Assembly: GCA_013694845.1 (NCBI GenBank)
Contig: JACDBQ010000046.1
Coordinates: forward strand, 1-49,589
From: Acidobacteriota bacterium
GTDB lineage: Bacteria > Acidobacteriota > Vicinamibacteria > Vicinamibacterales > 2-12-FULL-66-21
Reading direction: 5' to 3'
Length of the DNA: 49,589 nucleotides
The position numbers and the translations under genes are program-made. Of this stretch, positions 1-49,589 are shown one piece after another. The notes beneath the pieces were generated by a model. The model saw nothing but the letters and a program-made list of their open reading frames with translations, was not told the origin of the DNA and searched no databases. Position 1 is the stretch's first letter; every line of letters begins with the position of its first letter.

Positions 1-656
1 AAAGACGCGGTGCCGCCATAGTCGTCCCGCGCGACCCGCCTGAACAGGGTCACCCGCATGTTGGGTGCGACGACGGTCCACGGGGTGCCGTGATCGACGT
101 AGGTCACATGTCCCCGGGAGGCGAGAAGGTTCCGCATGGTCGTCTTGAACCATCTCGGCTTCCTCGGCTTGGTGGGATCCCGCGGCGGACCGTTGACGCG
201 CGGGAAGTTATTACGGCCACCGACGAAGCTTTCCACCACCATCTCCCAGTCGGTCATCTCCAACGACTCGACGATCAGCTCCTTGCTGAAGATCGTCCAC
301 CACGGCAGCGAGACCGTGAGCTTCCGAGCCTTCAGGAACGGCCGGTCGGTCGGCTGGAGCCCCTCGATGACGACGTCGTCGAACTGGAAAACACCGGGCG
401 TAACCTTGGCGTGGATCCTGCCGATGGTCATCTTTCGCGCCAGGTAGGCGGAGCCCCGCTTCTCCGCTTCCGCTTTGAGGCCAGGCCAGAGACGCGCTAC
501 GTCGACGGTGAAGAAGGTAACGATGAGGGCGGCGACGACGGCGGTGAAAACCGTCAGCGGGTAGACGAACCAGCGCGGGAGGCGCGGGCGCCGCCTTGCG
601 CGTTCAGCGGGCGGCTCCTCCGGGGTGGCCGGTGTCGGGTCTTCGTTGAGGGCCAT
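1..656 (-). CDS. AsmA/TamB-like membrane protein, N-terminal part (continues beyond left edge)
   Basis: Missing from the ORF track because it is open at the window edge. Reverse translation from ATG 656-654 gives MALNEDPTPATPEEPPAERARRRPRLPRWFVYPLTVFTAVVAALIVTFFTVD...KLTVSLPWWTIFSKELIVESLEMTDWEMVVE..., i.e. a basic stretch, one TM helix, then beta-rich sequence. No stop codon down to position 1. The start lies 4 nt after the upstream stop. The family call rests on motif resemblance only. Confidence 0.6.
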   Translation of the reverse strand, partial: MALNEDPTPATPEEPPAERARRRPRLPRWFVYPLTVFTAVVAALIVTFFTVDVARLWPGLKAEAEKRGSAYLARKMTIGRIHAKVTPGVFQFDDVVIEGLQPTDRPFLKARKLTVSLPWWTIFSKELIVESLEMTDWEMVVESFVGGRNNFPRVNGPPRDPTKPRKPRWFKTTMRNLLASRGHVTYVDHGTPWTVVAPNMRVTLFRRVARDDYGGTAS

Positions 657-659
657 CGA

Positions 660-1169
660 TCATTCGATGACGAGCAGGACACGGCCGGCTTCGACCAGGG
701 TGCCCGGCGTCACGTTGATTTCCTTGACCTTGCCGGCCCTGGGCGCGCGCAGCTCGTTTTCCATCTTCATAGCTTCGACGACGACGACGCCCTGGCGGAC
801 GGCGACCTCGTCCCCGGCCGCCACCAGCACGCGGACCACACGCCCCGGCATCGGGGCCACGACGGTTTGCTCGCCGTCGCCCCCGCCAGCATCGACACCG
901 GCGCGTCCTGTGCGGCGCCCGTTGACGGTGGCGGCGATCGTCCGGCCCGACAGCGAGACCAGGAGCTCACCGCGGGTCGTACCGGGCGTCACCTGCACTT
1001 CGCGGCTGATGCCAGCCTGGCCGTCCAGCAGGGAAAGGCCATAGACGCCGACCCGGGCCGCATTGATCTCGTGCAGTTGGCCATCGAGCGAAACGCGGTA
1101 CTTCCCTCCAACTGTCTTTTCGATCGCGACGGTACGGGTACGGCCGTTGATGTCGATCTCGAACGTCAT
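660..1169 (-). CDS. biotin carboxyl carrier / biotinyl-domain subunit of an acyl-CoA carboxylase
   Basis: 169 aa. The C-terminal biotinyl domain carries the VVVEAMKMENEL (AMKM) motif. ATGA start/stop overlap with the biotin carboxylase gene. Confidence 0.9.
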   Translation of the reverse strand: MTFEIDINGRTRTVAIEKTVGGKYRVSLDGQLHEINAARVGVYGLSLLDGQAGISREVQVTPGTTRGELLVSLSGRTIAATVNGRRTGRAGVDAGGGDGEQTVVAPMPGRVVRVLVAAGDEVAVRQGVVVVEAMKMENELRAPRAGKVKEINVTPGTLVEAGRVLLVIE

Positions 1170-2680
1170 CCGCGGAGCGCCTCACGCCTGGCCGCGTGCT
1201 TCCAGAGCGCAGCGCTTTCCGGCGTTCCCTGGCCGGCAGCCGCCGCACTCGCGCGCAAATATGCATCCAGGCCGGCCGCGATTGCGGCGAGGTCTTCGTC
1301 GTCGGCGTCCAGCTCGTTGAAGCTCTCCCGTCTCGAGGCGAGCAGCCGGTCGAGATAGGTCGTGTCGTATTCGCCGGCGCTGTATTCCGGCTGGCGCATC
1401 AGCCACAGAAAGAATGGGATCGTCGTCCGGATCCCAAGCACCTGATATTCGCGCAGCGCCCGGCGCATGCGGGAAACAGCTTCAGGCCGCGAGCCGCCCC
1501 AGGCGACCAGCTTCGCGATCAGCGAGTCGTAAAACACCGGCACCGTGTAGCCAACGCCCACGCCTCCATCGTCGCGGATCCCGGGGCCGGACGCCGGCCG
1601 CAGGCCGCGCACCAGGCCTGGTGACGGCATGAAGCCGAGATCCGGGTCCTCCGCGTAGATGCGGCACTCGATCGCGTGGCCGTGCGGGCTGAGCGCGCGC
1701 TCCGGATCGATGTCGAGCCGTTCACCGCGGACGATGCGGATCTGCCATTGGACGAGATCGACGCTCGTCACCATCTCGGTGACCGGATGCTCGACCTGCA
1801 GCCGTGTGTTCATCTCGAGGAAGTAGAAAGCACCGGACTCGTCGAGAAGAAACTCGATCGTGCCGGCGTTCGTGTAGCCGACCGACCTGGCCACGGACGC
1901 GGCCGCCGCCGCGATCCTTCGCCGCAACCCGGGATCGACGGCGATTGAGGGGGATTCTTCGACGACCTTCTGATGGCGTCGCTGGATCGAGCATTCGCGC
2001 TCGACGAATGGAATGACGGTTCCATGGTGGTCGCCGAGCAACTGGATCTCGATGTGGCGCGGGTTGATGATCCGACGCTCGAGATAGACCGCGCTGTCGC
2101 CGAAGGCGGAGCCGGCTTCGGAGCGCGCGGTCCGGATCGCGGGAAGCAGTTCTTCCGGCTTCTCGACCGTCCGCATGCCTTTTCCGCCGCCGCCGGCGAC
2201 GGCTTTCACGACCAGGGGATAACCGACGCCGGCTCCGGCGGCGGCGATCTCCGCGGCCGATGCATCCGCAGCGAACGGTTGCTCGAGGCCGGGCACGACC
2301 GGCACACCGGCCCTGATCGCCGCCTCGCGTGCCGCGGTCTTGCTTCCCATCAGCCCGATTGCTTCCGGCGACGGACCGATGAACGTCAATCCCGCGTCGC
2401 GACAGGCGCGGGCGAAGACCGCGTTCTCGGCCAGGAAGCCATACCCGGGATGGATCGCGTCGGCGCCGGTCCGTCGCGCCGCCTCGATGATCCCTTCGAT
2501 CCGCAGATAGCTTTGGGCCGCGGGGCTCGGCCCGATGTGGACCGCCTGATCCGCCTCGCGCACGTGACGCGCATCGCGGTCGCAGTCGGAGTAGACCGCC
2601 ACCGCCGGGATCTCCATCTCGCGACAGGCGCGGATGATCCGGACAGCGATCTCCCCTCGATTGGCAATGAGGATCTTCAT
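1166..2680 (-). CDS. accC: biotin carboxylase (ATP-grasp) subunit of acetyl/propionyl-CoA carboxylase
   Basis: 504 aa. MKILIANRGEIAVRIIRACREMEIPAVAVYS, HPGYGFLAEN and EMNTRLQVEHPVTE are classic biotin carboxylase motifs. Confidence 0.93.
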   Translation of the reverse strand: MKILIANRGEIAVRIIRACREMEIPAVAVYSDCDRDARHVREADQAVHIGPSPAAQSYLRIEGIIEAARRTGADAIHPGYGFLAENAVFARACRDAGLTFIGPSPEAIGLMGSKTAAREAAIRAGVPVVPGLEQPFAADASAAEIAAAGAGVGYPLVVKAVAGGGGKGMRTVEKPEELLPAIRTARSEAGSAFGDSAVYLERRIINPRHIEIQLLGDHHGTVIPFVERECSIQRRHQKVVEESPSIAVDPGLRRRIAAAAASVARSVGYTNAGTIEFLLDESGAFYFLEMNTRLQVEHPVTEMVTSVDLVQWQIRIVRGERLDIDPERALSPHGHAIECRIYAEDPDLGFMPSPGLVRGLRPASGPGIRDDGGVGVGYTVPVFYDSLIAKLVAWGGSRPEAVSRMRRALREYQVLGIRTTIPFFLWLMRQPEYSAGEYDTTYLDRLLASRRESFNELDADDEDLAAIAAGLDAYLRASAAAAGQGTPESAALWKHAARREALRG

Positions 2681-2750
2681 GAAGCTGATGTCGACGCTAC
2701 CGGCACGGCCACTCGGGCATTCTGGCCGTCAAGTGTAGCAGGCGGTCTTG

Positions 2751-2785
2751 ATGAGGGATGGGGGATCAGGGATGGCGGTTCCAGG
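2751..2785. repeat. heptanucleotide tandem array, 5 units
   Basis: ATGAGGG ATGGGGG ATCAGGG ATGGCGG TTCCAGG, all in phase. Located in the gap upstream of accC, at the left border of the degraded island. Confidence 0.7.
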
Positions 2786-2819
2786 GCGTACCAAACTGCA
2801 TACCGGAGACCACGCTTCC

Positions 2820-2993
2820 CTAGATCGTTTGACACTTGTTGAGCTCAGCCTCGGACCGCGCCAGTCTCCATACGTACCTGATAAAGTCGCCCGCCCCCGG
2901 CCACTCGGACAGTTCGCGCAAGTACGCCCGGTAATAAAAACGAAAGACCTCGATCGGGCCGCGCTGGATACGGAGTCTCCTCAAGAACGGCAT
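2820..2993 (-). CDS. possible small orphan ORF (57 aa) downstream of the RHS fragment
   Basis: MPFLRRLRIQRGPIEVFRFYYRAYLRELSEWPGAGDFIRYVWRLARSEAELNKCQTI. Lies in a locally AT-richer stretch. No recognisable family. Its position after an RHS remnant would fit an orphan immunity-type gene, but that is speculative. Confidence 0.25.
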   Translation of the reverse strand: MPFLRRLRIQRGPIEVFRFYYRAYLRELSEWPGAGDFIRYVWRLARSEAELNKCQTI

Positions 2994-3440
2994 CACGATG
3001 TGCAAGTACAACACGACGCTCTGGTTCGGTGAGATCGACTGTTTTGACCACCGGCCTGAAACCACACCGCACGCTCGTGAACGAAGACAGCGACGCCGAC
3101 CGGGCGGTGTAGGTCGTCACCCCGTTGACCGAGCGCGACACGCGCAGCCCGGAGGGATCGTAGCCGTAGGTGGCATTGACGTTCGGTCCCGTGAACTGGG
3201 TTACCAGGCCGACGCGTTGTCTGATAGGTGCCGCGACCATCGGCCTGGAGTTGCCCGAGATCGCTGTCGCCGAGGGACTCGGTCCGCGCACCCGTCGTCG
3301 ATGCCAATCGGCGCGTGCTGGCGTTGTAGTGGATAGGGCGTCGTCCCGGCCCCGTCTCCATCAAACGATCACCGGAGGGGGTGGTACTCGCCACGATCGC
3401 TGCCGCCAAGGCCCCCACCGCGTCCAGGCGGTTGCGCCTT
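2990..3440 (-). pseudogene. RHS/YD-repeat protein fragment, frameshifted
   Basis: Two frames carry YD-repeat-like text. One reads NRLDAVGALAAAIVASTTPSGDRLMETGPGRRPIHYNASTRRLASTTG. After a frame change the other reads VGLVTQFTGPNVNATYGYDPSGLRVSRSVNGVTTYT. No start codon, no RHS core and no C-terminal toxin domain. Confidence 0.45.
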
Positions 3441-4206
3441 GATCACCTTAACTGAAGCGAAGACCTGCTCCAATGTCTTTGGATAAGTCAGATGGTCGGA
3501 ACGCGATTTGGCGGACGAGCCGGTGTCGAAATCAGAAATGGGGCCTGGTACCTTGTCACAGTCAGTCAAAGTCGCGTCGACCCGATTCGATCGATCATTC
3601 CTGTGGTCCGTACTCGACGCCTCGGCCCGTGACCTTGATCTGCACGGGGCTGGCCGCGGCAGGGATCCTCAACCTGCGGTCGTCGAACGAGGGGCCGCCT
3701 TCAAATCGGACGGACGCGGAAATCCAGTCAGTGATCGGACATTCCAGTCGAATAGTCTCCGCAACGGCGAGCTCGAAGACCAGCAACAAATCCTGGCATT
3801 CGATCGATATCACACTTAAGCGAAAAGGGGAACTGTTGGTGAAGGACACAGAACGTGTAGCCGGAAGGCGGCCGTTCGCATTGACGAATCGAAGGGCATT
3901 GGGTCGAATCCAGTCTTCGGTTGGAAATTCCTGGCGAAATGCGACGTCACGACGATCGGCGCGGAAGACGACGAGCGGCTCGTTTCAAGAGCGGTCCACC
4001 AACTCTGCACGCACGACGTACGAGACGAACTCGGCCCGTCGGTTTGCTGTGTAACTCGCCGCGCAGCCGGACCTGATAACCGGCGGAGGATGTCTGCGTC
4101 GTGTAAGTGGCTTGAGACGTCCGATACGTTCGACTTCGCTGGCGAATGGATTCTGCCGCCGAAGGAATTGCACAGATGCGCGTGTCCCCGGCTGACACGG
4201 CACACC

Positions 4207-4212
4207 TATAAT
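4207..4212 (+). promoter_or_regulatory. perfect TATAAT -10 hexamer 8 nt upstream of ATG 4221 (possible leaderless transcript)
   Basis: tataat at 4207-4212. I found no convincing -35 element. Confidence 0.3.
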
Positions 4213-4220
4213 GGCTGCGC

Positions 4221-4445
4221 ATGGGAAGCAAGGCGGCTCGCGAGGCCGCGCAACGCCGGTCCCGGCGAGTGGCCGCCATGTCACCTGCCGAGCGCGTCGC
4301 CCTGGCGCATCGGCTTGCTGAAGCGGGGATCGCCGCCTACATGCTGACGCACGGCATCGATCGCCGTACGGCCGTCGCCCGGATCAAGGCGACGCGCCGG
4401 CTGGGCCGCCGGCACTCCGCGTGCGACGCTGCCGATGAACATTGA
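4221..4445 (+). CDS. small basic protein, putative antitoxin-like partner of the downstream nucleotidyltransferase-fold gene
   Basis: 74 aa. MGSKAAREAAQRRSRRVAAMSPAERVALAHRLAEAGIAAYMLTHGIDRRTAVARIKATRRLGRRHS. Overlaps the next ORF by 11 nt. Confidence 0.5.
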   Translation: MGSKAAREAAQRRSRRVAAMSPAERVALAHRLAEAGIAAYMLTHGIDRRTAVARIKATRRLGRRHSACDAADEH

Positions 4446-4693
4446 TCCGGTTCGCCGTGCGCTCGACGCGATCGCCGCGCCCTATGCGCTGATCGGCGGA
4501 CACGCGATGGCGGCGCGCGGCTACCCGCGCTTCACCGTCGATGTCGATCTACTGACAACCGATCACCGCGTGCTGAAACGGGAGACCTGGACGGCGTTGG
4601 AGCGAACAGGGACTGCCGTCGACCGCCGCACGTCGCACGTCGCACGTCGCACGTCGCACGTCGCACGTCGCACGTGGAACATCGCACGTGTCC
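4435..4693 (+). pseudogene. nucleotidyltransferase-fold protein truncated after ~64 codons by a heptamer array
   Basis: The N-terminus ALIGGHAMAARGYPRFTVDVDLLTTDHRVLKRETWTALERTGTAVDRR looks like the start of a nucleotidyltransferase fold (GG...R...DxD). The frame then runs into (CGCACGT)n, translated as RRTSHVARRTSHVARRT. After that it is only open antisense to the 3' end of pccB. Confidence 0.5.
4627..4689. repeat. heptanucleotide microsatellite, (CGCACGT) x7, one diverged unit, then one more unit
   Basis: Seven perfect in-phase units at 4627-4675, then GGAACAT, then CGCACGT at 4683-4689. Ends 4 nt before the pccB stop codon. Confidence 0.95.
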
Positions 4694-6235
4694 TTACAAC
4701 GGGATATTCCCATGCTTCTTGGGCGGATTCTTGTCTCGTTTGGTCTCGAGGGTCGCGAGTGCGGCAATCAGCCTGGCGCGCGTCTGCCGGGGGCGGATTA
4801 CTTCGTCCACGAACCCGCGAGCCGCGGCGACGTAGGGGTTGGCGAACTTCTCCTTGAACTCGGCAACGCGTTTCGCCCGCGCCGCATCCTTGTCGGAGGC
4901 GGCGTCGATCTCACGCTTGTAGAGAATGTTCACCGCGCCTTCGGGGCCCATCACCGCGATCTCGGCACTCGGCCAGGCGAAGTTCACGTCCGTCCGTATG
5001 TGCTTGCTGGACATGACGCAGTAGGCGCCGCCGTAGGCCTTCCGGGTGATGACGGTGAGCTTCGGCACGGTGGCTTCCGCATACGCGAACAGGAGCTTGG
5101 CGCCATGGCGGATGATCCCGCCGTACTCCTGGCGCGTGCCGGGCAGAAAACCGGGAACGTCTTCGAACGTGACCAGCGGGATGTTGAAAGCGTCGCAAAA
5201 ACGGACGAACCGGGCGGCCTTGACTGACGCGTCGATATCGAGCGTGCCGGCAAGGTGGGCCGGCTGATTCGCCACGATTCCCACGCTGCGTCCCCCGAGC
5301 CGGGCGAACCCGACGATGATGTTCTTCGCGTAGTGGCGATGGACTTCGAGGAACGCCTGTTCGTCCGCGATGATGTGCACGAGATCGTGCATGTCGTAGG
5401 GCTGATTCGGCGACTCCGGCACGAGCGTCTCGAGCGCTTCGTCCTCGCGGTCGACCGGGTCCAACGTCTCGCGCCGCGGCGCCTCGTCCACGTTGTTGCC
5501 CGGCAGATAACTCAGGAGCTCGCGGATCGTTCGCAGGCAGTCACGGTCGTCGGGAGTCGAGAAATGCGCCACGCCGCTGATCTCGTTGTGAGTCCGGGCG
5601 CCGCCGAGCTCTTCCTTGGTCACCTCTTCGTTCGTGACCGTCCGTATGACGTCGGGCCCGGTCACGAACATGTAGCTCGTGCCCTCGACCATGATGTTGA
5701 AGTCGGTGATCGCCGGCGAGTACACGGCCCCACCGGCGCACGGCCCCATGATCGCGGAAATCTGCGGAATGACGCCTGAGGCCAGGGTGTTCCTGAGAAA
5801 GATGTCGGCGTAGCCCCCCAGTGACAGCACGCCTTCCTGGATGCGCGCCCCCCCCGAGTCGTTGAGCCCGACGATCGGCGCGCCCATCTTCAAGGCGAGA
5901 TCCATCAGCTTCACGATCTTTGCCGCGTTGGTCTCGGAGAGCGATCCGCCGAAGACGGTGAAGTCCTGCGCGAAGGCAAAGACGGGCCGGCCATCCACCC
6001 GGCCCTGTCCCGCGACGACGCCATCGCCCGGGATGATCTGCTCGTCCATCCCGAAATCCCGGCACCGATGCGTCACCAGCTTGTCGACCTCCTGGAACGT
6101 CCCGGGATCGAACAGCAGGTCGATCCGCTCACGCGCGGTCAGCTTGCCGGCGTCGTGCTGCTTCTTCAATCGATCTTCGCCGCCGCCCAGTTCGGCGCGG
6201 CGCTCGAGATCTTCGAGATATTTGAGTGTGTTCAT
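4694..6235 (-). CDS. pccB: acyl-CoA carboxylase carboxyltransferase subunit (propionyl-CoA carboxylase beta / methylmalonyl-CoA carboxyltransferase type)
   Basis: 513 aa. [51 protein letters not shown] and [13 protein letters not shown] are typical carboxyltransferase 12S/PccB motifs. Confidence 0.93.
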
Positions 6236-6250
6236 TCGGTCGGGTCGGAA

Positions 6251-6285
6251 GCTATCAGCTATCAGCCATCAGCTGTCAGCCATCG
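6251..6285. repeat. heptanucleotide tandem array, 5 units
   Basis: GCTATCA GCTATCA GCCATCA GCTGTCA GCCATCG. The reverse complement reads GATGGCT GACAGCT GATGGCT GATAGCT GATAGC, which resembles the GAT-type arrays at 2751 and 23257. Confidence 0.8.
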
Positions 6286-6427
6286 TTCTGCACATGATCT
6301 ACGCCTCTGGCACAAAGAGCACGACGAGCACAAGGGACACAAGAAAGGTCGTAGGGTTCCTGGTGACCTTCGTGAGCCTCGTGTTGATATCGTTCCAACG
6401 CCGGCAGACTGCTTTCCACGAGAGGGC

Positions 6428-7081
6428 TCAGACTTTCGCGGCCTGGGCCTGTTCCCAGTCCTTCAGGAATTTCTCGAGACCGATGTCGGTCAGCGGATGC
6501 TTGAAGAGCGCTTCGATCACCGCCGCCGGGCACGTGCAGATGTCCGCGCCGAGCCGCGCGGCCTCGACGATGTGCATCGGGCCACGGGTAGAAGCAACCA
6601 GGATCTCGGTCGTGAACTGGAAGTTCTCGAAGATCTCCACGATGTCGGAAATGAGCCCCATGCCGGAGGTGGCAATGTCGTCTAGCCGGCCGACGAAAGG
6701 ACTCACGTAGGTGGCGCCGACTTTGGCCGCGAGCAACGCCTGGGCCGCCGAGAAGATCAGCGTCACGTTGACCCGCTTGCCTTCACCCGACAGCGCCTTG
6801 CACGCCTTGACCCCCTCGCGCGTGAACGGCACCTTGACCACGATGTGCTCGTCGATCGCCGCCAGCTCGCGTCCTTCGCGGATCATGCCGTCCGCGTCGG
6901 TCGCCACCACTTCCGCGCTGGTCGGGCCCTGCACGATCTGGCAGATCTTCTTCAGGATCTGCTTGTAATCGCCTGGCTCCTTTGCCAGCAGCGAGGGATT
7001 GGTCGTGATCCCGTCGATGATGCCGAGCGGCACGAGGCCTTCGATTTCCTTCAGATTCCCGCTGTCGATGAAGATTTTCAT
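6428..7081 (-). CDS. tal: transaldolase / fructose-6-phosphate aldolase (short TalC/Fsa type)
   Basis: Starts at MKIFIDSGNLKEIEGLVPLGIIDGITTNPSLLAKE (internal Met 53 of track ORF 6428..7237). VTLIFSAAQALLAAKVGATYVSPFVGRLDD is a typical motif. Confidence 0.9.
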   Translation of the reverse strand: MKIFIDSGNLKEIEGLVPLGIIDGITTNPSLLAKEPGDYKQILKKICQIVQGPTSAEVVATDADGMIREGRELAAIDEHIVVKVPFTREGVKACKALSGEGKRVNVTLIFSAAQALLAAKVGATYVSPFVGRLDDIATSGMGLISDIVEIFENFQFTTEILVASTRGPMHIVEAARLGADICTCPAAVIEALFKHPLTDIGLEKFLKDWEQAQAAKV

Positions 7082-7302
7082 GATTGTTTCCCTACCGGAT
7101 TCGTGAGTTCCCCCACGCCTTCGACTTTGATGGTGACGATGTCCCCCCGGCTCCAGCGGCCCGACGCCGGACGGTGTGCCGGTCGAGATCACGTCACCAG
7201 GCAGCCGCGTCATGTTCGCGGGGATGTAGGCCGCCATTCGCCGTCCCGCTCGACCACGTGCCGCAGCTGGCCCTGGTGATCGATTCTGAAGAAACGCTGC
7301 AT
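7078..7302 (-). pseudogene. fumarylacetoacetate hydrolase (FAH) family remnant with an internal deletion and a +1 frameshift
   Basis: An N-terminal stub MQRFFRIDHQGQLRHVVERDGEW is joined out of frame to the FAH C-terminal motif AAYIPANMTRLPGDVISTGTPSGVGPLEPG. A +1 shift in the C6/G6 run at 7143-7148 is then needed to read DIVTIKVEGVGELTNPVGKQS*. That TGA overlaps the tal ATG (ATGA). Confidence 0.6.
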
Positions 7303-7324
7303 CTGATCGCGGTCTCGATAAAAG

Positions 7325-8533
7325 CTACCGGGCTGACTCTTCGACCCGCGCCGACTGCGGGCTCGTATTGGGCGGCGTGGCACGGTCCACCGCCACGACG
7401 ACATACCCGTACCGAACGCCGGATTTGACCGTCGTGTCCTGGTAGGTCGTCTCGCGGATCGGGGTCGCGGTGAGCGCTTGAAGTGTGTCACCGGGAACCT
7501 CACCGCGCAAGATCAGGTATCCGGCTATGTCGCTCTCGGTATTGGCTTCCCAGATCAGACTGATGGTTCCGGCACTGCCGACGGCCGAGAGCCCCTTCGG
7601 CGCGGCGGGCGCGAAGATATCCGACGGCGTGACACACTGCGCGGCCGACGGCAGGCTCTCGAGACTGACCGTTCCGATCACAACCGCAGTGCGGACCACG
7701 AAGCACTCCTCGGTGCCGAACGCGACACCGGTCCGCTCGAACGCGGGCGAGGTCAGCAGCACCGGGTTGAGCGGAGCACTCGCGCCGGGCCGGTAGATGT
7801 TGAAGACCGGCGCTGCGGCGGCCGGGTTCGCTGCCGCGGGGGCGGTCCACGAGACGGTCACCGCCGTTTCGGTGAACTTGACGGCGACCGCATCCGGGGC
7901 GAGGGGCAGCTCGACGAGCGGCAGGATCACGCGCGCGGACGGCTGACCAGGGCGTCCGCCTCGCGTCAAGCCGCGCACCGCGTAAACACGCCGCACGACC
8001 GCTGGCTCGTTGGCGGGCGCAGCGGCCGTTGCCGGCGCGGCCGCTCCGGTAGCCGCTGGCGGCACGACCTCGGGCGGCGCCGGCGTGGTGATCTGCGGCT
8101 TCAGCTTCGCTTCGTTCAGCTCCTCGACGAAGCTGGTGACGTCTCCCGCCGCCGGGCGCTGATCGGTGGCGCCTTCGGCCGTGGGCTCCGGCTCCCCTTC
8201 TTTGCGGGGCGGCTTCACCGGAATGGTGCCGACGAGATACCTGGAGGTCAGGAGATCGCGGTTGGGCGGGTTGGCCGATTCGGCCGCGACGGTGACGGCG
8301 AACACCTCGAGACGATCTAGGGCGACGGGCCCCGGCCCCTCTACGTTCGCGGTCGGAAGCACGAACTGGAGCCGCACCTCGTGGCCGCTGCGACGCGCCT
8401 TGACGTCGGTCACCGGCAACGGCACGAAACGCAGCGGCGCGAGCGGCGGACCCTTCTTGCCACAGGCGGCGAATGCACAGAGCCCAAGCGCAACAGCAGC
8501 CACCTGGCGCCATCGACGCGGACACGGGTTCAC
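7325..8533 (-). CDS. lipoprotein with Ala/Pro-rich linker and fibronectin-III-like C-terminal domains
   Basis: 402 aa. Signal peptide plus lipobox (LCAFAAC). Motifs [13 protein letters not shown] and [23 protein letters not shown]...YGYVVVAVD. 4-nt overlap with the hslU stop. Confidence 0.8.
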
Positions 8534-9912
8534 AGGATGTACCGCGACAGGTCTTCGTTCTTCGCGATTTCAGCGAGCGCCCCATCCACATACGCTTCGT
8601 CGATGGTGACCTCCTTGCGTTCGAGGTCGGGCGCCTCGAACGAGATCTCGTCCAGCAGCTTCTCCATCACGGTGTGGAGGCGGCGCGCGCCGATGTTCTC
8701 GGTCCGATCGTTGACCAGCATGGCGAAGTCGGCAATCCGCTGAATCGCTCCTTCGGTGAAGCGCAGCGTCACCCCCTCGGTCGACAGGAGCGCCATGTAC
8801 TGCTTGATCAGCGCGCTCCTGGGCTCGGTGAGGATCCGGACGAAATCCTCGCGGCTGAGCGCTTCGAGCTCGACCCGGATGGGGAAACGCCCCTGCAGCT
8901 CCGGGATCAGATCCGAGGGCTTCGACACGTGGAATGCTCCGGCCGCGATGAACAGGATGTGATCGGTCTTCACCATCCCGTACTTGGTGTTCACCGTGGT
9001 CCCCTCGATGATAGGCAGGATGTCGCGCTGAACGCCCTCGCGGCTCACGTCGGGGCCGTGCCCGCCTTCGCGCCCCGCCACCTTGTCGATCTCGTCGACG
9101 AAGATGATCCCGGCTTCCTGCACCCGCTCGACCGCGGCGCGGGCGACGGTATCCATGTCGATCAGCTTCTGCTCTTCTTCCTGGGCCAGCGCCTCGAGCG
9201 CCTCCGGCACGCGCAGACGGCGCTTTCTCGTGCGGCCGCCGAAGAGACCCGGCAACATGTCCTTCACGTTGATGTCGACTTCCTCCACGTTCGACCCGGC
9301 GATGATCTCGAACGAGGGGAACGATTTTTCGCGCACGTCGATCTCGACGTGCTTGTGATCCAGCCGGCCTTCTCGTAATTGCTCGCGCAGTTTCTCGCGC
9401 GTGCGCTGGCCCTGGTCGCGCAGCGATGACGCGGTCTCGTCGTGGTCCGGCGACGAGGGCAGCGGGGGCAGGAGCAGGTCGAGCACGCGCTCTTCAGCCG
9501 ACTGGCGCGCCTTCTCGTGGACCTCGGCGCGACGCTCGTCGCGGACCATGTCGACCGCCAGCTCCACCAGGTCCCGCACCATCGACTCCACGTCGCGACC
9601 GACGTAGCCGACCTCGGTGAACTTGGAGGCCTCCACCTTGATGAAAGGCGACTGCGCGAGCTTGGCCAGGCGTCTCGCGATTTCGGTCTTGCCGACACCG
9701 GTCGGACCGATCATCAGGATGTTCTTCGGTGCGACGTCCTCGGCGAGCTCCGGCGGGAGCTTCTGGCGGCGCGAGCGGTTTCTCAACGCAATCGCGACCG
9801 CGCGCTTGGCCTGGGTCTGGCCGACCACGTGCTTGTCGAGCTCGGCAACGATCTGGCGCGGCGTCAGCGCCTCGATGGTGCTGGTGGTATGGGCGGGAAG
9901 AATGATGGCCAT
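8530..9912 (-). CDS. hslU: ATP-dependent protease ATPase subunit HslU
   Basis: 460 aa. [31 protein letters not shown], Walker [26 protein letters not shown]. Confidence 0.95.
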
Positions 9913-9917
9913 CCGGA

Positions 9918-10448
9918 TTACAACGCTTCGATCGTGATGTTGTCGTTGGTGTAGATGCAGATCTCGCTGGCGATACGCATCGACTGTTCGGCGATCGCAC
10001 GGGCGTCGAGTGCCGTGTGCTGCGCGAGCGCCTTGGCTGCCGCCATCGCGAACGGGCCGCCGGAGCCGATCGCGATGATCCCGTCATCAGGCTCGATCAG
10101 GTCGCCGGTGCCCGAAAGCAGGTAGGTCGCCTTGGCGTCCATGACCACCAGCATCGCTTCGAGACGGCGGAGCGCCCGGTCCGTCCGCCAGTCTTTGGCA
10201 AGCTCGACCGCCGAGCGCTCGAGATTGCCGCGGTACTGCTCCAGCTTCGCTTCGAACCGGGCGAACAGGGCGAACGAGTCGGCTGCCGATCCGGCGAAGC
10301 CGGCGAGCACGCGATCGTTGTAGAGGCGCCGGATCTTCCGGGCGGCCTGCTTGACCACGGTGTTCCCAAACGTAACCTGCCCGTCACTGGCCATGACCGC
10401 ACTATCCAGGTGTCGGACGGCCAAGACTGTCGTTGCGTGAATCATCAA
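9918..10448 (-). CDS. hslV: ATP-dependent protease subunit HslV (CodW/ClpQ-like N-terminus)
   Basis: 176 aa. [13 protein letters not shown]...GDGQVTFGN-like, [17 protein letters not shown]. Strongly resembles Bacillus CodW, including a short extension before the TT dipeptide. Confidence 0.93.
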
Positions 10449-10622
10449 GAATCGGGCTCGTGAGGTGCTCTCGCGAGTCTACCAGAGCGTGGGCGGGCCC
10501 ACCGGCTGCCGAACCGCCCCTTCCGGACCACCACCGCCCTCGCGTGATTGTCCGCCGGTCCGGACGGCGCTGCCCCCAACCCAGGACACGTCCGCCCGGA
10601 CCTTGCCCTGTTTCCTTAGGAT

Positions 10623-10639
10623 ATTGAGAAGTTCTCAAT
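10623..10639. promoter_or_regulatory. perfect 17-bp palindrome ATTGAGAA-G-TTCTCAAT (candidate operator)
   Basis: 8-bp arms around one central G, AT-rich within a GC-rich gap. It abuts the -24 element of the sigma54-type promoter. Confidence 0.5.
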
Positions 10640-10655
10640 GGCAGGGCTGTTGCTT
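10639..10655 (+). promoter_or_regulatory. sigma54-type promoter (TGGCA-N6-TTGCT)
   Basis: TGGCAGGGCTGTTGCTT. GG at 10640-41 and GC at 10652-53 are separated by exactly 10 nt. Lies about 40 nt upstream of ATG 10696, which is preceded by an AGGAG Shine-Dalgarno sequence. Confidence 0.55.
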
Positions 10656-10695
10656 TTGACGGAAGTGCAGGTTTCGGTCACGATACAGGAGCGTT

Positions 10696-11655
10696 ATGAC
10701 TCGCCGAACTTTGACGTCGATTTTCACCGCCGCCACCCTGACGCTTGCGCTGCCCCTTGCAGCTCAGGACAGCAAGGGTAACCAAGGGCAGGCCCGTCCC
10801 AATCCCAGCGGCGGCAGCAGCGGCTCGGCAGTGTCACGGCCATCGGGCGGCTCGGGCGGATCCAACGGCGGCGGCAGTTCCTCGTCGAGCGCCCCGTCGG
10901 GCGGTTCATCCGCGTCGCGCCCGAGCGGCGGCAGCGACGATGGCGGCGCCAGAGCGGTGCCCGCCCGTCCCGAGCGACGCAACGAGGACCGCGACACACC
11001 GCGTGGCTCGAATGCCGACCAACGCCGTGTCGCTCCCGCCGGTTCCAGCGCATCGTCGGGCGGTCAGGACGACGGGGATCGCCGCCGAGCCGTGCCGACC
11101 TACAGCCGCCCGCGCGACGGCAGGACGCCGATCGGCACGGCGGTTGATCGCGTCGGACGTCCACCGGACCGCGGCCGCAACGGCGGCTACGGAAGCGGCT
11201 ATTACTATGATCCGTACTCCCGATACAGCTACTACTACAACCGCTATCCGTACGGGTACTACCAGCCCGGATACGGCCTCGGCGTCGGGTACTTCTACGA
11301 CCCGTGGATGTGGGGATACGGTTCGCCGTACGCTTACGGCGGCTCCTACGATCCATACGGGGGCTACGGAGCCTACGGCGGCGGCGGCGGCGGCGGTGGC
11401 GGATATAGCCGCAGACAGTATCGTGATGCCGGTTCGTTGCGGTTGAAGGTGAAGCCCGAGCACGGCCAGGTCTATGTGGACGGCTACTACGTCGGTGAGG
11501 TCGACAGCTTCGACGGCGTGTTCCAGCGGATGCCGATCGAAGCCGGGACGCACCGCATCGAGATCCGCGCCGAAGGCTACGAGCCCGCACAGTTCGAAGT
11601 GATGGTCGTCCCGGGGGAGACGGTCACCTACAGAGGCGAGCTGAAGCGACGGTGA
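10696..11655 (+). CDS. secreted low-complexity (Ser/Gly then Tyr/Gly-rich) protein with C-terminal PEGA domain
   Basis: 319 aa. Signal peptide MTRRTLTSIFTAATLTLALPLAAQ. SRPSGGS-type repeats. A Y/G block (GYGSGYYYDPYSRYSYYYNRYPYGYYQPGYG...G9). The C-terminus is PEGA-like: LRLKVKPEHGQVYVDGYYVG...IEAGTHRIEIRAEGYEP...VVPGETV. Confidence 0.85.
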   Translation: MTRRTLTSIFTAATLTLALPLAAQDSKGNQGQARPNPSGGSSGSAVSRPSGGSGGSNGGGSSSSSAPSGGSSASRPSGGSDDGGARAVPARPERRNEDRDTPRGSNADQRRVAPAGSSASSGGQDDGDRRRAVPTYSRPRDGRTPIGTAVDRVGRPPDRGRNGGYGSGYYYDPYSRYSYYYNRYPYGYYQPGYGLGVGYFYDPWMWGYGSPYAYGGSYDPYGGYGAYGGGGGGGGGYSRRQYRDAGSLRLKVKPEHGQVYVDGYYVGEVDSFDGVFQRMPIEAGTHRIEIRAEGYEPAQFEVMVVPGETVTYRGELKRR

Positions 11656-11666
11656 TTCACGGATCA

Positions 11667-11698
11667 GGGACAGTCCCCTTCTCGAAGGTGGCTGTCCC
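11667..11698 (+). terminator. stem-loop after the PEGA gene (GGGACAG...CTGTCCC with inner CCTTC-TC-GAAGG)
   Basis: 7-bp outer stem at 11667-73 / 11692-98 plus a nested 5-bp stem. No U-tract. Preceded by a single GATCAGG word at 11662. Confidence 0.35.
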
Positions 11699-11724
11699 CG
11701 CTCCGCAAGGTATCCTTCTGAAAG

Positions 11725-12117
11725 GTGCCTGTCCCCGACCGAATCGTTTCGTCCGTCGCAGCCATCTCGGGCCTCTACGACTCTGTCGTAGGGGCCCTTT
11801 TGCTTTTCGCTCCCGGAATGCTGGCCTCGGTGTTCGGCGTGCCGCCGGCCAGCCCGCGGATCTTCTCTGATCTGAACGCGCTGTTTCTTCTCGCTGTGGG
11901 AGCGGGTTATTACCTGCCGTGGCGCGAACCGACGCGGTATCTGGGATACATGTGGGTGATGGGACCGCTGCTGAAAGGCGGTGGGGCGGTGCTGTTCCTG
12001 CTCGACTATGTGTATCGCGGCTCGCCGGCGTCGTTTCTGTTGTTCGCCGCGAGCGACGGCGCGCTCGCGCTGCTGACGCTCTACGCGTTGCTCGCGCCGG
12101 ACCGCAGGACGAAGTAG
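11725..12117 (+). CDS. small integral membrane protein (about 4 TM segments)
   Basis: 130 aa, GTG start, hydrophobic segments throughout (AISGLYDSVVGALLLFAPGMLASVF, LNALFLLAVGAGYYL, GGGAVLFLLDYV, ALALLTLYALLA). Confidence 0.65.
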   Translation: MPVPDRIVSSVAAISGLYDSVVGALLLFAPGMLASVFGVPPASPRIFSDLNALFLLAVGAGYYLPWREPTRYLGYMWVMGPLLKGGGAVLFLLDYVYRGSPASFLLFAASDGALALLTLYALLAPDRRTK

Positions 12118-13508
12118 ACGGGCAGCCCCGCCGCGATCACGATCAGACCGGCTGCCGCCGGCCCCCACGAGTCTCCTGAAGCGATCGGCCTGAGCAGATC
12201 CGTCCACAGCGCATTGGCCACGATGAGCGCGCTCGCGATCGTAAAGATCGCCGGCGCCACCGGATATCCCCAGGCTCGGAACGGACGCGGGGCGTCCGGC
12301 TCGCGTCGCCGCAGCACGAACAACGTCGACACCGCGATCCCGGCAAAGAGCACCACCGCAAAGCCGGTGTACGTGGTCAGCGTTTTCGCGCTGCCGGACA
12401 GCACCAGGAGGCCGCTCCAGACCGCCTGCGCCACGATGGCGACCACCGGGGTCCGGTACTTGTGATGGATGTGGGCCGCTGGTTTCACGAACAGTCCGTC
12501 GCGCGCCATCGCGTAGTAGACACGCGGACCGGCGAACACCATCGCCGAAATGCTGGCCGCGATGCTGATGATGGAGACGATGCCCATGATGTCGCCCGCG
12601 CGGGTGCCGAGCAGGCGATCCGCGATCACATCGAGCACGCTGCCCTTCACCCGGGCGAGCTCGCCGACGGGCAGCACATACAGGTACAGAAGGTTCAGGA
12701 GCACGTAGATGACAATCACCGCGGCGGTGCCGAGCCCCAGCGCGAGCGGCACGTTGCGGCCCGGGTTCTTGATTTCTTCAGCGACGTACGACGCGGCGTT
12801 CCAACCTGAGTAGGTGAACATCACCGGGATCAGCGCAAGCAGCCACGCGGCGGCGGGCACCGCGCCGGCGCTCTGCTGGAGATTGGATGATGAGCCGGCG
12901 CCGATCGATAACCCGAGCGCAATGAAGATGAGAAGCGCCGAGACCTTGAGGCTCGCCAGCACGTTCCCCACAAACCGTCCCGGCCCGACCCCGCGAAGGT
13001 GGATCCACGACATCAACGCGATCGCCGACAAAGCCACGAGCGATTGCCGTGACACCACCAGCGGCACGTAGGGCAGCGGCACGGTCAGGATCGCGGTCGT
13101 ATCGGCCGCCGCCGGAACGAAGCGGCCGACGTAGAACGCGAGGACCACGGCGCTGGCGGCGATCGCTCCGGAAAATCCGGCCACGAAGGAGGTCCACCCG
13201 GTGAGGAACGCCATGAGGCGCCCGTAGGCGGCGCGAAGATAGACGTACTCGCCACCGGCCCGCGGCCGAAGCGCCGCCAGCTCGGCGTAGGCCATGGCCC
13301 CGGTAAACGCAAGCACACCGCCCGCGACCCAGACGCCAAGAAAGAGCCACGGATGCGGTACAGCGGCGGCCACCTGGGGTGGGGTGAAGAGAATCCCGCC
13401 CCCGATCACGTTGGACACGATAATCGCGGCGGCATCGAGCGGACCAAGCCGGCGCTCCAGCACAGAGCCTGCGGTCGTGGCGGGCGAAGCGGAGGCGGGA
13501 GGCGGCAA
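12081..13508 (-). CDS. APC-family amino acid permease
   Basis: 475 aa, about 12 hydrophobic segments. N-terminal IVSNVIGGGILFTP motif typical of APC transporters. Confidence 0.88.
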   Translation of the reverse strand: MPPPASASPATTAGSVLERRLGPLDAAAIIVSNVIGGGILFTPPQVAAAVPHPWLFLGVWVAGGVLAFTGAMAYAELAALRPRAGGEYVYLRAAYGRLMAFLTGWTSFVAGFSGAIAASAVVLAFYVGRFVPAAADTTAILTVPLPYVPLVVSRQSLVALSAIALMSWIHLRGVGPGRFVGNVLASLKVSALLIFIALGLSIGAGSSSNLQQSAGAVPAAAWLLALIPVMFTYSGWNAASYVAEEIKNPGRNVPLALGLGTAAVIVIYVLLNLLYLYVLPVGELARVKGSVLDVIADRLLGTRAGDIMGIVSIISIAASISAMVFAGPRVYYAMARDGLFVKPAAHIHHKYRTPVVAIVAQAVWSGLLVLSGSAKTLTTYTGFAVVLFAGIAVSTLFVLRRREPDAPRPFRAWGYPVAPAIFTIASALIVANALWTDLLRPIASGDSWGPAAAGLIVIAAGLPVYFVLRSGASNA

Positions 13509-13521
13509 GGGAGAGCGGCGT

Positions 13522-14016
13522 CTACTGGGTCAGAAGCTTGCGCTCGAGCCGAACGCGGTGCAGCTCCACCCACTGAGCGGCAGGCTGACGAACGAGGATG
13601 ACCGCGTCCACGTCACGGAAGAAGCTGTTCTGGAGCATGTCGAGCCGTGTTTGCGGCGGGTCTCCTTTGAAGCCGACGGTCGAGCGGATGGTGATCAGTT
13701 CGGTTTGTTTGTTGTCGAACCGCACACGCTGCTTGAAGACCTCGTCGTGGACGTCGCCGTTGTCGGCGAACTTGAAGACCACGTTGAGTGAGATGGCCGA
13801 GAGGTCCTGGTCCGATGTGTTGCGCAGGCGGAACGAGAAATTCGGGACGAGTTTGTTCTTGCCGTCCTGGATGCCCGCGTCGAACCACCCGGTACCGACG
13901 TCGGTGACCTGCAGCGCCTGTTTGACGTCGACGGTGCCGGCGCACGAACCCGCGGAGAGCAGCGCGGCCAACAGCCCGAAGCGGGCAGCCTGGATCTTCA
14001 GGCGTCCGTGCGACAT
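13522..14016 (-). CDS. lipoprotein of unknown function
   Basis: 164 aa. Signal peptide plus lipobox (LLSAGSC). Beta-rich, ordinary amino-acid composition. Co-oriented and tightly spaced within the ECF sigma operon. Confidence 0.75.
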   Translation of the reverse strand: MSHGRLKIQAARFGLLAALLSAGSCAGTVDVKQALQVTDVGTGWFDAGIQDGKNKLVPNFSFRLRNTSDQDLSAISLNVVFKFADNGDVHDEVFKQRVRFDNKQTELITIRSTVGFKGDPPQTRLDMLQNSFFRDVDAVILVRQPAAQWVELHRVRLERKLLTQ

Positions 14017-14039
14017 GCTGGCGATTGTAGCCCAGCCCT

Positions 14040-14807
14040 TCAGAAAGCGCGTACCAGGATGCGCCGGCGGACCTCGTCACGGGTGATCCGGCCGGCAGCG
14101 AAATCGGTGAGGTCGGAGCCCTTGATCCGCAAGGTCATCGTGCTCGGTTGACCGACCTGACCCGGTGATTCAGAGCCGTCCCGCGCCGAGACAATCAACC
14201 ACTCATCCGAACGTAACGCGAGCGAATTGCTGTGCTCGAGCATGGCGTAGACGAGTTGTTCCTTGACTGACTGGACGTAATGGGCGTCCGGATTGATGAT
14301 CGCCTCGGCAGCCGGCGACGGCGATGAACCCGTAAGCGCGGTCGGTTGTGCCGGGGAGGTATTGGGCCGGCCGACACGATCGCGCCCGATCGTTTCAAGC
14401 AGCGACGCGACGCTCGGAATCACGCTCGGAATCTCGACCTGGAAGAACACTCCGTAGTCTTCGAGATAGGTGCCGTGCGCCTTGACCGGGGAAGTGCTGA
14501 ACATCGCAATCCCCGGCTGAATACGCTGGATCTCACCCGCGGTCAGCTGAGCGGCATAAGCAACCGCCTTCATCAGGGCGCCTTCGATGAAGAAAATCGC
14601 CTGCCGGCGCTGCCGGACCTCCTCCTCTGTGAGCGGCCCGCGCGCGGGCCTGGACGGCGCGACGGCGGGCAGTGGCGTGGAAGGCGTTACCGGCGCCTGA
14701 GATGTTGACGTCGGCGTCGGGGCTGACGCCGGTGGTTCCTGCGCCGCGATGGGTGCGGCACCCGCCGCCAGGACGCCCGCGATGATCAAGCCGTGTGTGA
14801 GCTGCAT
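14040..14807 (-). CDS. secreted protein of unknown function
   Basis: 255 aa. Signal peptide (IIAGVLAAGAAPIAAQ), a Pro/Thr/Ser linker, then a globular part. Its start overlaps the anti-sigma stop (TAATG). Confidence 0.75.
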   Translation of the reverse strand: MQLTHGLIIAGVLAAGAAPIAAQEPPASAPTPTSTSQAPVTPSTPLPAVAPSRPARGPLTEEEVRQRRQAIFFIEGALMKAVAYAAQLTAGEIQRIQPGIAMFSTSPVKAHGTYLEDYGVFFQVEIPSVIPSVASLLETIGRDRVGRPNTSPAQPTALTGSSPSPAAEAIINPDAHYVQSVKEQLVYAMLEHSNSLALRSDEWLIVSARDGSESPGQVGQPSTMTLRIKGSDLTDFAAGRITRDEVRRRILVRAF

Positions 14808-15607
14808 TACTTCTCCTGCCGTGACGACGCGGCGCGAACCAGCTGATTCAGCATGTCGCGGTTCTGCGCGATTTCTGTGTTCGTGAGTCCCTGGTATTGG
14901 CCGATCCCCTGCTGAATGAGCGCGACGTCTGTACGCCGCTGCCGCTCGAAGTCACGCACGACGTCGAGCATGCGGCGCGCCACCGCGGTTTCCTGCCGCG
15001 CCTCGGCGTCGCCCACGATCTGGCGCACGCGACGAAGGATCTCGGCGTCCGACATCCGCGAAGTGGACGCCGCTTGAAGCGTGGCGGCCGGCGGCGCTTC
15101 ACCCAAAGCGAACTCGATCTCACTTAGGCGGCGCTCCAGTACGGCAAAGTCGCCTGACCTGCTCGCCTCGACCATCCGTGGTGCGTCCGTCGATGCGCGT
15201 CCGGCAACCTGCGCGTCGGGCGGTGCACCGCTTCGAGCCCATCCGGTGCGCACCGTCACGCCGTCGGGCGCGTACCGCACTTCCACGTTCGCGATCGCCG
15301 CGGCCACCGCAAGGACGATCACCGCAGCCGCCGCAAACGCGAACGCTGGCACGAACCGGGACCGCTCCGGCAAGGCGGGAGCCGCTGGCGCGCCGCCGCG
15401 GGTCACGCGAAAGCTCAGTTCCGGCACCGGCGGCGCCCACAACGCCAGATGCGTCCGCGTCGCCTGCAGCTCCTCGATTTCGAGCCGGCAATCGGCGCAG
15501 ATCGCAAGATGCGCATCGAATTCTCGGCGTTCGCCGATGGCAAGCTCGTCGTAGAGATATCCGACGATCAGTTCCTTGCTGTCACACATCATTCGACCTT
15601 CTATCAC
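14807..15607 (-). CDS. anti-sigma factor, zf-HC2 type, single TM
   Basis: FDAHLAICADCRLEIEEL (H-x3-C-x2-C) followed by the TM segment FVPAFAFAAAAVIVLAVAAAIA. Directly downstream of an ECF sigma gene. Alternative start at MMCDS (15592). Confidence 0.85.
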   Translation of the reverse strand: MIEGRMMCDSKELIVGYLYDELAIGERREFDAHLAICADCRLEIEELQATRTHLALWAPPVPELSFRVTRGGAPAAPALPERSRFVPAFAFAAAAVIVLAVAAAIANVEVRYAPDGVTVRTGWARSGAPPDAQVAGRASTDAPRMVEASRSGDFAVLERRLSEIEFALGEAPPAATLQAASTSRMSDAEILRRVRQIVGDAEARQETAVARRMLDVVRDFERQRRTDVALIQQGIGQYQGLTNTEIAQNRDMLNQLVRAASSRQEK

Positions 15608-15627
15608 TGCGCGCGGGGCCCCACCCC
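15608..15627. repeat. 20-nt word TGCGCGCGGGGCCCCACCCC (copy 1; exact reverse-complement copy at 21752-21771)
   Basis: The exact 20/20 match in opposite orientation was verified base by base. Both copies are intergenic. Related GGGGCCC(C)CACCCC words occur at about 47591-47626. Confidence 0.85.
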
Positions 15628-15635
15628 AACAGTCG

Positions 15636-16220
15636 CTAGTGCTTCAACGCGTCTGCGCTCACGCCCGCCTGGTGCAGCTGCTTCCGCACGACGCTCAACC
15701 CCTGGTAGAGCCGAGTCTTTACAGTACTCAGCGGGCAATCCAGTAGTTCCGCAATCTCCTGGAACGTCAAGCCGTGGTATTCCTTCAAGATGATCGCGGT
15801 GCGCTGGTCTTCGGGCAGCATGGCCATCGCCTTGCTCACCGCCCTGCCGAGCTGCCGCCGGCCAACGAGTTCCTCCATCGACTCCGAGGGCGTGGCTTCG
15901 CCCGCAAGCTCGATGATGTCGATCCCCTCGGGCGCCTGCGACACGGGCGTCCGCTTCTCTCGCCGGATCCAGTCCCGACACAGGTTCAGGGTGATCCGGT
16001 AGAGCCAGGACGAGAACTTCGCCTGGCCTTTGAACCCATTGAGCGCGCGAAAGGCGCGGAGGAAGGCCTCCTGGGCGACGTCACGCGCGTCTTCTTCCCG
16101 GCCGAGGACCCGGTAAGCCAGGGCATAGATTGGCCGCTCCCAGCGTAAAACCAGCTGGTTGAAGCTATCGAGGTCACCTCCTTGTGAAAGGGTGACCAGC
16201 TCTTCATCTGACGACGCCAT
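15636..16220 (-). CDS. ECF-type RNA polymerase sigma-70 factor
   Basis: 194 aa. Region 2 (DVAQEAFLRAFRALNGFKGQAKFSSWLYRITLNLCRDWIRR) and region 4 (EDQRTAIILKEYHGLTFQEIAELLDCPLSTVKTRLYQG). Confidence 0.92.
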   Translation of the reverse strand: MASSDEELVTLSQGGDLDSFNQLVLRWERPIYALAYRVLGREEDARDVAQEAFLRAFRALNGFKGQAKFSSWLYRITLNLCRDWIRREKRTPVSQAPEGIDIIELAGEATPSESMEELVGRRQLGRAVSKAMAMLPEDQRTAIILKEYHGLTFQEIAELLDCPLSTVKTRLYQGLSVVRKQLHQAGVSADALKH

Positions 16221-16255
16221 GTCGTTGTCGTAGGTTTAGACGCCGCGCCCCGACG

Positions 16256-16308
16256 GTCAGTCGGAAGACTGTTGTCAGTCGGGTGACTGTTGTTAGTCGG
16301 GTGACTGG
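16256..16308. repeat. three tandem 18-bp units, each with an internal CAGTC-N4-GACTG palindrome
   Basis: GTCAGTCGGAAGACTGTT / GTCAGTCGGGTGACTGTT / GTTAGTCGGGTGACTGG. Located in the divergent gap between the ECF sigma gene (start 16220) and the GAF kinase gene (start 16350). Confidence 0.85.
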
Positions 16309-16349
16309 CCCTTTTCCCCGCAACATCTTAAAATGCGCCCACTTCCCCG

Positions 16350-17570
16350 ATGGATTCTCAACTCATCGAGCGGCTGACCAGGGAACTTGCCCTGCGCAAG
16401 CGCCTGCAGCAGGCCTTGCTTCTCTTTTCCCGAGGGGTCTCGGCCAACCTCGGGTTCGCGCCGGCGCTCGAATCACTCACGATCGACCTGACCACCGCCT
16501 TCGGCGTCCGCCGAACGTCCATCTGGATGCACGACCGTCGGGTCCGGATCCTGACACTGGCGGCGTCGTCGGACCCGCGGGAGTCCGCAACCAAGCCCAG
16601 TATCGCCTCCAACGAGGACTCGATGATCGCTCGTGGACTGCGGCTGGACGCCCCGGAGCTGTTCTCTGTCGCCGAGGCACAGTGCCTCGTCGTACCCCTG
16701 CGGGGATGGCGGCGCGCGCTGGGCACGCTGGTGATCGAAGGGGAGCCCCGGGACGTGGACTCTCCTCTCTTCATAGAGACCGGGGCTGACCTCGGACGGC
16801 AGCTGTCCATCGCGATCGAGCGCGTCCTGGTGCTCAGCGAGGTTCTGGGCGATATCAGTGAGCAGAACCAGCTGCGCAGTCGTCTCGTGCAGGCGGCAAA
16901 ACTCGCGGCGCTGGGCCAGTTCATCGCCGGGATCGCTCACGAGATCAACAATCCGCTCCAGGGTGTGCTGGGCTACGCGGAGCTGATGCTCGAAACCATC
17001 GATCCCGACAGTCCGCATCGATCCGACTTGCGGCGTATTTACCTCGAAGCCGACCGCGCCGCGGAGATCGTGCGCAACCTGCTGGTGTTCACGGGGTCAC
17101 AGCGCTCGCCTCGGAGGCCAATCGACATCCCGGCCCTGATCGGCGAGACGATCGCGATCCGGCAGGCCGCGGCAGACACGGCGCGGATCCACATCGCGCA
17201 GCTCGGCGACACGGTCCTTCCGCTCGTCCTCGGGGACGCGCTGCGCCTGCAACAGGCGTTTTTGAACATCCTGATCAACGCCGAACAGGCGATTGCGTCC
17301 GCAAGTGTACCCGGACGGATTACGATCACGCTCGCGGCGGCGACGCCCGGGCTCGTGATCCACGTGGATGACTCCGGTCCCGGGATACCTGATGACGTGA
17401 TGCCCCGGATTTTCGATCCGTTCTTCACGACGAAGGACGTTGGCCAGGGAACCGGCCTGGGCCTGGCGATCGCCTACGGAATCATTCAGGACCACAGCGG
17501 CGTGCTCACGGCAGAAAGCTCTGCTCTGGGAGGGGCGAGGTTCAGCATCCAGCTGCCCGCGGAGTGGTAA
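16350..17570 (+). CDS. sensor histidine kinase with N-terminal GAF-like domain
   Basis: 406 aa. H-box [22 protein letters not shown]. HATPase_c motifs [37 protein letters not shown]. Confidence 0.9.
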
Positions 17571-17595
17571 AGTGAACGTTCCGAGCTCCGCAGAT

Positions 17596-18186
17596 ATGGA
17601 CGACGCTTTTCTGACAACCGAAGAGGTACTCGAGTACCTCCAGGTAAACCTCCGCACGGTGTACCGCCTCATCAAGGCCGGCAAGATCCCGGCGGTCAGG
17701 GTCGGCCGTCAGTGGCGATTTCGGCGGCGGGACATCGATGCGTGGCTCGAAACTCAACGCGCTCGCGCCGGGCGGTCCGGCGCCACGTCGGCGCGTCACG
17801 CGGGCCCGGTTGGAGGACGCGCACGGGTGCTCGTCGTCGATGACGAAGAGACGATTCGGGATCTGCTCTCCAAGACGCTCGCCCTGGCCGACTACGAAGT
17901 CGATCTGGCACCCGACGGACGAACCGCGGTCGACCGCATGCGGATCATTCAATACGATCTGCTCATTACCGACCTTCGCATGCCAGGCGTCGACGGCTTG
18001 AACGTGATCCGCGAAGCGCGCCGGCTGAAGGCTGACATCCCCGTGATCATCGTGACCGGCTACTCCAGCGAAGCGAGCGCCATCGAGGCGATCAACCTGG
18101 GTGTACAGGGCTACCTCACCAAACCGTTCCGGGTCCCGCGCGTGCTCGCGGCGGCCGCAAAGGCGCTCCGCGAAGTCGCAAGTTGA
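17596..18186 (+). CDS. response regulator with N-terminal excisionase/MerR-type HTH and C-terminal receiver domain
   Basis: LTTEEVLEYLQVNLRTVYRLIKAGKIPAVRVGRQWRFRRRDIDAWL, then RVLVVDDEETIRDLL...DLLITDLRMPGVDG...GYLTKPF. Alternative GTG start at 17572. The track ORF from 17440 overlaps the kinase gene. Confidence 0.85.
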   Translation: MDDAFLTTEEVLEYLQVNLRTVYRLIKAGKIPAVRVGRQWRFRRRDIDAWLETQRARAGRSGATSARHAGPVGGRARVLVVDDEETIRDLLSKTLALADYEVDLAPDGRTAVDRMRIIQYDLLITDLRMPGVDGLNVIREARRLKADIPVIIVTGYSSEASAIEAINLGVQGYLTKPFRVPRVLAAAAKALREVAS

Positions 18187-20279
18187 TCCAGCTCGTTTCC
18201 CTCAGCAAATCTTTTGGCGGGCGCGTCCTGCTCGACTCGGTGAGTTGGCAGATCGACGATCGCGAGCGCGTCGGCCTCAGCGGACCCAACGGCGCGGGCA
18301 AGACGACCCTGCTCAAAATGCTCGCAGGATTCGAGGAGTCCGACGCCGGGTCCATCGTCAAGCCGGCCGGCCTGACCGTCGGATACCTGCCGCAGGACGG
18401 CCTCAACCACAGCGGACGGACGCTGATCGAGGAGGCGGGCCTCGCCTTCAAGCCGCTACTCGACATGCGTGACGAAATCAGCACGCTCGAGGAGAAGCTG
18501 GGGGAAGAGAATCCAGAAGAGGCACACGCCGCGATGCTCGAGCGCTACAGCGACCTTCAGGACACATTCCGCCGCCGCGAGGGTTACAGCATCGACCTGA
18601 AGATCACGACCGTGCTCCGTGGTCTGGGCTTCACCCCCGACGATCTCCACAAGCGGTCCGAAACATTTTCGGGTGGGTGGCAGATGCGCATCGCGCTCGC
18701 CAAACTTCTCCTCGGCCGGCCGGGCCTGCTCCTGCTGGACGAGCCAACCAACCACCTGGATCTCGAGGCGAGGAACTGGCTCGAAGAGTACCTGGCCGAC
18801 TACCCTCATGCCGTCATCCTGGTCTCACACGACCGCTTCTTCCTGGATGCCGTGGTCACCCGGATCACCGAAATCGGCTTGCGCAGACTGACCGATTACA
18901 CGGGGAACTACACCGATTACCTGCAGGAGCGCGAGGCGCGCATGGAGCGTCTCCGGCAGATGAAACGGGACCAGGACGAGGAAGTCGAGCGGATGCAGGC
19001 CTTCATCAACCGATTCCGGTACCAGGCCACCAAGGCGGCCCAGGTGCAGAGCCGGATCAAGATGCTCGACAAGGTCGTGCCGATCGAGATCCCGCCCGAG
19101 CGGAAACGTGTCCGCTTCACCTTCCCGGCGTGCGCCCGTAGCGGGCGGATGGTGCTCGAGCTCAAAAACATCCGGAAGGCCTACGACCGCCGCGCGGTCC
19201 TCGATGGCGTGAACGCGCACATCGAGCGCGGCGATCGCATCGCTCTCATCGGTCCCAATGGCGCCGGCAAGTCGACGATGATGCGGATGCTCTCGGGAGT
19301 CGAGCCGCCCGATTCGGGTACCCGGACCGAAGGGCACCAGGTGATCACGCAGTACTTCGCGCAGGACGAAGCGACCCGGCTCGACCCGACGCGCACGGTA
19401 TACCAGATTCTCGCCGGGGATGCGCCCCTCCAGATGGTCCCGCACATCCGCAACATCCTCGGCGGCTTTCTCTTCTCGGGGGACGACGTCGAAAAGCCGG
19501 TGAGAGTGCTGTCGGGCGGAGAGCGTACGCGGCTCGCGGTCGCACGGATGCTGCTGCGCCCGTCCAACACGTTGGTGCTCGACGAGCCAACCAACCACCT
19601 GGACCTCGACTCCAAGGACGTTTTGCTTGAAGCGCTAGAGGACTTCGGGGGCACGTTGATCTTCGTCTCGCACGACCGGTACTTCGTCGACAACCTCGCC
19701 ACCAAAGTGATCGAGATCGGCGGGGGCCAGGCGCTCCTCTACCCCGGCAACTACGAAGAGTTCCTCTGGAGCCGAAAGCACGCTGCCAGTTCCCAGCTTC
19801 CAGCGTCCAGCTCCGACCGTTCGGCGGCCACCGCTCGGGTGTCCTCGAAGCCCGACGTCGCCACTCGCAAGCGAGAAGTTCGAGGCGGGAAACAGAATCC
19901 TGGAGACAGGCCAGAACCAGCAAGCGCGCCGCTGGAAGCTGGAAGCCGGGCGGTACAACCTGGAGCCGGGAAGCTGGAAGCTGGCAGCGGGAAGCTGGAA
20001 GCTGAAAAGCAGCCCACTTACGACGATCGAAAGCGCCAGGAAGCCGAGGCGCGGAAGGAGCGCAAGGCGGAAGGCGCCCGGCGCCGCCGGGTGGATGAGC
20101 TCGAGGCCCGCATCGCCGAACGCGAGGCCGAGGTGAAGGCAATCGAGGCCCGGATGACGGCAAAGGGCTTCTACGACAACCACGACACGGCCAAGCCAGT
20201 CATCGACCGCCACCAGGCGCTCATGTGGGAGGTCGGCGACCTGATGGCACAGTGGGAGGCATTGCAGCACGGCGGCTGA
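18183..20279 (+). CDS. ABC-F family ATPase (two ABC domains, coiled-coil C-terminal domain) with an expanded linker
   Basis: 698 aa, TTG start overlapping the upstream stop. Two Walker A motifs (GPNGAGKTT, GPNGAGKST), two signature motifs (FSGGWQMR, LSGGERTR) and no TM domain. C-terminal KRQEAEARKERKAEG...coiled coil. Confidence 0.92.
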   Translation: MIQLVSLSKSFGGRVLLDSVSWQIDDRERVGLSGPNGAGKTTLLKMLAGFEESDAGSIVKPAGLTVGYLPQDGLNHSGRTLIEEAGLAFKPLLDMRDEISTLEEKLGEENPEEAHAAMLERYSDLQDTFRRREGYSIDLKITTVLRGLGFTPDDLHKRSETFSGGWQMRIALAKLLLGRPGLLLLDEPTNHLDLEARNWLEEYLADYPHAVILVSHDRFFLDAVVTRITEIGLRRLTDYTGNYTDYLQEREARMERLRQMKRDQDEEVERMQAFINRFRYQATKAAQVQSRIKMLDKVVPIEIPPERKRVRFTFPACARSGRMVLELKNIRKAYDRRAVLDGVNAHIERGDRIALIGPNGAGKSTMMRMLSGVEPPDSGTRTEGHQVITQYFAQDEATRLDPTRTVYQILAGDAPLQMVPHIRNILGGFLFSGDDVEKPVRVLSGGERTRLAVARMLLRPSNTLVLDEPTNHLDLDSKDVLLEALEDFGGTLIFVSHDRYFVDNLATKVIEIGGGQALLYPGNYEEFLWSRKHAASSQLPASSSDRSAATARVSSKPDVATRKREVRGGKQNPGDRPEPASAPLEAGSRAVQPGAGKLEAGSGKLEAEKQPTYDDRKRQEAEARKERKAEGARRRRVDELEARIAEREAEVKAIEARMTAKGFYDNHDTAKPVIDRHQALMWEVGDLMAQWEALQHGG
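19782..19816. repeat. heptamer array inside the ABC-F CDS (TTCCAGC polarity), 5 units
   Basis: GCTGCCA GTTCCCA GCTTCCA GCGTCCA GCTCCGA. Translated in frame as AASSQLPASSSDR. Confidence 0.75.
19931..20007. repeat. heptamer array inside the ABC-F CDS (GCTGGAA polarity), 11 in-phase units
   Basis: GCTGGAA GCTGGAA GCCGGGC GGTACAA CCTGGAG CCGGGAA GCTGGAA GCTGGCA GCGGGAA GCTGGAA GCTGAAA. It has the opposite polarity to 19782-19816. Translated as LEAGSRAVQPGAGKLEAGSGKLEAEK. Confidence 0.8.
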
Positions 20280-20294
20280 TAGCGAGTGCCGCGG

Positions 20295-20362
20295 CTTCGG
20301 CAACTTCTCGACCTTCCCGCTTCCCCGATCTTCGGCGACTTCTCGACCTTCGTGCTTCCCCG
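20295..20362. repeat. two tandem 35-nt (5 x 7) copies just after the ABC-F stop
   Basis: CTTCGGCAACTTCTCGACCTTCCCGCTTCCCCG (20295-20327) and CTTCGGCGACTTCTCGACCTTCGTGCTTCCCCG (20330-20362), period 35. The word GACCTTCGTG also occurs near 6365. Confidence 0.8.
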
Positions 20363-20474
20363 TCACCTCTAACGTTTTTGTAATCTCCCGCCGAAACTGT
20401 CACTGTCGCGGCTGGGCTGAGTACAGAATCGTTTGAGTTACGGCCTGAATTGAGGCGGCGCCGGCCTGGAGGCG

Positions 20475-20490
20475 GGGCACACCCTTTGCG
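20475..20490 (+). promoter_or_regulatory. sigma54-type promoter (GGGCACA-N4-TTGCG) in front of the NtrB/NtrC-like operon
   Basis: GG at 20476-77 and GC at 20488-89, exactly 10 nt apart. The GGCAC and TTGC cores are intact. About 30 nt upstream of ATG 20520. Confidence 0.5.
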
Positions 20491-20519
20491 CTGGGGAACG
20501 AGCCACGCCTATTACACAA

Positions 20520-21722
20520 ATGGAACCAACCTCGAGTCCCAAGCGCACCCGGAAAGCGGAAGCTCCACAAGGATCCCGGCGTCCGGTCGTGCGTCCCGAC
20601 GTGGATGGCGATCCGTCGCTCCACGCGGTCGCTGAGACTTTCTACCGCGACCTGGTGTGGAACCTTCGGAACGGCGTGCTGGCCGTTACCCTCGACGGCC
20701 GCATTGCGGTCATGAACGAGGTCGCCTACCGGATCTTCGGTCTGGATCCACAAGCCTCCGACATCGGACGTCCGTACGAGGAGGTCCTGAAGGACCTGCC
20801 CGACGTAACCCGAATCATCGCGGGCGCCTTCGAGCTTTCTCACCTGCCGAATCGCGCCGAGCTGCGGCTCAGACGGACCAATAGAGTCATCGGCTACACG
20901 CTTTCGCAGGTGCGCGACGCGAGCGGCCGCGTCACCGGGGCCACACTGTTCTTCAAGGACCTGACCCGCGTCGAGCAGCTCGAAGAACGGGAGCGGCTGC
21001 GGGATCGGCTCGCGGCGCTGGGCGAGATGGCTGCCGTGATCGCCCACGAAGTCAAGAATCCGCTTGCCGGGATCGAGGTGATGGCCGGCCTGCTGAAGCG
21101 GCAGCTCGCCGACAACCAGGATGCGCTCTCGATCCTCAGCGACATCATCAAGGAAGCGAAGATGGCCAACGCCATCGTGATCGAGGTGCTCGACTTCGTG
21201 CGCCCGATCCGGCTTCAGGTCGAACACATCGCGCTTGCCGATGTCGTGCGCGACGCGGTGTCGATGGCCGACAGCCACAAGCGGCGTGGGGGGATACAGG
21301 TGTCACTGGCGGTGCCCGATGATCTGCCCTACATCCAGGGAGACCCGCACCAGCTGCGGCAGATTTTCACCAACCTGCTGACCAACGCCTTCGAGGCGAT
21401 GAACGGCCTCGGCCAGGTCCGCATCTCCGCCACCCAGCTTGCCACCGAGGAGGAAGTGGCCGTCGGCAGCGACGTGAAAGCCGTGCCGATGGTCCAGCTG
21501 GAAGTGGCCGACGACGGTCCGGGCGTCTCGCCGGACCTCATGGACAAGATGTTCAGCCCGTTCTTCACGACCAAGCCTCAGGGATCCGGGCTGGGTCTGG
21601 CCATCGTACGGAAGATCGTCGATGCGCACGACGGCCGGATCGACGTGAGTGCCCGGCCCGAAGGGGGCGTGCGCTTCCGGGTGACGATACCAGTCACTGG
21701 TAATCACGAGTTGTTTCGGTAG
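20520..21722 (+). CDS. PAS-domain sensor histidine kinase (NtrB/AtoS-like)
   Basis: 400 aa. PAS-like NGVLAVTLDGRIAVMNEVAYRIFGL. H-box LGEMAAVIAHEVKNPLAGI. HATPase_c motifs NLLTNAFEAM, DDGPGV, FFTTKPQGSGLGLAIVRK. Confidence 0.9.
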   Translation: MEPTSSPKRTRKAEAPQGSRRPVVRPDVDGDPSLHAVAETFYRDLVWNLRNGVLAVTLDGRIAVMNEVAYRIFGLDPQASDIGRPYEEVLKDLPDVTRIIAGAFELSHLPNRAELRLRRTNRVIGYTLSQVRDASGRVTGATLFFKDLTRVEQLEERERLRDRLAALGEMAAVIAHEVKNPLAGIEVMAGLLKRQLADNQDALSILSDIIKEAKMANAIVIEVLDFVRPIRLQVEHIALADVVRDAVSMADSHKRRGGIQVSLAVPDDLPYIQGDPHQLRQIFTNLLTNAFEAMNGLGQVRISATQLATEEEVAVGSDVKAVPMVQLEVADDGPGVSPDLMDKMFSPFFTTKPQGSGLGLAIVRKIVDAHDGRIDVSARPEGGVRFRVTIPVTGNHELFR

Positions 21723-21744
21723 AGCACAGCGCCTGCGAGCGAGG

Positions 21745-21797
21745 GCGCGCGGGGGTGGGGCCCCGCGCGCATTGATAAAAAATGCACACGCATTTTT
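21745..21797 (+). terminator. GC-rich hairpin (GCGCGCGGGG..CCCCGCGCGC) followed by an A6TGC-ACAC-GCAT5 hairpin with a T-run
   Basis: 10-bp GC stem at 21745-54 / 21761-70, containing the reverse copy of the 20-nt word. A second 8-bp stem at 21778-85 / 21790-97 ends in TTTTT. Lies between the kinase and the sigma54 activator gene. Confidence 0.4.
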
Positions 21798-21814
21798 GTG
21801 GTTTCGAAAGGTAG

Positions 21815-23239
<1,425 letters not shown>

Positions 23240-23256
23240 TGGCTGGTCGCACTAGC

Positions 23257-23298
23257 GATTACCAATTACCGATCAGGGATCAGGGATTAGCGATCGCA
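23257..23298. repeat. heptanucleotide tandem array, 6 units (GAT-type)
   Basis: GATTACC AATTACC GATCAGG GATCAGG GATTAGC GATCGCA. It fills most of the 62-bp gap between the convergent ntrC-like and xerC genes. Confidence 0.85.
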
Positions 23299-23301
23299 AG
23301 T

Positions 23302-24240
23302 TCAGGCTTTTGGATGCGCCTTCTTGTATGCGTCCATCAGCTGTGCCGCGTTCACGTGGGTGTAACGCTGGGTGGTGCTGAGCCGGGCGTGGCCCAGCAG
23401 CTCCTGAATCGCCCTGAGGTCGGCGCCTCGCTGCAGCAGGTGCGTCGCGAACGAGTGGCGCAGCGCGTGCGGGCTGATCCCGAAGCGCGAACTGCAGGCC
23501 GAGACGTACTTCCGCACCAGCCGGTCGACACTGCGGGTCGATAGACGTCCTCCGGCGTAATTGAGAAACATGGGAGTGCTTTTCTTGCGGCTCCCCTTCC
23601 GGGCACCGCGCGCGGCCTCCTGTGCGACAGCCGCCAGCCCCTCCCAGTCCTTCAGCCACGCTCGCACGGCGCTTTCGGTCGACCGGTTGAATGGGACCAG
23701 GCGTTCTTTGCGCCCTTTACCAAGCACTCGGACGATCCGGCTCGAGAGGTTGACGTCGTCGACGTCGAGGCCCACGAGTTCGCTGAGCCGGAGGCCTGAG
23801 GCATAAAAGAGCTCCAGGATCGCGCGATCGCGACGGCCCAGCGGATGCGTTGCGTCCGGCATCTCGAGCAGGCGGGTCATCTCGGCTTCGCCGAGGTGCG
23901 CCGGCAGCCGTTGTTCGCGCTTCGGCGTCCCGACCAGGGCAGACGGGTCGTCGTCCAGGACCCCTTCGCGCCGCATGTATCGCGAGAACGTCCTGATGGC
24001 GGCCAGCTTTCTCGCGGCCGACGACCTGGAGATCGAGCGCTTCTGGAGATCGCCGAGAAAGGCGCGGATGCTGAGATGGGTGAAGTCCTCTGGCCTGAGA
24101 TCCATCCGCTTGCGGCCGTTCCGCGCGGCGACGAACGTGACGAACTGGGAGAGGTCGCTCTCGTAGGCGCGGACGGTGTGCCGCGAGGCGTTCTCGTTCA
24201 GCAGCAGGTGTTCAAGGAATTCGCTGAGCTGTTCTTGCAT
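23302..24240 (-). CDS. xerC: tyrosine recombinase XerC/XerD (CodV-like)
   Basis: Starts at MQEQLSEFLEHLLLNENASRHTVRAYESDLSQF. Catalytic motifs ELFYASGLRLSELVGL, HALRHSFATHLL, LLGHARLSTTQRYTH. The longer track ORF (to 24477) overlaps trmFO. Confidence 0.92.
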   Translation of the reverse strand: MQEQLSEFLEHLLLNENASRHTVRAYESDLSQFVTFVAARNGRKRMDLRPEDFTHLSIRAFLGDLQKRSISRSSAARKLAAIRTFSRYMRREGVLDDDPSALVGTPKREQRLPAHLGEAEMTRLLEMPDATHPLGRRDRAILELFYASGLRLSELVGLDVDDVNLSSRIVRVLGKGRKERLVPFNRSTESAVRAWLKDWEGLAAVAQEAARGARKGSRKKSTPMFLNYAGGRLSTRSVDRLVRKYVSACSSRFGISPHALRHSFATHLLQRGADLRAIQELLGHARLSTTQRYTHVNAAQLMDAYKKAHPKA

Positions 24241-25702
24241 CGTGGATCGCCAGCCAGCCGTCCAGATCGGCGAGCGCCCGGCGGGACAGCCGCTCGTTCC
24301 GCTCGGCTTTCTTCTTCGGCACTCGAGGGCCGCCAGGCTCGCGCACGAGCGGCGGGATGATGCCGAACGTGATGTTGCTCGGCTGATAGTGTTTCGGCTC
24401 GGCGTGCGAGACGTAATAGCCCAGCGCGCCGATGGCCGTCGTCCGCGGCGGCTCCGAGGGTGCGCGTCCCTGGGCAATGGCGGCCGCGTTGCGTCCGGCG
24501 ATCAGTCCCGACGCGGCTGACTCCACGTAGCCTTCGACGCCGGAGATCTGTCCCGCGAAGAACAAGTTGTCGCGACCGTGCATCTGCCACGTGCCGCGCA
24601 GCATCGTCGGTCCGTTGATGTAGGTGTTGCGGTGGATCATGCCGAACCGGACGAATTCCGCGTTCTCGAGACCGGGAATCAGCGGCAGCACACGCGCCTG
24701 CTCCCCCCATTTCATCTGGGTCTGGAATCCTACGAGGCTGTAGTGGGACGCTGCTAGATTGTCCTGGCGCAACTGGACGATCGCGTAGGCATCGCGTCCG
24801 GTACGCGGATCCGGGAGGCCGACCGGCTTCATGGGTCCGAACCGCAGGGTGTCGACGCCGCGTGACGCCATGACTTCGATCGGCAGGCATCCTTCGAAGA
24901 ACCTGGGATCGTCGAATTCGTGCAGCGGCGCCTTCGCTGCACTCATCAGCGCTTCATAGAACCGCCGGTACTCGTCCGCCGTGAACGGACAGTTCAAATA
25001 GTCCCCTTCCCCATCGTCTGTTCCGCAAGCCGGGCCCGCAGGGGGCCAGGCCCCGTCCCGGTCAACTGTTGCATCCATTCCACTTACGTCTATCTCTTCT
25101 GTAGGACCCGCAGCAACGGGGACAGGCCCCCTCAGGCTTCGGGACCATCGGGATGCGCGGAAGACTTTGGTGCGATCGATGCTGTCGGCCAGGACGATGG
25201 GGCTGATCGCGTCGTAGAAATACAGGTGGGCGGCGCCCACAAGAGACGCGATGTCGGCGGATAGCGAGTCGGACGTCAGAGGACCCGTCGCGATGACCAG
25301 CGGGCCGTCCACGGACGGAATCCGCGGCACCTCTTCGCGGTGGAGGATGATCAATGGATGCGATTCGATGACGCGGGTGACTTCGGCCGAAAACTTCTGT
25401 CGGTCGACGGCGAGCGCCGCTCCGGCAGGGACCCGTGCGATGTCCGCCGCTCGCATCACCAGTGAATTGAGGCGCCGCATCTCCTCTTTCAGGAGACCGA
25501 CGGCATTATCGAGCTTGTCGCCGCGGAACGAGTTGCTGCAAACCAGTTCCGCAAGCCCGTCAGTCTGATGGACCGCGGTTGGCCGAACCGGTCGCATCTC
25601 GTAAAGGGTTACGGGAACCCCTGTGGACGCAGCCTGCCAGGCGGCCTCGCTGCCAGCCAGTCCACCACCAACGATATGTATGCGGGTCACGGTTGGAAGC
25701 AC
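24212..25702 (-). CDS. trmFO: methylenetetrahydrofolate--tRNA-(uracil-5)-methyltransferase TrmFO (Gid)
   Basis: IHIVGGGLAGSEAAWQ FAD motif, LVCSNSFRGD, YLNCP, FFAGQISGVEGYVESAASG. The start is uncertain: GTG at 25702 or 25690. The track ATG at 25753 would overlap topA. Confidence 0.9.
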   Translation of the reverse strand: MLPTVTRIHIVGGGLAGSEAAWQAASTGVPVTLYEMRPVRPTAVHQTDGLAELVCSNSFRGDKLDNAVGLLKEEMRRLNSLVMRAADIARVPAGAALAVDRQKFSAEVTRVIESHPLIILHREEVPRIPSVDGPLVIATGPLTSDSLSADIASLVGAAHLYFYDAISPIVLADSIDRTKVFRASRWSRSLRGPVPVAAGPTEEIDVSGMDATVDRDGAWPPAGPACGTDDGEGDYLNCPFTADEYRRFYEALMSAAKAPLHEFDDPRFFEGCLPIEVMASRGVDTLRFGPMKPVGLPDPRTGRDAYAIVQLRQDNLAASHYSLVGFQTQMKWGEQARVLPLIPGLENAEFVRFGMIHRNTYINGPTMLRGTWQMHGRDNLFFAGQISGVEGYVESAASGLIAGRNAAAIAQGRAPSEPPRTTAIGALGYYVSHAEPKHYQPSNITFGIIPPLVREPGGPRVPKKKAERNERLSRRALADLDGWLAIHDARTAQRIP

Positions 25703-25713
25703 CCGGAGCACGG

Positions 25714-28140
25714 TCAGGCCGTAGTCAGTTCCTCGGTGCGCACGTAGGAGCACTCCTCGTTGTTGCAGATCAACTGGCGCCCGTGGCGCTTGGTGATCTT
25801 CTCGACCAGGAACGGCGCTTTACACTCCGGGCACGTTTCCACGATGGGCCTGTTCCAGAGCGTGAAGTCACAGTCCGGATAGTTGGCGCAGCCATAGAAC
25901 GCTTTTCCGCGCCGCGACTTGCGCTCCACGATGTCGCCGCCGTCCTTTGGACAGAGGACGCCCGTGGACTTCTGTTTTACGTACTTACAGTTGGGATAGT
26001 TCGTGCACGCGGTGAACTCGCCGAATCGCCCCTGTTTGATGACGAGGTTCGACTCGCACTTCGGACACTTTTCGTCAAGGATCTGGTCCGGCTTCGCCGC
26101 CGTCATTCCCTGCTTCGTCGCGATGATCTTCCGCGTCGTCTTGCACTCGGGGTACCCGGTGCACGCGAGAAACTGGCCGAAGCGCCCGCGCTTCATCGCC
26201 ATGGGCTTGCCGCAGTTCTCGCAGGCCTCTTCGATCGCCTCTCCTTCCGCACCGGCCTCCACGGTTTCGAGCTCGCGCGTGTTCTCGCAGTCCGGATAGC
26301 CGCTACAGGCGAGGAACAGCCCGAACTTGCCGGCCTTCATCACCATCTGCTTGCCGCACTTGTCGCACTCGACCGCCGGCTCTGGCGGAACGCCCTCCTT
26401 GAAGTTGGGCATCTGTTCCTTGGCGCGATCGAGATCTTTCGCGAATTTTTTGTAGAAGTTCGTGAGTGTGGACTTGTAGTCCTCGGTGCCCTCCTCGATC
26501 TTGTCGAGGTCCTCTTCGAGCTCGCGGGTGTAGTTGACGTCCAGGATGTCGTCGAACGCCGGACTCAGCAGTCGATCCACGAGCATGCGGCCGAGCACCG
26601 TCGGCTTGAACCGGCCCTCCATCTTGTTTACGTACTCGCGCGCCTGGATGACGCTGATGATCGATGCGTAGGTGCTGGGACGGCCGATGCCGTTCTCTTC
26701 CATCGCCTTCACGAGCGTCGCTTCGCTGTAGCGCGGCGGCGGCTGCGTGAACTTCTGGTCCGGCCTCAGCTCCTTCAGGTCGAGGCGGTCGCCTTCCGAG
26801 AGCGGCGGCAGCACACCCGACCCTTCCTCGTCCTCGGAGCTGACCGCGTCCGGGCCGGCCCCCTCGGTGCGCACCTCCGCAACATCTCGCTCGTAGACCG
26901 CCGTCCAGCCCGCGAACTTGGGCACCGAACCCTTGACGCGGAACAGGTAATTCGCGGCGGTGATGTCAACGGTCGTGTCGTCGAAGATCGCCGGCAGCAT
27001 CTGCGACGCGACGAAGCGATTCCAGATCAGGCGATACAGGTAGTACTGGTCCGCCGTCAGCTGCGCGCGCACCGATTCGGGATGCCACTGCATCGACGTC
27101 GGGCGGATGGCTTCGTGCGCATCCTGCGCGTCTTTCTTCGTCTTGTAGAAATTCGCCTTCTCGGGCACAAAGTCGGGGCCGAACTTCTCCCCGATGTGCT
27201 CGCGCACGTCGGTAATGGCCTCTTCCGACACGCGGGTGGAGTCGGTTCGCATGTAGGTGATGAGACCCACGGCTCCTTCCCCGGGCAGCTCGATTCCCTC
27301 GTAGAGCTGCTGGGCGATCATCATGGTCTTCTTGACCGGGAAGCGCGAGGCCTGCTGGAGCCGTGACGTGATGTACGGCGGCAGCGCGTGCTTCTTGCGC
27401 TCCTTGTTCGTGACGGTCCCGACCACCCAGTCCGCCGAGCGAAGGTCCGACAGGACCCTGTCGGCTTCTTCCTTGTTCCCCACCTTGATGTTGGCGCCGT
27501 CGCGCTTCAGCAGCCTGGCGTCGAACTCCGGCGGTAGCGGGCCGGCCAGACGGGCGGTAATGTTCCAGTACTCCTCGGCGGTGAACACTTCGATCTCCCG
27601 CTCGCGGTCGCAGACGAGCTTGAGCGCGACCGACTGCACGCGCCCCGCGCTCAGACCGCGTCGAACCTTGTCCCACAGCAGAGGGCTGATCTTGTAACCC
27701 ACGAGGCGATCGAGCACACGCCGCGCCTGCTGCGCGTCGACTATCTGCTTGTTGATGGTGGTGGGATGTTCGAGCGCGGCGAGCACCCCCTTCTTGGTGA
27801 TCTCGTTGAACATGAGGCGGCGGATCTTCTTCGTGTTGCCGCTCCCCAGTTCTTCGGCCAGGTGCCAGCCGATCGCCTCCCCTTCGCGGTCGGGGTCGGT
27901 CGCGATGAAGATCTCGTCCACCCCTTTGGCGCCGTCCTTGAGCTCCTTGAGGACCTTCTTTCGGCTTGCGATCACCTCGTAGGAGGGTTCGAAATCCTCG
28001 TCGACGTCGACGCCCAGCTTGCTCTTGGGCAGGTCACGCACATGGCCCATGGAGGCAACCACTTTGTAATTCCTGCCGAGATATTTATTGATCGTTTTCG
28101 CCTTAGCGGGCGATTCGACCACGACGAGTGCCTTTGCCAT
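25714..28140 (-). CDS. topA: DNA topoisomerase I
   Basis: 808 aa. MAKALVVVESPAKAKTINKYLG (Toprim), active-site region ITYMRTDS, and a C-terminal array of CxxC zinc ribbons. Confidence 0.96.
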   Translation of the reverse strand: MAKALVVVESPAKAKTINKYLGRNYKVVASMGHVRDLPKSKLGVDVDEDFEPSYEVIASRKKVLKELKDGAKGVDEIFIATDPDREGEAIGWHLAEELGSGNTKKIRRLMFNEITKKGVLAALEHPTTINKQIVDAQQARRVLDRLVGYKISPLLWDKVRRGLSAGRVQSVALKLVCDREREIEVFTAEEYWNITARLAGPLPPEFDARLLKRDGANIKVGNKEEADRVLSDLRSADWVVGTVTNKERKKHALPPYITSRLQQASRFPVKKTMMIAQQLYEGIELPGEGAVGLITYMRTDSTRVSEEAITDVREHIGEKFGPDFVPEKANFYKTKKDAQDAHEAIRPTSMQWHPESVRAQLTADQYYLYRLIWNRFVASQMLPAIFDDTTVDITAANYLFRVKGSVPKFAGWTAVYERDVAEVRTEGAGPDAVSSEDEEGSGVLPPLSEGDRLDLKELRPDQKFTQPPPRYSEATLVKAMEENGIGRPSTYASIISVIQAREYVNKMEGRFKPTVLGRMLVDRLLSPAFDDILDVNYTRELEEDLDKIEEGTEDYKSTLTNFYKKFAKDLDRAKEQMPNFKEGVPPEPAVECDKCGKQMVMKAGKFGLFLACSGYPDCENTRELETVEAGAEGEAIEEACENCGKPMAMKRGRFGQFLACTGYPECKTTRKIIATKQGMTAAKPDQILDEKCPKCESNLVIKQGRFGEFTACTNYPNCKYVKQKSTGVLCPKDGGDIVERKSRRGKAFYGCANYPDCDFTLWNRPIVETCPECKAPFLVEKITKRHGRQLICNNEECSYVRTEELTTA

Positions 28141-28170
28141 ATGTCTGACCCTACGTTACCAGAACCCTGA

Positions 28171-29268
28171 TCAGCTGAGAGGAAACGGCGCCTGGCGAAC
28201 GAATCGTCCGCCCCCCGGGGCCTCGATGTGGCCCAGAAGCTGCAGTTCCATGAGGCGCGGGAGAAGTTTCGACGCGGCCGTGCCCGTGGCCTCGACAAGA
28301 TCGTCGAGCCGGTAAATCTCTCCGATCTCCATCTTACGCAGTAAAGGATCACTGCTCAGCGACTTGGAGGCGGTGATGCGTGTCGATGACCCAATAGAGG
28401 CGGGTGTCCTCCAGCCAAGGTCCTCCAGGATATCGTCCGCACTTTCGATGACCTTTGCGCCGTCCTTCAAAAGGCTATGCGATCCGCGGTTCCGGCCGGT
28501 GAGCACGCTGCCGGGCACTGCCATGACGTCCCGCCCCTGTTTCAGCGCGCACGCGGCAGTGATCAGCGACCCGCTCTTGTCAGAGGCTTCGACTACGACA
28601 ACCGCCAGCGAGATCCCGCTGATGATCCGGTTGCGCAGCGGAAAATGCTCCGGCAGCGGCTTCGCGCCAGGCGCCAACTCGCTCAACACCAGACCTTGAG
28701 CGGTTATCCTGTCCGCGAGGGCGTCGTGCTCCCTGGGGTAGATGTTGTCGAGGCCCGAGCCGATGACCGCCACCGTCGACCCGCTCGCGCGCAGGCTCCC
28801 CTCGTGGGCCGCCGAGTCCACGCCGCGGGCCAGACCGCTGACCACCACGATACCCCGTTCCGCCAGCTCGGCGGCTAAACGGCGCCCCACCTGTAAAGCG
28901 TAGGGCGTAGCCGCGCGTGACCCGACGATGGCTACGCACGGAGCGCCGAGACAGGCCAGATCTCCTCGGGACCATAGCACCGGCGGAGGGTCCGTGATGC
29001 ACGAAAGCAGCGCAGGATAACGCGGGTCGCGGATCGGGACAGGTGTGAAACCGAGAGCCGCCCCAGCGGCCACCGCCTCGGCGGCCGCGGTCCTGGCCGC
29101 TACCGCCACCGCCCGGCCGGATGGCGTTTCCGAAGGAACACCCGTCAGATCGAGGACACACTCGAGCGCCCGGTCTTCTTCGGCCTGGCGCAATTCCTTG
29201 AAGGCGGCACAGGCCTTCAAGCGAGACACGGGAAGCATCGACACGGCGACAGCGGTCAGGAGATCCAT
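28171..29268 (-). CDS. dprA: DNA processing protein DprA (Smf)
   Basis: VAIVGSRAATPYALQVGRRLAAELAERGIVVVSGLARGVDSAAHEG, PLRNRIISGIS, VVVEASDKSGSLITA. Start chosen at MDLL (29268) because the upstream ATG at 29364 lies inside a TATAAT box. Confidence 0.9.
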   Translation of the reverse strand: MDLLTAVAVSMLPVSRLKACAAFKELRQAEEDRALECVLDLTGVPSETPSGRAVAVAARTAAAEAVAAGAALGFTPVPIRDPRYPALLSCITDPPPVLWSRGDLACLGAPCVAIVGSRAATPYALQVGRRLAAELAERGIVVVSGLARGVDSAAHEGSLRASGSTVAVIGSGLDNIYPREHDALADRITAQGLVLSELAPGAKPLPEHFPLRNRIISGISLAVVVVEASDKSGSLITAACALKQGRDVMAVPGSVLTGRNRGSHSLLKDGAKVIESADDILEDLGWRTPASIGSSTRITASKSLSSDPLLRKMEIGEIYRLDDLVEATGTAASKLLPRLMELQLLGHIEAPGGGRFVRQAPFPLS

Positions 29269-29362
29269 CGGCGCTACCTCGCGCCGGCCGCATCGCGCCC
29301 ACCCAAGACAAAAGGCCGGACACACGGCTGCTGGCGCAGTTTTCGGCCCGACCTCTGTCCTC

Positions 29363-29392
29363 ATTATAGGCGGGCGCTGTCACATGCCGCAA
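29363..29392 (-). promoter_or_regulatory. sigma70-type promoter TTGCGG-N18-TATAAT for dprA
   Basis: On the minus strand, TTGCGG (29392-29387), an 18-nt spacer, then a perfect TATAAT (29368-29363). Confidence 0.4.
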
Positions 29393-29473
29393 CGCGACTT
29401 ACGCACATTGACCTGAGAATTACAAAAACTGCCGGCGAACCCCCTGAAAACGCAGTATTTCTGTCCAAAGCTC

Positions 29474-29489
29474 TGGTACACCCATTGCT
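29474..29489 (+). promoter_or_regulatory. sigma54-type promoter (TGGTAC-N5-TTGCT)
   Basis: GG at 29475-76 and GC at 29487-88, exactly 10 nt apart. About 78 nt upstream of ATG 29567. Confidence 0.4.
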
Positions 29490-29524
29490 GACTCCGAGCC
29501 GTTTCGTCCCGGTCGGGAAACTTC

Positions 29525-29553
29525 TTGCGGGTAATACACCGCCTGACTATAGT
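29525..29553 (+). promoter_or_regulatory. sigma70-type promoter TTGCGG-N17-TATAGT
   Basis: TTGCGG at 29525-30, a 17-nt spacer, TATAGT at 29548-53. The ATG at 29567 would leave a very short leader. Confidence 0.35.
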
Positions 29554-29566
29554 GAGCGCATCCACG

Positions 29567-29920
29567 ATGCTCTTCAGAGCCTTCGCCTTCACCGCGGCAT
29601 TGCTCGCCTTCGTGCCCGCGGCTCACGCGGACGCACGGTCGGACGCGAAAGCCCAGGTCGAATTCGGCATCAAGGTGGCGCAGAATGGTCTCTGGAAAGA
29701 GGCGACCTACCGCTGGGAAAAGGCCACCCAGCTCGACCCCTCATACGCGGAGGCGTGGAACAACCTCGCAATCGGTTACGAGTACGAAGGCCGCTTCGAC
29801 GATGCTGAGTCCGCGTATCACCGCGCGCTCAAGCTCGATCCCAAGAACACGCTGATCCGGCAGAACTACGATCTCTTCAAAGAAATCAATGACCGCACGA
29901 AACGTCGCCGCGATCGCTAG
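29567..29920 (+). CDS. small secreted TPR-repeat protein
   Basis: Start at MLFRAFAFTAALLAFVPAAHA (signal peptide). TPR-like AEAWNNLAIGYEYEGRFDDAESAYHRALKLDPKN. Confidence 0.8.
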   Translation: MLFRAFAFTAALLAFVPAAHADARSDAKAQVEFGIKVAQNGLWKEATYRWEKATQLDPSYAEAWNNLAIGYEYEGRFDDAESAYHRALKLDPKNTLIRQNYDLFKEINDRTKRRRDR

Positions 29921-30728
29921 CCTCGCGCTGCTCAGCGCGACGGTTGCCTGCACCAACTTCTACGAGGTGCCGATTGAAACGCCGATCCAGGCCAAGCTGG
30001 ATGTGTCGGCGTTCCGTCGCGTGCTCGTCGCAGGCTTCATCTCCGGGGGCACCGACGATGTCGATGCGAACATGGAAACGGTGCGCCTGCTCCGAAGCCA
30101 ACTCCGGAGCAAGACCAACCTCCGTGTGATCGAAGCTGAAGTTCTGCAGCTCACCGAACTGGCGAACCGGCAGACCCGTGCCGCTGGTGCGGATCCGGCG
30201 GCGCTCCCGGCCGTCGGGGAGATTCCCGGAACCTTTCAGCCGGGGGCACAGCCAGCGCCGGCCGCCGATACCGCCAAACCGGAAGCGCCCGGGACGATCC
30301 GCTCGAAGAAGGACATGGAGCGCTACGAGCGTATCTTCGCGGATGCGGCGTTCTGGAAGAAACTGGGCGAGGAATACGAAAACCCCCTGATCATCACCGG
30401 TACCATCCTTTTCACCCCCCAGCAGACAGCCGGCTGGGTCAATCAGAACCGGGAACAGTACGATCAGCTCGGTCGCCGTATCGTCGTCCCGGTGCGTACC
30501 TACATGGAGCGCAAAGGGTTCGTCCTCGAGCCGAAGTTCGTATTCATCGACGGACGGACAGGCGCGACGCTCTACTCTGAGACCCAACGTCGCGAGCGGC
30601 TGTACCCGACACAACAGTCCGTGCCGGCGCTGGCGTCCTACTTCGAGCTGATGGACGAGCTCATCCCGGACTTCCTTGGAGCGTTGAGCACTCAAAAGAT
30701 CCGCGGGACCAGGATCCTGCTGCGGTAA
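29889..30728 (+). CDS. lipoprotein of unknown function
   Basis: 279 aa. Signal peptide plus lipobox (LLSATVAC). Overlaps the end of the TPR gene by 32 nt. Confidence 0.8.
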   Translation: MTARNVAAIASLALLSATVACTNFYEVPIETPIQAKLDVSAFRRVLVAGFISGGTDDVDANMETVRLLRSQLRSKTNLRVIEAEVLQLTELANRQTRAAGADPAALPAVGEIPGTFQPGAQPAPAADTAKPEAPGTIRSKKDMERYERIFADAAFWKKLGEEYENPLIITGTILFTPQQTAGWVNQNREQYDQLGRRIVVPVRTYMERKGFVLEPKFVFIDGRTGATLYSETQRRERLYPTQQSVPALASYFELMDELIPDFLGALSTQKIRGTRILLR

Positions 30729-30742
30729 GCGGACCATCCACC

Positions 30743-30859
30743 CTAGGAGCGTGTCCGAGTAATCGGTTTTTGCCAAACCGCGCGCCGAAAACATTAGGAA
30801 AAGCGCGCGCGGCGATCGCGAAAACCGCTGATTTCGGTATTACTCGGACACGCTCCTAG
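30743..30859. repeat. 117-bp palindromic element (perfect 21-bp terminal inverted repeats, partly self-complementary 75-nt interior), MITE/REP-like
   Basis: CTAGGAGCGTGTCCGAGTAAT (30743-63) and ATTACTCGGACACGCTCCTAG (30839-59). The interior has further complementary segments (CGGTTTTTGCC / GCGAAAACCG, GCGCGC blocks). Lies between the lipoprotein stop and rplU. Confidence 0.8.
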
Positions 30860-30978
30860 TGTCGCCAGGCGGTCGAGCCCTCACCTTCCGCCGATTGCCC
30901 CAAGCCAGGTCGACGTGCTACCCTGATACCTTTGCACTCAGCGATTAGGGCCTCCCTGTAGGGGCTGACGGAGGGAAC

Positions 30979-31293
30979 GTGTTCGCAATTATTCAGAGCG
31001 GCGGCCGGCAGGTCAAGGTCTCGCCGGGCAGCGTGGTCACCGTCGATCGCTTCGACGCGCAGCCTGGGCAGGAAGTCACGATCGACCGCGTGCTGTTTCT
31101 CGAAAAAGAGGGCGGCGAAATGCTCGCAGGTGCCCCGTTCGTCGCCAATGCCAAAGTTCTCGGCGTCGTCGACGGCGAGGAGCGTGGCCCGAAGATCCGC
31201 ATCTTCAAGAAGCGCCGCCGCAAGGGCTTCCGCAAGACCCAGGGCCACCGCGCGACCTACACGCGGGTTCGCATCACCGGTATCGAAATCTGA
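30979..31293 (+). CDS. rplU: 50S ribosomal protein L21
   Basis: GTG start after a GGAGGG Shine-Dalgarno sequence. MFAIIQSGGRQVKVSPGSVVTVDR... Confidence 0.95.
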   Translation: MFAIIQSGGRQVKVSPGSVVTVDRFDAQPGQEVTIDRVLFLEKEGGEMLAGAPFVANAKVLGVVDGEERGPKIRIFKKRRRKGFRKTQGHRATYTRVRITGIEI

Positions 31294-31331
31294 TGTAGGC
31301 CGGCTTCGTCCGGCCGAATTGAAACACCATC

Positions 31332-31592
31332 ATGGCTACAAAAAAGGGTCAGGGCAGTTCTCGTAACGGGCGCGATTCCAACTCCCAGCGCCTCGGCGTC
31401 AAGCGGTTCGACGGCAACCTCGTCACCGGAGGCTCGATCCTCGTGCGTCAGCGCGGCCGCAAGTTCCGCCCTGGCCTCAACGTCGGCCTTGGGAAGGACG
31501 ACACGCTGTTTGCCAAGGTCACCGGCGTGGTGAAGTTTGCCGATCATGGCGCCCGCGGTCGCACTATCAGCATTGTCCCGGCAGCCGAGTAG
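31332..31592 (+). CDS. rpmA: 50S ribosomal protein L27
   Basis: [42 protein letters not shown]. Confidence 0.96.
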
Positions 31593-31678
31593 AGTCGGGA
31601 AGGCCGCTGACGGGTGTTCCGTGCCGCCGCCGTAGGGTGCCGTCGAGCCCCGGCTGAGCCGCCTGAAAATGGCCATTC

Positions 31679-32749
31679 ATGTTTGTTGACGAGGTAGAGA
31701 TCCAGGTCGCCGCCGGGCACGGTGGCCGGGGAGCGCTGAGCTTCCGCCGAGAAAAGTTCGTGCCGCGAGGCGGCCCCGATGGCGGTGATGGCGCGCCCGG
31801 TGGTTCCGTCTACCTCCTCACGAACCCCAATCTGAACACCCTCCTGAATTTCCGGTTCCAGAAAATTTTCGAGGCTGGCCGGGGCGGTCACGGTGAAGGG
31901 TCCAACCGCAGGGGCAAGAACGGGAGCGACATCGAGCTTCAGGTCCCCATAGGAACCGTCGTTTATGAGAAACGAGACGACGAGTTCGTCCAGGTAGCGG
32001 ACCTGACCGACGACGGCCAGCGCGTGATGATCGCGAAGGGCGGATTGGGGGGCCACGGCAACGCGACGTATGCCACCTCCACCAACCGGGCACCGCGAAA
32101 AACGCAACCGGGCCTGCCAGGCGAAGAGAAGAGCCTTCGGCTGCACTTGAAGTTACTGGCGGACGTCGGGCTGGTCGGCTATCCGAACGCCGGCAAATCC
32201 ACCATGATCTCGCGCATCTCCGCAGCACGGCCGAAGATCGCCGACTATCCCTTCACGACTCTCGTTCCAAATCTCGGCGTCGTTGGCCTGTCGGGAGACC
32301 GTTCGTTTGTGGTCGCGGACGTCCCCGGGTTGATCGAGGGAGCGCACAGCGGACATGGGCTCGGGACGCGGTTCCTCAGTCACCTCGAACGGACCAAGGT
32401 TCTCGTCCACATCGTGGACGTGTCCTCGGCCAGTGGACGCGATCCGGTCGAGGATTACGAGGTCATCAAGCGCGAGCTGGAGTTGTTCCCCGGCCGGGAT
32501 GCATCGGGCGAACGGCTGGCTGACAAACCCGTCATCGTGGCGGCCAACAAGATCGACGCACTCGACGAGCCGGAGCGCCTCAAGAAGCTCCGGTCGCACC
32601 TGCTCGAATGCCATGTTCCACTCCACGCGGTTTCCGCGGCCGCCGGCGACGGCTTACCGCCTCTCCTCGAGGCGGTCTGGCGCGAAGTGGTCGCAGCCCG
32701 TGAACGCGCCGCGGCCATGACCTCCGTCGCGGACCCTGTCGCTGAATGA
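31679..32749 (+). CDS. obg: GTPase Obg/CgtA
   Basis: MFVDEVEIQVAAGHGGRGALSFRREKFVPRGGPDGGDGAPGGSV, G1 motif GYPNAGKST, DVPGLIEGAH, ANKID. Confidence 0.95.
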   Translation: MFVDEVEIQVAAGHGGRGALSFRREKFVPRGGPDGGDGAPGGSVYLLTNPNLNTLLNFRFQKIFEAGRGGHGEGSNRRGKNGSDIELQVPIGTVVYEKRDDEFVQVADLTDDGQRVMIAKGGLGGHGNATYATSTNRAPRKTQPGLPGEEKSLRLHLKLLADVGLVGYPNAGKSTMISRISAARPKIADYPFTTLVPNLGVVGLSGDRSFVVADVPGLIEGAHSGHGLGTRFLSHLERTKVLVHIVDVSSASGRDPVEDYEVIKRELELFPGRDASGERLADKPVIVAANKIDALDEPERLKKLRSHLLECHVPLHAVSAAAGDGLPPLLEAVWREVVAARERAAAMTSVADPVAE

Positions 32750-33450
32750 GCGACGTGGTGCGTATCGGTATCCTCGGCGGCACGCTGGATCCGATTCACC
32801 AGGGGCACATCGAAGCCGCGCTCGCCGCGCGCGAGGCGCTCGCCCTCGAACGCGTGATCATCATTCCCACTCACGTGCCGCCACACCGATCCCGACCTGC
32901 GACGTCCGCCTACCACCGATTTGCCATGGCGTCCCTGGCGGTCAACGGCGTCGAGGGCTTGTGCGCGAGCGACCTGGAGCTGCTGTCGCCGGGTCCGTCC
33001 TATACGGCGGATACGCTGCTTCGTGTCAGCGACGCGCGGGGTATCGGGGCATCGCAGATTTTCTTCATCACCGGCGCAGATGCCTTTGCAGAAATTGAGA
33101 CGTGGAGCCGGTATCCGGAGGTGCTGGACCTCTCGAACTTCATCGTCGTGTCCCGCCCCGGAATGTCGCTGTCAGCGTTGCGCCAGCGCTTCCCGCAACT
33201 GAAGGCCCGGATGCGGTTGCCCATTGGCCGCGCGACTGAAGCGGCGGCGGCGGACGAAACGCTGATATTTCTGGTGGAGGCGCCGACACCGGACATTTCG
33301 TCCACGGACATCCGCCGCCGCCTGGCCGAGGGACAACCGGTCTCGGGCCTGGTGCCCTTACCGGTCGAAGATCACATTCAGCAACACGCGCTTTACACGC
33401 AACAGTCTCCCATCACGTCAACGGCGAACCACTTGCATGGCCAAAACTGA
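32746..33450 (+). CDS. nadD: nicotinate-nucleotide adenylyltransferase
   Basis: IGILGGTLDPIHQGHIEAA (HxGH motif) and ISSTDIRRRL. 4-nt overlap with obg. Confidence 0.88.
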   Translation: MSDVVRIGILGGTLDPIHQGHIEAALAAREALALERVIIIPTHVPPHRSRPATSAYHRFAMASLAVNGVEGLCASDLELLSPGPSYTADTLLRVSDARGIGASQIFFITGADAFAEIETWSRYPEVLDLSNFIVVSRPGMSLSALRQRFPQLKARMRLPIGRATEAAAADETLIFLVEAPTPDISSTDIRRRLAEGQPVSGLVPLPVEDHIQQHALYTQQSPITSTANHLHGQN

Positions 33451-34015
33451 ACGCAAAGAAACGACGGCTACCGGAACCAAGCGCCCGCGTGTGAAGGTCG
33501 CCAGGCGGCGTGCAGGTGACGCGGCCGATCCAGAAGCCACCGGAACGGAGCGGGAGCAAGTGAAGGGCGCCAGGCGAGCCGCGCTGGCGCGCACGGGGCC
33601 GCAGACCGGCGGGGTCCCTTCGGGGACGTCGGCCGGCGAGGTCAAGCCGTGGCCGGCCGAGATCGCGGACGCGGTGCGCGCCGCGCTCGACAAAAAGGCG
33701 CAAGACGTCGTCGTCCTCGATCTTCGACAGACGCCGGCGTTCACTGATTTTTTCGTGCTGTGTTCAGGCCTCAATCCGCGCCAGGTGAAAGCAATCGTCG
33801 ACAGTGTCGAAGAGACGCTGCGGGCGACCAGGGTGCGCCCGGCGCACACCGAAGGATACGACCGCGCCGAATGGGTTCTGATGGACTTTTTCAGCTTCAT
33901 CGTGCACGTCTTCACCCCGCAGACGCGGGCGTTCTACGGGCTGGAACGCCTGTGGGGGGATGCCGAGCGCATCAATGTGAGCGACGAACCCGCGGCGATC
34001 GAAAAGAAGGCCTGA
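33437..34015 (+). CDS. rsfS: ribosome silencing factor RsfS with a ~70-aa basic N-terminal extension
   Basis: Core sequence DKKAQDVVVLDLRQTPAFTDFFVLCSGLNPRQVKAIVDSVEE...WVLMDFFSFIVHVFTPQTRAFYGLERLW. Confidence 0.88.
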   Translation: MAKTERKETTATGTKRPRVKVARRRAGDAADPEATGTEREQVKGARRAALARTGPQTGGVPSGTSAGEVKPWPAEIADAVRAALDKKAQDVVVLDLRQTPAFTDFFVLCSGLNPRQVKAIVDSVEETLRATRVRPAHTEGYDRAEWVLMDFFSFIVHVFTPQTRAFYGLERLWGDAERINVSDEPAAIEKKA

Positions 34016-34040
34016 CGCGCCGCGCCCGAGCCGCGCAGTC

Positions 34041-34760
34041 ATGATCCGAGGGCTCGGCGACGCGCTCTCCGCCGTCCTGCTCGCTCCCTGTTGCGCCTGC
34101 TGCCGAGAACCCCTCGATCACCCGACGCGCGGCGCGGTGTGTGCCGCATGCTGGAGATCGCTGCCTACCCAGACCGACCCCGTGTGCCAGACCTGCGGGG
34201 ATGCGCTGCCCTCGTCACGCCTGCCGGCCGGGATTCCACAGTGCACGCGCTGTCGGAGGACGCCGCGCGTCATCTCGTGCGGACGTTCCATCGGTCCCTA
34301 TGACGGAGTCCTACGGGACATCCTGCAGGCTTTGAAGTACGACCGCCGCCGTTCGCTCGCACGGCCACTCGGCGCGCTGATGTCTGCGGCAGGACGCGAG
34401 GTGCTAGTTGGCGCAGATTTCGTCGTCCCGGTTCCGCTTCACTTCTTCCGGCAGTACGCGCGCGGCTTCAACCAGGCCGCGGAGCTCGCGTCTCACCTCG
34501 GGGTACCCGTCCTGCACGCGCTGCGAAGAGCTCGAGCCACGGTAACGCAGACGGATCTGCCGGAGGCACAGAGGCACGCGAACGTCCGGGGTGCATTCGC
34601 GGCGCGGTGCCGAATCCCGCGCGAGGCAGTCCTCGTGGTGGTGGATGACGTCAGCACGACGGGCGCAACCCTGGACGCGTGTGCGCACGTTCTGCTGGAA
34701 GCGGGCGCGACCGCAGTCCGGGGACTTACGGCTGCACGAGCAGCGGCGCGACTGCCTTGA
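34041..34760 (+). CDS. comF: ComF family protein (phosphoribosyltransferase domain)
   Basis: N-terminal Cys-rich CCACCREPLD...CAACW...CQTCG. GFNQAAELA. C-terminal PRTase motif VLVVVDDVSTTGATL. Confidence 0.85.
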   Translation: MIRGLGDALSAVLLAPCCACCREPLDHPTRGAVCAACWRSLPTQTDPVCQTCGDALPSSRLPAGIPQCTRCRRTPRVISCGRSIGPYDGVLRDILQALKYDRRRSLARPLGALMSAAGREVLVGADFVVPVPLHFFRQYARGFNQAAELASHLGVPVLHALRRARATVTQTDLPEAQRHANVRGAFAARCRIPREAVLVVVDDVSTTGATLDACAHVLLEAGATAVRGLTAARAAARLP

Positions 34761-35319
34761 GGACGTCGGCCGAGACGTCCGCTTTTGCGCGCTCGCCGTT
34801 CAGGATCAGCCAGCGTTCCTGGCGAGACTGCCGCCGGTAGCTGTCCCGCACACGAGACAGTAACGCCAGGTCCCGTTCGTAACGATCGCGTCCGGTCGCC
34901 TTGCGCCGCACCGCGGTCTCCGGCGCGATATCGAGTACGACCGTGAGATCGGGACGGGGCAGGAATCTCTGGATGTTCTCGAGCCAGATTGCGTCCAGCC
35001 CCTGAGCCTCGCCGTAGGCGACGGTCGACGCGACATACCGATCACACACGATCACGGTGCCGGCCGCCAGCTGATCTTCAATCCAGACCCGCTTCTCGTA
35101 CCGATTCGCCACATAGAGCAGCTGCATCGTGTCGGGGGCGTAATCACGCTCGCCGTGAAGCGCCCGCGAGATCTCCCCGCCGATCGCGGTGTGGTAGTCG
35201 GGGAACGAGAGCAGGCGGCACTGGCGACCCCGGTCCCGAACGAAATCCCGCAGGCCTTCCGCCTGGGTCTGCTTGCCACTCTGATCCAGACCCTCGAACG
35301 CTATCAGCGCGCCGGCCAT
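34726..35319 (-). CDS. tmk: dTMP (thymidylate) kinase
   Basis: LIAFEGLDQSGKQTQ P-loop, DRYVASTVAYG, lid-like RKATGRDRYE. Confidence 0.85.
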   Translation of the reverse strand: MAGALIAFEGLDQSGKQTQAEGLRDFVRDRGRQCRLLSFPDYHTAIGGEISRALHGERDYAPDTMQLLYVANRYEKRVWIEDQLAAGTVIVCDRYVASTVAYGEAQGLDAIWLENIQRFLPRPDLTVVLDIAPETAVRRKATGRDRYERDLALLSRVRDSYRRQSRQERWLILNGERAKADVSADVLKAVAPLLVQP

Positions 35320-36567
35320 TCAGGTTTCGAGCGCGAGGAGGTCGTCGATGGTCTGACGCCGGCGAATGACGCTCCACCGTCCATCGTCGACCAGCACCTC
35401 GGCGGGCATCAGCCGCCGGTTGTAGTTCGACGCCATGACGGCACCGTAGGCTCCGGTGTCGCGCACGGCCATGAGGTCTCCGACCTCGGGCCGTGCAAGC
35501 GGGCGGTCCGTGCCGAGCGTGTCGCTGCTTTCACACAGGGGTCCGACGATGTCGCAGACCGTTTCGGGACGTTCCACCGCATCGACGTGCTCGATCCGGT
35601 GATACGCGCTGTATAACATGGGCCGCATCAACTCGGTCATGCCAGCGTCGAGGATCACGAAGAGCCGTCCGCCCGGCTGCTCCTTCACGTCGATGACGCG
35701 CGAGAGCAGGACGCCGGCTGGCGCGATGACATTTCGGCCGGGCTCGAGAACGAGCTTCAAACCTGAGCCTCGGACGGCCGGCAGCAAGGCGTCGGCGTAA
35801 TCCCGGGCGCTCGGCACCGGGGTCCCATCGTAGGAAATACCCAGCCCGCCCCCGAGATCGACATGGTCGATGGGAACACCGGCGTCCCGCAACTGCCGGG
35901 CGAGGGTCACGATCGCCTCAGACGCCTGTCGCAGCGGTTCGAGGTCCGTGATCTGGGAGCCGACGTGAATGTGCAGGCCGACGATCTCGACACCCGGTGC
36001 GGCCGCGAATTGCCGGCAGATTTCGACGACCGCGCCGATCGGCACCCCGAATTTGTTCGTCTTCAGGCCGGTCGAGATGTGCGGATGACTCCTAGCGTCG
36101 ATGTCGGGATTCACGCGGAGCGCGACACGCGCCCGAGTCTCGCGTGCGCGCGCCAGGGCGTCGATCCGCTCGATCTCGCCGGTGGACTCGGCGTTGATCG
36201 TCATCACACCCAGGTCGATCGCCTGGGCCAGTTCCGCGGACGTTTTGCCGACGCCGGTAAAGACGATCTCAGTCGGAATGAAGCCGGCACGCAGCGCGAC
36301 GTCGATTTCGCCGCCTGAGTTCGCATCCGCTCCCGCGCCGAGCGACCGCAGCAGTCGAGCTATCGCGAGCGTCGAATTCGCCTTGAGGGCGTAGTGGATC
36401 GAATGCGGATACGACGCAAAGGCGTCCGCGATCGCGCGATAACGGGCCGAGATCGCCGCCGCGCTGTAGACGTAGAGTGGAGTGTTTTCCGCTGCCGCAA
36501 CGGCCCTGAGTGCCACGCCGTCGCACGCCAGCGCCCCTCCCTTTCGAGAGAATCCTGTTTCAGTCAC
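35320..36567 (-). CDS. lysA: diaminopimelate decarboxylase
   Basis: PLYVYSAAAISARYRAI, HYALKANS (PLP lysine), GLHIHVGSQI, DLGGGLGISY, CESSD. GTG start at 36567 is preferred because the track ATG at 36648 would overlap the divergent sigma gene. Confidence 0.9.
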   Translation of the reverse strand: MTETGFSRKGGALACDGVALRAVAAAENTPLYVYSAAAISARYRAIADAFASYPHSIHYALKANSTLAIARLLRSLGAGADANSGGEIDVALRAGFIPTEIVFTGVGKTSAELAQAIDLGVMTINAESTGEIERIDALARARETRARVALRVNPDIDARSHPHISTGLKTNKFGVPIGAVVEICRQFAAAPGVEIVGLHIHVGSQITDLEPLRQASEAIVTLARQLRDAGVPIDHVDLGGGLGISYDGTPVPSARDYADALLPAVRGSGLKLVLEPGRNVIAPAGVLLSRVIDVKEQPGGRLFVILDAGMTELMRPMLYSAYHRIEHVDAVERPETVCDIVGPLCESSDTLGTDRPLARPEVGDLMAVRDTGAYGAVMASNYNRRLMPAEVLVDDGRWSVIRRRQTIDDLLALET

Positions 36568-36646
36568 GATGAGTCGGATAATCTTATCCCACCGTCGCAC
36601 GTGATATATTTGCCCTGTTTCCCCGCCTGATCTCAGCGAATGTCGC

Positions 36647-37297
36647 ATGTCCGTTGATTCGCCCGCCGCGCAGCCGGCGACCTCCGATCGCCTGATTGAG
36701 CAGTGCCTCAGCGGCGATCAGGCCGCGTGGGAGCTGATCGTCAAGCAGAACTGGCGGAAGGTCTTCAACGTCGCATACAAGTTCGTCGGGAAGCACGAGG
36801 AAGCCGAAGACCTCACGCAGGACATCTTCATCAAAATCTTCCGAGCGCTCGCGACGTTCGATCGGCGCGCGAACTTTCAGACATGGATCGTCAGTATCAG
36901 CCGCAACCTCTGCATCGACCACTACCGCAGCGTGCGGAAGGAGCGGCAGACGATCGCGCGTGAAGTAGACACCGGCGACCTCCAGCCGGCCTCGACCGAT
37001 CGCACGCCCTACGCGGCCGCCGAGCACCAGGATCTCCGCGCGACGTTGCGCGAGGCGCTCCAGACCCTGCCGATCACCTTGCGCACGGCCGTCATCCTTC
37101 GCGATTTGCAGGAATTGTCCTACCAGGAGATTGCGGAAAAGCTGGAGCTACCAGAAGGCACGGTGAAGTCACGCATCAATCGAGGCCGCCTCGAGCTGGC
37201 GCGGCAACTGAAACGTCTGCAGGATAAACAGTCGGCGATGCGCAGTCGCGGGGTTCCTTCCCGCGCGCGCGGACGCCGGCCCGGAGCGCAGGAATGA
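36647..37297 (+). CDS. ECF-type sigma-70 factor
   Basis: 216 aa. Region 2 EDLTQDIFIKIFRALATFDRRANFQTWIVSISRNLCIDHYR. Region 4 ILRDLQELSYQEIAEKLELPEGTVKSRINRGRLEL. Confidence 0.9.
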   Translation: MSVDSPAAQPATSDRLIEQCLSGDQAAWELIVKQNWRKVFNVAYKFVGKHEEAEDLTQDIFIKIFRALATFDRRANFQTWIVSISRNLCIDHYRSVRKERQTIAREVDTGDLQPASTDRTPYAAAEHQDLRATLREALQTLPITLRTAVILRDLQELSYQEIAEKLELPEGTVKSRINRGRLELARQLKRLQDKQSAMRSRGVPSRARGRRPGAQE

Positions 37298-37635
37298 ATC
37301 TGAACACCGAACACGCCAACGGGGTTGCCATCGTCCGCGTCGGTGAGGCGCGACTGATGTATCCGCTACTCTCTGAATTCTCCAACGTCGTGACCGAGCT
37401 CATCGCCTCGGGGGAGAAGAAGATCATCGTCGATCTGTCGACGGTCGGATACGTCGACAGCGCCACGATCGGGTGCCTGATGGATCTCTACCGGCAGGCG
37501 AGCGCCGCCGGTGGCGGCCTCAAGCTCGCCGGTGTGCAGAAGCGCGTCGAGACCATGCTGACGATGACCGGCGCCCAGAATTTCATCGAGGTACACCCCG
37601 ATGAGCCCAGTGCCGTCAAAAGCTTCGGAGCCTGA
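37294..37635 (+). CDS. STAS-domain protein (anti-sigma-factor antagonist type)
   Basis: 113 aa. KIIVDLSTVGYVDSATIGCLMDLYR has the conserved DS-x-x-G Ser. ATGA overlap with the sigma gene stop. Confidence 0.85.
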   Translation: MNLNTEHANGVAIVRVGEARLMYPLLSEFSNVVTELIASGEKKIIVDLSTVGYVDSATIGCLMDLYRQASAAGGGLKLAGVQKRVETMLTMTGAQNFIEVHPDEPSAVKSFGA

Positions 37636-37639
37636 GCCG

Positions 37640-37924
37640 ATGCGCACCATCAAACTGACGACCGGATCGAACGTTCCGCTCGATGGCGACCTCCTGACGG
37701 TGCTGGAGATCCTGTACCTGGAGCTGAGCGCGAAACGGGACCTCGACCACTCGTTCGAGGACACGGTGCGGGAGATCCAACACGTCATCGAGCAGTTGAC
37801 CGACGAGGAACGACGGCAGTACCTGTCGGAAAGCCTCTTCTTGAATTTTGTGTCGTACGAGAACGAGCGCCTCGGCGCCTACATGAAGAAGCTGGGCGCG
37901 GACCAGTCCACAATCGATCAATAG
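37640..37924 (+). CDS. small acidic helical protein of unknown function
   Basis: 94 aa. MRTIKLTTGSNVPLDGDLLTVLEILYLELSAKRDLDHSFEDTVREIQHVIEQLTDEERRQYLSESLFLNFVSYENERLGAYMKKLGADQSTIDQ. Starts 5 nt after the STAS stop. Codon and GC usage are slightly lower than in neighbouring genes. Confidence 0.65.
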   Translation: MRTIKLTTGSNVPLDGDLLTVLEILYLELSAKRDLDHSFEDTVREIQHVIEQLTDEERRQYLSESLFLNFVSYENERLGAYMKKLGADQSTIDQ

Positions 37925-37930
37925 TTCCAC

Positions 37931-37973
37931 GATCCGCAATCGACAGTGCGTCGATCCGAAATCCGCAATCAGC
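37931..37973. repeat. degenerate heptamer repeats (GATCCGC AATCGAC AGTGCGT / GATCCGA AATCCGC AATCAGC) with an ATCGAC-N5-GTCGAT hairpin
   Basis: The word ATCCGCAATC occurs twice (37932-41 and 37961-70). There are two 7-nt-phased blocks offset by 1 nt. Located in the 62-bp gap before the radical SAM gene. Confidence 0.55.
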
Positions 37974-37986
37974 ATTTGGTTTTGAC

Positions 37987-39348
37987 GTGTCTCTCAATTA
38001 CCTGGCCACCCGCTTCACCTGCTCCTGGCCCTGGTCCACCGCGACCCTCCTGTGCGACGGGCGGCTGGTGTGCGGCTGCGCTGATCCCTACGGCAAGCGG
38101 GTGCTGGGCGATACCCGGACCGCGTCCGTGGCCGCGGTCTGGACGGGCGCAGTCGCCGCGACACTTCGACAGGACATCAACGCCGGCGGCTCACGGTTCT
38201 GTGGCGACTGTCCACTGAAGCTGCCGTTGAAGAAGGACGACCAGCCACCCCAGAGAGGACTCGACGTGGGAACGCTGCCCTCGCGGCTGTATGTCGAGTG
38301 CACGGCCGCCTGCAACATCTCCTGCGCGCAAGCCTGTTGTGCGCCGGAGACCGGCATCACGCGTACTCGTCAGGCCGGCATGCTCGAGTTCGAGCTGTTC
38401 ACCCGCGTGGTCGACGAGGCGGGTCCCGCGCTGGCCCGCATTGACTTCTTCAACTACGGCGAGGCCTTTCTCCACAAACGCGCCGTCGAGATGTGCGAGT
38501 ACATCAAAGGCAAGTTTCCCCACATCTATCTCTACACCAGCACCAACGGGCTGGCGTTCACCGAGGACGCAGTCAAGCGGCTGGTGCACTCGGGTATCGA
38601 CGAAGTTACCTTCTCCATCGACGGCGCCCGGTCGGAAAGCTACGTCAAGTATCGTCAGCGCGGAGACTTCGCAAAAGCGATTGGCAACCTGGGAATCGCC
38701 TGCCAGGAGAAACGCCGCGCCGCGAGGGACGTGCCCTTCATCAACTGGCGATACATCCTCTTCACACACAACGACTCCGACGAGGAAATGAACCTCGCCC
38801 GGCGGATGGCGCAGGATCTCGGCGTCGATCGCCTGTGCTGGGAGCTCACCGATCATCCGGAAGACATGTTCTCCCGGCGATTCGTTCCCGGCACGCCCGA
38901 TCTGGATGCGGTCAGGCACCAGATCTGGGACGCGAACAACCTCGGCAACGCCATCGACGGCGCGACGCCGCGGGCAGAAATCTCGGTCCGCGGCACGCTG
39001 CCGGGTCTGCCGATCATCGCGCGGCGCGGACGGAAAACCCGGGTGACGACGCGCGTGCGGAATGCATCGGCGCGGGCGTATCCGGCGCAGGCCAGCTACG
39101 GGCGCCGGCTGGTACGCCTCGGCGCGCAGTTGTGCGACGCCGCCGGGGCTGTCATCAACCGCGACTACGAACGCGCGTGGCTCCCGTCCAACCTGGAGCC
39201 CGGCACGGCGACAGACATTGAGATGACGATCACCCCGCCGGACACACCGGGACGCTACACCCTGAGATTCGACCTCGTGTGCGAAGGGATCGACTGGTTC
39301 GAAGCGTGCGGCTCACCGGTCACCGCAAAGAGCCTGCTGGTCCTCTGA
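37987..39348 (+). CDS. radical SAM-like protein with an N-terminal SPASM/twitch-like Cys domain and a C-terminal beta-sandwich-like domain
   Basis: 453 aa, GTG start. Residues 12-75 read C-x10-CDGRLVCGC...LGD...VW...LRQDI...FCGDCP. The core reads LYVECTAACNISCAQACC...FFNYGEAFL...LYTSTNGL...VTFSIDGA. The C-terminus reads PGTATDIEMTITPPDTPGRYTLRFDLVCEGIDWF. Confidence 0.8.
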   Translation: MSLNYLATRFTCSWPWSTATLLCDGRLVCGCADPYGKRVLGDTRTASVAAVWTGAVAATLRQDINAGGSRFCGDCPLKLPLKKDDQPPQRGLDVGTLPSRLYVECTAACNISCAQACCAPETGITRTRQAGMLEFELFTRVVDEAGPALARIDFFNYGEAFLHKRAVEMCEYIKGKFPHIYLYTSTNGLAFTEDAVKRLVHSGIDEVTFSIDGARSESYVKYRQRGDFAKAIGNLGIACQEKRRAARDVPFINWRYILFTHNDSDEEMNLARRMAQDLGVDRLCWELTDHPEDMFSRRFVPGTPDLDAVRHQIWDANNLGNAIDGATPRAEISVRGTLPGLPIIARRGRKTRVTTRVRNASARAYPAQASYGRRLVRLGAQLCDAAGAVINRDYERAWLPSNLEPGTATDIEMTITPPDTPGRYTLRFDLVCEGIDWFEACGSPVTAKSLLVL

Positions 39349-39376
39349 GGGCGAGGCATTTTTTCGGTCGGATTCT

Positions 39377-39702
39377 ATGAATGCCGGCGGGACCGGCGGG
39401 CTGCTCGGTGCCAGGGCCGGACGAGTACTGGGCGGGGGGCCGAGGGGTCAAGTTCAAGGACGCACGAACAAGCCTGCTGCTCAGTGACATGCGGACGGGC
39501 GTCCAAGTCGCCGCTGCGGAAGGCAAGGCCCGCAAGACCGACCTCGGTTTGGGGGGCGATTGCCGTACTCGGCGTGGGCGTCGGGGCGGGCGACTACCGC
39601 AGCACGAACGCAGGCAAAATCATCGCAGCCAGTTTCCGCGACAACTACAACAACATCGTCCGGTCGATCCGCACGAGCGGGCGGATCAAGACGGCTGGGT
39701 GA
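39377..39702 (+). pseudogene. truncated, twice-frameshifted remnant resembling the C-terminal part of a CsgG-family lipoprotein
   Basis: Three successive frames read MNAGGTGGLLGARAGRVLGGG / RGVKFKDARTSLLLSDMRTGVQVAAAEGKARKTDLGLG / AIAVLGVGVGAGDYRSTNAGKIIAASFRDNYNNIVRSIRTSGRIKTAG*. They are joined by +1 shifts in the G6 runs at 39434-39439 and 39551-39556. No signal peptide or N-terminal domain. The family call is from memory only. Confidence 0.4.
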
Positions 39703-39783
39703 GAAAGCTGGTCGTGACCTTGTCCAAGTAAGGTACGAGGAGGCCGGGCCGGGTTTTCCCGGTCACTGACTCGGGTCCAGCGC

Positions 39784-40704
39784 TCAGTTCGCCAGTCGGG
39801 CGGCGACGCCCGCTCTGGCACCCAGCGGCAACGCCACTTCCGCACCCGCCGGCGTCTCGACAAGCCGCCACGCGTCGCGTTCCTCGAGGATCTTGGCGGC
39901 AAACGCTGTATGCAGCGCGTGACCCCCTCGATGTGCCACGAGGTGACCGATGACGGGATAACCAACGAGCGAGAGGTCGCCGATCACGTCGAGGATCTTA
40001 TGGCGGACGAACTCGTCGTCGAATCTCAATGCGTTGTTGAGCACCCCGGTCTCGCCCAGCACGATGGCGTTATCGAGTGACCCGCCCAGGGCCAGACCCC
40101 GCTGACGGAGCATCTCGACTTCCTTCAGAAATCCGAAGGTCCTGGCCGGCGCGATGTCCTCGACGAAGGTCTCCTCGGTGATCTTCATCGTTCTTGACTG
40201 ATGCCGCAGAAGTGGGTGATCGAAGCTGATGCTGTAGGTGACCTTCAACTGGTCCGCGGGATACAGCGCGATCCGTTTGTCTCCCTGCGCAAGCGAGATG
40301 GGACGCAGAACCTTGAGGTACCGGCGTGGGGCAGTCAAACGCTTGACTCCGGCTTCGTTCAGGATCAAGTGCACCCATGGCGCGGCGCTGCCGTCCATGA
40401 TCGGCACTTCCGGGTGGCTCACCTCGACGATCGCATTATCGATGCCGAGCGCGCTCAGCGCGCCGAGCAGGTGCTCGACGGTCTCGACCGACACCGCCTC
40501 GCGCATGAGACCGGTCTGGTATTGCTGCATCCCACCGAGGTGGGTGATCGTCGCGGGAATCTCGAGACCTCCGAGATCGGTACGCTGAAAACGGATGCCG
40601 AAATCCGCAGGCGCCGGTTTCAGCGATAGCGTTACCTTGTTGCCGGAATGAAGGCCGATACCGGTACACGAGACAGGACGCCGAAGGGTTCGCTGAGCGT
40701 TCAT
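39784..40704 (-). CDS. lpxC: UDP-3-O-acyl-N-acetylglucosamine deacetylase
   Basis: 306 aa. QRTLRRPVSCTGIGLHSGNKVTLSLKPA, TVEHLLGALSALGIDN, HKILDVIGDLSL, GHALH. Confidence 0.95.
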   Translation of the reverse strand: MNAQRTLRRPVSCTGIGLHSGNKVTLSLKPAPADFGIRFQRTDLGGLEIPATITHLGGMQQYQTGLMREAVSVETVEHLLGALSALGIDNAIVEVSHPEVPIMDGSAAPWVHLILNEAGVKRLTAPRRYLKVLRPISLAQGDKRIALYPADQLKVTYSISFDHPLLRHQSRTMKITEETFVEDIAPARTFGFLKEVEMLRQRGLALGGSLDNAIVLGETGVLNNALRFDDEFVRHKILDVIGDLSLVGYPVIGHLVAHRGGHALHTAFAAKILEERDAWRLVETPAGAEVALPLGARAGVAARLAN

Positions 40705-40743
40705 GGCCTCTCTAGGCGAAGTGGGGTGGTCCGCCCCAAGCTC

Positions 40744-40759
40744 AGCAAAGCCTCTGCCA
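40744..40759 (-). promoter_or_regulatory. sigma54-type promoter-like sequence (TGGCA-N6-TTGCT) upstream of lpxC
   Basis: The minus strand reads TGGCAGAGGCTTTGCT. GG at 40758-57 and GC at 40746-45, exactly 10 nt apart. About 40 nt upstream of ATG 40704. Confidence 0.3.
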
Positions 40760-40942
40760 TTGCCGACAGGCGGTCTGACAACGGTCTAAGTCGTTGATTC
40801 GAAGTCGCTTGTTGCCGCAGGCTCGGACCGGTTTGGCTGATGTTCGGCGTTGATGTGGCTGAACGGCCACAGTTATTTCTGACGCGAGTGTGGCAGCCAT
40901 ACCACAGTGGATTGTGTGTCCGGCGCGAGTGCATACAACCTC

Positions 40943-43798
40943 TCAGGACGCGGCGGCCCGGGGACCGCTGAGAATCTCCGCCAGGAATTGCCCCGTAAAG
41001 GATTCTCGGCTCTTTGCCAGTTCCTCAGGAGTCCCCTTCCCTACGATTCTTCCGCCCTGCGCTCCGCCTTCAGGCCCGAGATCGATCACGTAGTCGGCCG
41101 ATTTGATGACATCCAGGTTGTGCTCGATGATGACGACGGTGTTTCCCTGGTCCACGAGCTTGTTCAGGACGTCGAGCAACTTGTGCGTATCGGCAAAGTG
41201 CAACCCGGTCGTGGGTTCGTCGAGAATGTACAGGGTGCGCCCCGTGCCGCGCCGGGAGAGCTCCTTTGACAGCTTGACCCGTTGAGCTTCTCCGCCGCTC
41301 AGCGTCGTGGCGGACTGACCGAGCTCGATGTAGCCGAGCCCTACTTCCTGCAGCGTCCGAAGTTTATTCGCGATGGGAGGAATGTTTTCGAGCAGCGGCG
41401 CCGCCTGGTCCACCGTCAGGTCGAGCACGTCGGCGATCGACTTGCCGCGGTACTTGATTTCAAGGGTCTCTCTATTGTAGCGACGCCCCTTGCACTGCTC
41501 GCAGGTCACATAGACGTTCGGCAGGAAGTGCATCTCGATCGCGATGACGCCGTCTCCCTGGCAGGCCTCACAGCGCCCTCCCTTCACGTTGAACGAAAAC
41601 CGGCCCGGACGGAAGCCGCGGGCTTTGGCGTCCGGCAGCATGGCAAACAGCTCCCGGATGAACGTGAACAAGCCCGTATACGTGGCAGGGTTCGACCGCG
41701 GCGTCCGGCCGATCGGTGACTGGTCGATCTGTATGACCTTGTCGAGTTGATCGATGCCCTCGATGCTCGAATGAGCGCCCGGCTCGTCAACCGCCCGGTA
41801 GAACACCCGGGCGAGGGCGCGATACAGGATCTCATTCACCAACGTGGACTTTCCGGATCCGCTGACTCCAGTCACCGTTGTCAGGAGTCCCAGCGGGATC
41901 GTGACATCCACGTCCTTGAGATTGTTCTCGCGCGCGCCGCGGATGACGATCGCACCGCGCTTCGCGGGCCGGCGGTGGACCGGTGTATGGATTGACCGTT
42001 CACCTCGGAGGTATGCGGCGGTCAGGGAGCCGTTGCGGTCGGCCAGCAGCCCTTCCGGCGTGCCCTGGAAGATCACCTGCCCCCCGTGTTCGCCGGCGCC
42101 GGGCCCGAGGTCGACAACGTAGTCGGCCGTCCTGATGGTCTCTTCGTCGTGCTCGACCACGACCACCGTGTTGCCCAGGTCCCGGAGCCGGGCGAGGGTC
42201 GAGAGCAGCGCGCGATTGTCACGCTGGTGAAGCCCGATGGATGGCTCGTCGAGCACGTAAAGGACGCCGGTCAGATTGGACCCGATCTGGGTCGCGAGCC
42301 GGATCCGTTGGCCCTCGCCTCCCGAGAGCGTGGCGGCGCTGCGACCCAGGCTCAGGTAGCCGACCCCGACGTCATCGAGGAAATGGAGCCGATCGCGGAT
42401 CTCACGCATGATCCGGCTCGCGATCAGCGTTTCTCGATCCGACAGCTCGATCGCGTCGAACACCTGGACGGCTTCACTGATTGGCAGGTTGACGTACTCG
42501 GACACCGTCCGACCCTTGACCCGAACGGCCAGGCTCTGCGCCTTGAGGCGCTCCCCCGAGCAGGTGGGACACGGCCGAAGTGCGCGGAATGGCTCGAGGT
42601 TCTCCTGCTCCAGCCATGTGCCCTCCTCATACCGCCGGCGCAGGTTGGGGATCAGCCCCTCGAACCCTGCGCCGAATGGGTCCTTTTCGGTCGCTTTCAC
42701 CTTCTTCTTCGTCCTGACGCCAACCTCCTCGACGCGCGCACCGGCCGCGCCGAAAAGCAGCAGGTCTCGAACCTTCCGCGAAAGCCGCCTGAACGGAAGC
42801 GCGAGATCGATGCCGAAATTCCGGCTGAGCGAACCGAGAGCTTCTCGCACCAGCTTCCGGTCCCCTTTTGCCCAGGGCGCAATCGCGCCTTGCTGCAACG
42901 ACACGGATTCGTCTGGCACCAGCCGCGCAGGATCGAAGTCGTAGACCGCGCCAAGCCCCTGGCATTCCTGGCAGGCGCCGTGAGGCGAGTTGAACGAGAA
43001 CGCGCGCGGGGTCATCTCGGGCATGCTCACGCCACAGAACGTGCAGGCGAGCCGGCGTGAAAACAGTCGATCGCCGCCGTCCAGCGTGTTGATGACGACA
43101 ACGTCCTCGGCGAGGTTGAGCGCGATCTCCACTGATTCGGTGAGCCGGCGCTCGATCCCGGCCTTCAGGATCAACCGGTCGACGACGATCTCGATCGTGT
43201 GATTGCGACGGCGATCGAGCTTGAGGTCCTCATCGAGAGAGCGCAGCTGCCCGTCCACCCGCACCTTGGTGAACCCCTTCGCGCGGAGGGCAGCGAGCTC
43301 TTTCTTGAATTCGCCCTTGCGGCCACGGACGATCGGCGCGAGCACGTTCAACCGCTCTTCGTTGGGCGACAGCATCACCAGGTCGACAATACGTTCGAGC
43401 GACTGGGACGCGATCTCGCGACCGCACAAGTGACAGTGGGGCACGCCGATATTGGCGAAGAGCAACCGAAGGTAGTCGTAGATCTCGGTCACGGTCCCGA
43501 CGGTCGAGCGGGGGTTGGAGCCCGTGGTCTTCTGCTCGATCGCGATCGCCGGAGAGAGCCCGTCGATCAGATCGACGTCAGGCTTCTCCATCTGCTCGAG
43601 AAACTGGCGGGCGTACGACGAGAGCGACTCCACATAACGCCGCTGGCCTTCAGCGTAGATCGTGTCGAATGCGAGCGACGACTTGCCGGATCCCGAGAGC
43701 CCTGTTAGAACGACGAGCTTGTCTCGAGGGATGTCGACATCGATGTTCTTGAGGTTGTGGACGCGCGCGCCGCGTACAGCAATCCAGTCATGCGCCAT
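40943..43798 (-). CDS. uvrA: excinuclease ABC subunit A
   Basis: Starts at [59 protein letters not shown]. Second ATPase [10 protein letters not shown]. The 71-codon upstream extension in the track ORF is Arg-rich and not UvrA-like. Confidence 0.96.
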
Positions 43799-43887
43799 AA
43801 CGTCCGGGGCGGTTTCCCTGTGTCGAATTTCGCGACTTCCGAAAACCTCGATTTTAGCACCGGACCGGCGGTAACAGATGAGGCGGG

Positions 43888-45366
43888 CTACGGCCGACGC
43901 AGATTGCTCTTGCGGTAGCCGTAGACGAAATACAGCAGGATTCCGGCGACCAGCCAGATGCCGAACCGCTCCCAGGCGTGCGTGGGCAGCCCTTTCATCA
44001 CGTACAGGCAAGCGGCGGCCCCGGCGAGGGACACACCCCAGACGAAGGGCACACGGAAGGGTCGGGGGCGTTCCGGTTCCTGGTACCGCAGGACGAGCAC
44101 GCCGATGCAGACGATGGCAAAGGCAAAAAGCGTCCCGATGTTGGTGAGATCGTAAATCTCGTTCTCGTCGGCGAAGAGCGCCCCCACTGCGACAACCACT
44201 CCGGTCAGGACGGTGGTGACGTGCGGAGTTCGATACTTCGGATGAATCTTCGCGGCCCAGCCCGGCAGCAGGCCGTCGCGCGCCATCGCCAGGAAGATCC
44301 GCGGCTGGCCGTACTGGAACACCAGCAGGACCGCCGTCAGCGATACCACCGCGCCGAACGCGACGAACCAGCTCGCCGTCTGAAGACCGGCCACTTCGAG
44401 GGCGCGGGCGAGCGGATCGGCGGCCCTCAACTGCTGGTAGGGCACCAGCCCGGTCGCGACGATGCCGACGATCACGTAGATCAGCGTGCAGATAGCCAAC
44501 CCCCCCAGGATGCCAATCGGCATGTTCCGCTGCGGGTTTTTCGTTTCCTCAGCCGCGGTGGAGATCGCGTCGAAACCGATGTAGGCGAAGAACACGATCG
44601 CCGCGCCCTGATGAATTCCCGCCCAGCCGTTCGGGGCAAACGGCTTGTAGTTCGCCGGATCGATGTGCATCGCACCGAGCCCGACGAACACCGTGAGAAC
44701 GATCAGCTTGATGACCACCATCACGTTGTTGGCGCGCACGCTTTCGCGCACACCGATGTAGAGCAGGCAGGTGATCGCACCGACGATCAGCGCAGCGGGA
44801 ACGTTCAACAGCAGCGGAATGCCGGCGACACGCGGAGCCGTCTGCAGCAGCGCATGGACGGCGGGATCGGAACTGAGAAGGGCGGTGCGATAGCCGTGGG
44901 TGAGGTACTGCGGCAGGTCGATCCCGAATCCTGACAACAATGAGTTGAAGTACCCGCTCCAGGCGATCGCCACCGCGATGTTGCCCACCGCGTATTCGAG
45001 GATCAGGTCCCAGCCGATGATCCAGGCGATCAGCTCGCCGAGCGTCGCGTATGAGTAGGCATAGGCGCTGCCCGCTTGCGGAATCATCGACGCGAGCTCT
45101 GCGTAACAGAGCCCGGCGAGGCCACAGACGATCCCGAGAAGGACGAATGAGAAGATGAGCGCCGGGCCGGCGCCGTATCGAACGATCTCGCCCGTCGGCA
45201 ACACCTCGCCGGCGGCGGCCGTGCCGATGGAGGAAAAAATGCCGGCGCCGATCACGGCGCCAATCGCGAGCATGATCAGGTCGCCGGCGCCGAGCACCCG
45301 CTTCAAACCGTGTGGACCTTCGGCGAGGAGGTCCGAAATCGGCTTCCGCTGGAAGAGTTGGTTCAT
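43888..45366 (-). CDS. APC-family amino acid permease
   Basis: Starts at [17 protein letters not shown]...[28 protein letters not shown]. About 12-13 hydrophobic segments. ATGA overlap with the upstream gene stop. Confidence 0.9.
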
Positions 45367-46424
45367 GAGCGCGTGAAGGGTAGCAGTCCGCGGACACCGA
45401 CGTCCAGCCGATAGACGGTGTCTGCGGAGCAGATCGCCATCGTGCCGGCTGGCCCGAACCCGACCCCCACCAGGCCGCTGGCCGCGAGAAGGCACTCGGG
45501 CTCTCCCTCATCGGCGGAAAATCGAAACAGGCCCCCGCCGCCGGCCAGTGCGTCGGCCACATAGAGCCGCCCCTGGTCATCGAATGCCAGCCCCTGCGGA
45601 CGGCCGAAACCCTCATAGAAGACCGACACCTCACCCTCCGGTGAGATCCGGTAGACGCTGTCCCGCGTACCCAGGGTCGGCCCCGTCACGAACAATGAGC
45701 CCGCGGCATCGAAAGCCAGGTGAAACGCCGCAACACTTGGCGGCAGCGTGGCGAAGGTCGTCGCACGTCCTTCTTCGACTCGCAGGATTGTGCCGGACCG
45801 ATCGCCCACAAACAGCACATCATCGGCACTGAACGCGATCCCGCATGCCACACCAAGATCGGTCGCAACCTGGGTTGCGACGCCCGTGGAATCGATCGCG
45901 TAAACACTTCCGTCGAACCGGCTGGAGACGTGCAGCCGCCCTGCCGCGTCGAAGGCCATCGACGTCGGGTTGGGAAGCCCGCTCACGCAAGGTTCGCGCG
46001 AGCCGTCCGGCCGAACGATGAAGATCGAGACCGGCACCTGCTGTCCGCGGGCGCCGCTGAAGGTCACGAACAGATTGCCAGCGAGGTCGTAGACCGGGTT
46101 GTCTACCTGGTGCAGCCCGGTCGCCAGCGGGACGCCTACCTCGATAAAAACCGTTTCTCCCGGCGAGTGCTCCAGCCGAACCGGGGTCCGGCCGCCGTCG
46201 AGCGCGGGTGGCACGGTCACCTTCAGCTCCCGGGCTGACCCCGCGACGATCCGGGCGGCAACCGGACCGATCCGGACCTCGGGCAGGGGGTCAACCGGAA
46301 AGCCATCACCGGTGATCGTGACCGAGCCTCCCTCAATCCCCCAGAGAGGACGGACTCCCGTAATACGGGATGGACTGGCGGAAGTCATAGTCGAAGGATG
46401 GGCGTGAACCGCGGGAGAACGCAA
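45363..46424 (-). CDS. IPT/TIG domain plus NHL/SMP-30-like beta-propeller protein
   Basis: The N-terminus ITGVRPLWGIEGGSVTITGDGF is IPT/TIG-like. It is followed by repeated blade-like segments (GNLFVT, GRLHVSS, VLFVGD, GSLFVTG, GRLYVAD). Alternative start at 46388 (MTSASP). Confidence 0.75.
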   Translation of the reverse strand: MRSPAVHAHPSTMTSASPSRITGVRPLWGIEGGSVTITGDGFPVDPLPEVRIGPVAARIVAGSARELKVTVPPALDGGRTPVRLEHSPGETVFIEVGVPLATGLHQVDNPVYDLAGNLFVTFSGARGQQVPVSIFIVRPDGSREPCVSGLPNPTSMAFDAAGRLHVSSRFDGSVYAIDSTGVATQVATDLGVACGIAFSADDVLFVGDRSGTILRVEEGRATTFATLPPSVAAFHLAFDAAGSLFVTGPTLGTRDSVYRISPEGEVSVFYEGFGRPQGLAFDDQGRLYVADALAGGGGLFRFSADEGEPECLLAASGLVGVGFGPAGTMAICSADTVYRLDVGVRGLLPFTRS

Positions 46425-46436
46425 CCGCCGAGAGCG

Positions 46437-46973
46437 TCAGCTCTCGTCGAGCTCCATATTCCAGTAGAAGTAGTCGCGCCAGCCTTCCGGTGCGTTCTTG
46501 AGGCCAACCGTGATCCGGATGGCTGGCGCCCTGTCAGGCCGTCTCGGCACGCGAATCAGGTGCATGCCGGCTTCAGCCGGTGTGCGTCCACCCTTTTTGC
46601 GGTTGCAGGCAACGCAGCACGTGACGATGTTCTCCCAGTCCTTGCGTCCACCCTGCGCCACGGGCACAACATGGTCGAACGTCAGCTCCGCCGTAGGGAA
46701 AACCTTGCCGCAGTACTGACAGGAATGATCGTCTCGCGCGTAGATGTTGGCGCGGGAAAACGGCACGTAGTCAATATGCCGTTTGATCTTGATGTAGCGG
46801 AGCAGTCGGATGACTGAGGGAAGTTTGAAGCTGAAGGAGACCGACCGGACTTCCCGGTCGTTGTACACAGAAATAACTTCGACCTTCCCCTGGCACCAAA
46901 GCGTAATCGCCTTCTGCCAATGGACGACCTTCAGCGGTTCATACGAAGCGTTGAGCAGGAGTGTCTGCTCCAT
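46437..46973 (-). CDS. HNH endonuclease family protein
   Basis: 178 aa. RDDHSCQYCGKVFPTAELTFDHVVPVAQGGRKDWENIVTCCVACNRKKG (CxxC...H...H-N...CxxC-N). Confidence 0.88.
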   Translation of the reverse strand: MEQTLLLNASYEPLKVVHWQKAITLWCQGKVEVISVYNDREVRSVSFSFKLPSVIRLLRYIKIKRHIDYVPFSRANIYARDDHSCQYCGKVFPTAELTFDHVVPVAQGGRKDWENIVTCCVACNRKKGGRTPAEAGMHLIRVPRRPDRAPAIRITVGLKNAPEGWRDYFYWNMELDES

Positions 46974-47012
46974 AAACCTGAGTTATTCTAGCTGATAATC
47001 CGCTCGAAACCC

Positions 47013-47543
47013 ATGCGTGCCCTTCTAATAGTGGTCGCCGCCTTGAGCGGCGCCTGTGCTGCCACCGGGGCGGATCCGCGTCCATTTCCTCAGCCGGGTG
47101 GCCGGACAGGCGCACCCACTACGCATGCGGTTCCGTCCCGGGACCGCGGTCGCGACGCGGTGAGGACGCTCCCGGCGGGCGGCTACGAAGTAAGCGGCAC
47201 GGCGCTCGGTCTGAGAGGCGCTCCCTACAAGAATGGCGGGGCGGACCCGAACGGTTTCGATTGCAGTGGATTCGTCTGGTATGTCTTCGCCCAGCACGGG
47301 CTCTCGCTGCCGCGTACCGTCGAAGACCAGTTCCGCGCGGGTGGAACCATTTCTCCCCAGGACCTGCTGGCGGGTGACCTGGTGTTCTTCAGTACGACCG
47401 CCCCGGGGCCTTCGCACGTAGGGATCGTGGTCGGGGGGGATTCGTTCGTGCACGCGCCATCGTCCAGCGGCGTGATACGGGTCGAACGATTGGGGACCGC
47501 GTACTGGGCGGCGCGGTATGTCGGGGCTCGAAGGATTCTGTAA
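47013..47543 (+). CDS. NlpC/P60 family peptidoglycan endopeptidase lipoprotein
   Basis: Signal peptide plus lipobox (LSGAC). Catalytic FDCSGFVWYVF...PGPSHVGIVVGGDSFVHAPS. Confidence 0.9.
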   Translation: MRALLIVVAALSGACAATGADPRPFPQPGGRTGAPTTHAVPSRDRGRDAVRTLPAGGYEVSGTALGLRGAPYKNGGADPNGFDCSGFVWYVFAQHGLSLPRTVEDQFRAGGTISPQDLLAGDLVFFSTTAPGPSHVGIVVGGDSFVHAPSSSGVIRVERLGTAYWAARYVGARRIL

Positions 47544-47603
47544 AGCGCACCACTCGAGGGGCTCTCTCACGGCATCATTCAACTGCCAGCGGGGGCCCAC
47601 CCC

Positions 47604-47674
47604 GTCAGCCCGGGGCCCCCACCCCACGGCTGACAGCCCTCGCTCTCGCTCAGGCGGATTGCAGAGGGGCTGTC
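47604..47674. terminator. two adjacent stem-loops between convergent genes (possible bidirectional terminator)
   Basis: GTCAGCC (47604-10) pairs with GGCTGAC (47628-34); the loop contains GGGGCCCCCACCCC. GACAGCCCTC (47632-41) pairs with GAGGGGCTGTC (47664-74), leaving one bulge. No clear U-tracts. Confidence 0.3.
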
Positions 47675-48485
47675 ACGCCGCGCAGTATCGCCCCTTCCGC
47701 GTAAGACGCCGGGAGTTACATTCCGTGAATTGCCTGATGTGCAGATCGTCTTCCGTGTAGATGACCGGCTGCGTCGGGGTCTTCAACGGCTCCAGCTTCA
47801 CGCGCGGCTCAGAGGCGGGCAGATCGACTGTTTCCATGTATCGCTGCGGGAAAGACGGGAAGTTACTGAACGTCGTGCCCACCACGCCATCGAACATTTC
47901 GCTGAGACACGCGAAGTCGTGGCGCAGAAAGTCGTAGAGAGCAGGATCCGGCTGGGTCGCGAGATATCCGCGCACCATGTCCGATACGTCCTCGTAGAAC
48001 ATCGGACCGTGGCTGCGGTAGGACCGGCGGCCGTCGGCGTTCTCGAGCGCGCGAATGCCGGTGGCCCCGGGATCGATGTGATAGAGCTCGTGCACGATGG
48101 TGTCGAGCTTCGCGACCCATGGCTCCGCGGACGGATAGAGGTCTGCCTTGCGGGAGCCGACGAGCGTCTGATCGCAGAAGCGCGGCAGCACGAACGAGAT
48201 CAGATACTTGACCGTCGTCTGGCCGACGCGCACCTGAGGTGACTTGGTCACGAACCACGGCGAGCGTCGCGTCAGCTCTCCCGTTTCACGATCCTTCCAG
48301 AAGAAATATCCCGGTTCGCTCTCTGGCATCGTCAGGCAATGGCAGGTCGCGAACGCGCCTTCGGCGTCCGATCGCCCGAAGCGAGCGAAAACGATGACTT
48401 CCTCGAGATTGATGAAAGATAGCCGCCCTGTACGCGCGACTACGTCCTGCATCAGCAGCGCAATGCGCTCTGTGTAATTGATCAT
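47673..48485 (-). CDS. HExxH-motif protein, putative metallopeptidase of unknown family
   Basis: 270 aa. TIVHELYHIDPGATGIR...SHGPMFYEDV is loosely DUF45/YgjP- or SprT-like. Ordinary composition. Confidence 0.75.
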   Translation of the reverse strand: MINYTERIALLMQDVVARTGRLSFINLEEVIVFARFGRSDAEGAFATCHCLTMPESEPGYFFWKDRETGELTRRSPWFVTKSPQVRVGQTTVKYLISFVLPRFCDQTLVGSRKADLYPSAEPWVAKLDTIVHELYHIDPGATGIRALENADGRRSYRSHGPMFYEDVSDMVRGYLATQPDPALYDFLRHDFACLSEMFDGVVGTTFSNFPSFPQRYMETVDLPASEPRVKLEPLKTPTQPVIYTEDDLHIRQFTECNSRRLTRKGRYCAA

Positions 48486-48576
48486 GCCGACACACGCCGG
48501 CCGGAGACACAGGAGGTCTGCCGACCACGTCCTTGTCGCTTCAGTGGGGAGCTGTTTAATGCTGAAACGTTCGCCG

Positions 48577-48606
48577 AATATAAAGACTTGCGTGCCGAAG
48601 TGTCAA
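48577..48606 (-). promoter_or_regulatory. strong sigma70-type promoter TTGACA-N17/18-TTATAT/TATATT
   Basis: On the minus strand, a perfect TTGACA (48606-48601), then TATATT (48582-48577) after 18 nt, or TTATAT after 17 nt. About 90 nt upstream of ATG 48485. Confidence 0.45.
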
Positions 48607-48623
48607 GGTGAGCAGAAACAAAT

Positions 48624-49487
48624 CTAGCGCCGCGGTGGACCTCCGCCCGGTTTTCCGGTAACTTTTGGGGGGAGGACCACCTGGCCAGGCAGGGAGGGGG
48701 GCAACCCTACCGAAGGTGGCAGCATGGGGAGCGGCGCTCCTTCGGAGGCCGGCGCATCGCCGTCGGGAAGTGCCGTCGATGGTGCCGTCGCGATCACGGG
48801 CGGCTCGACGGCGCCCATGCGCCGCAAGACCATCTGCTGCCGCCGACGGAGCCGCGCGGTGGGATCGCCGGGATTCATGACCCTCGGGTTGGCGATCGCG
48901 GCGGCGAGCAGAGCGCTCTCACCCGCGTCGAGCTGGGACGCCGGTTTGCCGAAGTAGGCTCGCGCCGCGGCCTCTGCGCCGTAGATGCCGTTGCCCCACT
49001 CGATCACATTGAGGTACAGCTCCAGGATGCGCCCCTTCGTCAGCTCACTTTCGAGCCGACGGGCGATCAGAAGCTCGCGCAGCTTCCTGAGCGGGTTCTT
49101 CGAAGGGGAGAGATAGAGGTTCTTCGCCAGCTGCTGCGTGATCGTACTGGCGCCTCGCGCGAATTCTCCCCGCTCGAGGTTCACCTCCATCGATTCCTTG
49201 ATCTGCTGGTAGTCGAGACCATCGTGCTGCCAGAACGCGCTGTCCTCGGTCACGAGCACCGCCCTGACCAACTGCGGCGAGATGCGCGAGTACGAGACCC
49301 AGCGCTGGACCCGGCGTGGCTTCTCGCCACGCGCCCGTGCGGTCTTCGACCTGATCTCGATGAACGCGGTGGTCTCGGGATTCTTTGTCCGGAGGGATCG
49401 GACGTCGGGCGTCGTCACCAAAGCGTAGACTGCGCACCCGAACACGACGGCCACTGCAGCGACCAAGACCCGCGCTACCCTGCGCAT
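48624..49487 (-). CDS. mtgA: monofunctional peptidoglycan glycosyltransferase (GT51)
   Basis: 287 aa. N-terminal TM. GT51 motifs VLVTEDSAFWQHDGLD, GASTITQQLAKNLYL, RKLRELLIARRLE, KGRILELYLN. Pro-rich C-terminal tail. Confidence 0.9.
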   Translation of the reverse strand: MRRVARVLVAAVAVVFGCAVYALVTTPDVRSLRTKNPETTAFIEIRSKTARARGEKPRRVQRWVSYSRISPQLVRAVLVTEDSAFWQHDGLDYQQIKESMEVNLERGEFARGASTITQQLAKNLYLSPSKNPLRKLRELLIARRLESELTKGRILELYLNVIEWGNGIYGAEAAARAYFGKPASQLDAGESALLAAAIANPRVMNPGDPTARLRRRQQMVLRRMGAVEPPVIATAPSTALPDGDAPASEGAPLPMLPPSVGLPPSLPGQVVLPPKVTGKPGGGPPRR

Positions 49488-49589
49488 GGCGCATTATGGC
49501 GCGGAACTCTCGCCTACTCCGCCGCCAATGTGATCAGGACGACCGGCGGTCCCAGGCCGCAGATCTATCCTTCGACAACGATCCTGATA

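Follow-up and report, generated by a model that had tools for sequence, protein, structure and literature searches.

The window, the whole stretch of 49,589 nt analysed here, has its closest matches among Acidobacteriota/Vicinamibacterales loci (80-88%), and its host is probably a member of the Acidobacteriota, Vicinamibacterales. Beside and within its genes, which include those for a carboxyltransferase, a biotin carboxylase, an ABC-F ATPase, a sigma-54 response regulator, a XerC-like recombinase and a radical-SAM protein, lie short tandem arrays with a unit of 7 nt (Table 1). Arrays were located with Tandem Repeats Finder (TRF) and by direct reading of the sequence, and lag-7 identity was computed for spacers. 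An earlier sequence-only reading had counted at least eight arrays, all in phase at 7 nt. Six of them are solid (2750, 4627, 6250, 19782, 19931 and 23257, each with at least 3.6 copies by TRF), the one at 37931 is degenerate with a phase slip, and 20295-20362 drops out.

Table 1. Heptamer arrays and associated features of the window
Feature	Position	Strand	Basis
Gene-poor insert of ~2 kb, carboxyltransferase/biotin carboxylase	2681..4693		Comparison with relatives
G-rich heptamers GATGAGG GATGGGG GATCAGG GATGGCG	2750..2785		TRF, sequence
CGCACGT x9: seven perfect, one diverged, one more	4627..4689		TRF score 105, sequence
AGCTATC x5 (gene strand: GATAGCT)	6250..6284		TRF, sequence
ABC-F (Uup-like) ATPase gene	18183..20279	+	Pfam ABC_tran x2, ABC_tran_Xtn, ABC_tran_CTD (aa 632-695)
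GCTKCCA array, ~4.4 units, encoding SSQLPASSS	19782..19816	+	TRF (19782-19812, GCTTCCA x4.4), translation
GCTGGAA array, ~10.6 units, encoding LEAGS/GKLEAGS repeats	19931..20007	+	TRF (19931-20004), translation
35-nt tandem duplication 3' of the ABC-F stop	20295..20362		TRF, 1.9 copies, 90% matches
Heptamer array GATTACC AATTACC GATCAGG GATCAGG GATTAGC GATCGC	23257..23298		TRF 23271-23295, extended by reading
Degenerate AATCCGC-type period-7 array, one phase slip	37931..37973		Lag-7 identity 0.51

The first two arrays border the ~2-kb insert on its left (2750) and right (4627) sides. The carboxyltransferase and biotin carboxylase genes are adjacent in relatives and are split by this insert in the window. 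It had been described as a decayed island: comparison with three relatives (L017, L006 and L010) confirms a true insert, and the sole match for its content is a sub-threshold AbiEii-like fragment. The 2750 array, placed 70 nt before the start of the biotin carboxylase gene, has 3.6 copies over 2750-2774 by TRF (3.6 to 4 units, score 36); a fifth unit, TTCCAGG, proposed for 2751-2785, does not fit an array of the GATGAGG type. The 4627 array begins 4 nt past the carboxyltransferase stop and is read through by a truncated AbiEii-like ORF (4435-4857, from ORF translation). At the other end of the carboxyltransferase gene, the 6250 array occupies the 5' leader, 15-49 nt upstream of the start, and displays a period-14 higher order with 90% matches. 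The array at 23257 fills the 62 nt that separate two convergent stops, those of the sigma-54 response regulator and XerC-like recombinase genes (lag-7 identity 0.58). A further 62-nt spacer, from a stop at 37924 to the radical-SAM start at 37987, contains the degenerate array: TRF made no call there, and identity at lag 7 is 0.51 versus 0.13-0.30 at lags 4-6 and 8-12. Period 7 is thus retained at 37931-37973, while one 8-nt unit means that the array is not strictly in phase. The 20295-20362 repeat, formerly read as 5x7, is a 35-nt duplication, not convincingly periodic at 7 nt, in a 240-nt spacer whose overall lag-7 identity is only 0.28; its only two adjacent heptamers, CTTCCCG and CTTCCCC, are complementary to the GCTGGAA arrays of the ABC-F linker.

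Arrays also occur inside coding sequence. Two in-frame arrays, at 19782 and 19931, lie in the disordered linker of the ABC-F protein that joins its second ABC domain to the C-terminal domain. As their reported opposite polarities imply, they are reverse complements of each other, and together they pair into a long predicted hairpin (-113.5 kcal/mol, z = -3.6). The 19931 array has 67% matches at period 7 and a period-21 higher order. The same inverted arrangement is found in the ABC-F linker of one relative (L086), and in another pair of loci (L145 and L149) the flanks are 99% identical and the linkers unrelated, that is, the linker was replaced wholesale. A variable loop of XerC likewise contains an in-frame array, encoding IRDPGSG repeats.

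A custom period scan of the window found four period-7 arrays versus 0.0 in 20 dinucleotide shuffles, and zero arrays at periods 4, 5, 8, 10, 11, 13 and 15. We then counted arrays of at least three copies in a lineage set consisting of the window and 80 related metagenome loci (632 kb). Period 7 yielded 70 arrays against 3.8 in shuffles, and periods 5, 8, 10 and 11 ranged from 1- to about 4-fold of shuffle level (4 versus 4.4, 11 versus 4.2, 3 versus 1.0 and 3 versus 0.8, respectively). In the non-coding DNA of this set, 40 of the 55 arrays with at least three copies have period 7, and lags 7, 14 and 21 are prominent among the non-triplet lags in spacer autocorrelation. The proposal that period 7 is commoner than its neighbours is therefore upheld, with enrichment relative to periods 5, 6, 8 and 9 and to shuffles, and the arrays extend beyond the window into the related metagenome loci. 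Among tandem repeats in this lineage of soil acidobacteria, heptamer arrays are the dominant kind.

Non-coding DNA makes up 11% of the lineage set yet holds 40 of the 70 period-7 arrays; density per 10 kb is 0.56 in coding sequence and 1.5 to 19 in spacers. In independently anchored high-GC loci the corresponding densities are 0.15 for coding sequence and 2.5 for co-directional spacers, with only 0.4 for convergent and divergent spacers. The excess in convergent spacers seen in the lineage set, where 12 of 16 arrays come from one orthologous spacer, is absent from this independently anchored set. Median distance from array to stop codon is 6 nt, and six arrays lie no more than 2 nt from a start. 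A placement right after stops, as originally suggested, is a trend only: the stop is the closer gene end for 15 of the 23 arrays in co-directional spacers (p = 0.21).

What the arrays have in common is the period and not the sequence, contrary to the idea of a family sharing GAT-initial units. Within the window, units are site-specific except for a GGGATNN type at 2750 and 23271, and the word GATCAGG, taken earlier as a tie between arrays, occurs 19 times on both strands versus 8.7 expected, which is not meaningful. The complementary claim that unit sequence varies and the period does not holds across sites. Pairs of arrays with identical units number 24 versus about 2.8 expected for random heptamers. 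Homologous sites and inverted pairs confound this count, but the repertoire of units may still be restricted.

Many arrays occur as inverted pairs. Among 123 arrays, 13 inverted pairs were found (about one fifth of the arrays), and no direct neighbours with the same unit. One site surveyed across relatives is that of the 23257 array, where the window array folds as an imperfect hairpin (RNA folding: minus strand z = -3.7, plus strand z = -2.1). Seven orthologous array-built spacers fold with z from -4.2 to -14.7, and other relatives have a plain GC-rich stem-loop at the same site, suggesting that array hairpins likely do the same job. Like hairpin-only 3' stem-loops, the 23257 spacer combines a stable predicted hairpin with a conserved position where a transcription unit ends. 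In this one orthologous convergent spacer surveyed, the hairpin spans from stop codon to stop codon; at 23257 that leaves no room for the U-tract that follows the GC-rich hairpin of an intrinsic terminator. A canonical terminator is present elsewhere in the window, at 11769-11797. The array hairpins most likely serve as a factor-independent bidirectional terminator or as a stem-loop protecting mRNA 3' ends. Such a role would apply to part of the class only: most window arrays, those at 2750, 4627, 6250 and 37931, lack an inverted partner, and their predicted folds are not more stable than those of shuffled sequence (z = +1.8 at 2750; +2.5, poorer than shuffles, at 4627; +0.3 at 37931), and a terminator consensus scan of positions 1-20000 found no terminator-like site at 2750, 4627, 6250 or 19782.

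Aligning orthologous gaps, a check proposed with the first reading, shows rapid change, the spacers differing in both unit number and unit sequence. Relatives have other units and copy numbers at orthologous sites, or no array (per arm, 0 to ~10 units). Ahead of the carboxyltransferase gene (6250), spacer length ranges from 0 to 190 nt: it is zero in L010, L006 and L003, whereas L036 has TCAGCCA x3 and L017 a 9-mer array together with its inverted partner. At the 23257-orthologous spacer, at least five unrelated unit families interchange and many relatives are array-free. Four loci there (L142, L139, L143 and L151) share an identical core and have ~4, 5, 5 and 10 units per arm; in L151 a 21-nt duplication of three units is confined to one hairpin arm. 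Where the neighbouring response regulator of a relative shares 84-91% identity with that of the window, copy number varies between 4 and 10 units per arm. Another series (L090, L093, L099) has 2 units, then 4, then 4 + 4 inverted units. Among near-identical strains no simple gain or loss of one unit was seen: TRF copy number, percent matches, score and printed array sequence are identical within L092/L093/L094 and within L125/L127, and L081 equals the window.

On balance we favor the explanation that these are heptanucleotide simple sequence repeats (SSRs) growing in place by whole-unit slippage, some of them co-opted as 3' hairpins. Arrays would start in situ, out of local sequence, and replication slippage or misaligned pairing would change their length by whole units (7, 14 or 21 nt). 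They would survive only where a change in length is tolerated, in spacers by gene ends and in disordered protein loops or linkers, where three units would add one in-frame 7-residue repeat. Units may drift and then homogenise within each array, so that the period is conserved and the sequence is not; a second arm may stay complementary through selection or through template switching as in quasipalindromes. The seven perfect units at 4627, the period-14 and period-21 higher orders and the 21-nt duplication in L151 are consistent with growth in unit steps, as are the two graded copy-number series and the variable length of the spacer at 6250. Slippage alone does not explain the missing enrichment at periods 5, 8, 10 and 11. 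The excess of period 7, the places where arrays lie, their turnover between relatives, their inverted pairing and the predicted stabilities are observations; that arrays grow by slippage, that some act as terminators, and any cause for a unit of seven are what we infer.

It is unlikely that the arrays instead bind a protein reading ~7 nt per subunit and regulating adjacent genes, such as a cold-shock/S1-type RNA binder, or a DNA regulator of the kind recognising heptad repeats in Vibrio ctx or Streptomyces SARP promoters. Their closeness to stops and starts, the 5' leader position of 6250-6284, the sharing of units above chance and the recurrence of G-rich GGGATNN units at unrelated sites (2750 and 23271 in the window, L095, L101) would suit such a reading, and binding of heptamers by CspB has been discussed for TAACTGA repeats (PMC4679880). 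Against it stand the interchange of unrelated unit families, and the lack of any array in many relatives, at a single orthologous spacer; arrays also neighbour unrelated housekeeping genes and lie within coding linkers.

Somewhat less credible still is a mobile or templated origin, whether as a MITE-like hairpin, as 7-bp duplications left by insertion and excision, or through a polymerase or reverse transcriptase copying a short template. The arrays on both sides of the 2-kb insert, the unrelated ABC-F linkers between 99% identical flanks and a slight excess of metagenome contig ends near arrays (6/139 versus 2.1 expected) point in that direction. Against it, the arrays have no common terminal or core sequence, and the one conserved-core hairpin (the CCAGTTN hairpin, both its core and its arm motif) is restricted to its orthologous site (4/161 loci). 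The array ends that were read are partial units with no target-site duplications or flanking inverted repeats, the copy-number series fit vertical inheritance, no transposase or reverse transcriptase was noted beside the window arrays, and nearly all relatives surveyed for the 23257 spacer have the adjacent tyrosine recombinase in synteny. With orthologous positions and no terminal motifs at the ends read, the arrays show no sign of the inserting element class first proposed. REPs are alike in sequence, which is conserved, and RAYT transposases mobilise them. The arrays resemble REP/BIME palindromes and high-GC hairpin-only ('I-shaped') terminators in forming stable stem-loops in 3' spacers, often between convergent genes, with a likely function in termination or mRNA 3'-end protection, but their stems are locally expanded heptamers without a common sequence, and no sequence is conserved at many non-homologous sites as in REPs or MITEs.

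That the G-rich arrays act on transcription or translation as G-quadruplexes of the Xanthomonas/Nostoc GGGNATC type is improbable, despite the precedent (PMC4692102), four G3 tracts in L095, and the resemblance of the 2750 units (GGGATGA, GGGATGG, GGGATCA) and 23271 units (GGGATCA, GGGATTA) to GGGAATC and GGGGATT. Four consecutive tracts, with G3 in every unit, are needed, whereas 2750 has three and 23271 two; most arrays are not G-rich (CGCACGT, AGCTATC, GCTGGAA), and the window has no GGGAATC, GGGGATT or GGGGACT unit. Random low-complexity DNA or assembly artefact can practically be set aside: some members are weak (the score at 2750, the lack of a TRF call at 37931, the non-heptameric 20295), but shuffles do not reproduce the counts in the window or lineage set, an independent assembly (L081, GCA_020063875.1; 99.88% identity over 4.1 kb) carries an identical 23257 array, and period-7 arrays recur across many independent metagenomes.

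Growth in place also agrees with what is known of heptamer repeats elsewhere. STRR sequences of cyanobacteria were reportedly described by Mazel and colleagues in 1990. Their units, STRR1 CCCCAGT, STRR2 TTGGTCA and STRR3 CAACAGT, are few and each highly reiterated in heterocystous cyanobacteria. The suggested parallel holds for format, strict 7-nt tandem units that are dispersed and mostly non-coding, with a constant period and variable unit, but not for the defined units: acidobacterial units change at almost every site, and the host is an acidobacterium with sigma-54 regulators rather than a heterocystous cyanobacterium. No STRR1-3 dimer (at most 1 mismatch) was found in the window and no trimer (at most 2 mismatches) in the 80 lineage loci, and the cyanobacterial palindrome GCGATCGC is enriched only 2-fold in the window.

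An equivalent in high-GC bacteria, of which the first reading knew none, has in fact been reported in Xanthomonas, Burkholderia and Geobacter (PMC4679880, PMC4692102, PMC2700814). Of long SSRs (Mrazek, Guo and Shah 2007, as summarised in PMC4679880 and PMC4692102), heptanucleotides are reported to be the most abundant in most genomes surveyed, with Burkholderia, Xanthomonas and Actinobacteria among those richest in repeats (PMC4679880, PMC4692102, PMC2700814). The acidobacterial arrays share with this class tandem 7-nt units, over-representation of period 7 among 5-11 nt, a mainly intergenic location, units varying by site or lineage, high-GC hosts and a proposed slippage origin; like it, they comprise at least three head-to-tail copies, exceed chance and are mainly non-coding. 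Those of Xanthomonas have been the subject of a detailed study (Rehm et al. 2015, PMC4692102), and heptanucleotide repeats are also mentioned for Geobacter (PMC2700814); the class, its proposed slippage and inverted arrangements are covered by these sources (PMC4679880, PMC4692102, PMC2700814). The Xanthomonas GGGAATC and Nostoc GGGGAYT repeats (PMC4692102) are, like ours, intergenic heptamers (in a high-GC host for Xanthomonas), some in inverted pairs between convergent genes, with length and sequence variation at the same gene pairs in close relatives; the GGGATNN units of 2750 and 23271 add to the likeness. They differ in having one dominant quadruplex-capable unit: the acidobacterial repeats come in many unit types, and no window array reaches four G3 tracts. 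Beggiatoaceae TAACTGA repeats (MacGregor 2015, PMC4679880) and Geobacter metallireducens elements (PMC2700814) are likewise short heptamer arrays by gene ends, the latter also within genes and with a class 3 of inverted five-unit arrays. The L151 unit CCAGTTA is the complement of TAACTGG, one base off TAACTGA, which is itself absent from the window and lineage loci. Both are single-unit families with tens to hundreds of sites, whereas no single unit dominates in the acidobacterium, and Beggiatoaceae repeats lie directly upstream of start codons.

No report of heptanucleotide repeats in Acidobacteriota was found in the searchable literature. The acidobacterial arrays are a new lineage for a known class, neither a new element nor an inserting one; descriptions of the class go back to 1990 and 2007. 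Added here are orthologous series showing unit turnover and hairpins whose arms are built of arrays.

Tandem Repeats Finder (TRF) was run on the 49.6-kb window (GC content about 64%) and each array was then read directly. Period 7 was called by TRF and confirmed by direct reading for six heptamer arrays claimed from the sequence alone (2751, 4627, 6251, 19782, 19931 and 23257), the 19782 array being the reverse complement of the 19931 array. A further claimed array, at 37931-37973, is a decayed one that TRF does not call: lag-7 identity in its 62-nt spacer is 0.51, whereas lags 4-6 and 8-12 give 0.13-0.30, which upholds the period, but one unit is 8 nt long and the strict phase is lost. The supposed 5x7 structure at 20295-20362 is instead a 35-nt duplication within a 240-nt spacer whose lag-7 identity is just 0.28, and GATCAGG, proposed as a word linking the arrays, is simply common (19 matches against 8.7 expected). 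Rfam and tRNA scans of the entire window gave no match. An exact-protein look-up with the carboxyltransferase returned no contig; with the response regulator it returned a single 4.1-kb twin contig whose arrays are identical to those of the window.

Heptamer arrays and other repeats of the window
Feature	Coordinates	Copies and call	Context
Period-7 array	2750-2774	3.6; TRF and reading	70 nt upstream of biotin carboxylase start
Period-7 array, CGCACGT	4627-4689	9; TRF (score 105) and reading	begins 4 nt past carboxyltransferase stop
Period-7 array	6250-6284	5; TRF and reading; also period 14 at 90% matches	15 nt upstream of carboxyltransferase start
Period-7 array	19782-19812	4.4; TRF and reading	in frame, ABC-F ATPase linker between second ABC domain and C-terminal domain
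Period-7 array	19931-20004	10.6; TRF and reading; also period 21	in frame, same linker
Period-7 array	23271-23295 (TRF); 23257-23298 (read directly)		occupies 62-nt spacer between convergent stops of sigma-54 response regulator and XerC-like recombinase
Decayed period-7 array	37931-37973		between a stop and a radical-SAM gene
GGGGCCCCACCCC copies	15615-15627, 21752-21764, 47591-47625	4 (<=1 mismatch)	spacers
18-nt tandem repeat GTCAGTCGGGTGACTGTT	16256-16307	2.9	divergent spacer 16221-16349
24-nt inverted repeat	30740-30862		stop-to-start spacer

A match/mismatch scan of the window found 4 arrays at period 7 and none at periods 4, 5, 8, 10, 11, 13 or 15, and 20 dinucleotide shuffles of the window contained no period-7 array. 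The lineage set comprised 80 contigs of relatives (583 kb in total, 65% GC, protein identity 64-82%), which came from scanning metagenomes with the histidine kinase and mostly bear JGI metagenome identifiers. For the carboxyltransferase gene the best locus was 88% identical and named Vicinamibacterales loci 80%, which assigns the window to Acidobacteriota and probably to Vicinamibacterales. Arrays of at least 3 copies were counted in these contigs with and without the window and in dinucleotide shuffles.

Tandem arrays (>=3 copies) by period
Period	80 contigs (583 kb)	Contigs and window (632 kb)	Mean of shuffles (632 kb)
5	4	4	4.4
6	25	25	2.0
7	64	70	3.8
8	11	11	4.2
9	13	16	1.8
10	3	3	1.0
11	3	3	0.8

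The predicted excess of period 7 was borne out, at 70 arrays against 3.8 in shuffles and above periods 5, 6 and 8; 63 of the 70 were left once identical array sequences were dropped. Period 7 accounted for 40 of the 55 arrays in non-coding DNA of the 632-kb set, and among non-triplet lags 7, 14 and 21 were prominent in spacer autocorrelation. Across 80 genome loci from many phyla, period 7 again led the non-triplet periods, with 52 arrays where periods 5 and 8 had 10 apiece; the period-7 arrays clustered in some Acidobacteriota loci and in one locus each of Methylomirabilis, Bacteroidales and Chloroflexi. The view that period-7 arrays are no commoner than chance or are confined to this window therefore fails, because the enrichment is real and extends to both the 80 related contigs and the multi-phylum loci. 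A test for unit sharing between arrays came out positive, although homologous sites and inverted pairs confound it.

Per 10 kb of the non-redundant lineage set, coding DNA held 0.56 period-7 arrays; spacers held more, at 3.7 where the flanking genes are co-directional, 1.5 where they are divergent and 19.1 where they are convergent, 12 of the 16 arrays behind the last figure coming from one spacer by the anchor gene. A second, independently anchored set of high-GC loci gave 0.15, 2.5, 0.4 and 0.4 for coding DNA and for co-directional, convergent and divergent spacers, respectively. The sequence-only reading had placed some of the arrays right after stops: they do tend to adjoin gene ends (median distance to a stop 6 nt), but the preference for stop over start in co-directional spacers was not significant (15 of 23 arrays, p = 0.21). 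Some short-read contigs of relatives (L-numbers) begin or end at or within tandem repeats, namely the near-identical twin L081 at its start (window 20341), L154 at its end (compared with L151:12713), and L084, L110, L128 and L161 at their ends. Of 139 true contig ends, 6 had a period-7 array no more than 60 nt away against 2.1 expected, a weak enrichment; such ends hint at population heterogeneity or assembly difficulty.

Arrays turn over at orthologous sites. Upstream of the carboxyltransferase start, GATAGCT x5 is found in the window, TCAGCCA x3 in L036, and a 9-mer array together with its inverted partner in L017; L010, L006 and L003 lack the spacer itself. The carboxyltransferase and biotin carboxylase genes are directly adjacent in L017, L006 and L010, which makes window 2681-4693 an insert of about 2 kb, gene-poor, splitting the two genes and bearing arrays at both edges. 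Its sole protein signal in Pfam and NCBIfam scans is a truncated ORF (from 4435) that resembles the N-terminus of the AbiEii toxin below threshold and continues into the CGCACGT array; none of the fetched loci resembled the insert at the DNA or translated level.

The ABC-F linker is a general hot spot of tandem expansion. Among 28 distinct relatives its length ranges from 105 to 489 nt, and it is made of heptamers in 7 and of 9-mers in 6 (L089, L091, L107, L109, L110 and L111; lag-9 identity 0.47-0.54), the 9-mers encoding Gly/Ala-rich or VPxVP tripeptide repeats. One relative, L086, retains the window's inverted SSQLPASSS / KLEAGS layout. Replacement reaches strain level: the flanks of L145 are 99% identical to those of L149, L150 and L156 but its linker is unrelated to theirs, with heptamer arrays at L145:565-718 against a repeat of about 36 nt at L149:2848-2971, and the lone piece common to these two, GGCCGAAGAC, is one L145 array unit. 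In the XerC-like protein, CGGATCC-type arrays encode IRDPGSG repeats in a variable loop of five relatives; this loop is short and without an array in the window. Separately, L108:10163-10210 and L134, otherwise 99.7-100% identical, differ by a 47-nt indel within the histidine kinase gene which, not being divisible by 3, reflects a difference in assembly or else a frameshifted allele.

A subset of arrays is paired with its own reverse complement. There were 13 such inverted pairs among the 123 period-7 arrays of all loci, 11-118 nt apart, and no direct neighbours with the same unit. The convergent response regulator/XerC-like spacer was extracted from about 33 distinct relatives. It measures just 3-22 nt in twelve of them, holds plain GC-rich stem-loops in several further ones, and carries heptamer arrays in at least 10, of five or more unrelated unit families (GATTGNN, CCAGTTN/AACTGGN, CTCAGGG, GTAAGAA/TACTTCT, TCGCTGK and the window's GATTACC/GATCAGG). 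Seven of nine array-containing spacers were predicted to fold into long stop-to-stop hairpins (z -4.2 to -14.7 relative to shuffles, negative being more stable), with array hairpin free energies reaching -78 kcal/mol. The single-array spacers L093 (z = -1.5) and L138 (z = 0.0) were no more stable than shuffles, and the window's 23257 spacer folds more weakly (z = -3.7 on the minus strand). CCAGTTN hairpins have a common core, CTCGCGAGTATNTNCGCGA, present at this orthologous site only, and about 4, 5, 5 and 10 units per arm; L090, L093 and L099 form a series of 2, 4 and 4 + 4 inverted units, and L151 carries a 21-nt duplication in a single arm, left unpaired. The in-CDS pair 19782/19931 also folds together (z = -3.6). 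RNA folding of 2750, 4627, 6250, 20295 and 37931 gave no structure, and a consensus terminator scan of window 1-20000 gave no site at any array within that range.

Hairpins and repeats of other kinds were also observed. The GC-rich GGGGCCCCACCCC, with 0.14 copies expected, is a second, non-heptameric dispersed repeat, every copy a palindromic hairpin in a spacer; akin to it, GGGGCCCC palindromes lie in histidine kinase/response regulator spacers of L139, L142, L151 and L105. The same spacer holds a conserved hairpin, GGCTTCCGCCTTCAGGCGGAAGCC, in L090, L092, L098, L099, L100, L104 and L106, which recurs at a different spacer (L146:5704-5753) and is a REP-like dispersed stem-loop of the lineage. 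The 24-nt inverted repeat, with 96% complementary arms separated by 75 nt, looks like a large hairpin or MITE-like element, and the 18-nt tandem repeat resembles an operator array because each unit is a small palindrome.

Heptamer repeats are a known class. Mrazek and colleagues (2007), as summarised in PMC4679880 and PMC4692102, described heptanucleotides as the commonest long simple repeat in most genomes surveyed, listed high-GC Burkholderia, Xanthomonas and Actinobacteria among the repeat-richest genomes, and proposed polymerase slippage as the origin; high-GC equivalents, of which the sequence-only reading knew none, are thus on record. Xanthomonas GGGAATC and Nostoc GGGGAYT repeats likewise differ from one close relative to the next, and some form inverted pairs (PMC4692102), Beggiatoaceae carry TAACTGA repeats (PMC4679880), and heptanucleotide elements of Geobacter metallireducens are inter- and intragenic, some inverted (PMC2700814). 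These units and the three STRR units are absent from the window, and in related contigs only Nostoc GGGGATT was approached (<=2 mismatches over 3 units, four loci). Our literature search found no account of such repeats in Acidobacteriota. The finding, statistically strong, is a new lineage for a known repeat class, neither a new element type nor an inserting one.

What the analysis shows is the enrichment of the arrays, where they lie, their turnover, the architecture of the pairs and how stable these are predicted to be. The most economical explanation is that the arrays are heptanucleotide simple-sequence repeats resized in place by slippage, with a subset kept as 3' stem-loops. Whole-unit slippage would expand and contract them wherever a length change is tolerated; some would be duplicated in inverted orientation, and these pairs may be maintained as terminators or stabilisers equivalent to the GC hairpins of relatives at the same sites, their arms presumably held complementary by some further means. 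A bolder reading, which we consider unlikely as a whole, makes array-armed hairpins a distinct self-extending bacterial 3' element: slippage would expand an array, an inverted copy would follow, and both arms would then grow by 7-nt quanta with complementarity kept, giving stems that reach about 70 bp and act as bidirectional terminators in lineages with few canonical terminators; the quantum would stem from some feature of the replisome, or of hairpin-primed template switching, that is conserved and common across phyla. Inverted array pairs do likewise occur in the Acidobacteriota, Methylomirabilis, Bacteroidales and Chloroflexi loci sampled. For mobility, a common sequence family or a sequence-specific binding role this analysis found no evidence, and the inserting element class proposed from the sequence is not supported. 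A cyanobacterial origin, suggested by a cyanobacterial-type palindrome, GCGATCGC, within the 23257 array, was rejected: the word is merely 2-fold enriched (15 in the window against 7.1 expected), and gene content and best matches are acidobacterial.

The arrays mark hypervariable spacers and linkers for annotation and are likely break points in short-read assemblies. The most useful by-products are the hairpins with array arms and the growth series at orthologous sites. The dominance of 7-nt units among the simple repeats of bacteria has called for an explanation since the STRR paper of 1990 and the SSR survey of 2007. The fixed orthologous sites offer natural series (none, 2, 4, then 4 + 4 inverted units; hairpin arms from about 4 up to about 10 units long), with the in-frame arrays of a protein linker as a further one. 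Such series could measure array onset, growth and the gain of a complementary arm, and could reveal whether the arrays serve as terminators in Acidobacteriota, a major soil phylum with poorly known transcription signals.

Follow-up and report, generated by a model that had tools for sequence, protein, structure and literature searches.

Heptanucleotide arrays in inverted pairs within the tether of a YheS-like ABC-F ATPase of Vicinamibacterales

The tether of a YheS-like ABC-F ATPase appears to have been repeatedly built and rebuilt from heptanucleotide microsatellites in the order Vicinamibacterales. The case examined most closely lies in the window, by which we mean the whole 49,589-nucleotide stretch of acidobacterial DNA that was analysed, where two degenerate arrays of 7-nt units face each other in opposite polarity inside the open ABC-F frame. 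Judged by sequence comparison, a heptamer-built linker is a recurring trait of the whole order and not a private insertion in one genome. The explanation that we consider probable combines heptamer slippage with inverted duplication in a tolerant tether, filtered by reading frame and by avoidance of hydrophobic codons.

The ABC-F Gene and Its Tether

The features of the locus are as follows.
18183..20279, plus strand: ABC-F ATPase gene, YheS-like with a C-terminal domain; open reading frame of 698 aa
19781..19989, plus strand: predicted long-range hairpin with arms 19781-19830 and 19940-19989 (inverted-repeat search, RNA fold)
19782..19816, plus strand: 5' heptamer array, five degenerate GCTTCCA (= TTCCAGC-polarity) units, encoding AASSQLPASSSD
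19794..20006, plus strand: predicted disordered tether, aa 538-608, from NBD2 to the C-terminal helical hairpin (AlphaFold2)
19817..19930, plus strand: coding spacer between the arrays, 114 nt
19931..20007, plus strand: 3' heptamer array, eleven GCTGGAA-polarity units with a 21-nt superperiod, encoding ...LEAGSRAVQPGAGKLEAGSGKLEAE
20019..20270, plus strand: C-terminal helical hairpin, aa 613-696 (ABC_tran_CTD; AlphaFold2, Pfam PF16326)

The gene starts with a TTG codon that overlaps the stop of an upstream HTH_17/receiver regulator gene. Its product has the organization of the ABC-F class. Two NBDs (ABC_tran twice, E = 1.3e-48) are joined by an ABC_tran_Xtn/PtIM linker (231-312), no membrane domain is present, and a C-terminal helical or coiled-coil domain is recognized both by Pfam (ABC_tran_CTD, PF16326, at 632-695; 40 bits, cut-off 32) and as a hairpin in the AlphaFold2 model. 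NCBIfam NF000355 matches at 469 bits against a cut-off of 380, and among PDB sequences E. coli YheS matches best (9nlh/9vvi, E = 1e-98). Assignment to the E. coli YheS equivalog itself (NF007921/PRK10636) was rejected, the score of 385.5 bits being far under the cut-off of 917. At 698 aa the protein is not unusually long, as had been supposed in the earlier note, but ordinary for a clade that spans 655-743 aa.

The arrays are located past NBD2 and ahead of the C-terminal helical domain, where disorder is predicted, as was anticipated from the sequence. In an AlphaFold2 model based on a 59-sequence alignment, pLDDT is below 50, at about 30, across aa 538-608, and no secondary structure is placed there; the helices that follow (613-658 and 667-696) have block-mean pLDDT of 73-97, mostly above 90. 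Residues 527-637 of E. coli YheS are invisible by cryo-EM and form a flexible C-terminal extension (PMC13249984). The window protein thus resembles YheS in having two NBDs, a PtIM and a flexible C-terminal extension, and differs in its tether, which exceeds that of relatives outside the order by about 50 aa. A promoter and terminator scan of 19500-20600 gave no signal inside the gene exceeding that of shuffles.

The Two Arrays in the Window

The inverted pair, its unit counts and the 114-nt gap can be read directly from the DNA. The 5' array consists of GCTGCCA GTTCCCA GCTTCCA GCGTCCA GCTCCGA, one of the five being perfect relative to the consensus GCTTCCA, which is a rotation of TTCCAGC. The 3' array begins with GCTGGAA GCTGGAA GCCGGGC GGTACAA CCTGGAG CCGGGAA and continues with GCTGGAA GCTGGCA GCGGGAA GCTGGAA GCTGAAA, for 4 perfect units of 11. 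The frame stays open throughout the 698-aa ORF, every three units making one 7-residue repeat, and translates over the arrays as AASSQLPASSS... and ...GKLEAGSGKLEAE. TRF detects both arrays at period 7, with 4.4 copies in the 5' array and 10.6 in the 3' array; in the latter, a 21-nt period beats the 7-nt fit (76% vs 67% matches). Allowing up to 2 mismatches, GCTGGAAGCTGGAA has 9 matches in the window where 0.35 are expected, and 8 of them are in the ABC-F linker. The ninth, within an apparent ribosomal protein L27 ORF, was set aside as chance. By TRF and by pattern counts, then, these are head-to-tail 7-nt units above chance, that is, microsatellites, in a degenerate state: each matches its own consensus at 67-75%, with at most 2 consecutive perfect units. 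The arms of the inverted repeat are 74% complementary over 50 nt (19781-19830 with 19940-19989), or 81% over 31 nt (19782-19812 with 19972-20002).

Other period-7 arrays in the window are found at 4627-4689 (CGCACGT, 9 copies), 6250-6284 (AGCTATC/AGCCATC, 5 copies), 2750-2774 and 23271-23295. They match the ABC-F arrays in period and not in unit. The earlier note had described the linker arrays as the same material that occupies intergenic gaps, which holds in that heptamer arrays are also intergenic and fails in that the units differ.

It had also pictured a repeat element inserting or expanding in this gene. A mobile element similar to a MITE or REP, bounded by terminal inverted repeats, would account for inverted arms flanking a spacer that is not conserved in close relatives (their inter-array gaps are 9-91 nt by TRF coordinates), and similar pairs do occur in intergenic regions. 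However, a pattern search of the 49.6-kb window found no second copy of the linker unit pair, the units vary by locus and lineage with no element sequence seen in common between loci, and arm lengths and spacers vary continuously. The gene position is identical across the whole order, with the same linker holding arrays of many different units in relatives (see below). We regard an inserted element as scarcely credible.

Orthologous Linkers Across the Order

The comparison set is composed of 165 orthologous ABC-F genes from Vicinamibacterales, labelled with L-numbers. All of the related sequences are metagenome assemblies, and therefore any heterogeneity of copy number at the level of reads is invisible. 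The linker is hypervariable in length, from 19 to 150 aa. Heptamer arrays are present in 68 of the 165 linkers, distributed over 16 of 44 sequence clusters, with many different units; 59% of the orthologues have no array. In autocorrelation, the best lag is 7 in 53 of 158 linkers and in none of 158 control coding segments from the same genes. The array-less linkers showed no residual period-7 signal, and therefore not every linker is visibly heptamer-derived. Neither did we find among the orthologues a common linker of identical sequence lacking the 7-nt periodicity, which is what the earlier note had named as evidence against its proposal.

The median linker is 26 aa in relatives outside the order and 48 aa within it, and the linker of the window has 75 aa. 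An expectation of about 75 extra codons was correct as to a longer linker but too large, since the medians of 46 aa for array-less linkers and about 26 aa outside the order leave an excess of only about 27-50 codons.

Copy number differs between close relatives. Between L111 and L112, whose flanks are identical, the difference is precisely one block of 21 nt. In L164 and L165 the flanks agree at 98%, and L164 has 23 near-perfect units of a single polarity and lacks the 3' arm; such long near-perfect arrays occur in some of the relatives. The closest relative is P0002, at 87% identity. One member of the set, L163 (P0036), is on a contig with fragmented neighbouring genes and has an apparent frame shift in the C-terminal domain; it was used for its arrays only and excluded from frame arguments.

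Reading Frame, Composition and Phase Variation

Genes are expected to exclude tandem repeats with a unit length not divisible by three. The linker length is nevertheless divisible by three in 165 of 165 orthologues. Since the unit is 7 nt, the frame is kept only by steps of three units, and array length does shift by 21 nt, or seven codons, at a time. Arrays in linkers show a more pronounced 21-nt superperiod than those located elsewhere (Fisher p = 0.04). The sense strand of the linker is 8.3% T, compared to 16.8% for the remainder of the gene, and its peptides are hydrophilic: hydrophobic residues make up 6.7% of the total, and composition is strongly biased to A/P/S/R/G/K.

A coding heptamer can act as a switch. 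In E. coli K1, neuO contains AAGACTC repeats, with OFF alleles in about two thirds of genomes (PMC13001214). The ABC-F linker is like neuO in that the 7-nt units are within an ORF and give a 7-residue repeat on translation, and in that the full-length product needs a frame-compatible count. We simulated slips in either array of the window. Gain or loss of one unit yields products of 609 or 648 aa without the C-terminal helical hairpin, and with one- or two-unit changes taken together the products range over 609-655 aa, all without the C-terminal domain. Gain or loss of a heptamer might then toggle production of that domain, and arrays such as the 23 units of L164 should slip often. The neuO array is single and perfect and is located 5'-terminally in a gene carried by a phage (PMC13001214), whereas those described here are degenerate, of two polarities and within a linker in the interior of a translation factor of the housekeeping type. 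The uniformly in-frame linkers contrast with the 66% of neuO genomes that are phase-OFF (PMC13001214), the long perfect tract of a phase-variable locus is missing from the ORF, and in the one case seen where sequences are the same apart from copy number (L111/L112), the step is an in-frame one. A phase-variation locus is very improbable on these grounds.

The same properties could be read as selection acting on the protein, with repeats such as SSQLPAS and GKLEAGS serving as binding or modification motifs or as a defined spacer, and the DNA period being their shadow. The stronger superperiod of linker arrays relative to intergenic ones, the compositional bias and a linker about twice the length of that in outside relatives would fit. 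So would the Borg proteins, in which fast-evolving tandem repeats within ORFs give rise to disordered, hydrophilic repeats reported to be under selection, and in which homologues have repeats alike in composition and unlike in DNA sequence (Schoelmerich et al., 10.1101/2022.05.18.492195). The ABC-F repeats are Borg-like in yielding disordered, hydrophilic peptide from nucleotide tandem repeats inside an ORF, but all intra-ORF Borg units are divisible by three, and here the unit is 7 nt and the arrays come in inverted pairs. Against selection on the peptide, the lineages have no conserved peptide motif in common, the DNA repeats primarily at 7 nt rather than 21, 7-nt arrays and inverted pairs are also present in non-coding DNA, and linkers are similarly long with and without arrays (medians of 50 and 46 aa). 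We give this explanation a small chance.

Inverted Pairing of Arrays and the Predicted Hairpin

Among adjacent array pairs in the loci examined, 25 of 74 are inverted, compared to 2.6% of random pairs (p = 2e-21). Within linkers the proportion is 15 of 50, versus 2.7% by chance, and 34 of the 50 are neither inverted nor direct. Neighbouring arrays are reverse complementary at about 12 times the chance rate in both linker and intergenic DNA, and inverted pairs recur in at least 8 different unit families. The two arms covary. One subclade (the window, L161, L162 and L163) pairs a 5' GCTTCCA family, including GCTKCCA variants, with 3' GCTGGAA, and another (L165-L167) pairs GCTTCCG with GCCGGAA; written in matching register, these are TTCCAGC/GCTGGAA and TTCCGGC/GCCGGAA. 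Polarity is not fixed, being reversed in L092. A permutation test of mirror order supports true palindromic duplication in L154, L166 and L163 only; for the window it gave p = 0.75, the test being low-powered for short arms.

The fold predicted for the mRNA agrees with the hairpin that had been proposed from the arrays. RNA of 19770-20020 has a computed minimum free energy of -119.2 kcal/mol (z = -3.4), with the arms predicted to fold on each other; in the survey of orthologous linkers, the window linker has z = -2.9, and the minus strand folded as DNA has z = -2.0. Folds with z < -2 are found in 22% of linkers and 5% of controls, and folds with z < -3 in 13% and 3%. The arm mismatches are A·C in 43 cases and G·U in 9 within linkers, versus 9 and 9 in intergenic pairs. 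Composition alone predicts an A·C to G·U ratio of 2.8:1, from which the observed bias departs with p = 0.09. The bias is thus compatible with composition; it fails to support selection on the RNA, without excluding it. A scan of the whole window against Rfam at gathering thresholds gave no match.

The inverted arrays might be kept for a functional mRNA hairpin that pauses the ribosome between NBD2 and the C-terminal domain, provides a processing site or controls the amount of full-length protein. Folding beyond shuffles and beyond controls, as well as the recurrence of inverted pairs in so many unit families with one compensatory unit change between subclades, is in its favour, and both arm covariation and the fold z-scores are also expected under selection for pairing. 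On the other hand, a structured sense RNA should show the opposite of the A·C-rich mismatches, L164 does without a 3' arm despite its near identity to L165 in the flanks, and most orthologues are array-free. The many linker pairs that are neither inverted nor direct, the identical inverted arrangement in intergenic DNA, the reversed polarity of L092 and the Rfam result further weigh against it. We think a selected hairpin unlikely. Because of the A·C-rich mismatches and the missing arm of L164, the predicted mRNA hairpin looks like a by-product rather than a selected structure.

The steps under slippage and inverted duplication would be these. Arrays would grow through slipped-strand mispairing, and an inverted duplication, or else a strand switch, would give rise to a partner of opposite polarity. 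The arms may afterwards have been homogenised, or may be alike by common descent. Selection would retain only variants that are stop-free, in frame and poor in hydrophobic codons, since the tether presumably needs length and flexibility and not a particular sequence. Any hairpin, in mRNA or in single-stranded DNA, would be an unselected by-product of how the arrays originated.

Array Density in the Linker and Elsewhere

In the 1.29 Mb examined, there are 234 period-7 arrays of at least 3 copies, and 118 of them are inside linkers, which make up 1.95% of that DNA; the density is 4.7/kb in linkers and 0.09/kb elsewhere. Arrays outside the linker are mostly intergenic. Among those with a TRF score of at least 60, 11 have period 7, and every other period up to 14 is represented by 0-2; shuffled DNA gave zero period-7 arrays at a score of at least 40. 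Among short tandem repeats in these genomes, heptamers predominate.

Linker density is 15-50 times that of other DNA. Even at 15-fold, relative to non-coding-like DNA, the excess is greater than simple tolerance predicts, and it may point to positive selection or to a targeting mechanism. Linker arrays showed no significant association with local intergenic array density. There is an outside chance that inverted heptamer pairs are a distinct class of element, actively generated by a dedicated or strongly biased mechanism and forming hairpins before start codons, with the ABC-F linker as a selected site. If so, the hairpin or a hard-to-translate repeat peptide would tune the ratio of full-length translation factor to that lacking the C-terminal domain, and the ribosome-rescue factor could, for example, sense its own activity.

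Relationship to Other Heptamer Repeats

According to a 2007 survey, as cited by Rehm et al., heptamers are over-represented in bacteria (PMC4692102). Xanthomonas has paired GGGAATC arrays, with 70-75 close, convergent array pairs whose type is conserved between species (Rehm et al. 2015, PMC4692102). The Vicinamibacterales arrays are similar in having tandem 7-nt units as the favoured class of long SSR, copy number that varies between relatives and opposite-strand arrays close together. In Xanthomonas the arrays are intergenic, have the same G-rich unit throughout the genome and were examined for G-quadruplex formation (PMC4692102); the ABC-F pair is located within a coding sequence, the units are numerous, and GCTGGAA has no tract of three or more Gs. 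Our literature searches found no report specific to heptamer repeats of Acidobacteria or Vicinamibacteria. Vicinamibacterales would join Xanthomonas, cyanobacteria and Beggiatoaceae as a lineage rich in heptamer arrays and in inverted pairs of them.

Whereas neuO is an on/off switch, in this whole order of abundant soil bacteria 7-nt microsatellites would supply a conserved translation factor with its tether. This would be a natural example of a genome-wide mutational bias, in the form of heptamer slippage and inverted duplication, writing disordered protein sequence, with coding constraints editing the repeats through three-unit steps and avoidance of T.

The TAACTGA heptamers of Beggiatoaceae and Cyanobacteria are concentrated just 5' of start codons (MacGregor 2015, PMC4679880). 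MacGregor reasoned that a heptamer array encodes one 7-aa repeat in each frame and is tolerated only if it is stop-free; TAACTGA holds stop codons in the forward orientation and therefore is almost never internal to genes (PMC4679880). It is also one unit across phyla (PMC4679880), unlike the lineage-varied units described here. There is a resemblance in position in L136 and L144, where intergenic ATGGCTG/CAGCCAT arrays end 2-4 nt upstream of the ABC-F ATG.

The ABC-F Gene and Its Tether

The ORF at 18183-20279 encodes a 698-aa protein with two ABC_tran domains, the ABC_tran_Xtn inter-domain linker and an ABC_tran_CTD at residues 632-695. Its score clears the generic ABC-F model of NCBIfam and falls below every equivalog cut-off among the NCBIfam models; of the proteins with a solved structure, E. 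coli YheS is its best relative. The gene order is kept in relatives: ECF sigma and anti-sigma factors, histidine kinase, HTH_17/receiver regulator, ABC-F, PAS kinase and sigma-54 activator. The conserved run from kinase to activator suggests that a translation factor is co-transcribed with two-component systems. The stop of the regulator gene (17440-18186) overlaps the ABC-F TTG start (18183) by 4 nt.

Two heptamer arrays lie in the linker, which joins the second nucleotide-binding domain to the C-terminal helical domain. An earlier note described 19782-20007 as an inverted pair of such arrays within the coding sequence, and direct reading confirms this.

Heptamer arrays in the ABC-F linker of the window
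19782-19816, plus strand: 5' array, GCTGCCA GTTCCCA GCTTCCA GCGTCCA GCTCCGA (sequence read directly)
19931-20007, plus strand: 3' array, 11 units of opposite polarity: GCTGGAA x2, GCCGGGC, GGTACAA, CCTGGAG, CCGGGAA, GCTGGAA, GCTGGCA, GCGGGAA, GCTGGAA, GCTGAAA

The spacer is 114 nt. Both arrays are degenerate, since only 1/5 and 4/11 units, respectively, are perfect, and both are detected by Tandem Repeats Finder (TRF). In the 3' array, TRF matches a 21-nt period better than 7 nt (76% vs 67%). A two-unit pattern allowing up to 2 mismatches has 9 hits in the window where 0.35 would be expected, and 8 of the 9 fall inside the linker. The ninth sits in an ORF reading as ribosomal protein L27 and is rejected as chance. 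In an AlphaFold2 prediction with 59 homologues, residues 538-608 have a pLDDT of ~30 and are without secondary structure, and residues 613-696 form a confidently predicted helical hairpin. Most of a tether predicted as disordered is therefore built from the arrays, as the earlier note had guessed.

Linkers of Orthologues

The closest proteins (655-743 aa) all come from Vicinamibacterales/Acidobacteriota metagenomes. Their linkers have no sequence in common, and many share a peptide theme, with SSQLPAS-/SGSRLPA-type repeats first and GSRKPEA-/KLEAGSG-type second. We fetched 167 related loci and delimited the linker with tblastn anchors in 165 sequences, counting the window. Linker length ranges from 19 to 150 aa (median 48). 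At least one period-7 array of at least 3 copies is present in 68/165 linkers and 16/44 sequence clusters, and lag 7 is the top nucleotide autocorrelation lag in 53/158 linkers against 0/158 control segments of the same genes. The units are diverse, e.g., GAATCAG, giving ESGIRNQ, and AGCCCGA, giving SPKPEAR. Linkers devoid of arrays carry no residual 7-nt signal and are similar in length to those bearing them (46 vs 50 aa); the median is 26 aa in representative relatives from outside the order.

Because the arrays recur across orthologous linkers, those of the window are not a private insertion. The observation in the earlier note stands, and its interpretation in part: the predicted disordered tether is supported, but not an insertion in this gene alone, nor some 75 extra codons; comparison with orthologues puts the excess at roughly 27-50. 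The 150-aa linker of L107, one of these loci (3107-3556), takes its first ~80 residues from a 9-nt repeat, GGTGCCNNG, read as GAxGAx, rather than from a heptamer, so other periods can also colonise the tether.

Heptamers outside the Linker

Heptamer arrays characterise these genomes in general. Beyond the linker, 7 nt is the dominant short period, with 11 arrays at a TRF score of at least 60 against 0-2 for any other period up to 14; shuffled DNA yields zero period-7 arrays at scores of at least 40. These arrays are mostly intergenic or at ORF ends. The ABC-F linker is an extreme hot spot, holding 118/234 arrays in 1.95% of the DNA (4.7/kb vs 0.09/kb), and its density is still ~15-fold higher when all other arrays are assigned to non-coding-looking DNA.

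Heptamer arrays outside the linker (L loci: positions within each locus)
4627-4689, window, intergenic: (CGCACGT)9, ~5 nt past the stop of the carboxyl-transferase gene
4694-6235, window, minus strand: carboxyl-transferase gene (PF01039), with an array at each end
6250-6284, window, intergenic: (AGCTATC/AGCCATC)5, 15 nt upstream of the carboxyl-transferase ATG
L044 9670-9730: TGGGCTT x8.7, inside a coding-like minus-strand stop-to-stop ORF
L079 9383-9423: TCGGGCT x5.9, inside an ORF of the same kind
L040 9713-9742: TGGGATT x4.3, inside an ORF of the same kind

The last three are near a XerC-like integrase gene, ~5.5 kb downstream from where ABC-F starts, in coding sequence or a 5' leader. A 35-nt (5 x 7) direct repeat, x1.9, immediately follows the ABC-F stop in the window (20295-20362), and the matching place in L164 (3405-3520) is occupied by two heptamer arrays; the 3' intergenic region of the gene is therefore also repeat-prone.

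Inverted Array Pairs

We call arrays adjacent when they are at most 300 nt apart and inverted when they are reverse complements within one mismatch. Among 74 adjacent pairs, 25 are inverted and 1 is direct (random pairs 2.6%, p = 2e-21); within linkers, 15/50 are inverted against 2.7% for random pairs. Arm polarity is not fixed: in L092, the purine-rich arm leads. Of the inverted pairs, 10 lie outside the linker, including four ATGGCTG/CAGCCAT pairs that closely precede the start codon of ABC-F. The AGCTATC/AGCCATC unit of the window belongs to this family.

Pairs filling the intergenic gap before the ABC-F start
L046 3920-4002, L059 3895-3984, L136 974-1066, L144 2917-2996: ATGGCTG.../...CAGCCAT
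L154 4-188: AGGGCTG.../...CAGCCCT, a 190-nt palindrome

The proximal arm of the L136 and L144 pairs stops 2-4 nt short of the ATG, and no Shine-Dalgarno motif is obvious outside it; such pairs could sequester the translation start. Paired convergent heptamer arrays, the same kind of arrangement, are already described in Xanthomonas (PMC4692102).

Arm Pairing and Coding Constraint

In the window, the arms 19781-19830 and 19940-19989 are 74% complementary over 50 nt, and a 31-nt pairing of 19782-19812 with 19972-20002 reaches 81%. RNA of 19770-20020 is predicted to fold arm on arm (-119 kcal/mol, z = -3.4), and the minus strand folded as DNA gives z = -2.0. Selection might keep such a hairpin for its structure: fold z is below -2 in 22% of linkers vs 5% of control segments, and the arms co-vary between subclades, TTCCAGC/GCTGGAA in the window and L161-L163 and TTCCGGC/GCCGGAA in L165-L167. 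However, a sense-strand RNA helix under selection is expected to accept G·U and remove A·C, and linker arm mismatches are 43 A·C vs 9 G·U (intergenic pairs, 9 vs 9). This excess is as predicted from a T-poor sense strand (expected ratio 2.8:1, p = 0.09), T being 8.3% in the linker vs 16.8% in the rest of the gene. T is avoided because each heptamer position falls at codon position 2 once per three units, where T gives a hydrophobic residue: Phe in a perfect GCTTCCA array and Trp in a perfect GCTGGAA array. Also against selection for pairing, L164 has 23 units of a single polarity and no 3' arm despite flanks 98% identical to L165. Arm divergence thus appears to be shaped by coding constraints rather than pairing. 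For L154, L166 and L163, a permutation test on the mirror order of the units supports a true palindromic duplication; for the window, where short arms give low power, it does not.

Copy-Number Change and Reading Frame

L111 differs from L112, whose flanks are identical to its own, by exactly one three-heptamer block. The 21-nt autocorrelation is 0.68 in linker arrays vs 0.54 elsewhere (Fisher p = 0.04). In simulation, one unit gained or lost in either array of the window gives a product of 609 or 648 aa without the C-terminal domain. The known coding heptamer repeat of E. coli K1 neuO is out of frame in about two thirds of genomes (PMC13001214), whereas 165/165 assembled linkers are in frame; this leads us to reject phase variation as the principal role.

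Most likely, heptanucleotide slippage and inverted duplication act throughout these genomes and would keep rewriting an ABC-F tether of indifferent sequence, of which only in-frame, stop-free, hydrophilic versions would pass selection. Heptamer simple sequence repeats, paired arrays and repeat-derived disordered regions are already known, and the linker is a variant of them; no paper on heptamer arrays of Acidobacteria came up in our literature searches.

Other Repeats in the Window

An Rfam scan of all 49.6 kb at the gathering threshold gave zero RNA families, with no tRNA, riboswitch or leader found. An 18-nt tandem repeat, GTCAGTCGGGTGACTGTT, x2.9, at 16256-16307 sits between the divergent genes for an ECF sigma factor (15636-16220, minus strand) and a histidine kinase (from 16350, plus strand), and is a candidate operator or regulatory repeat.
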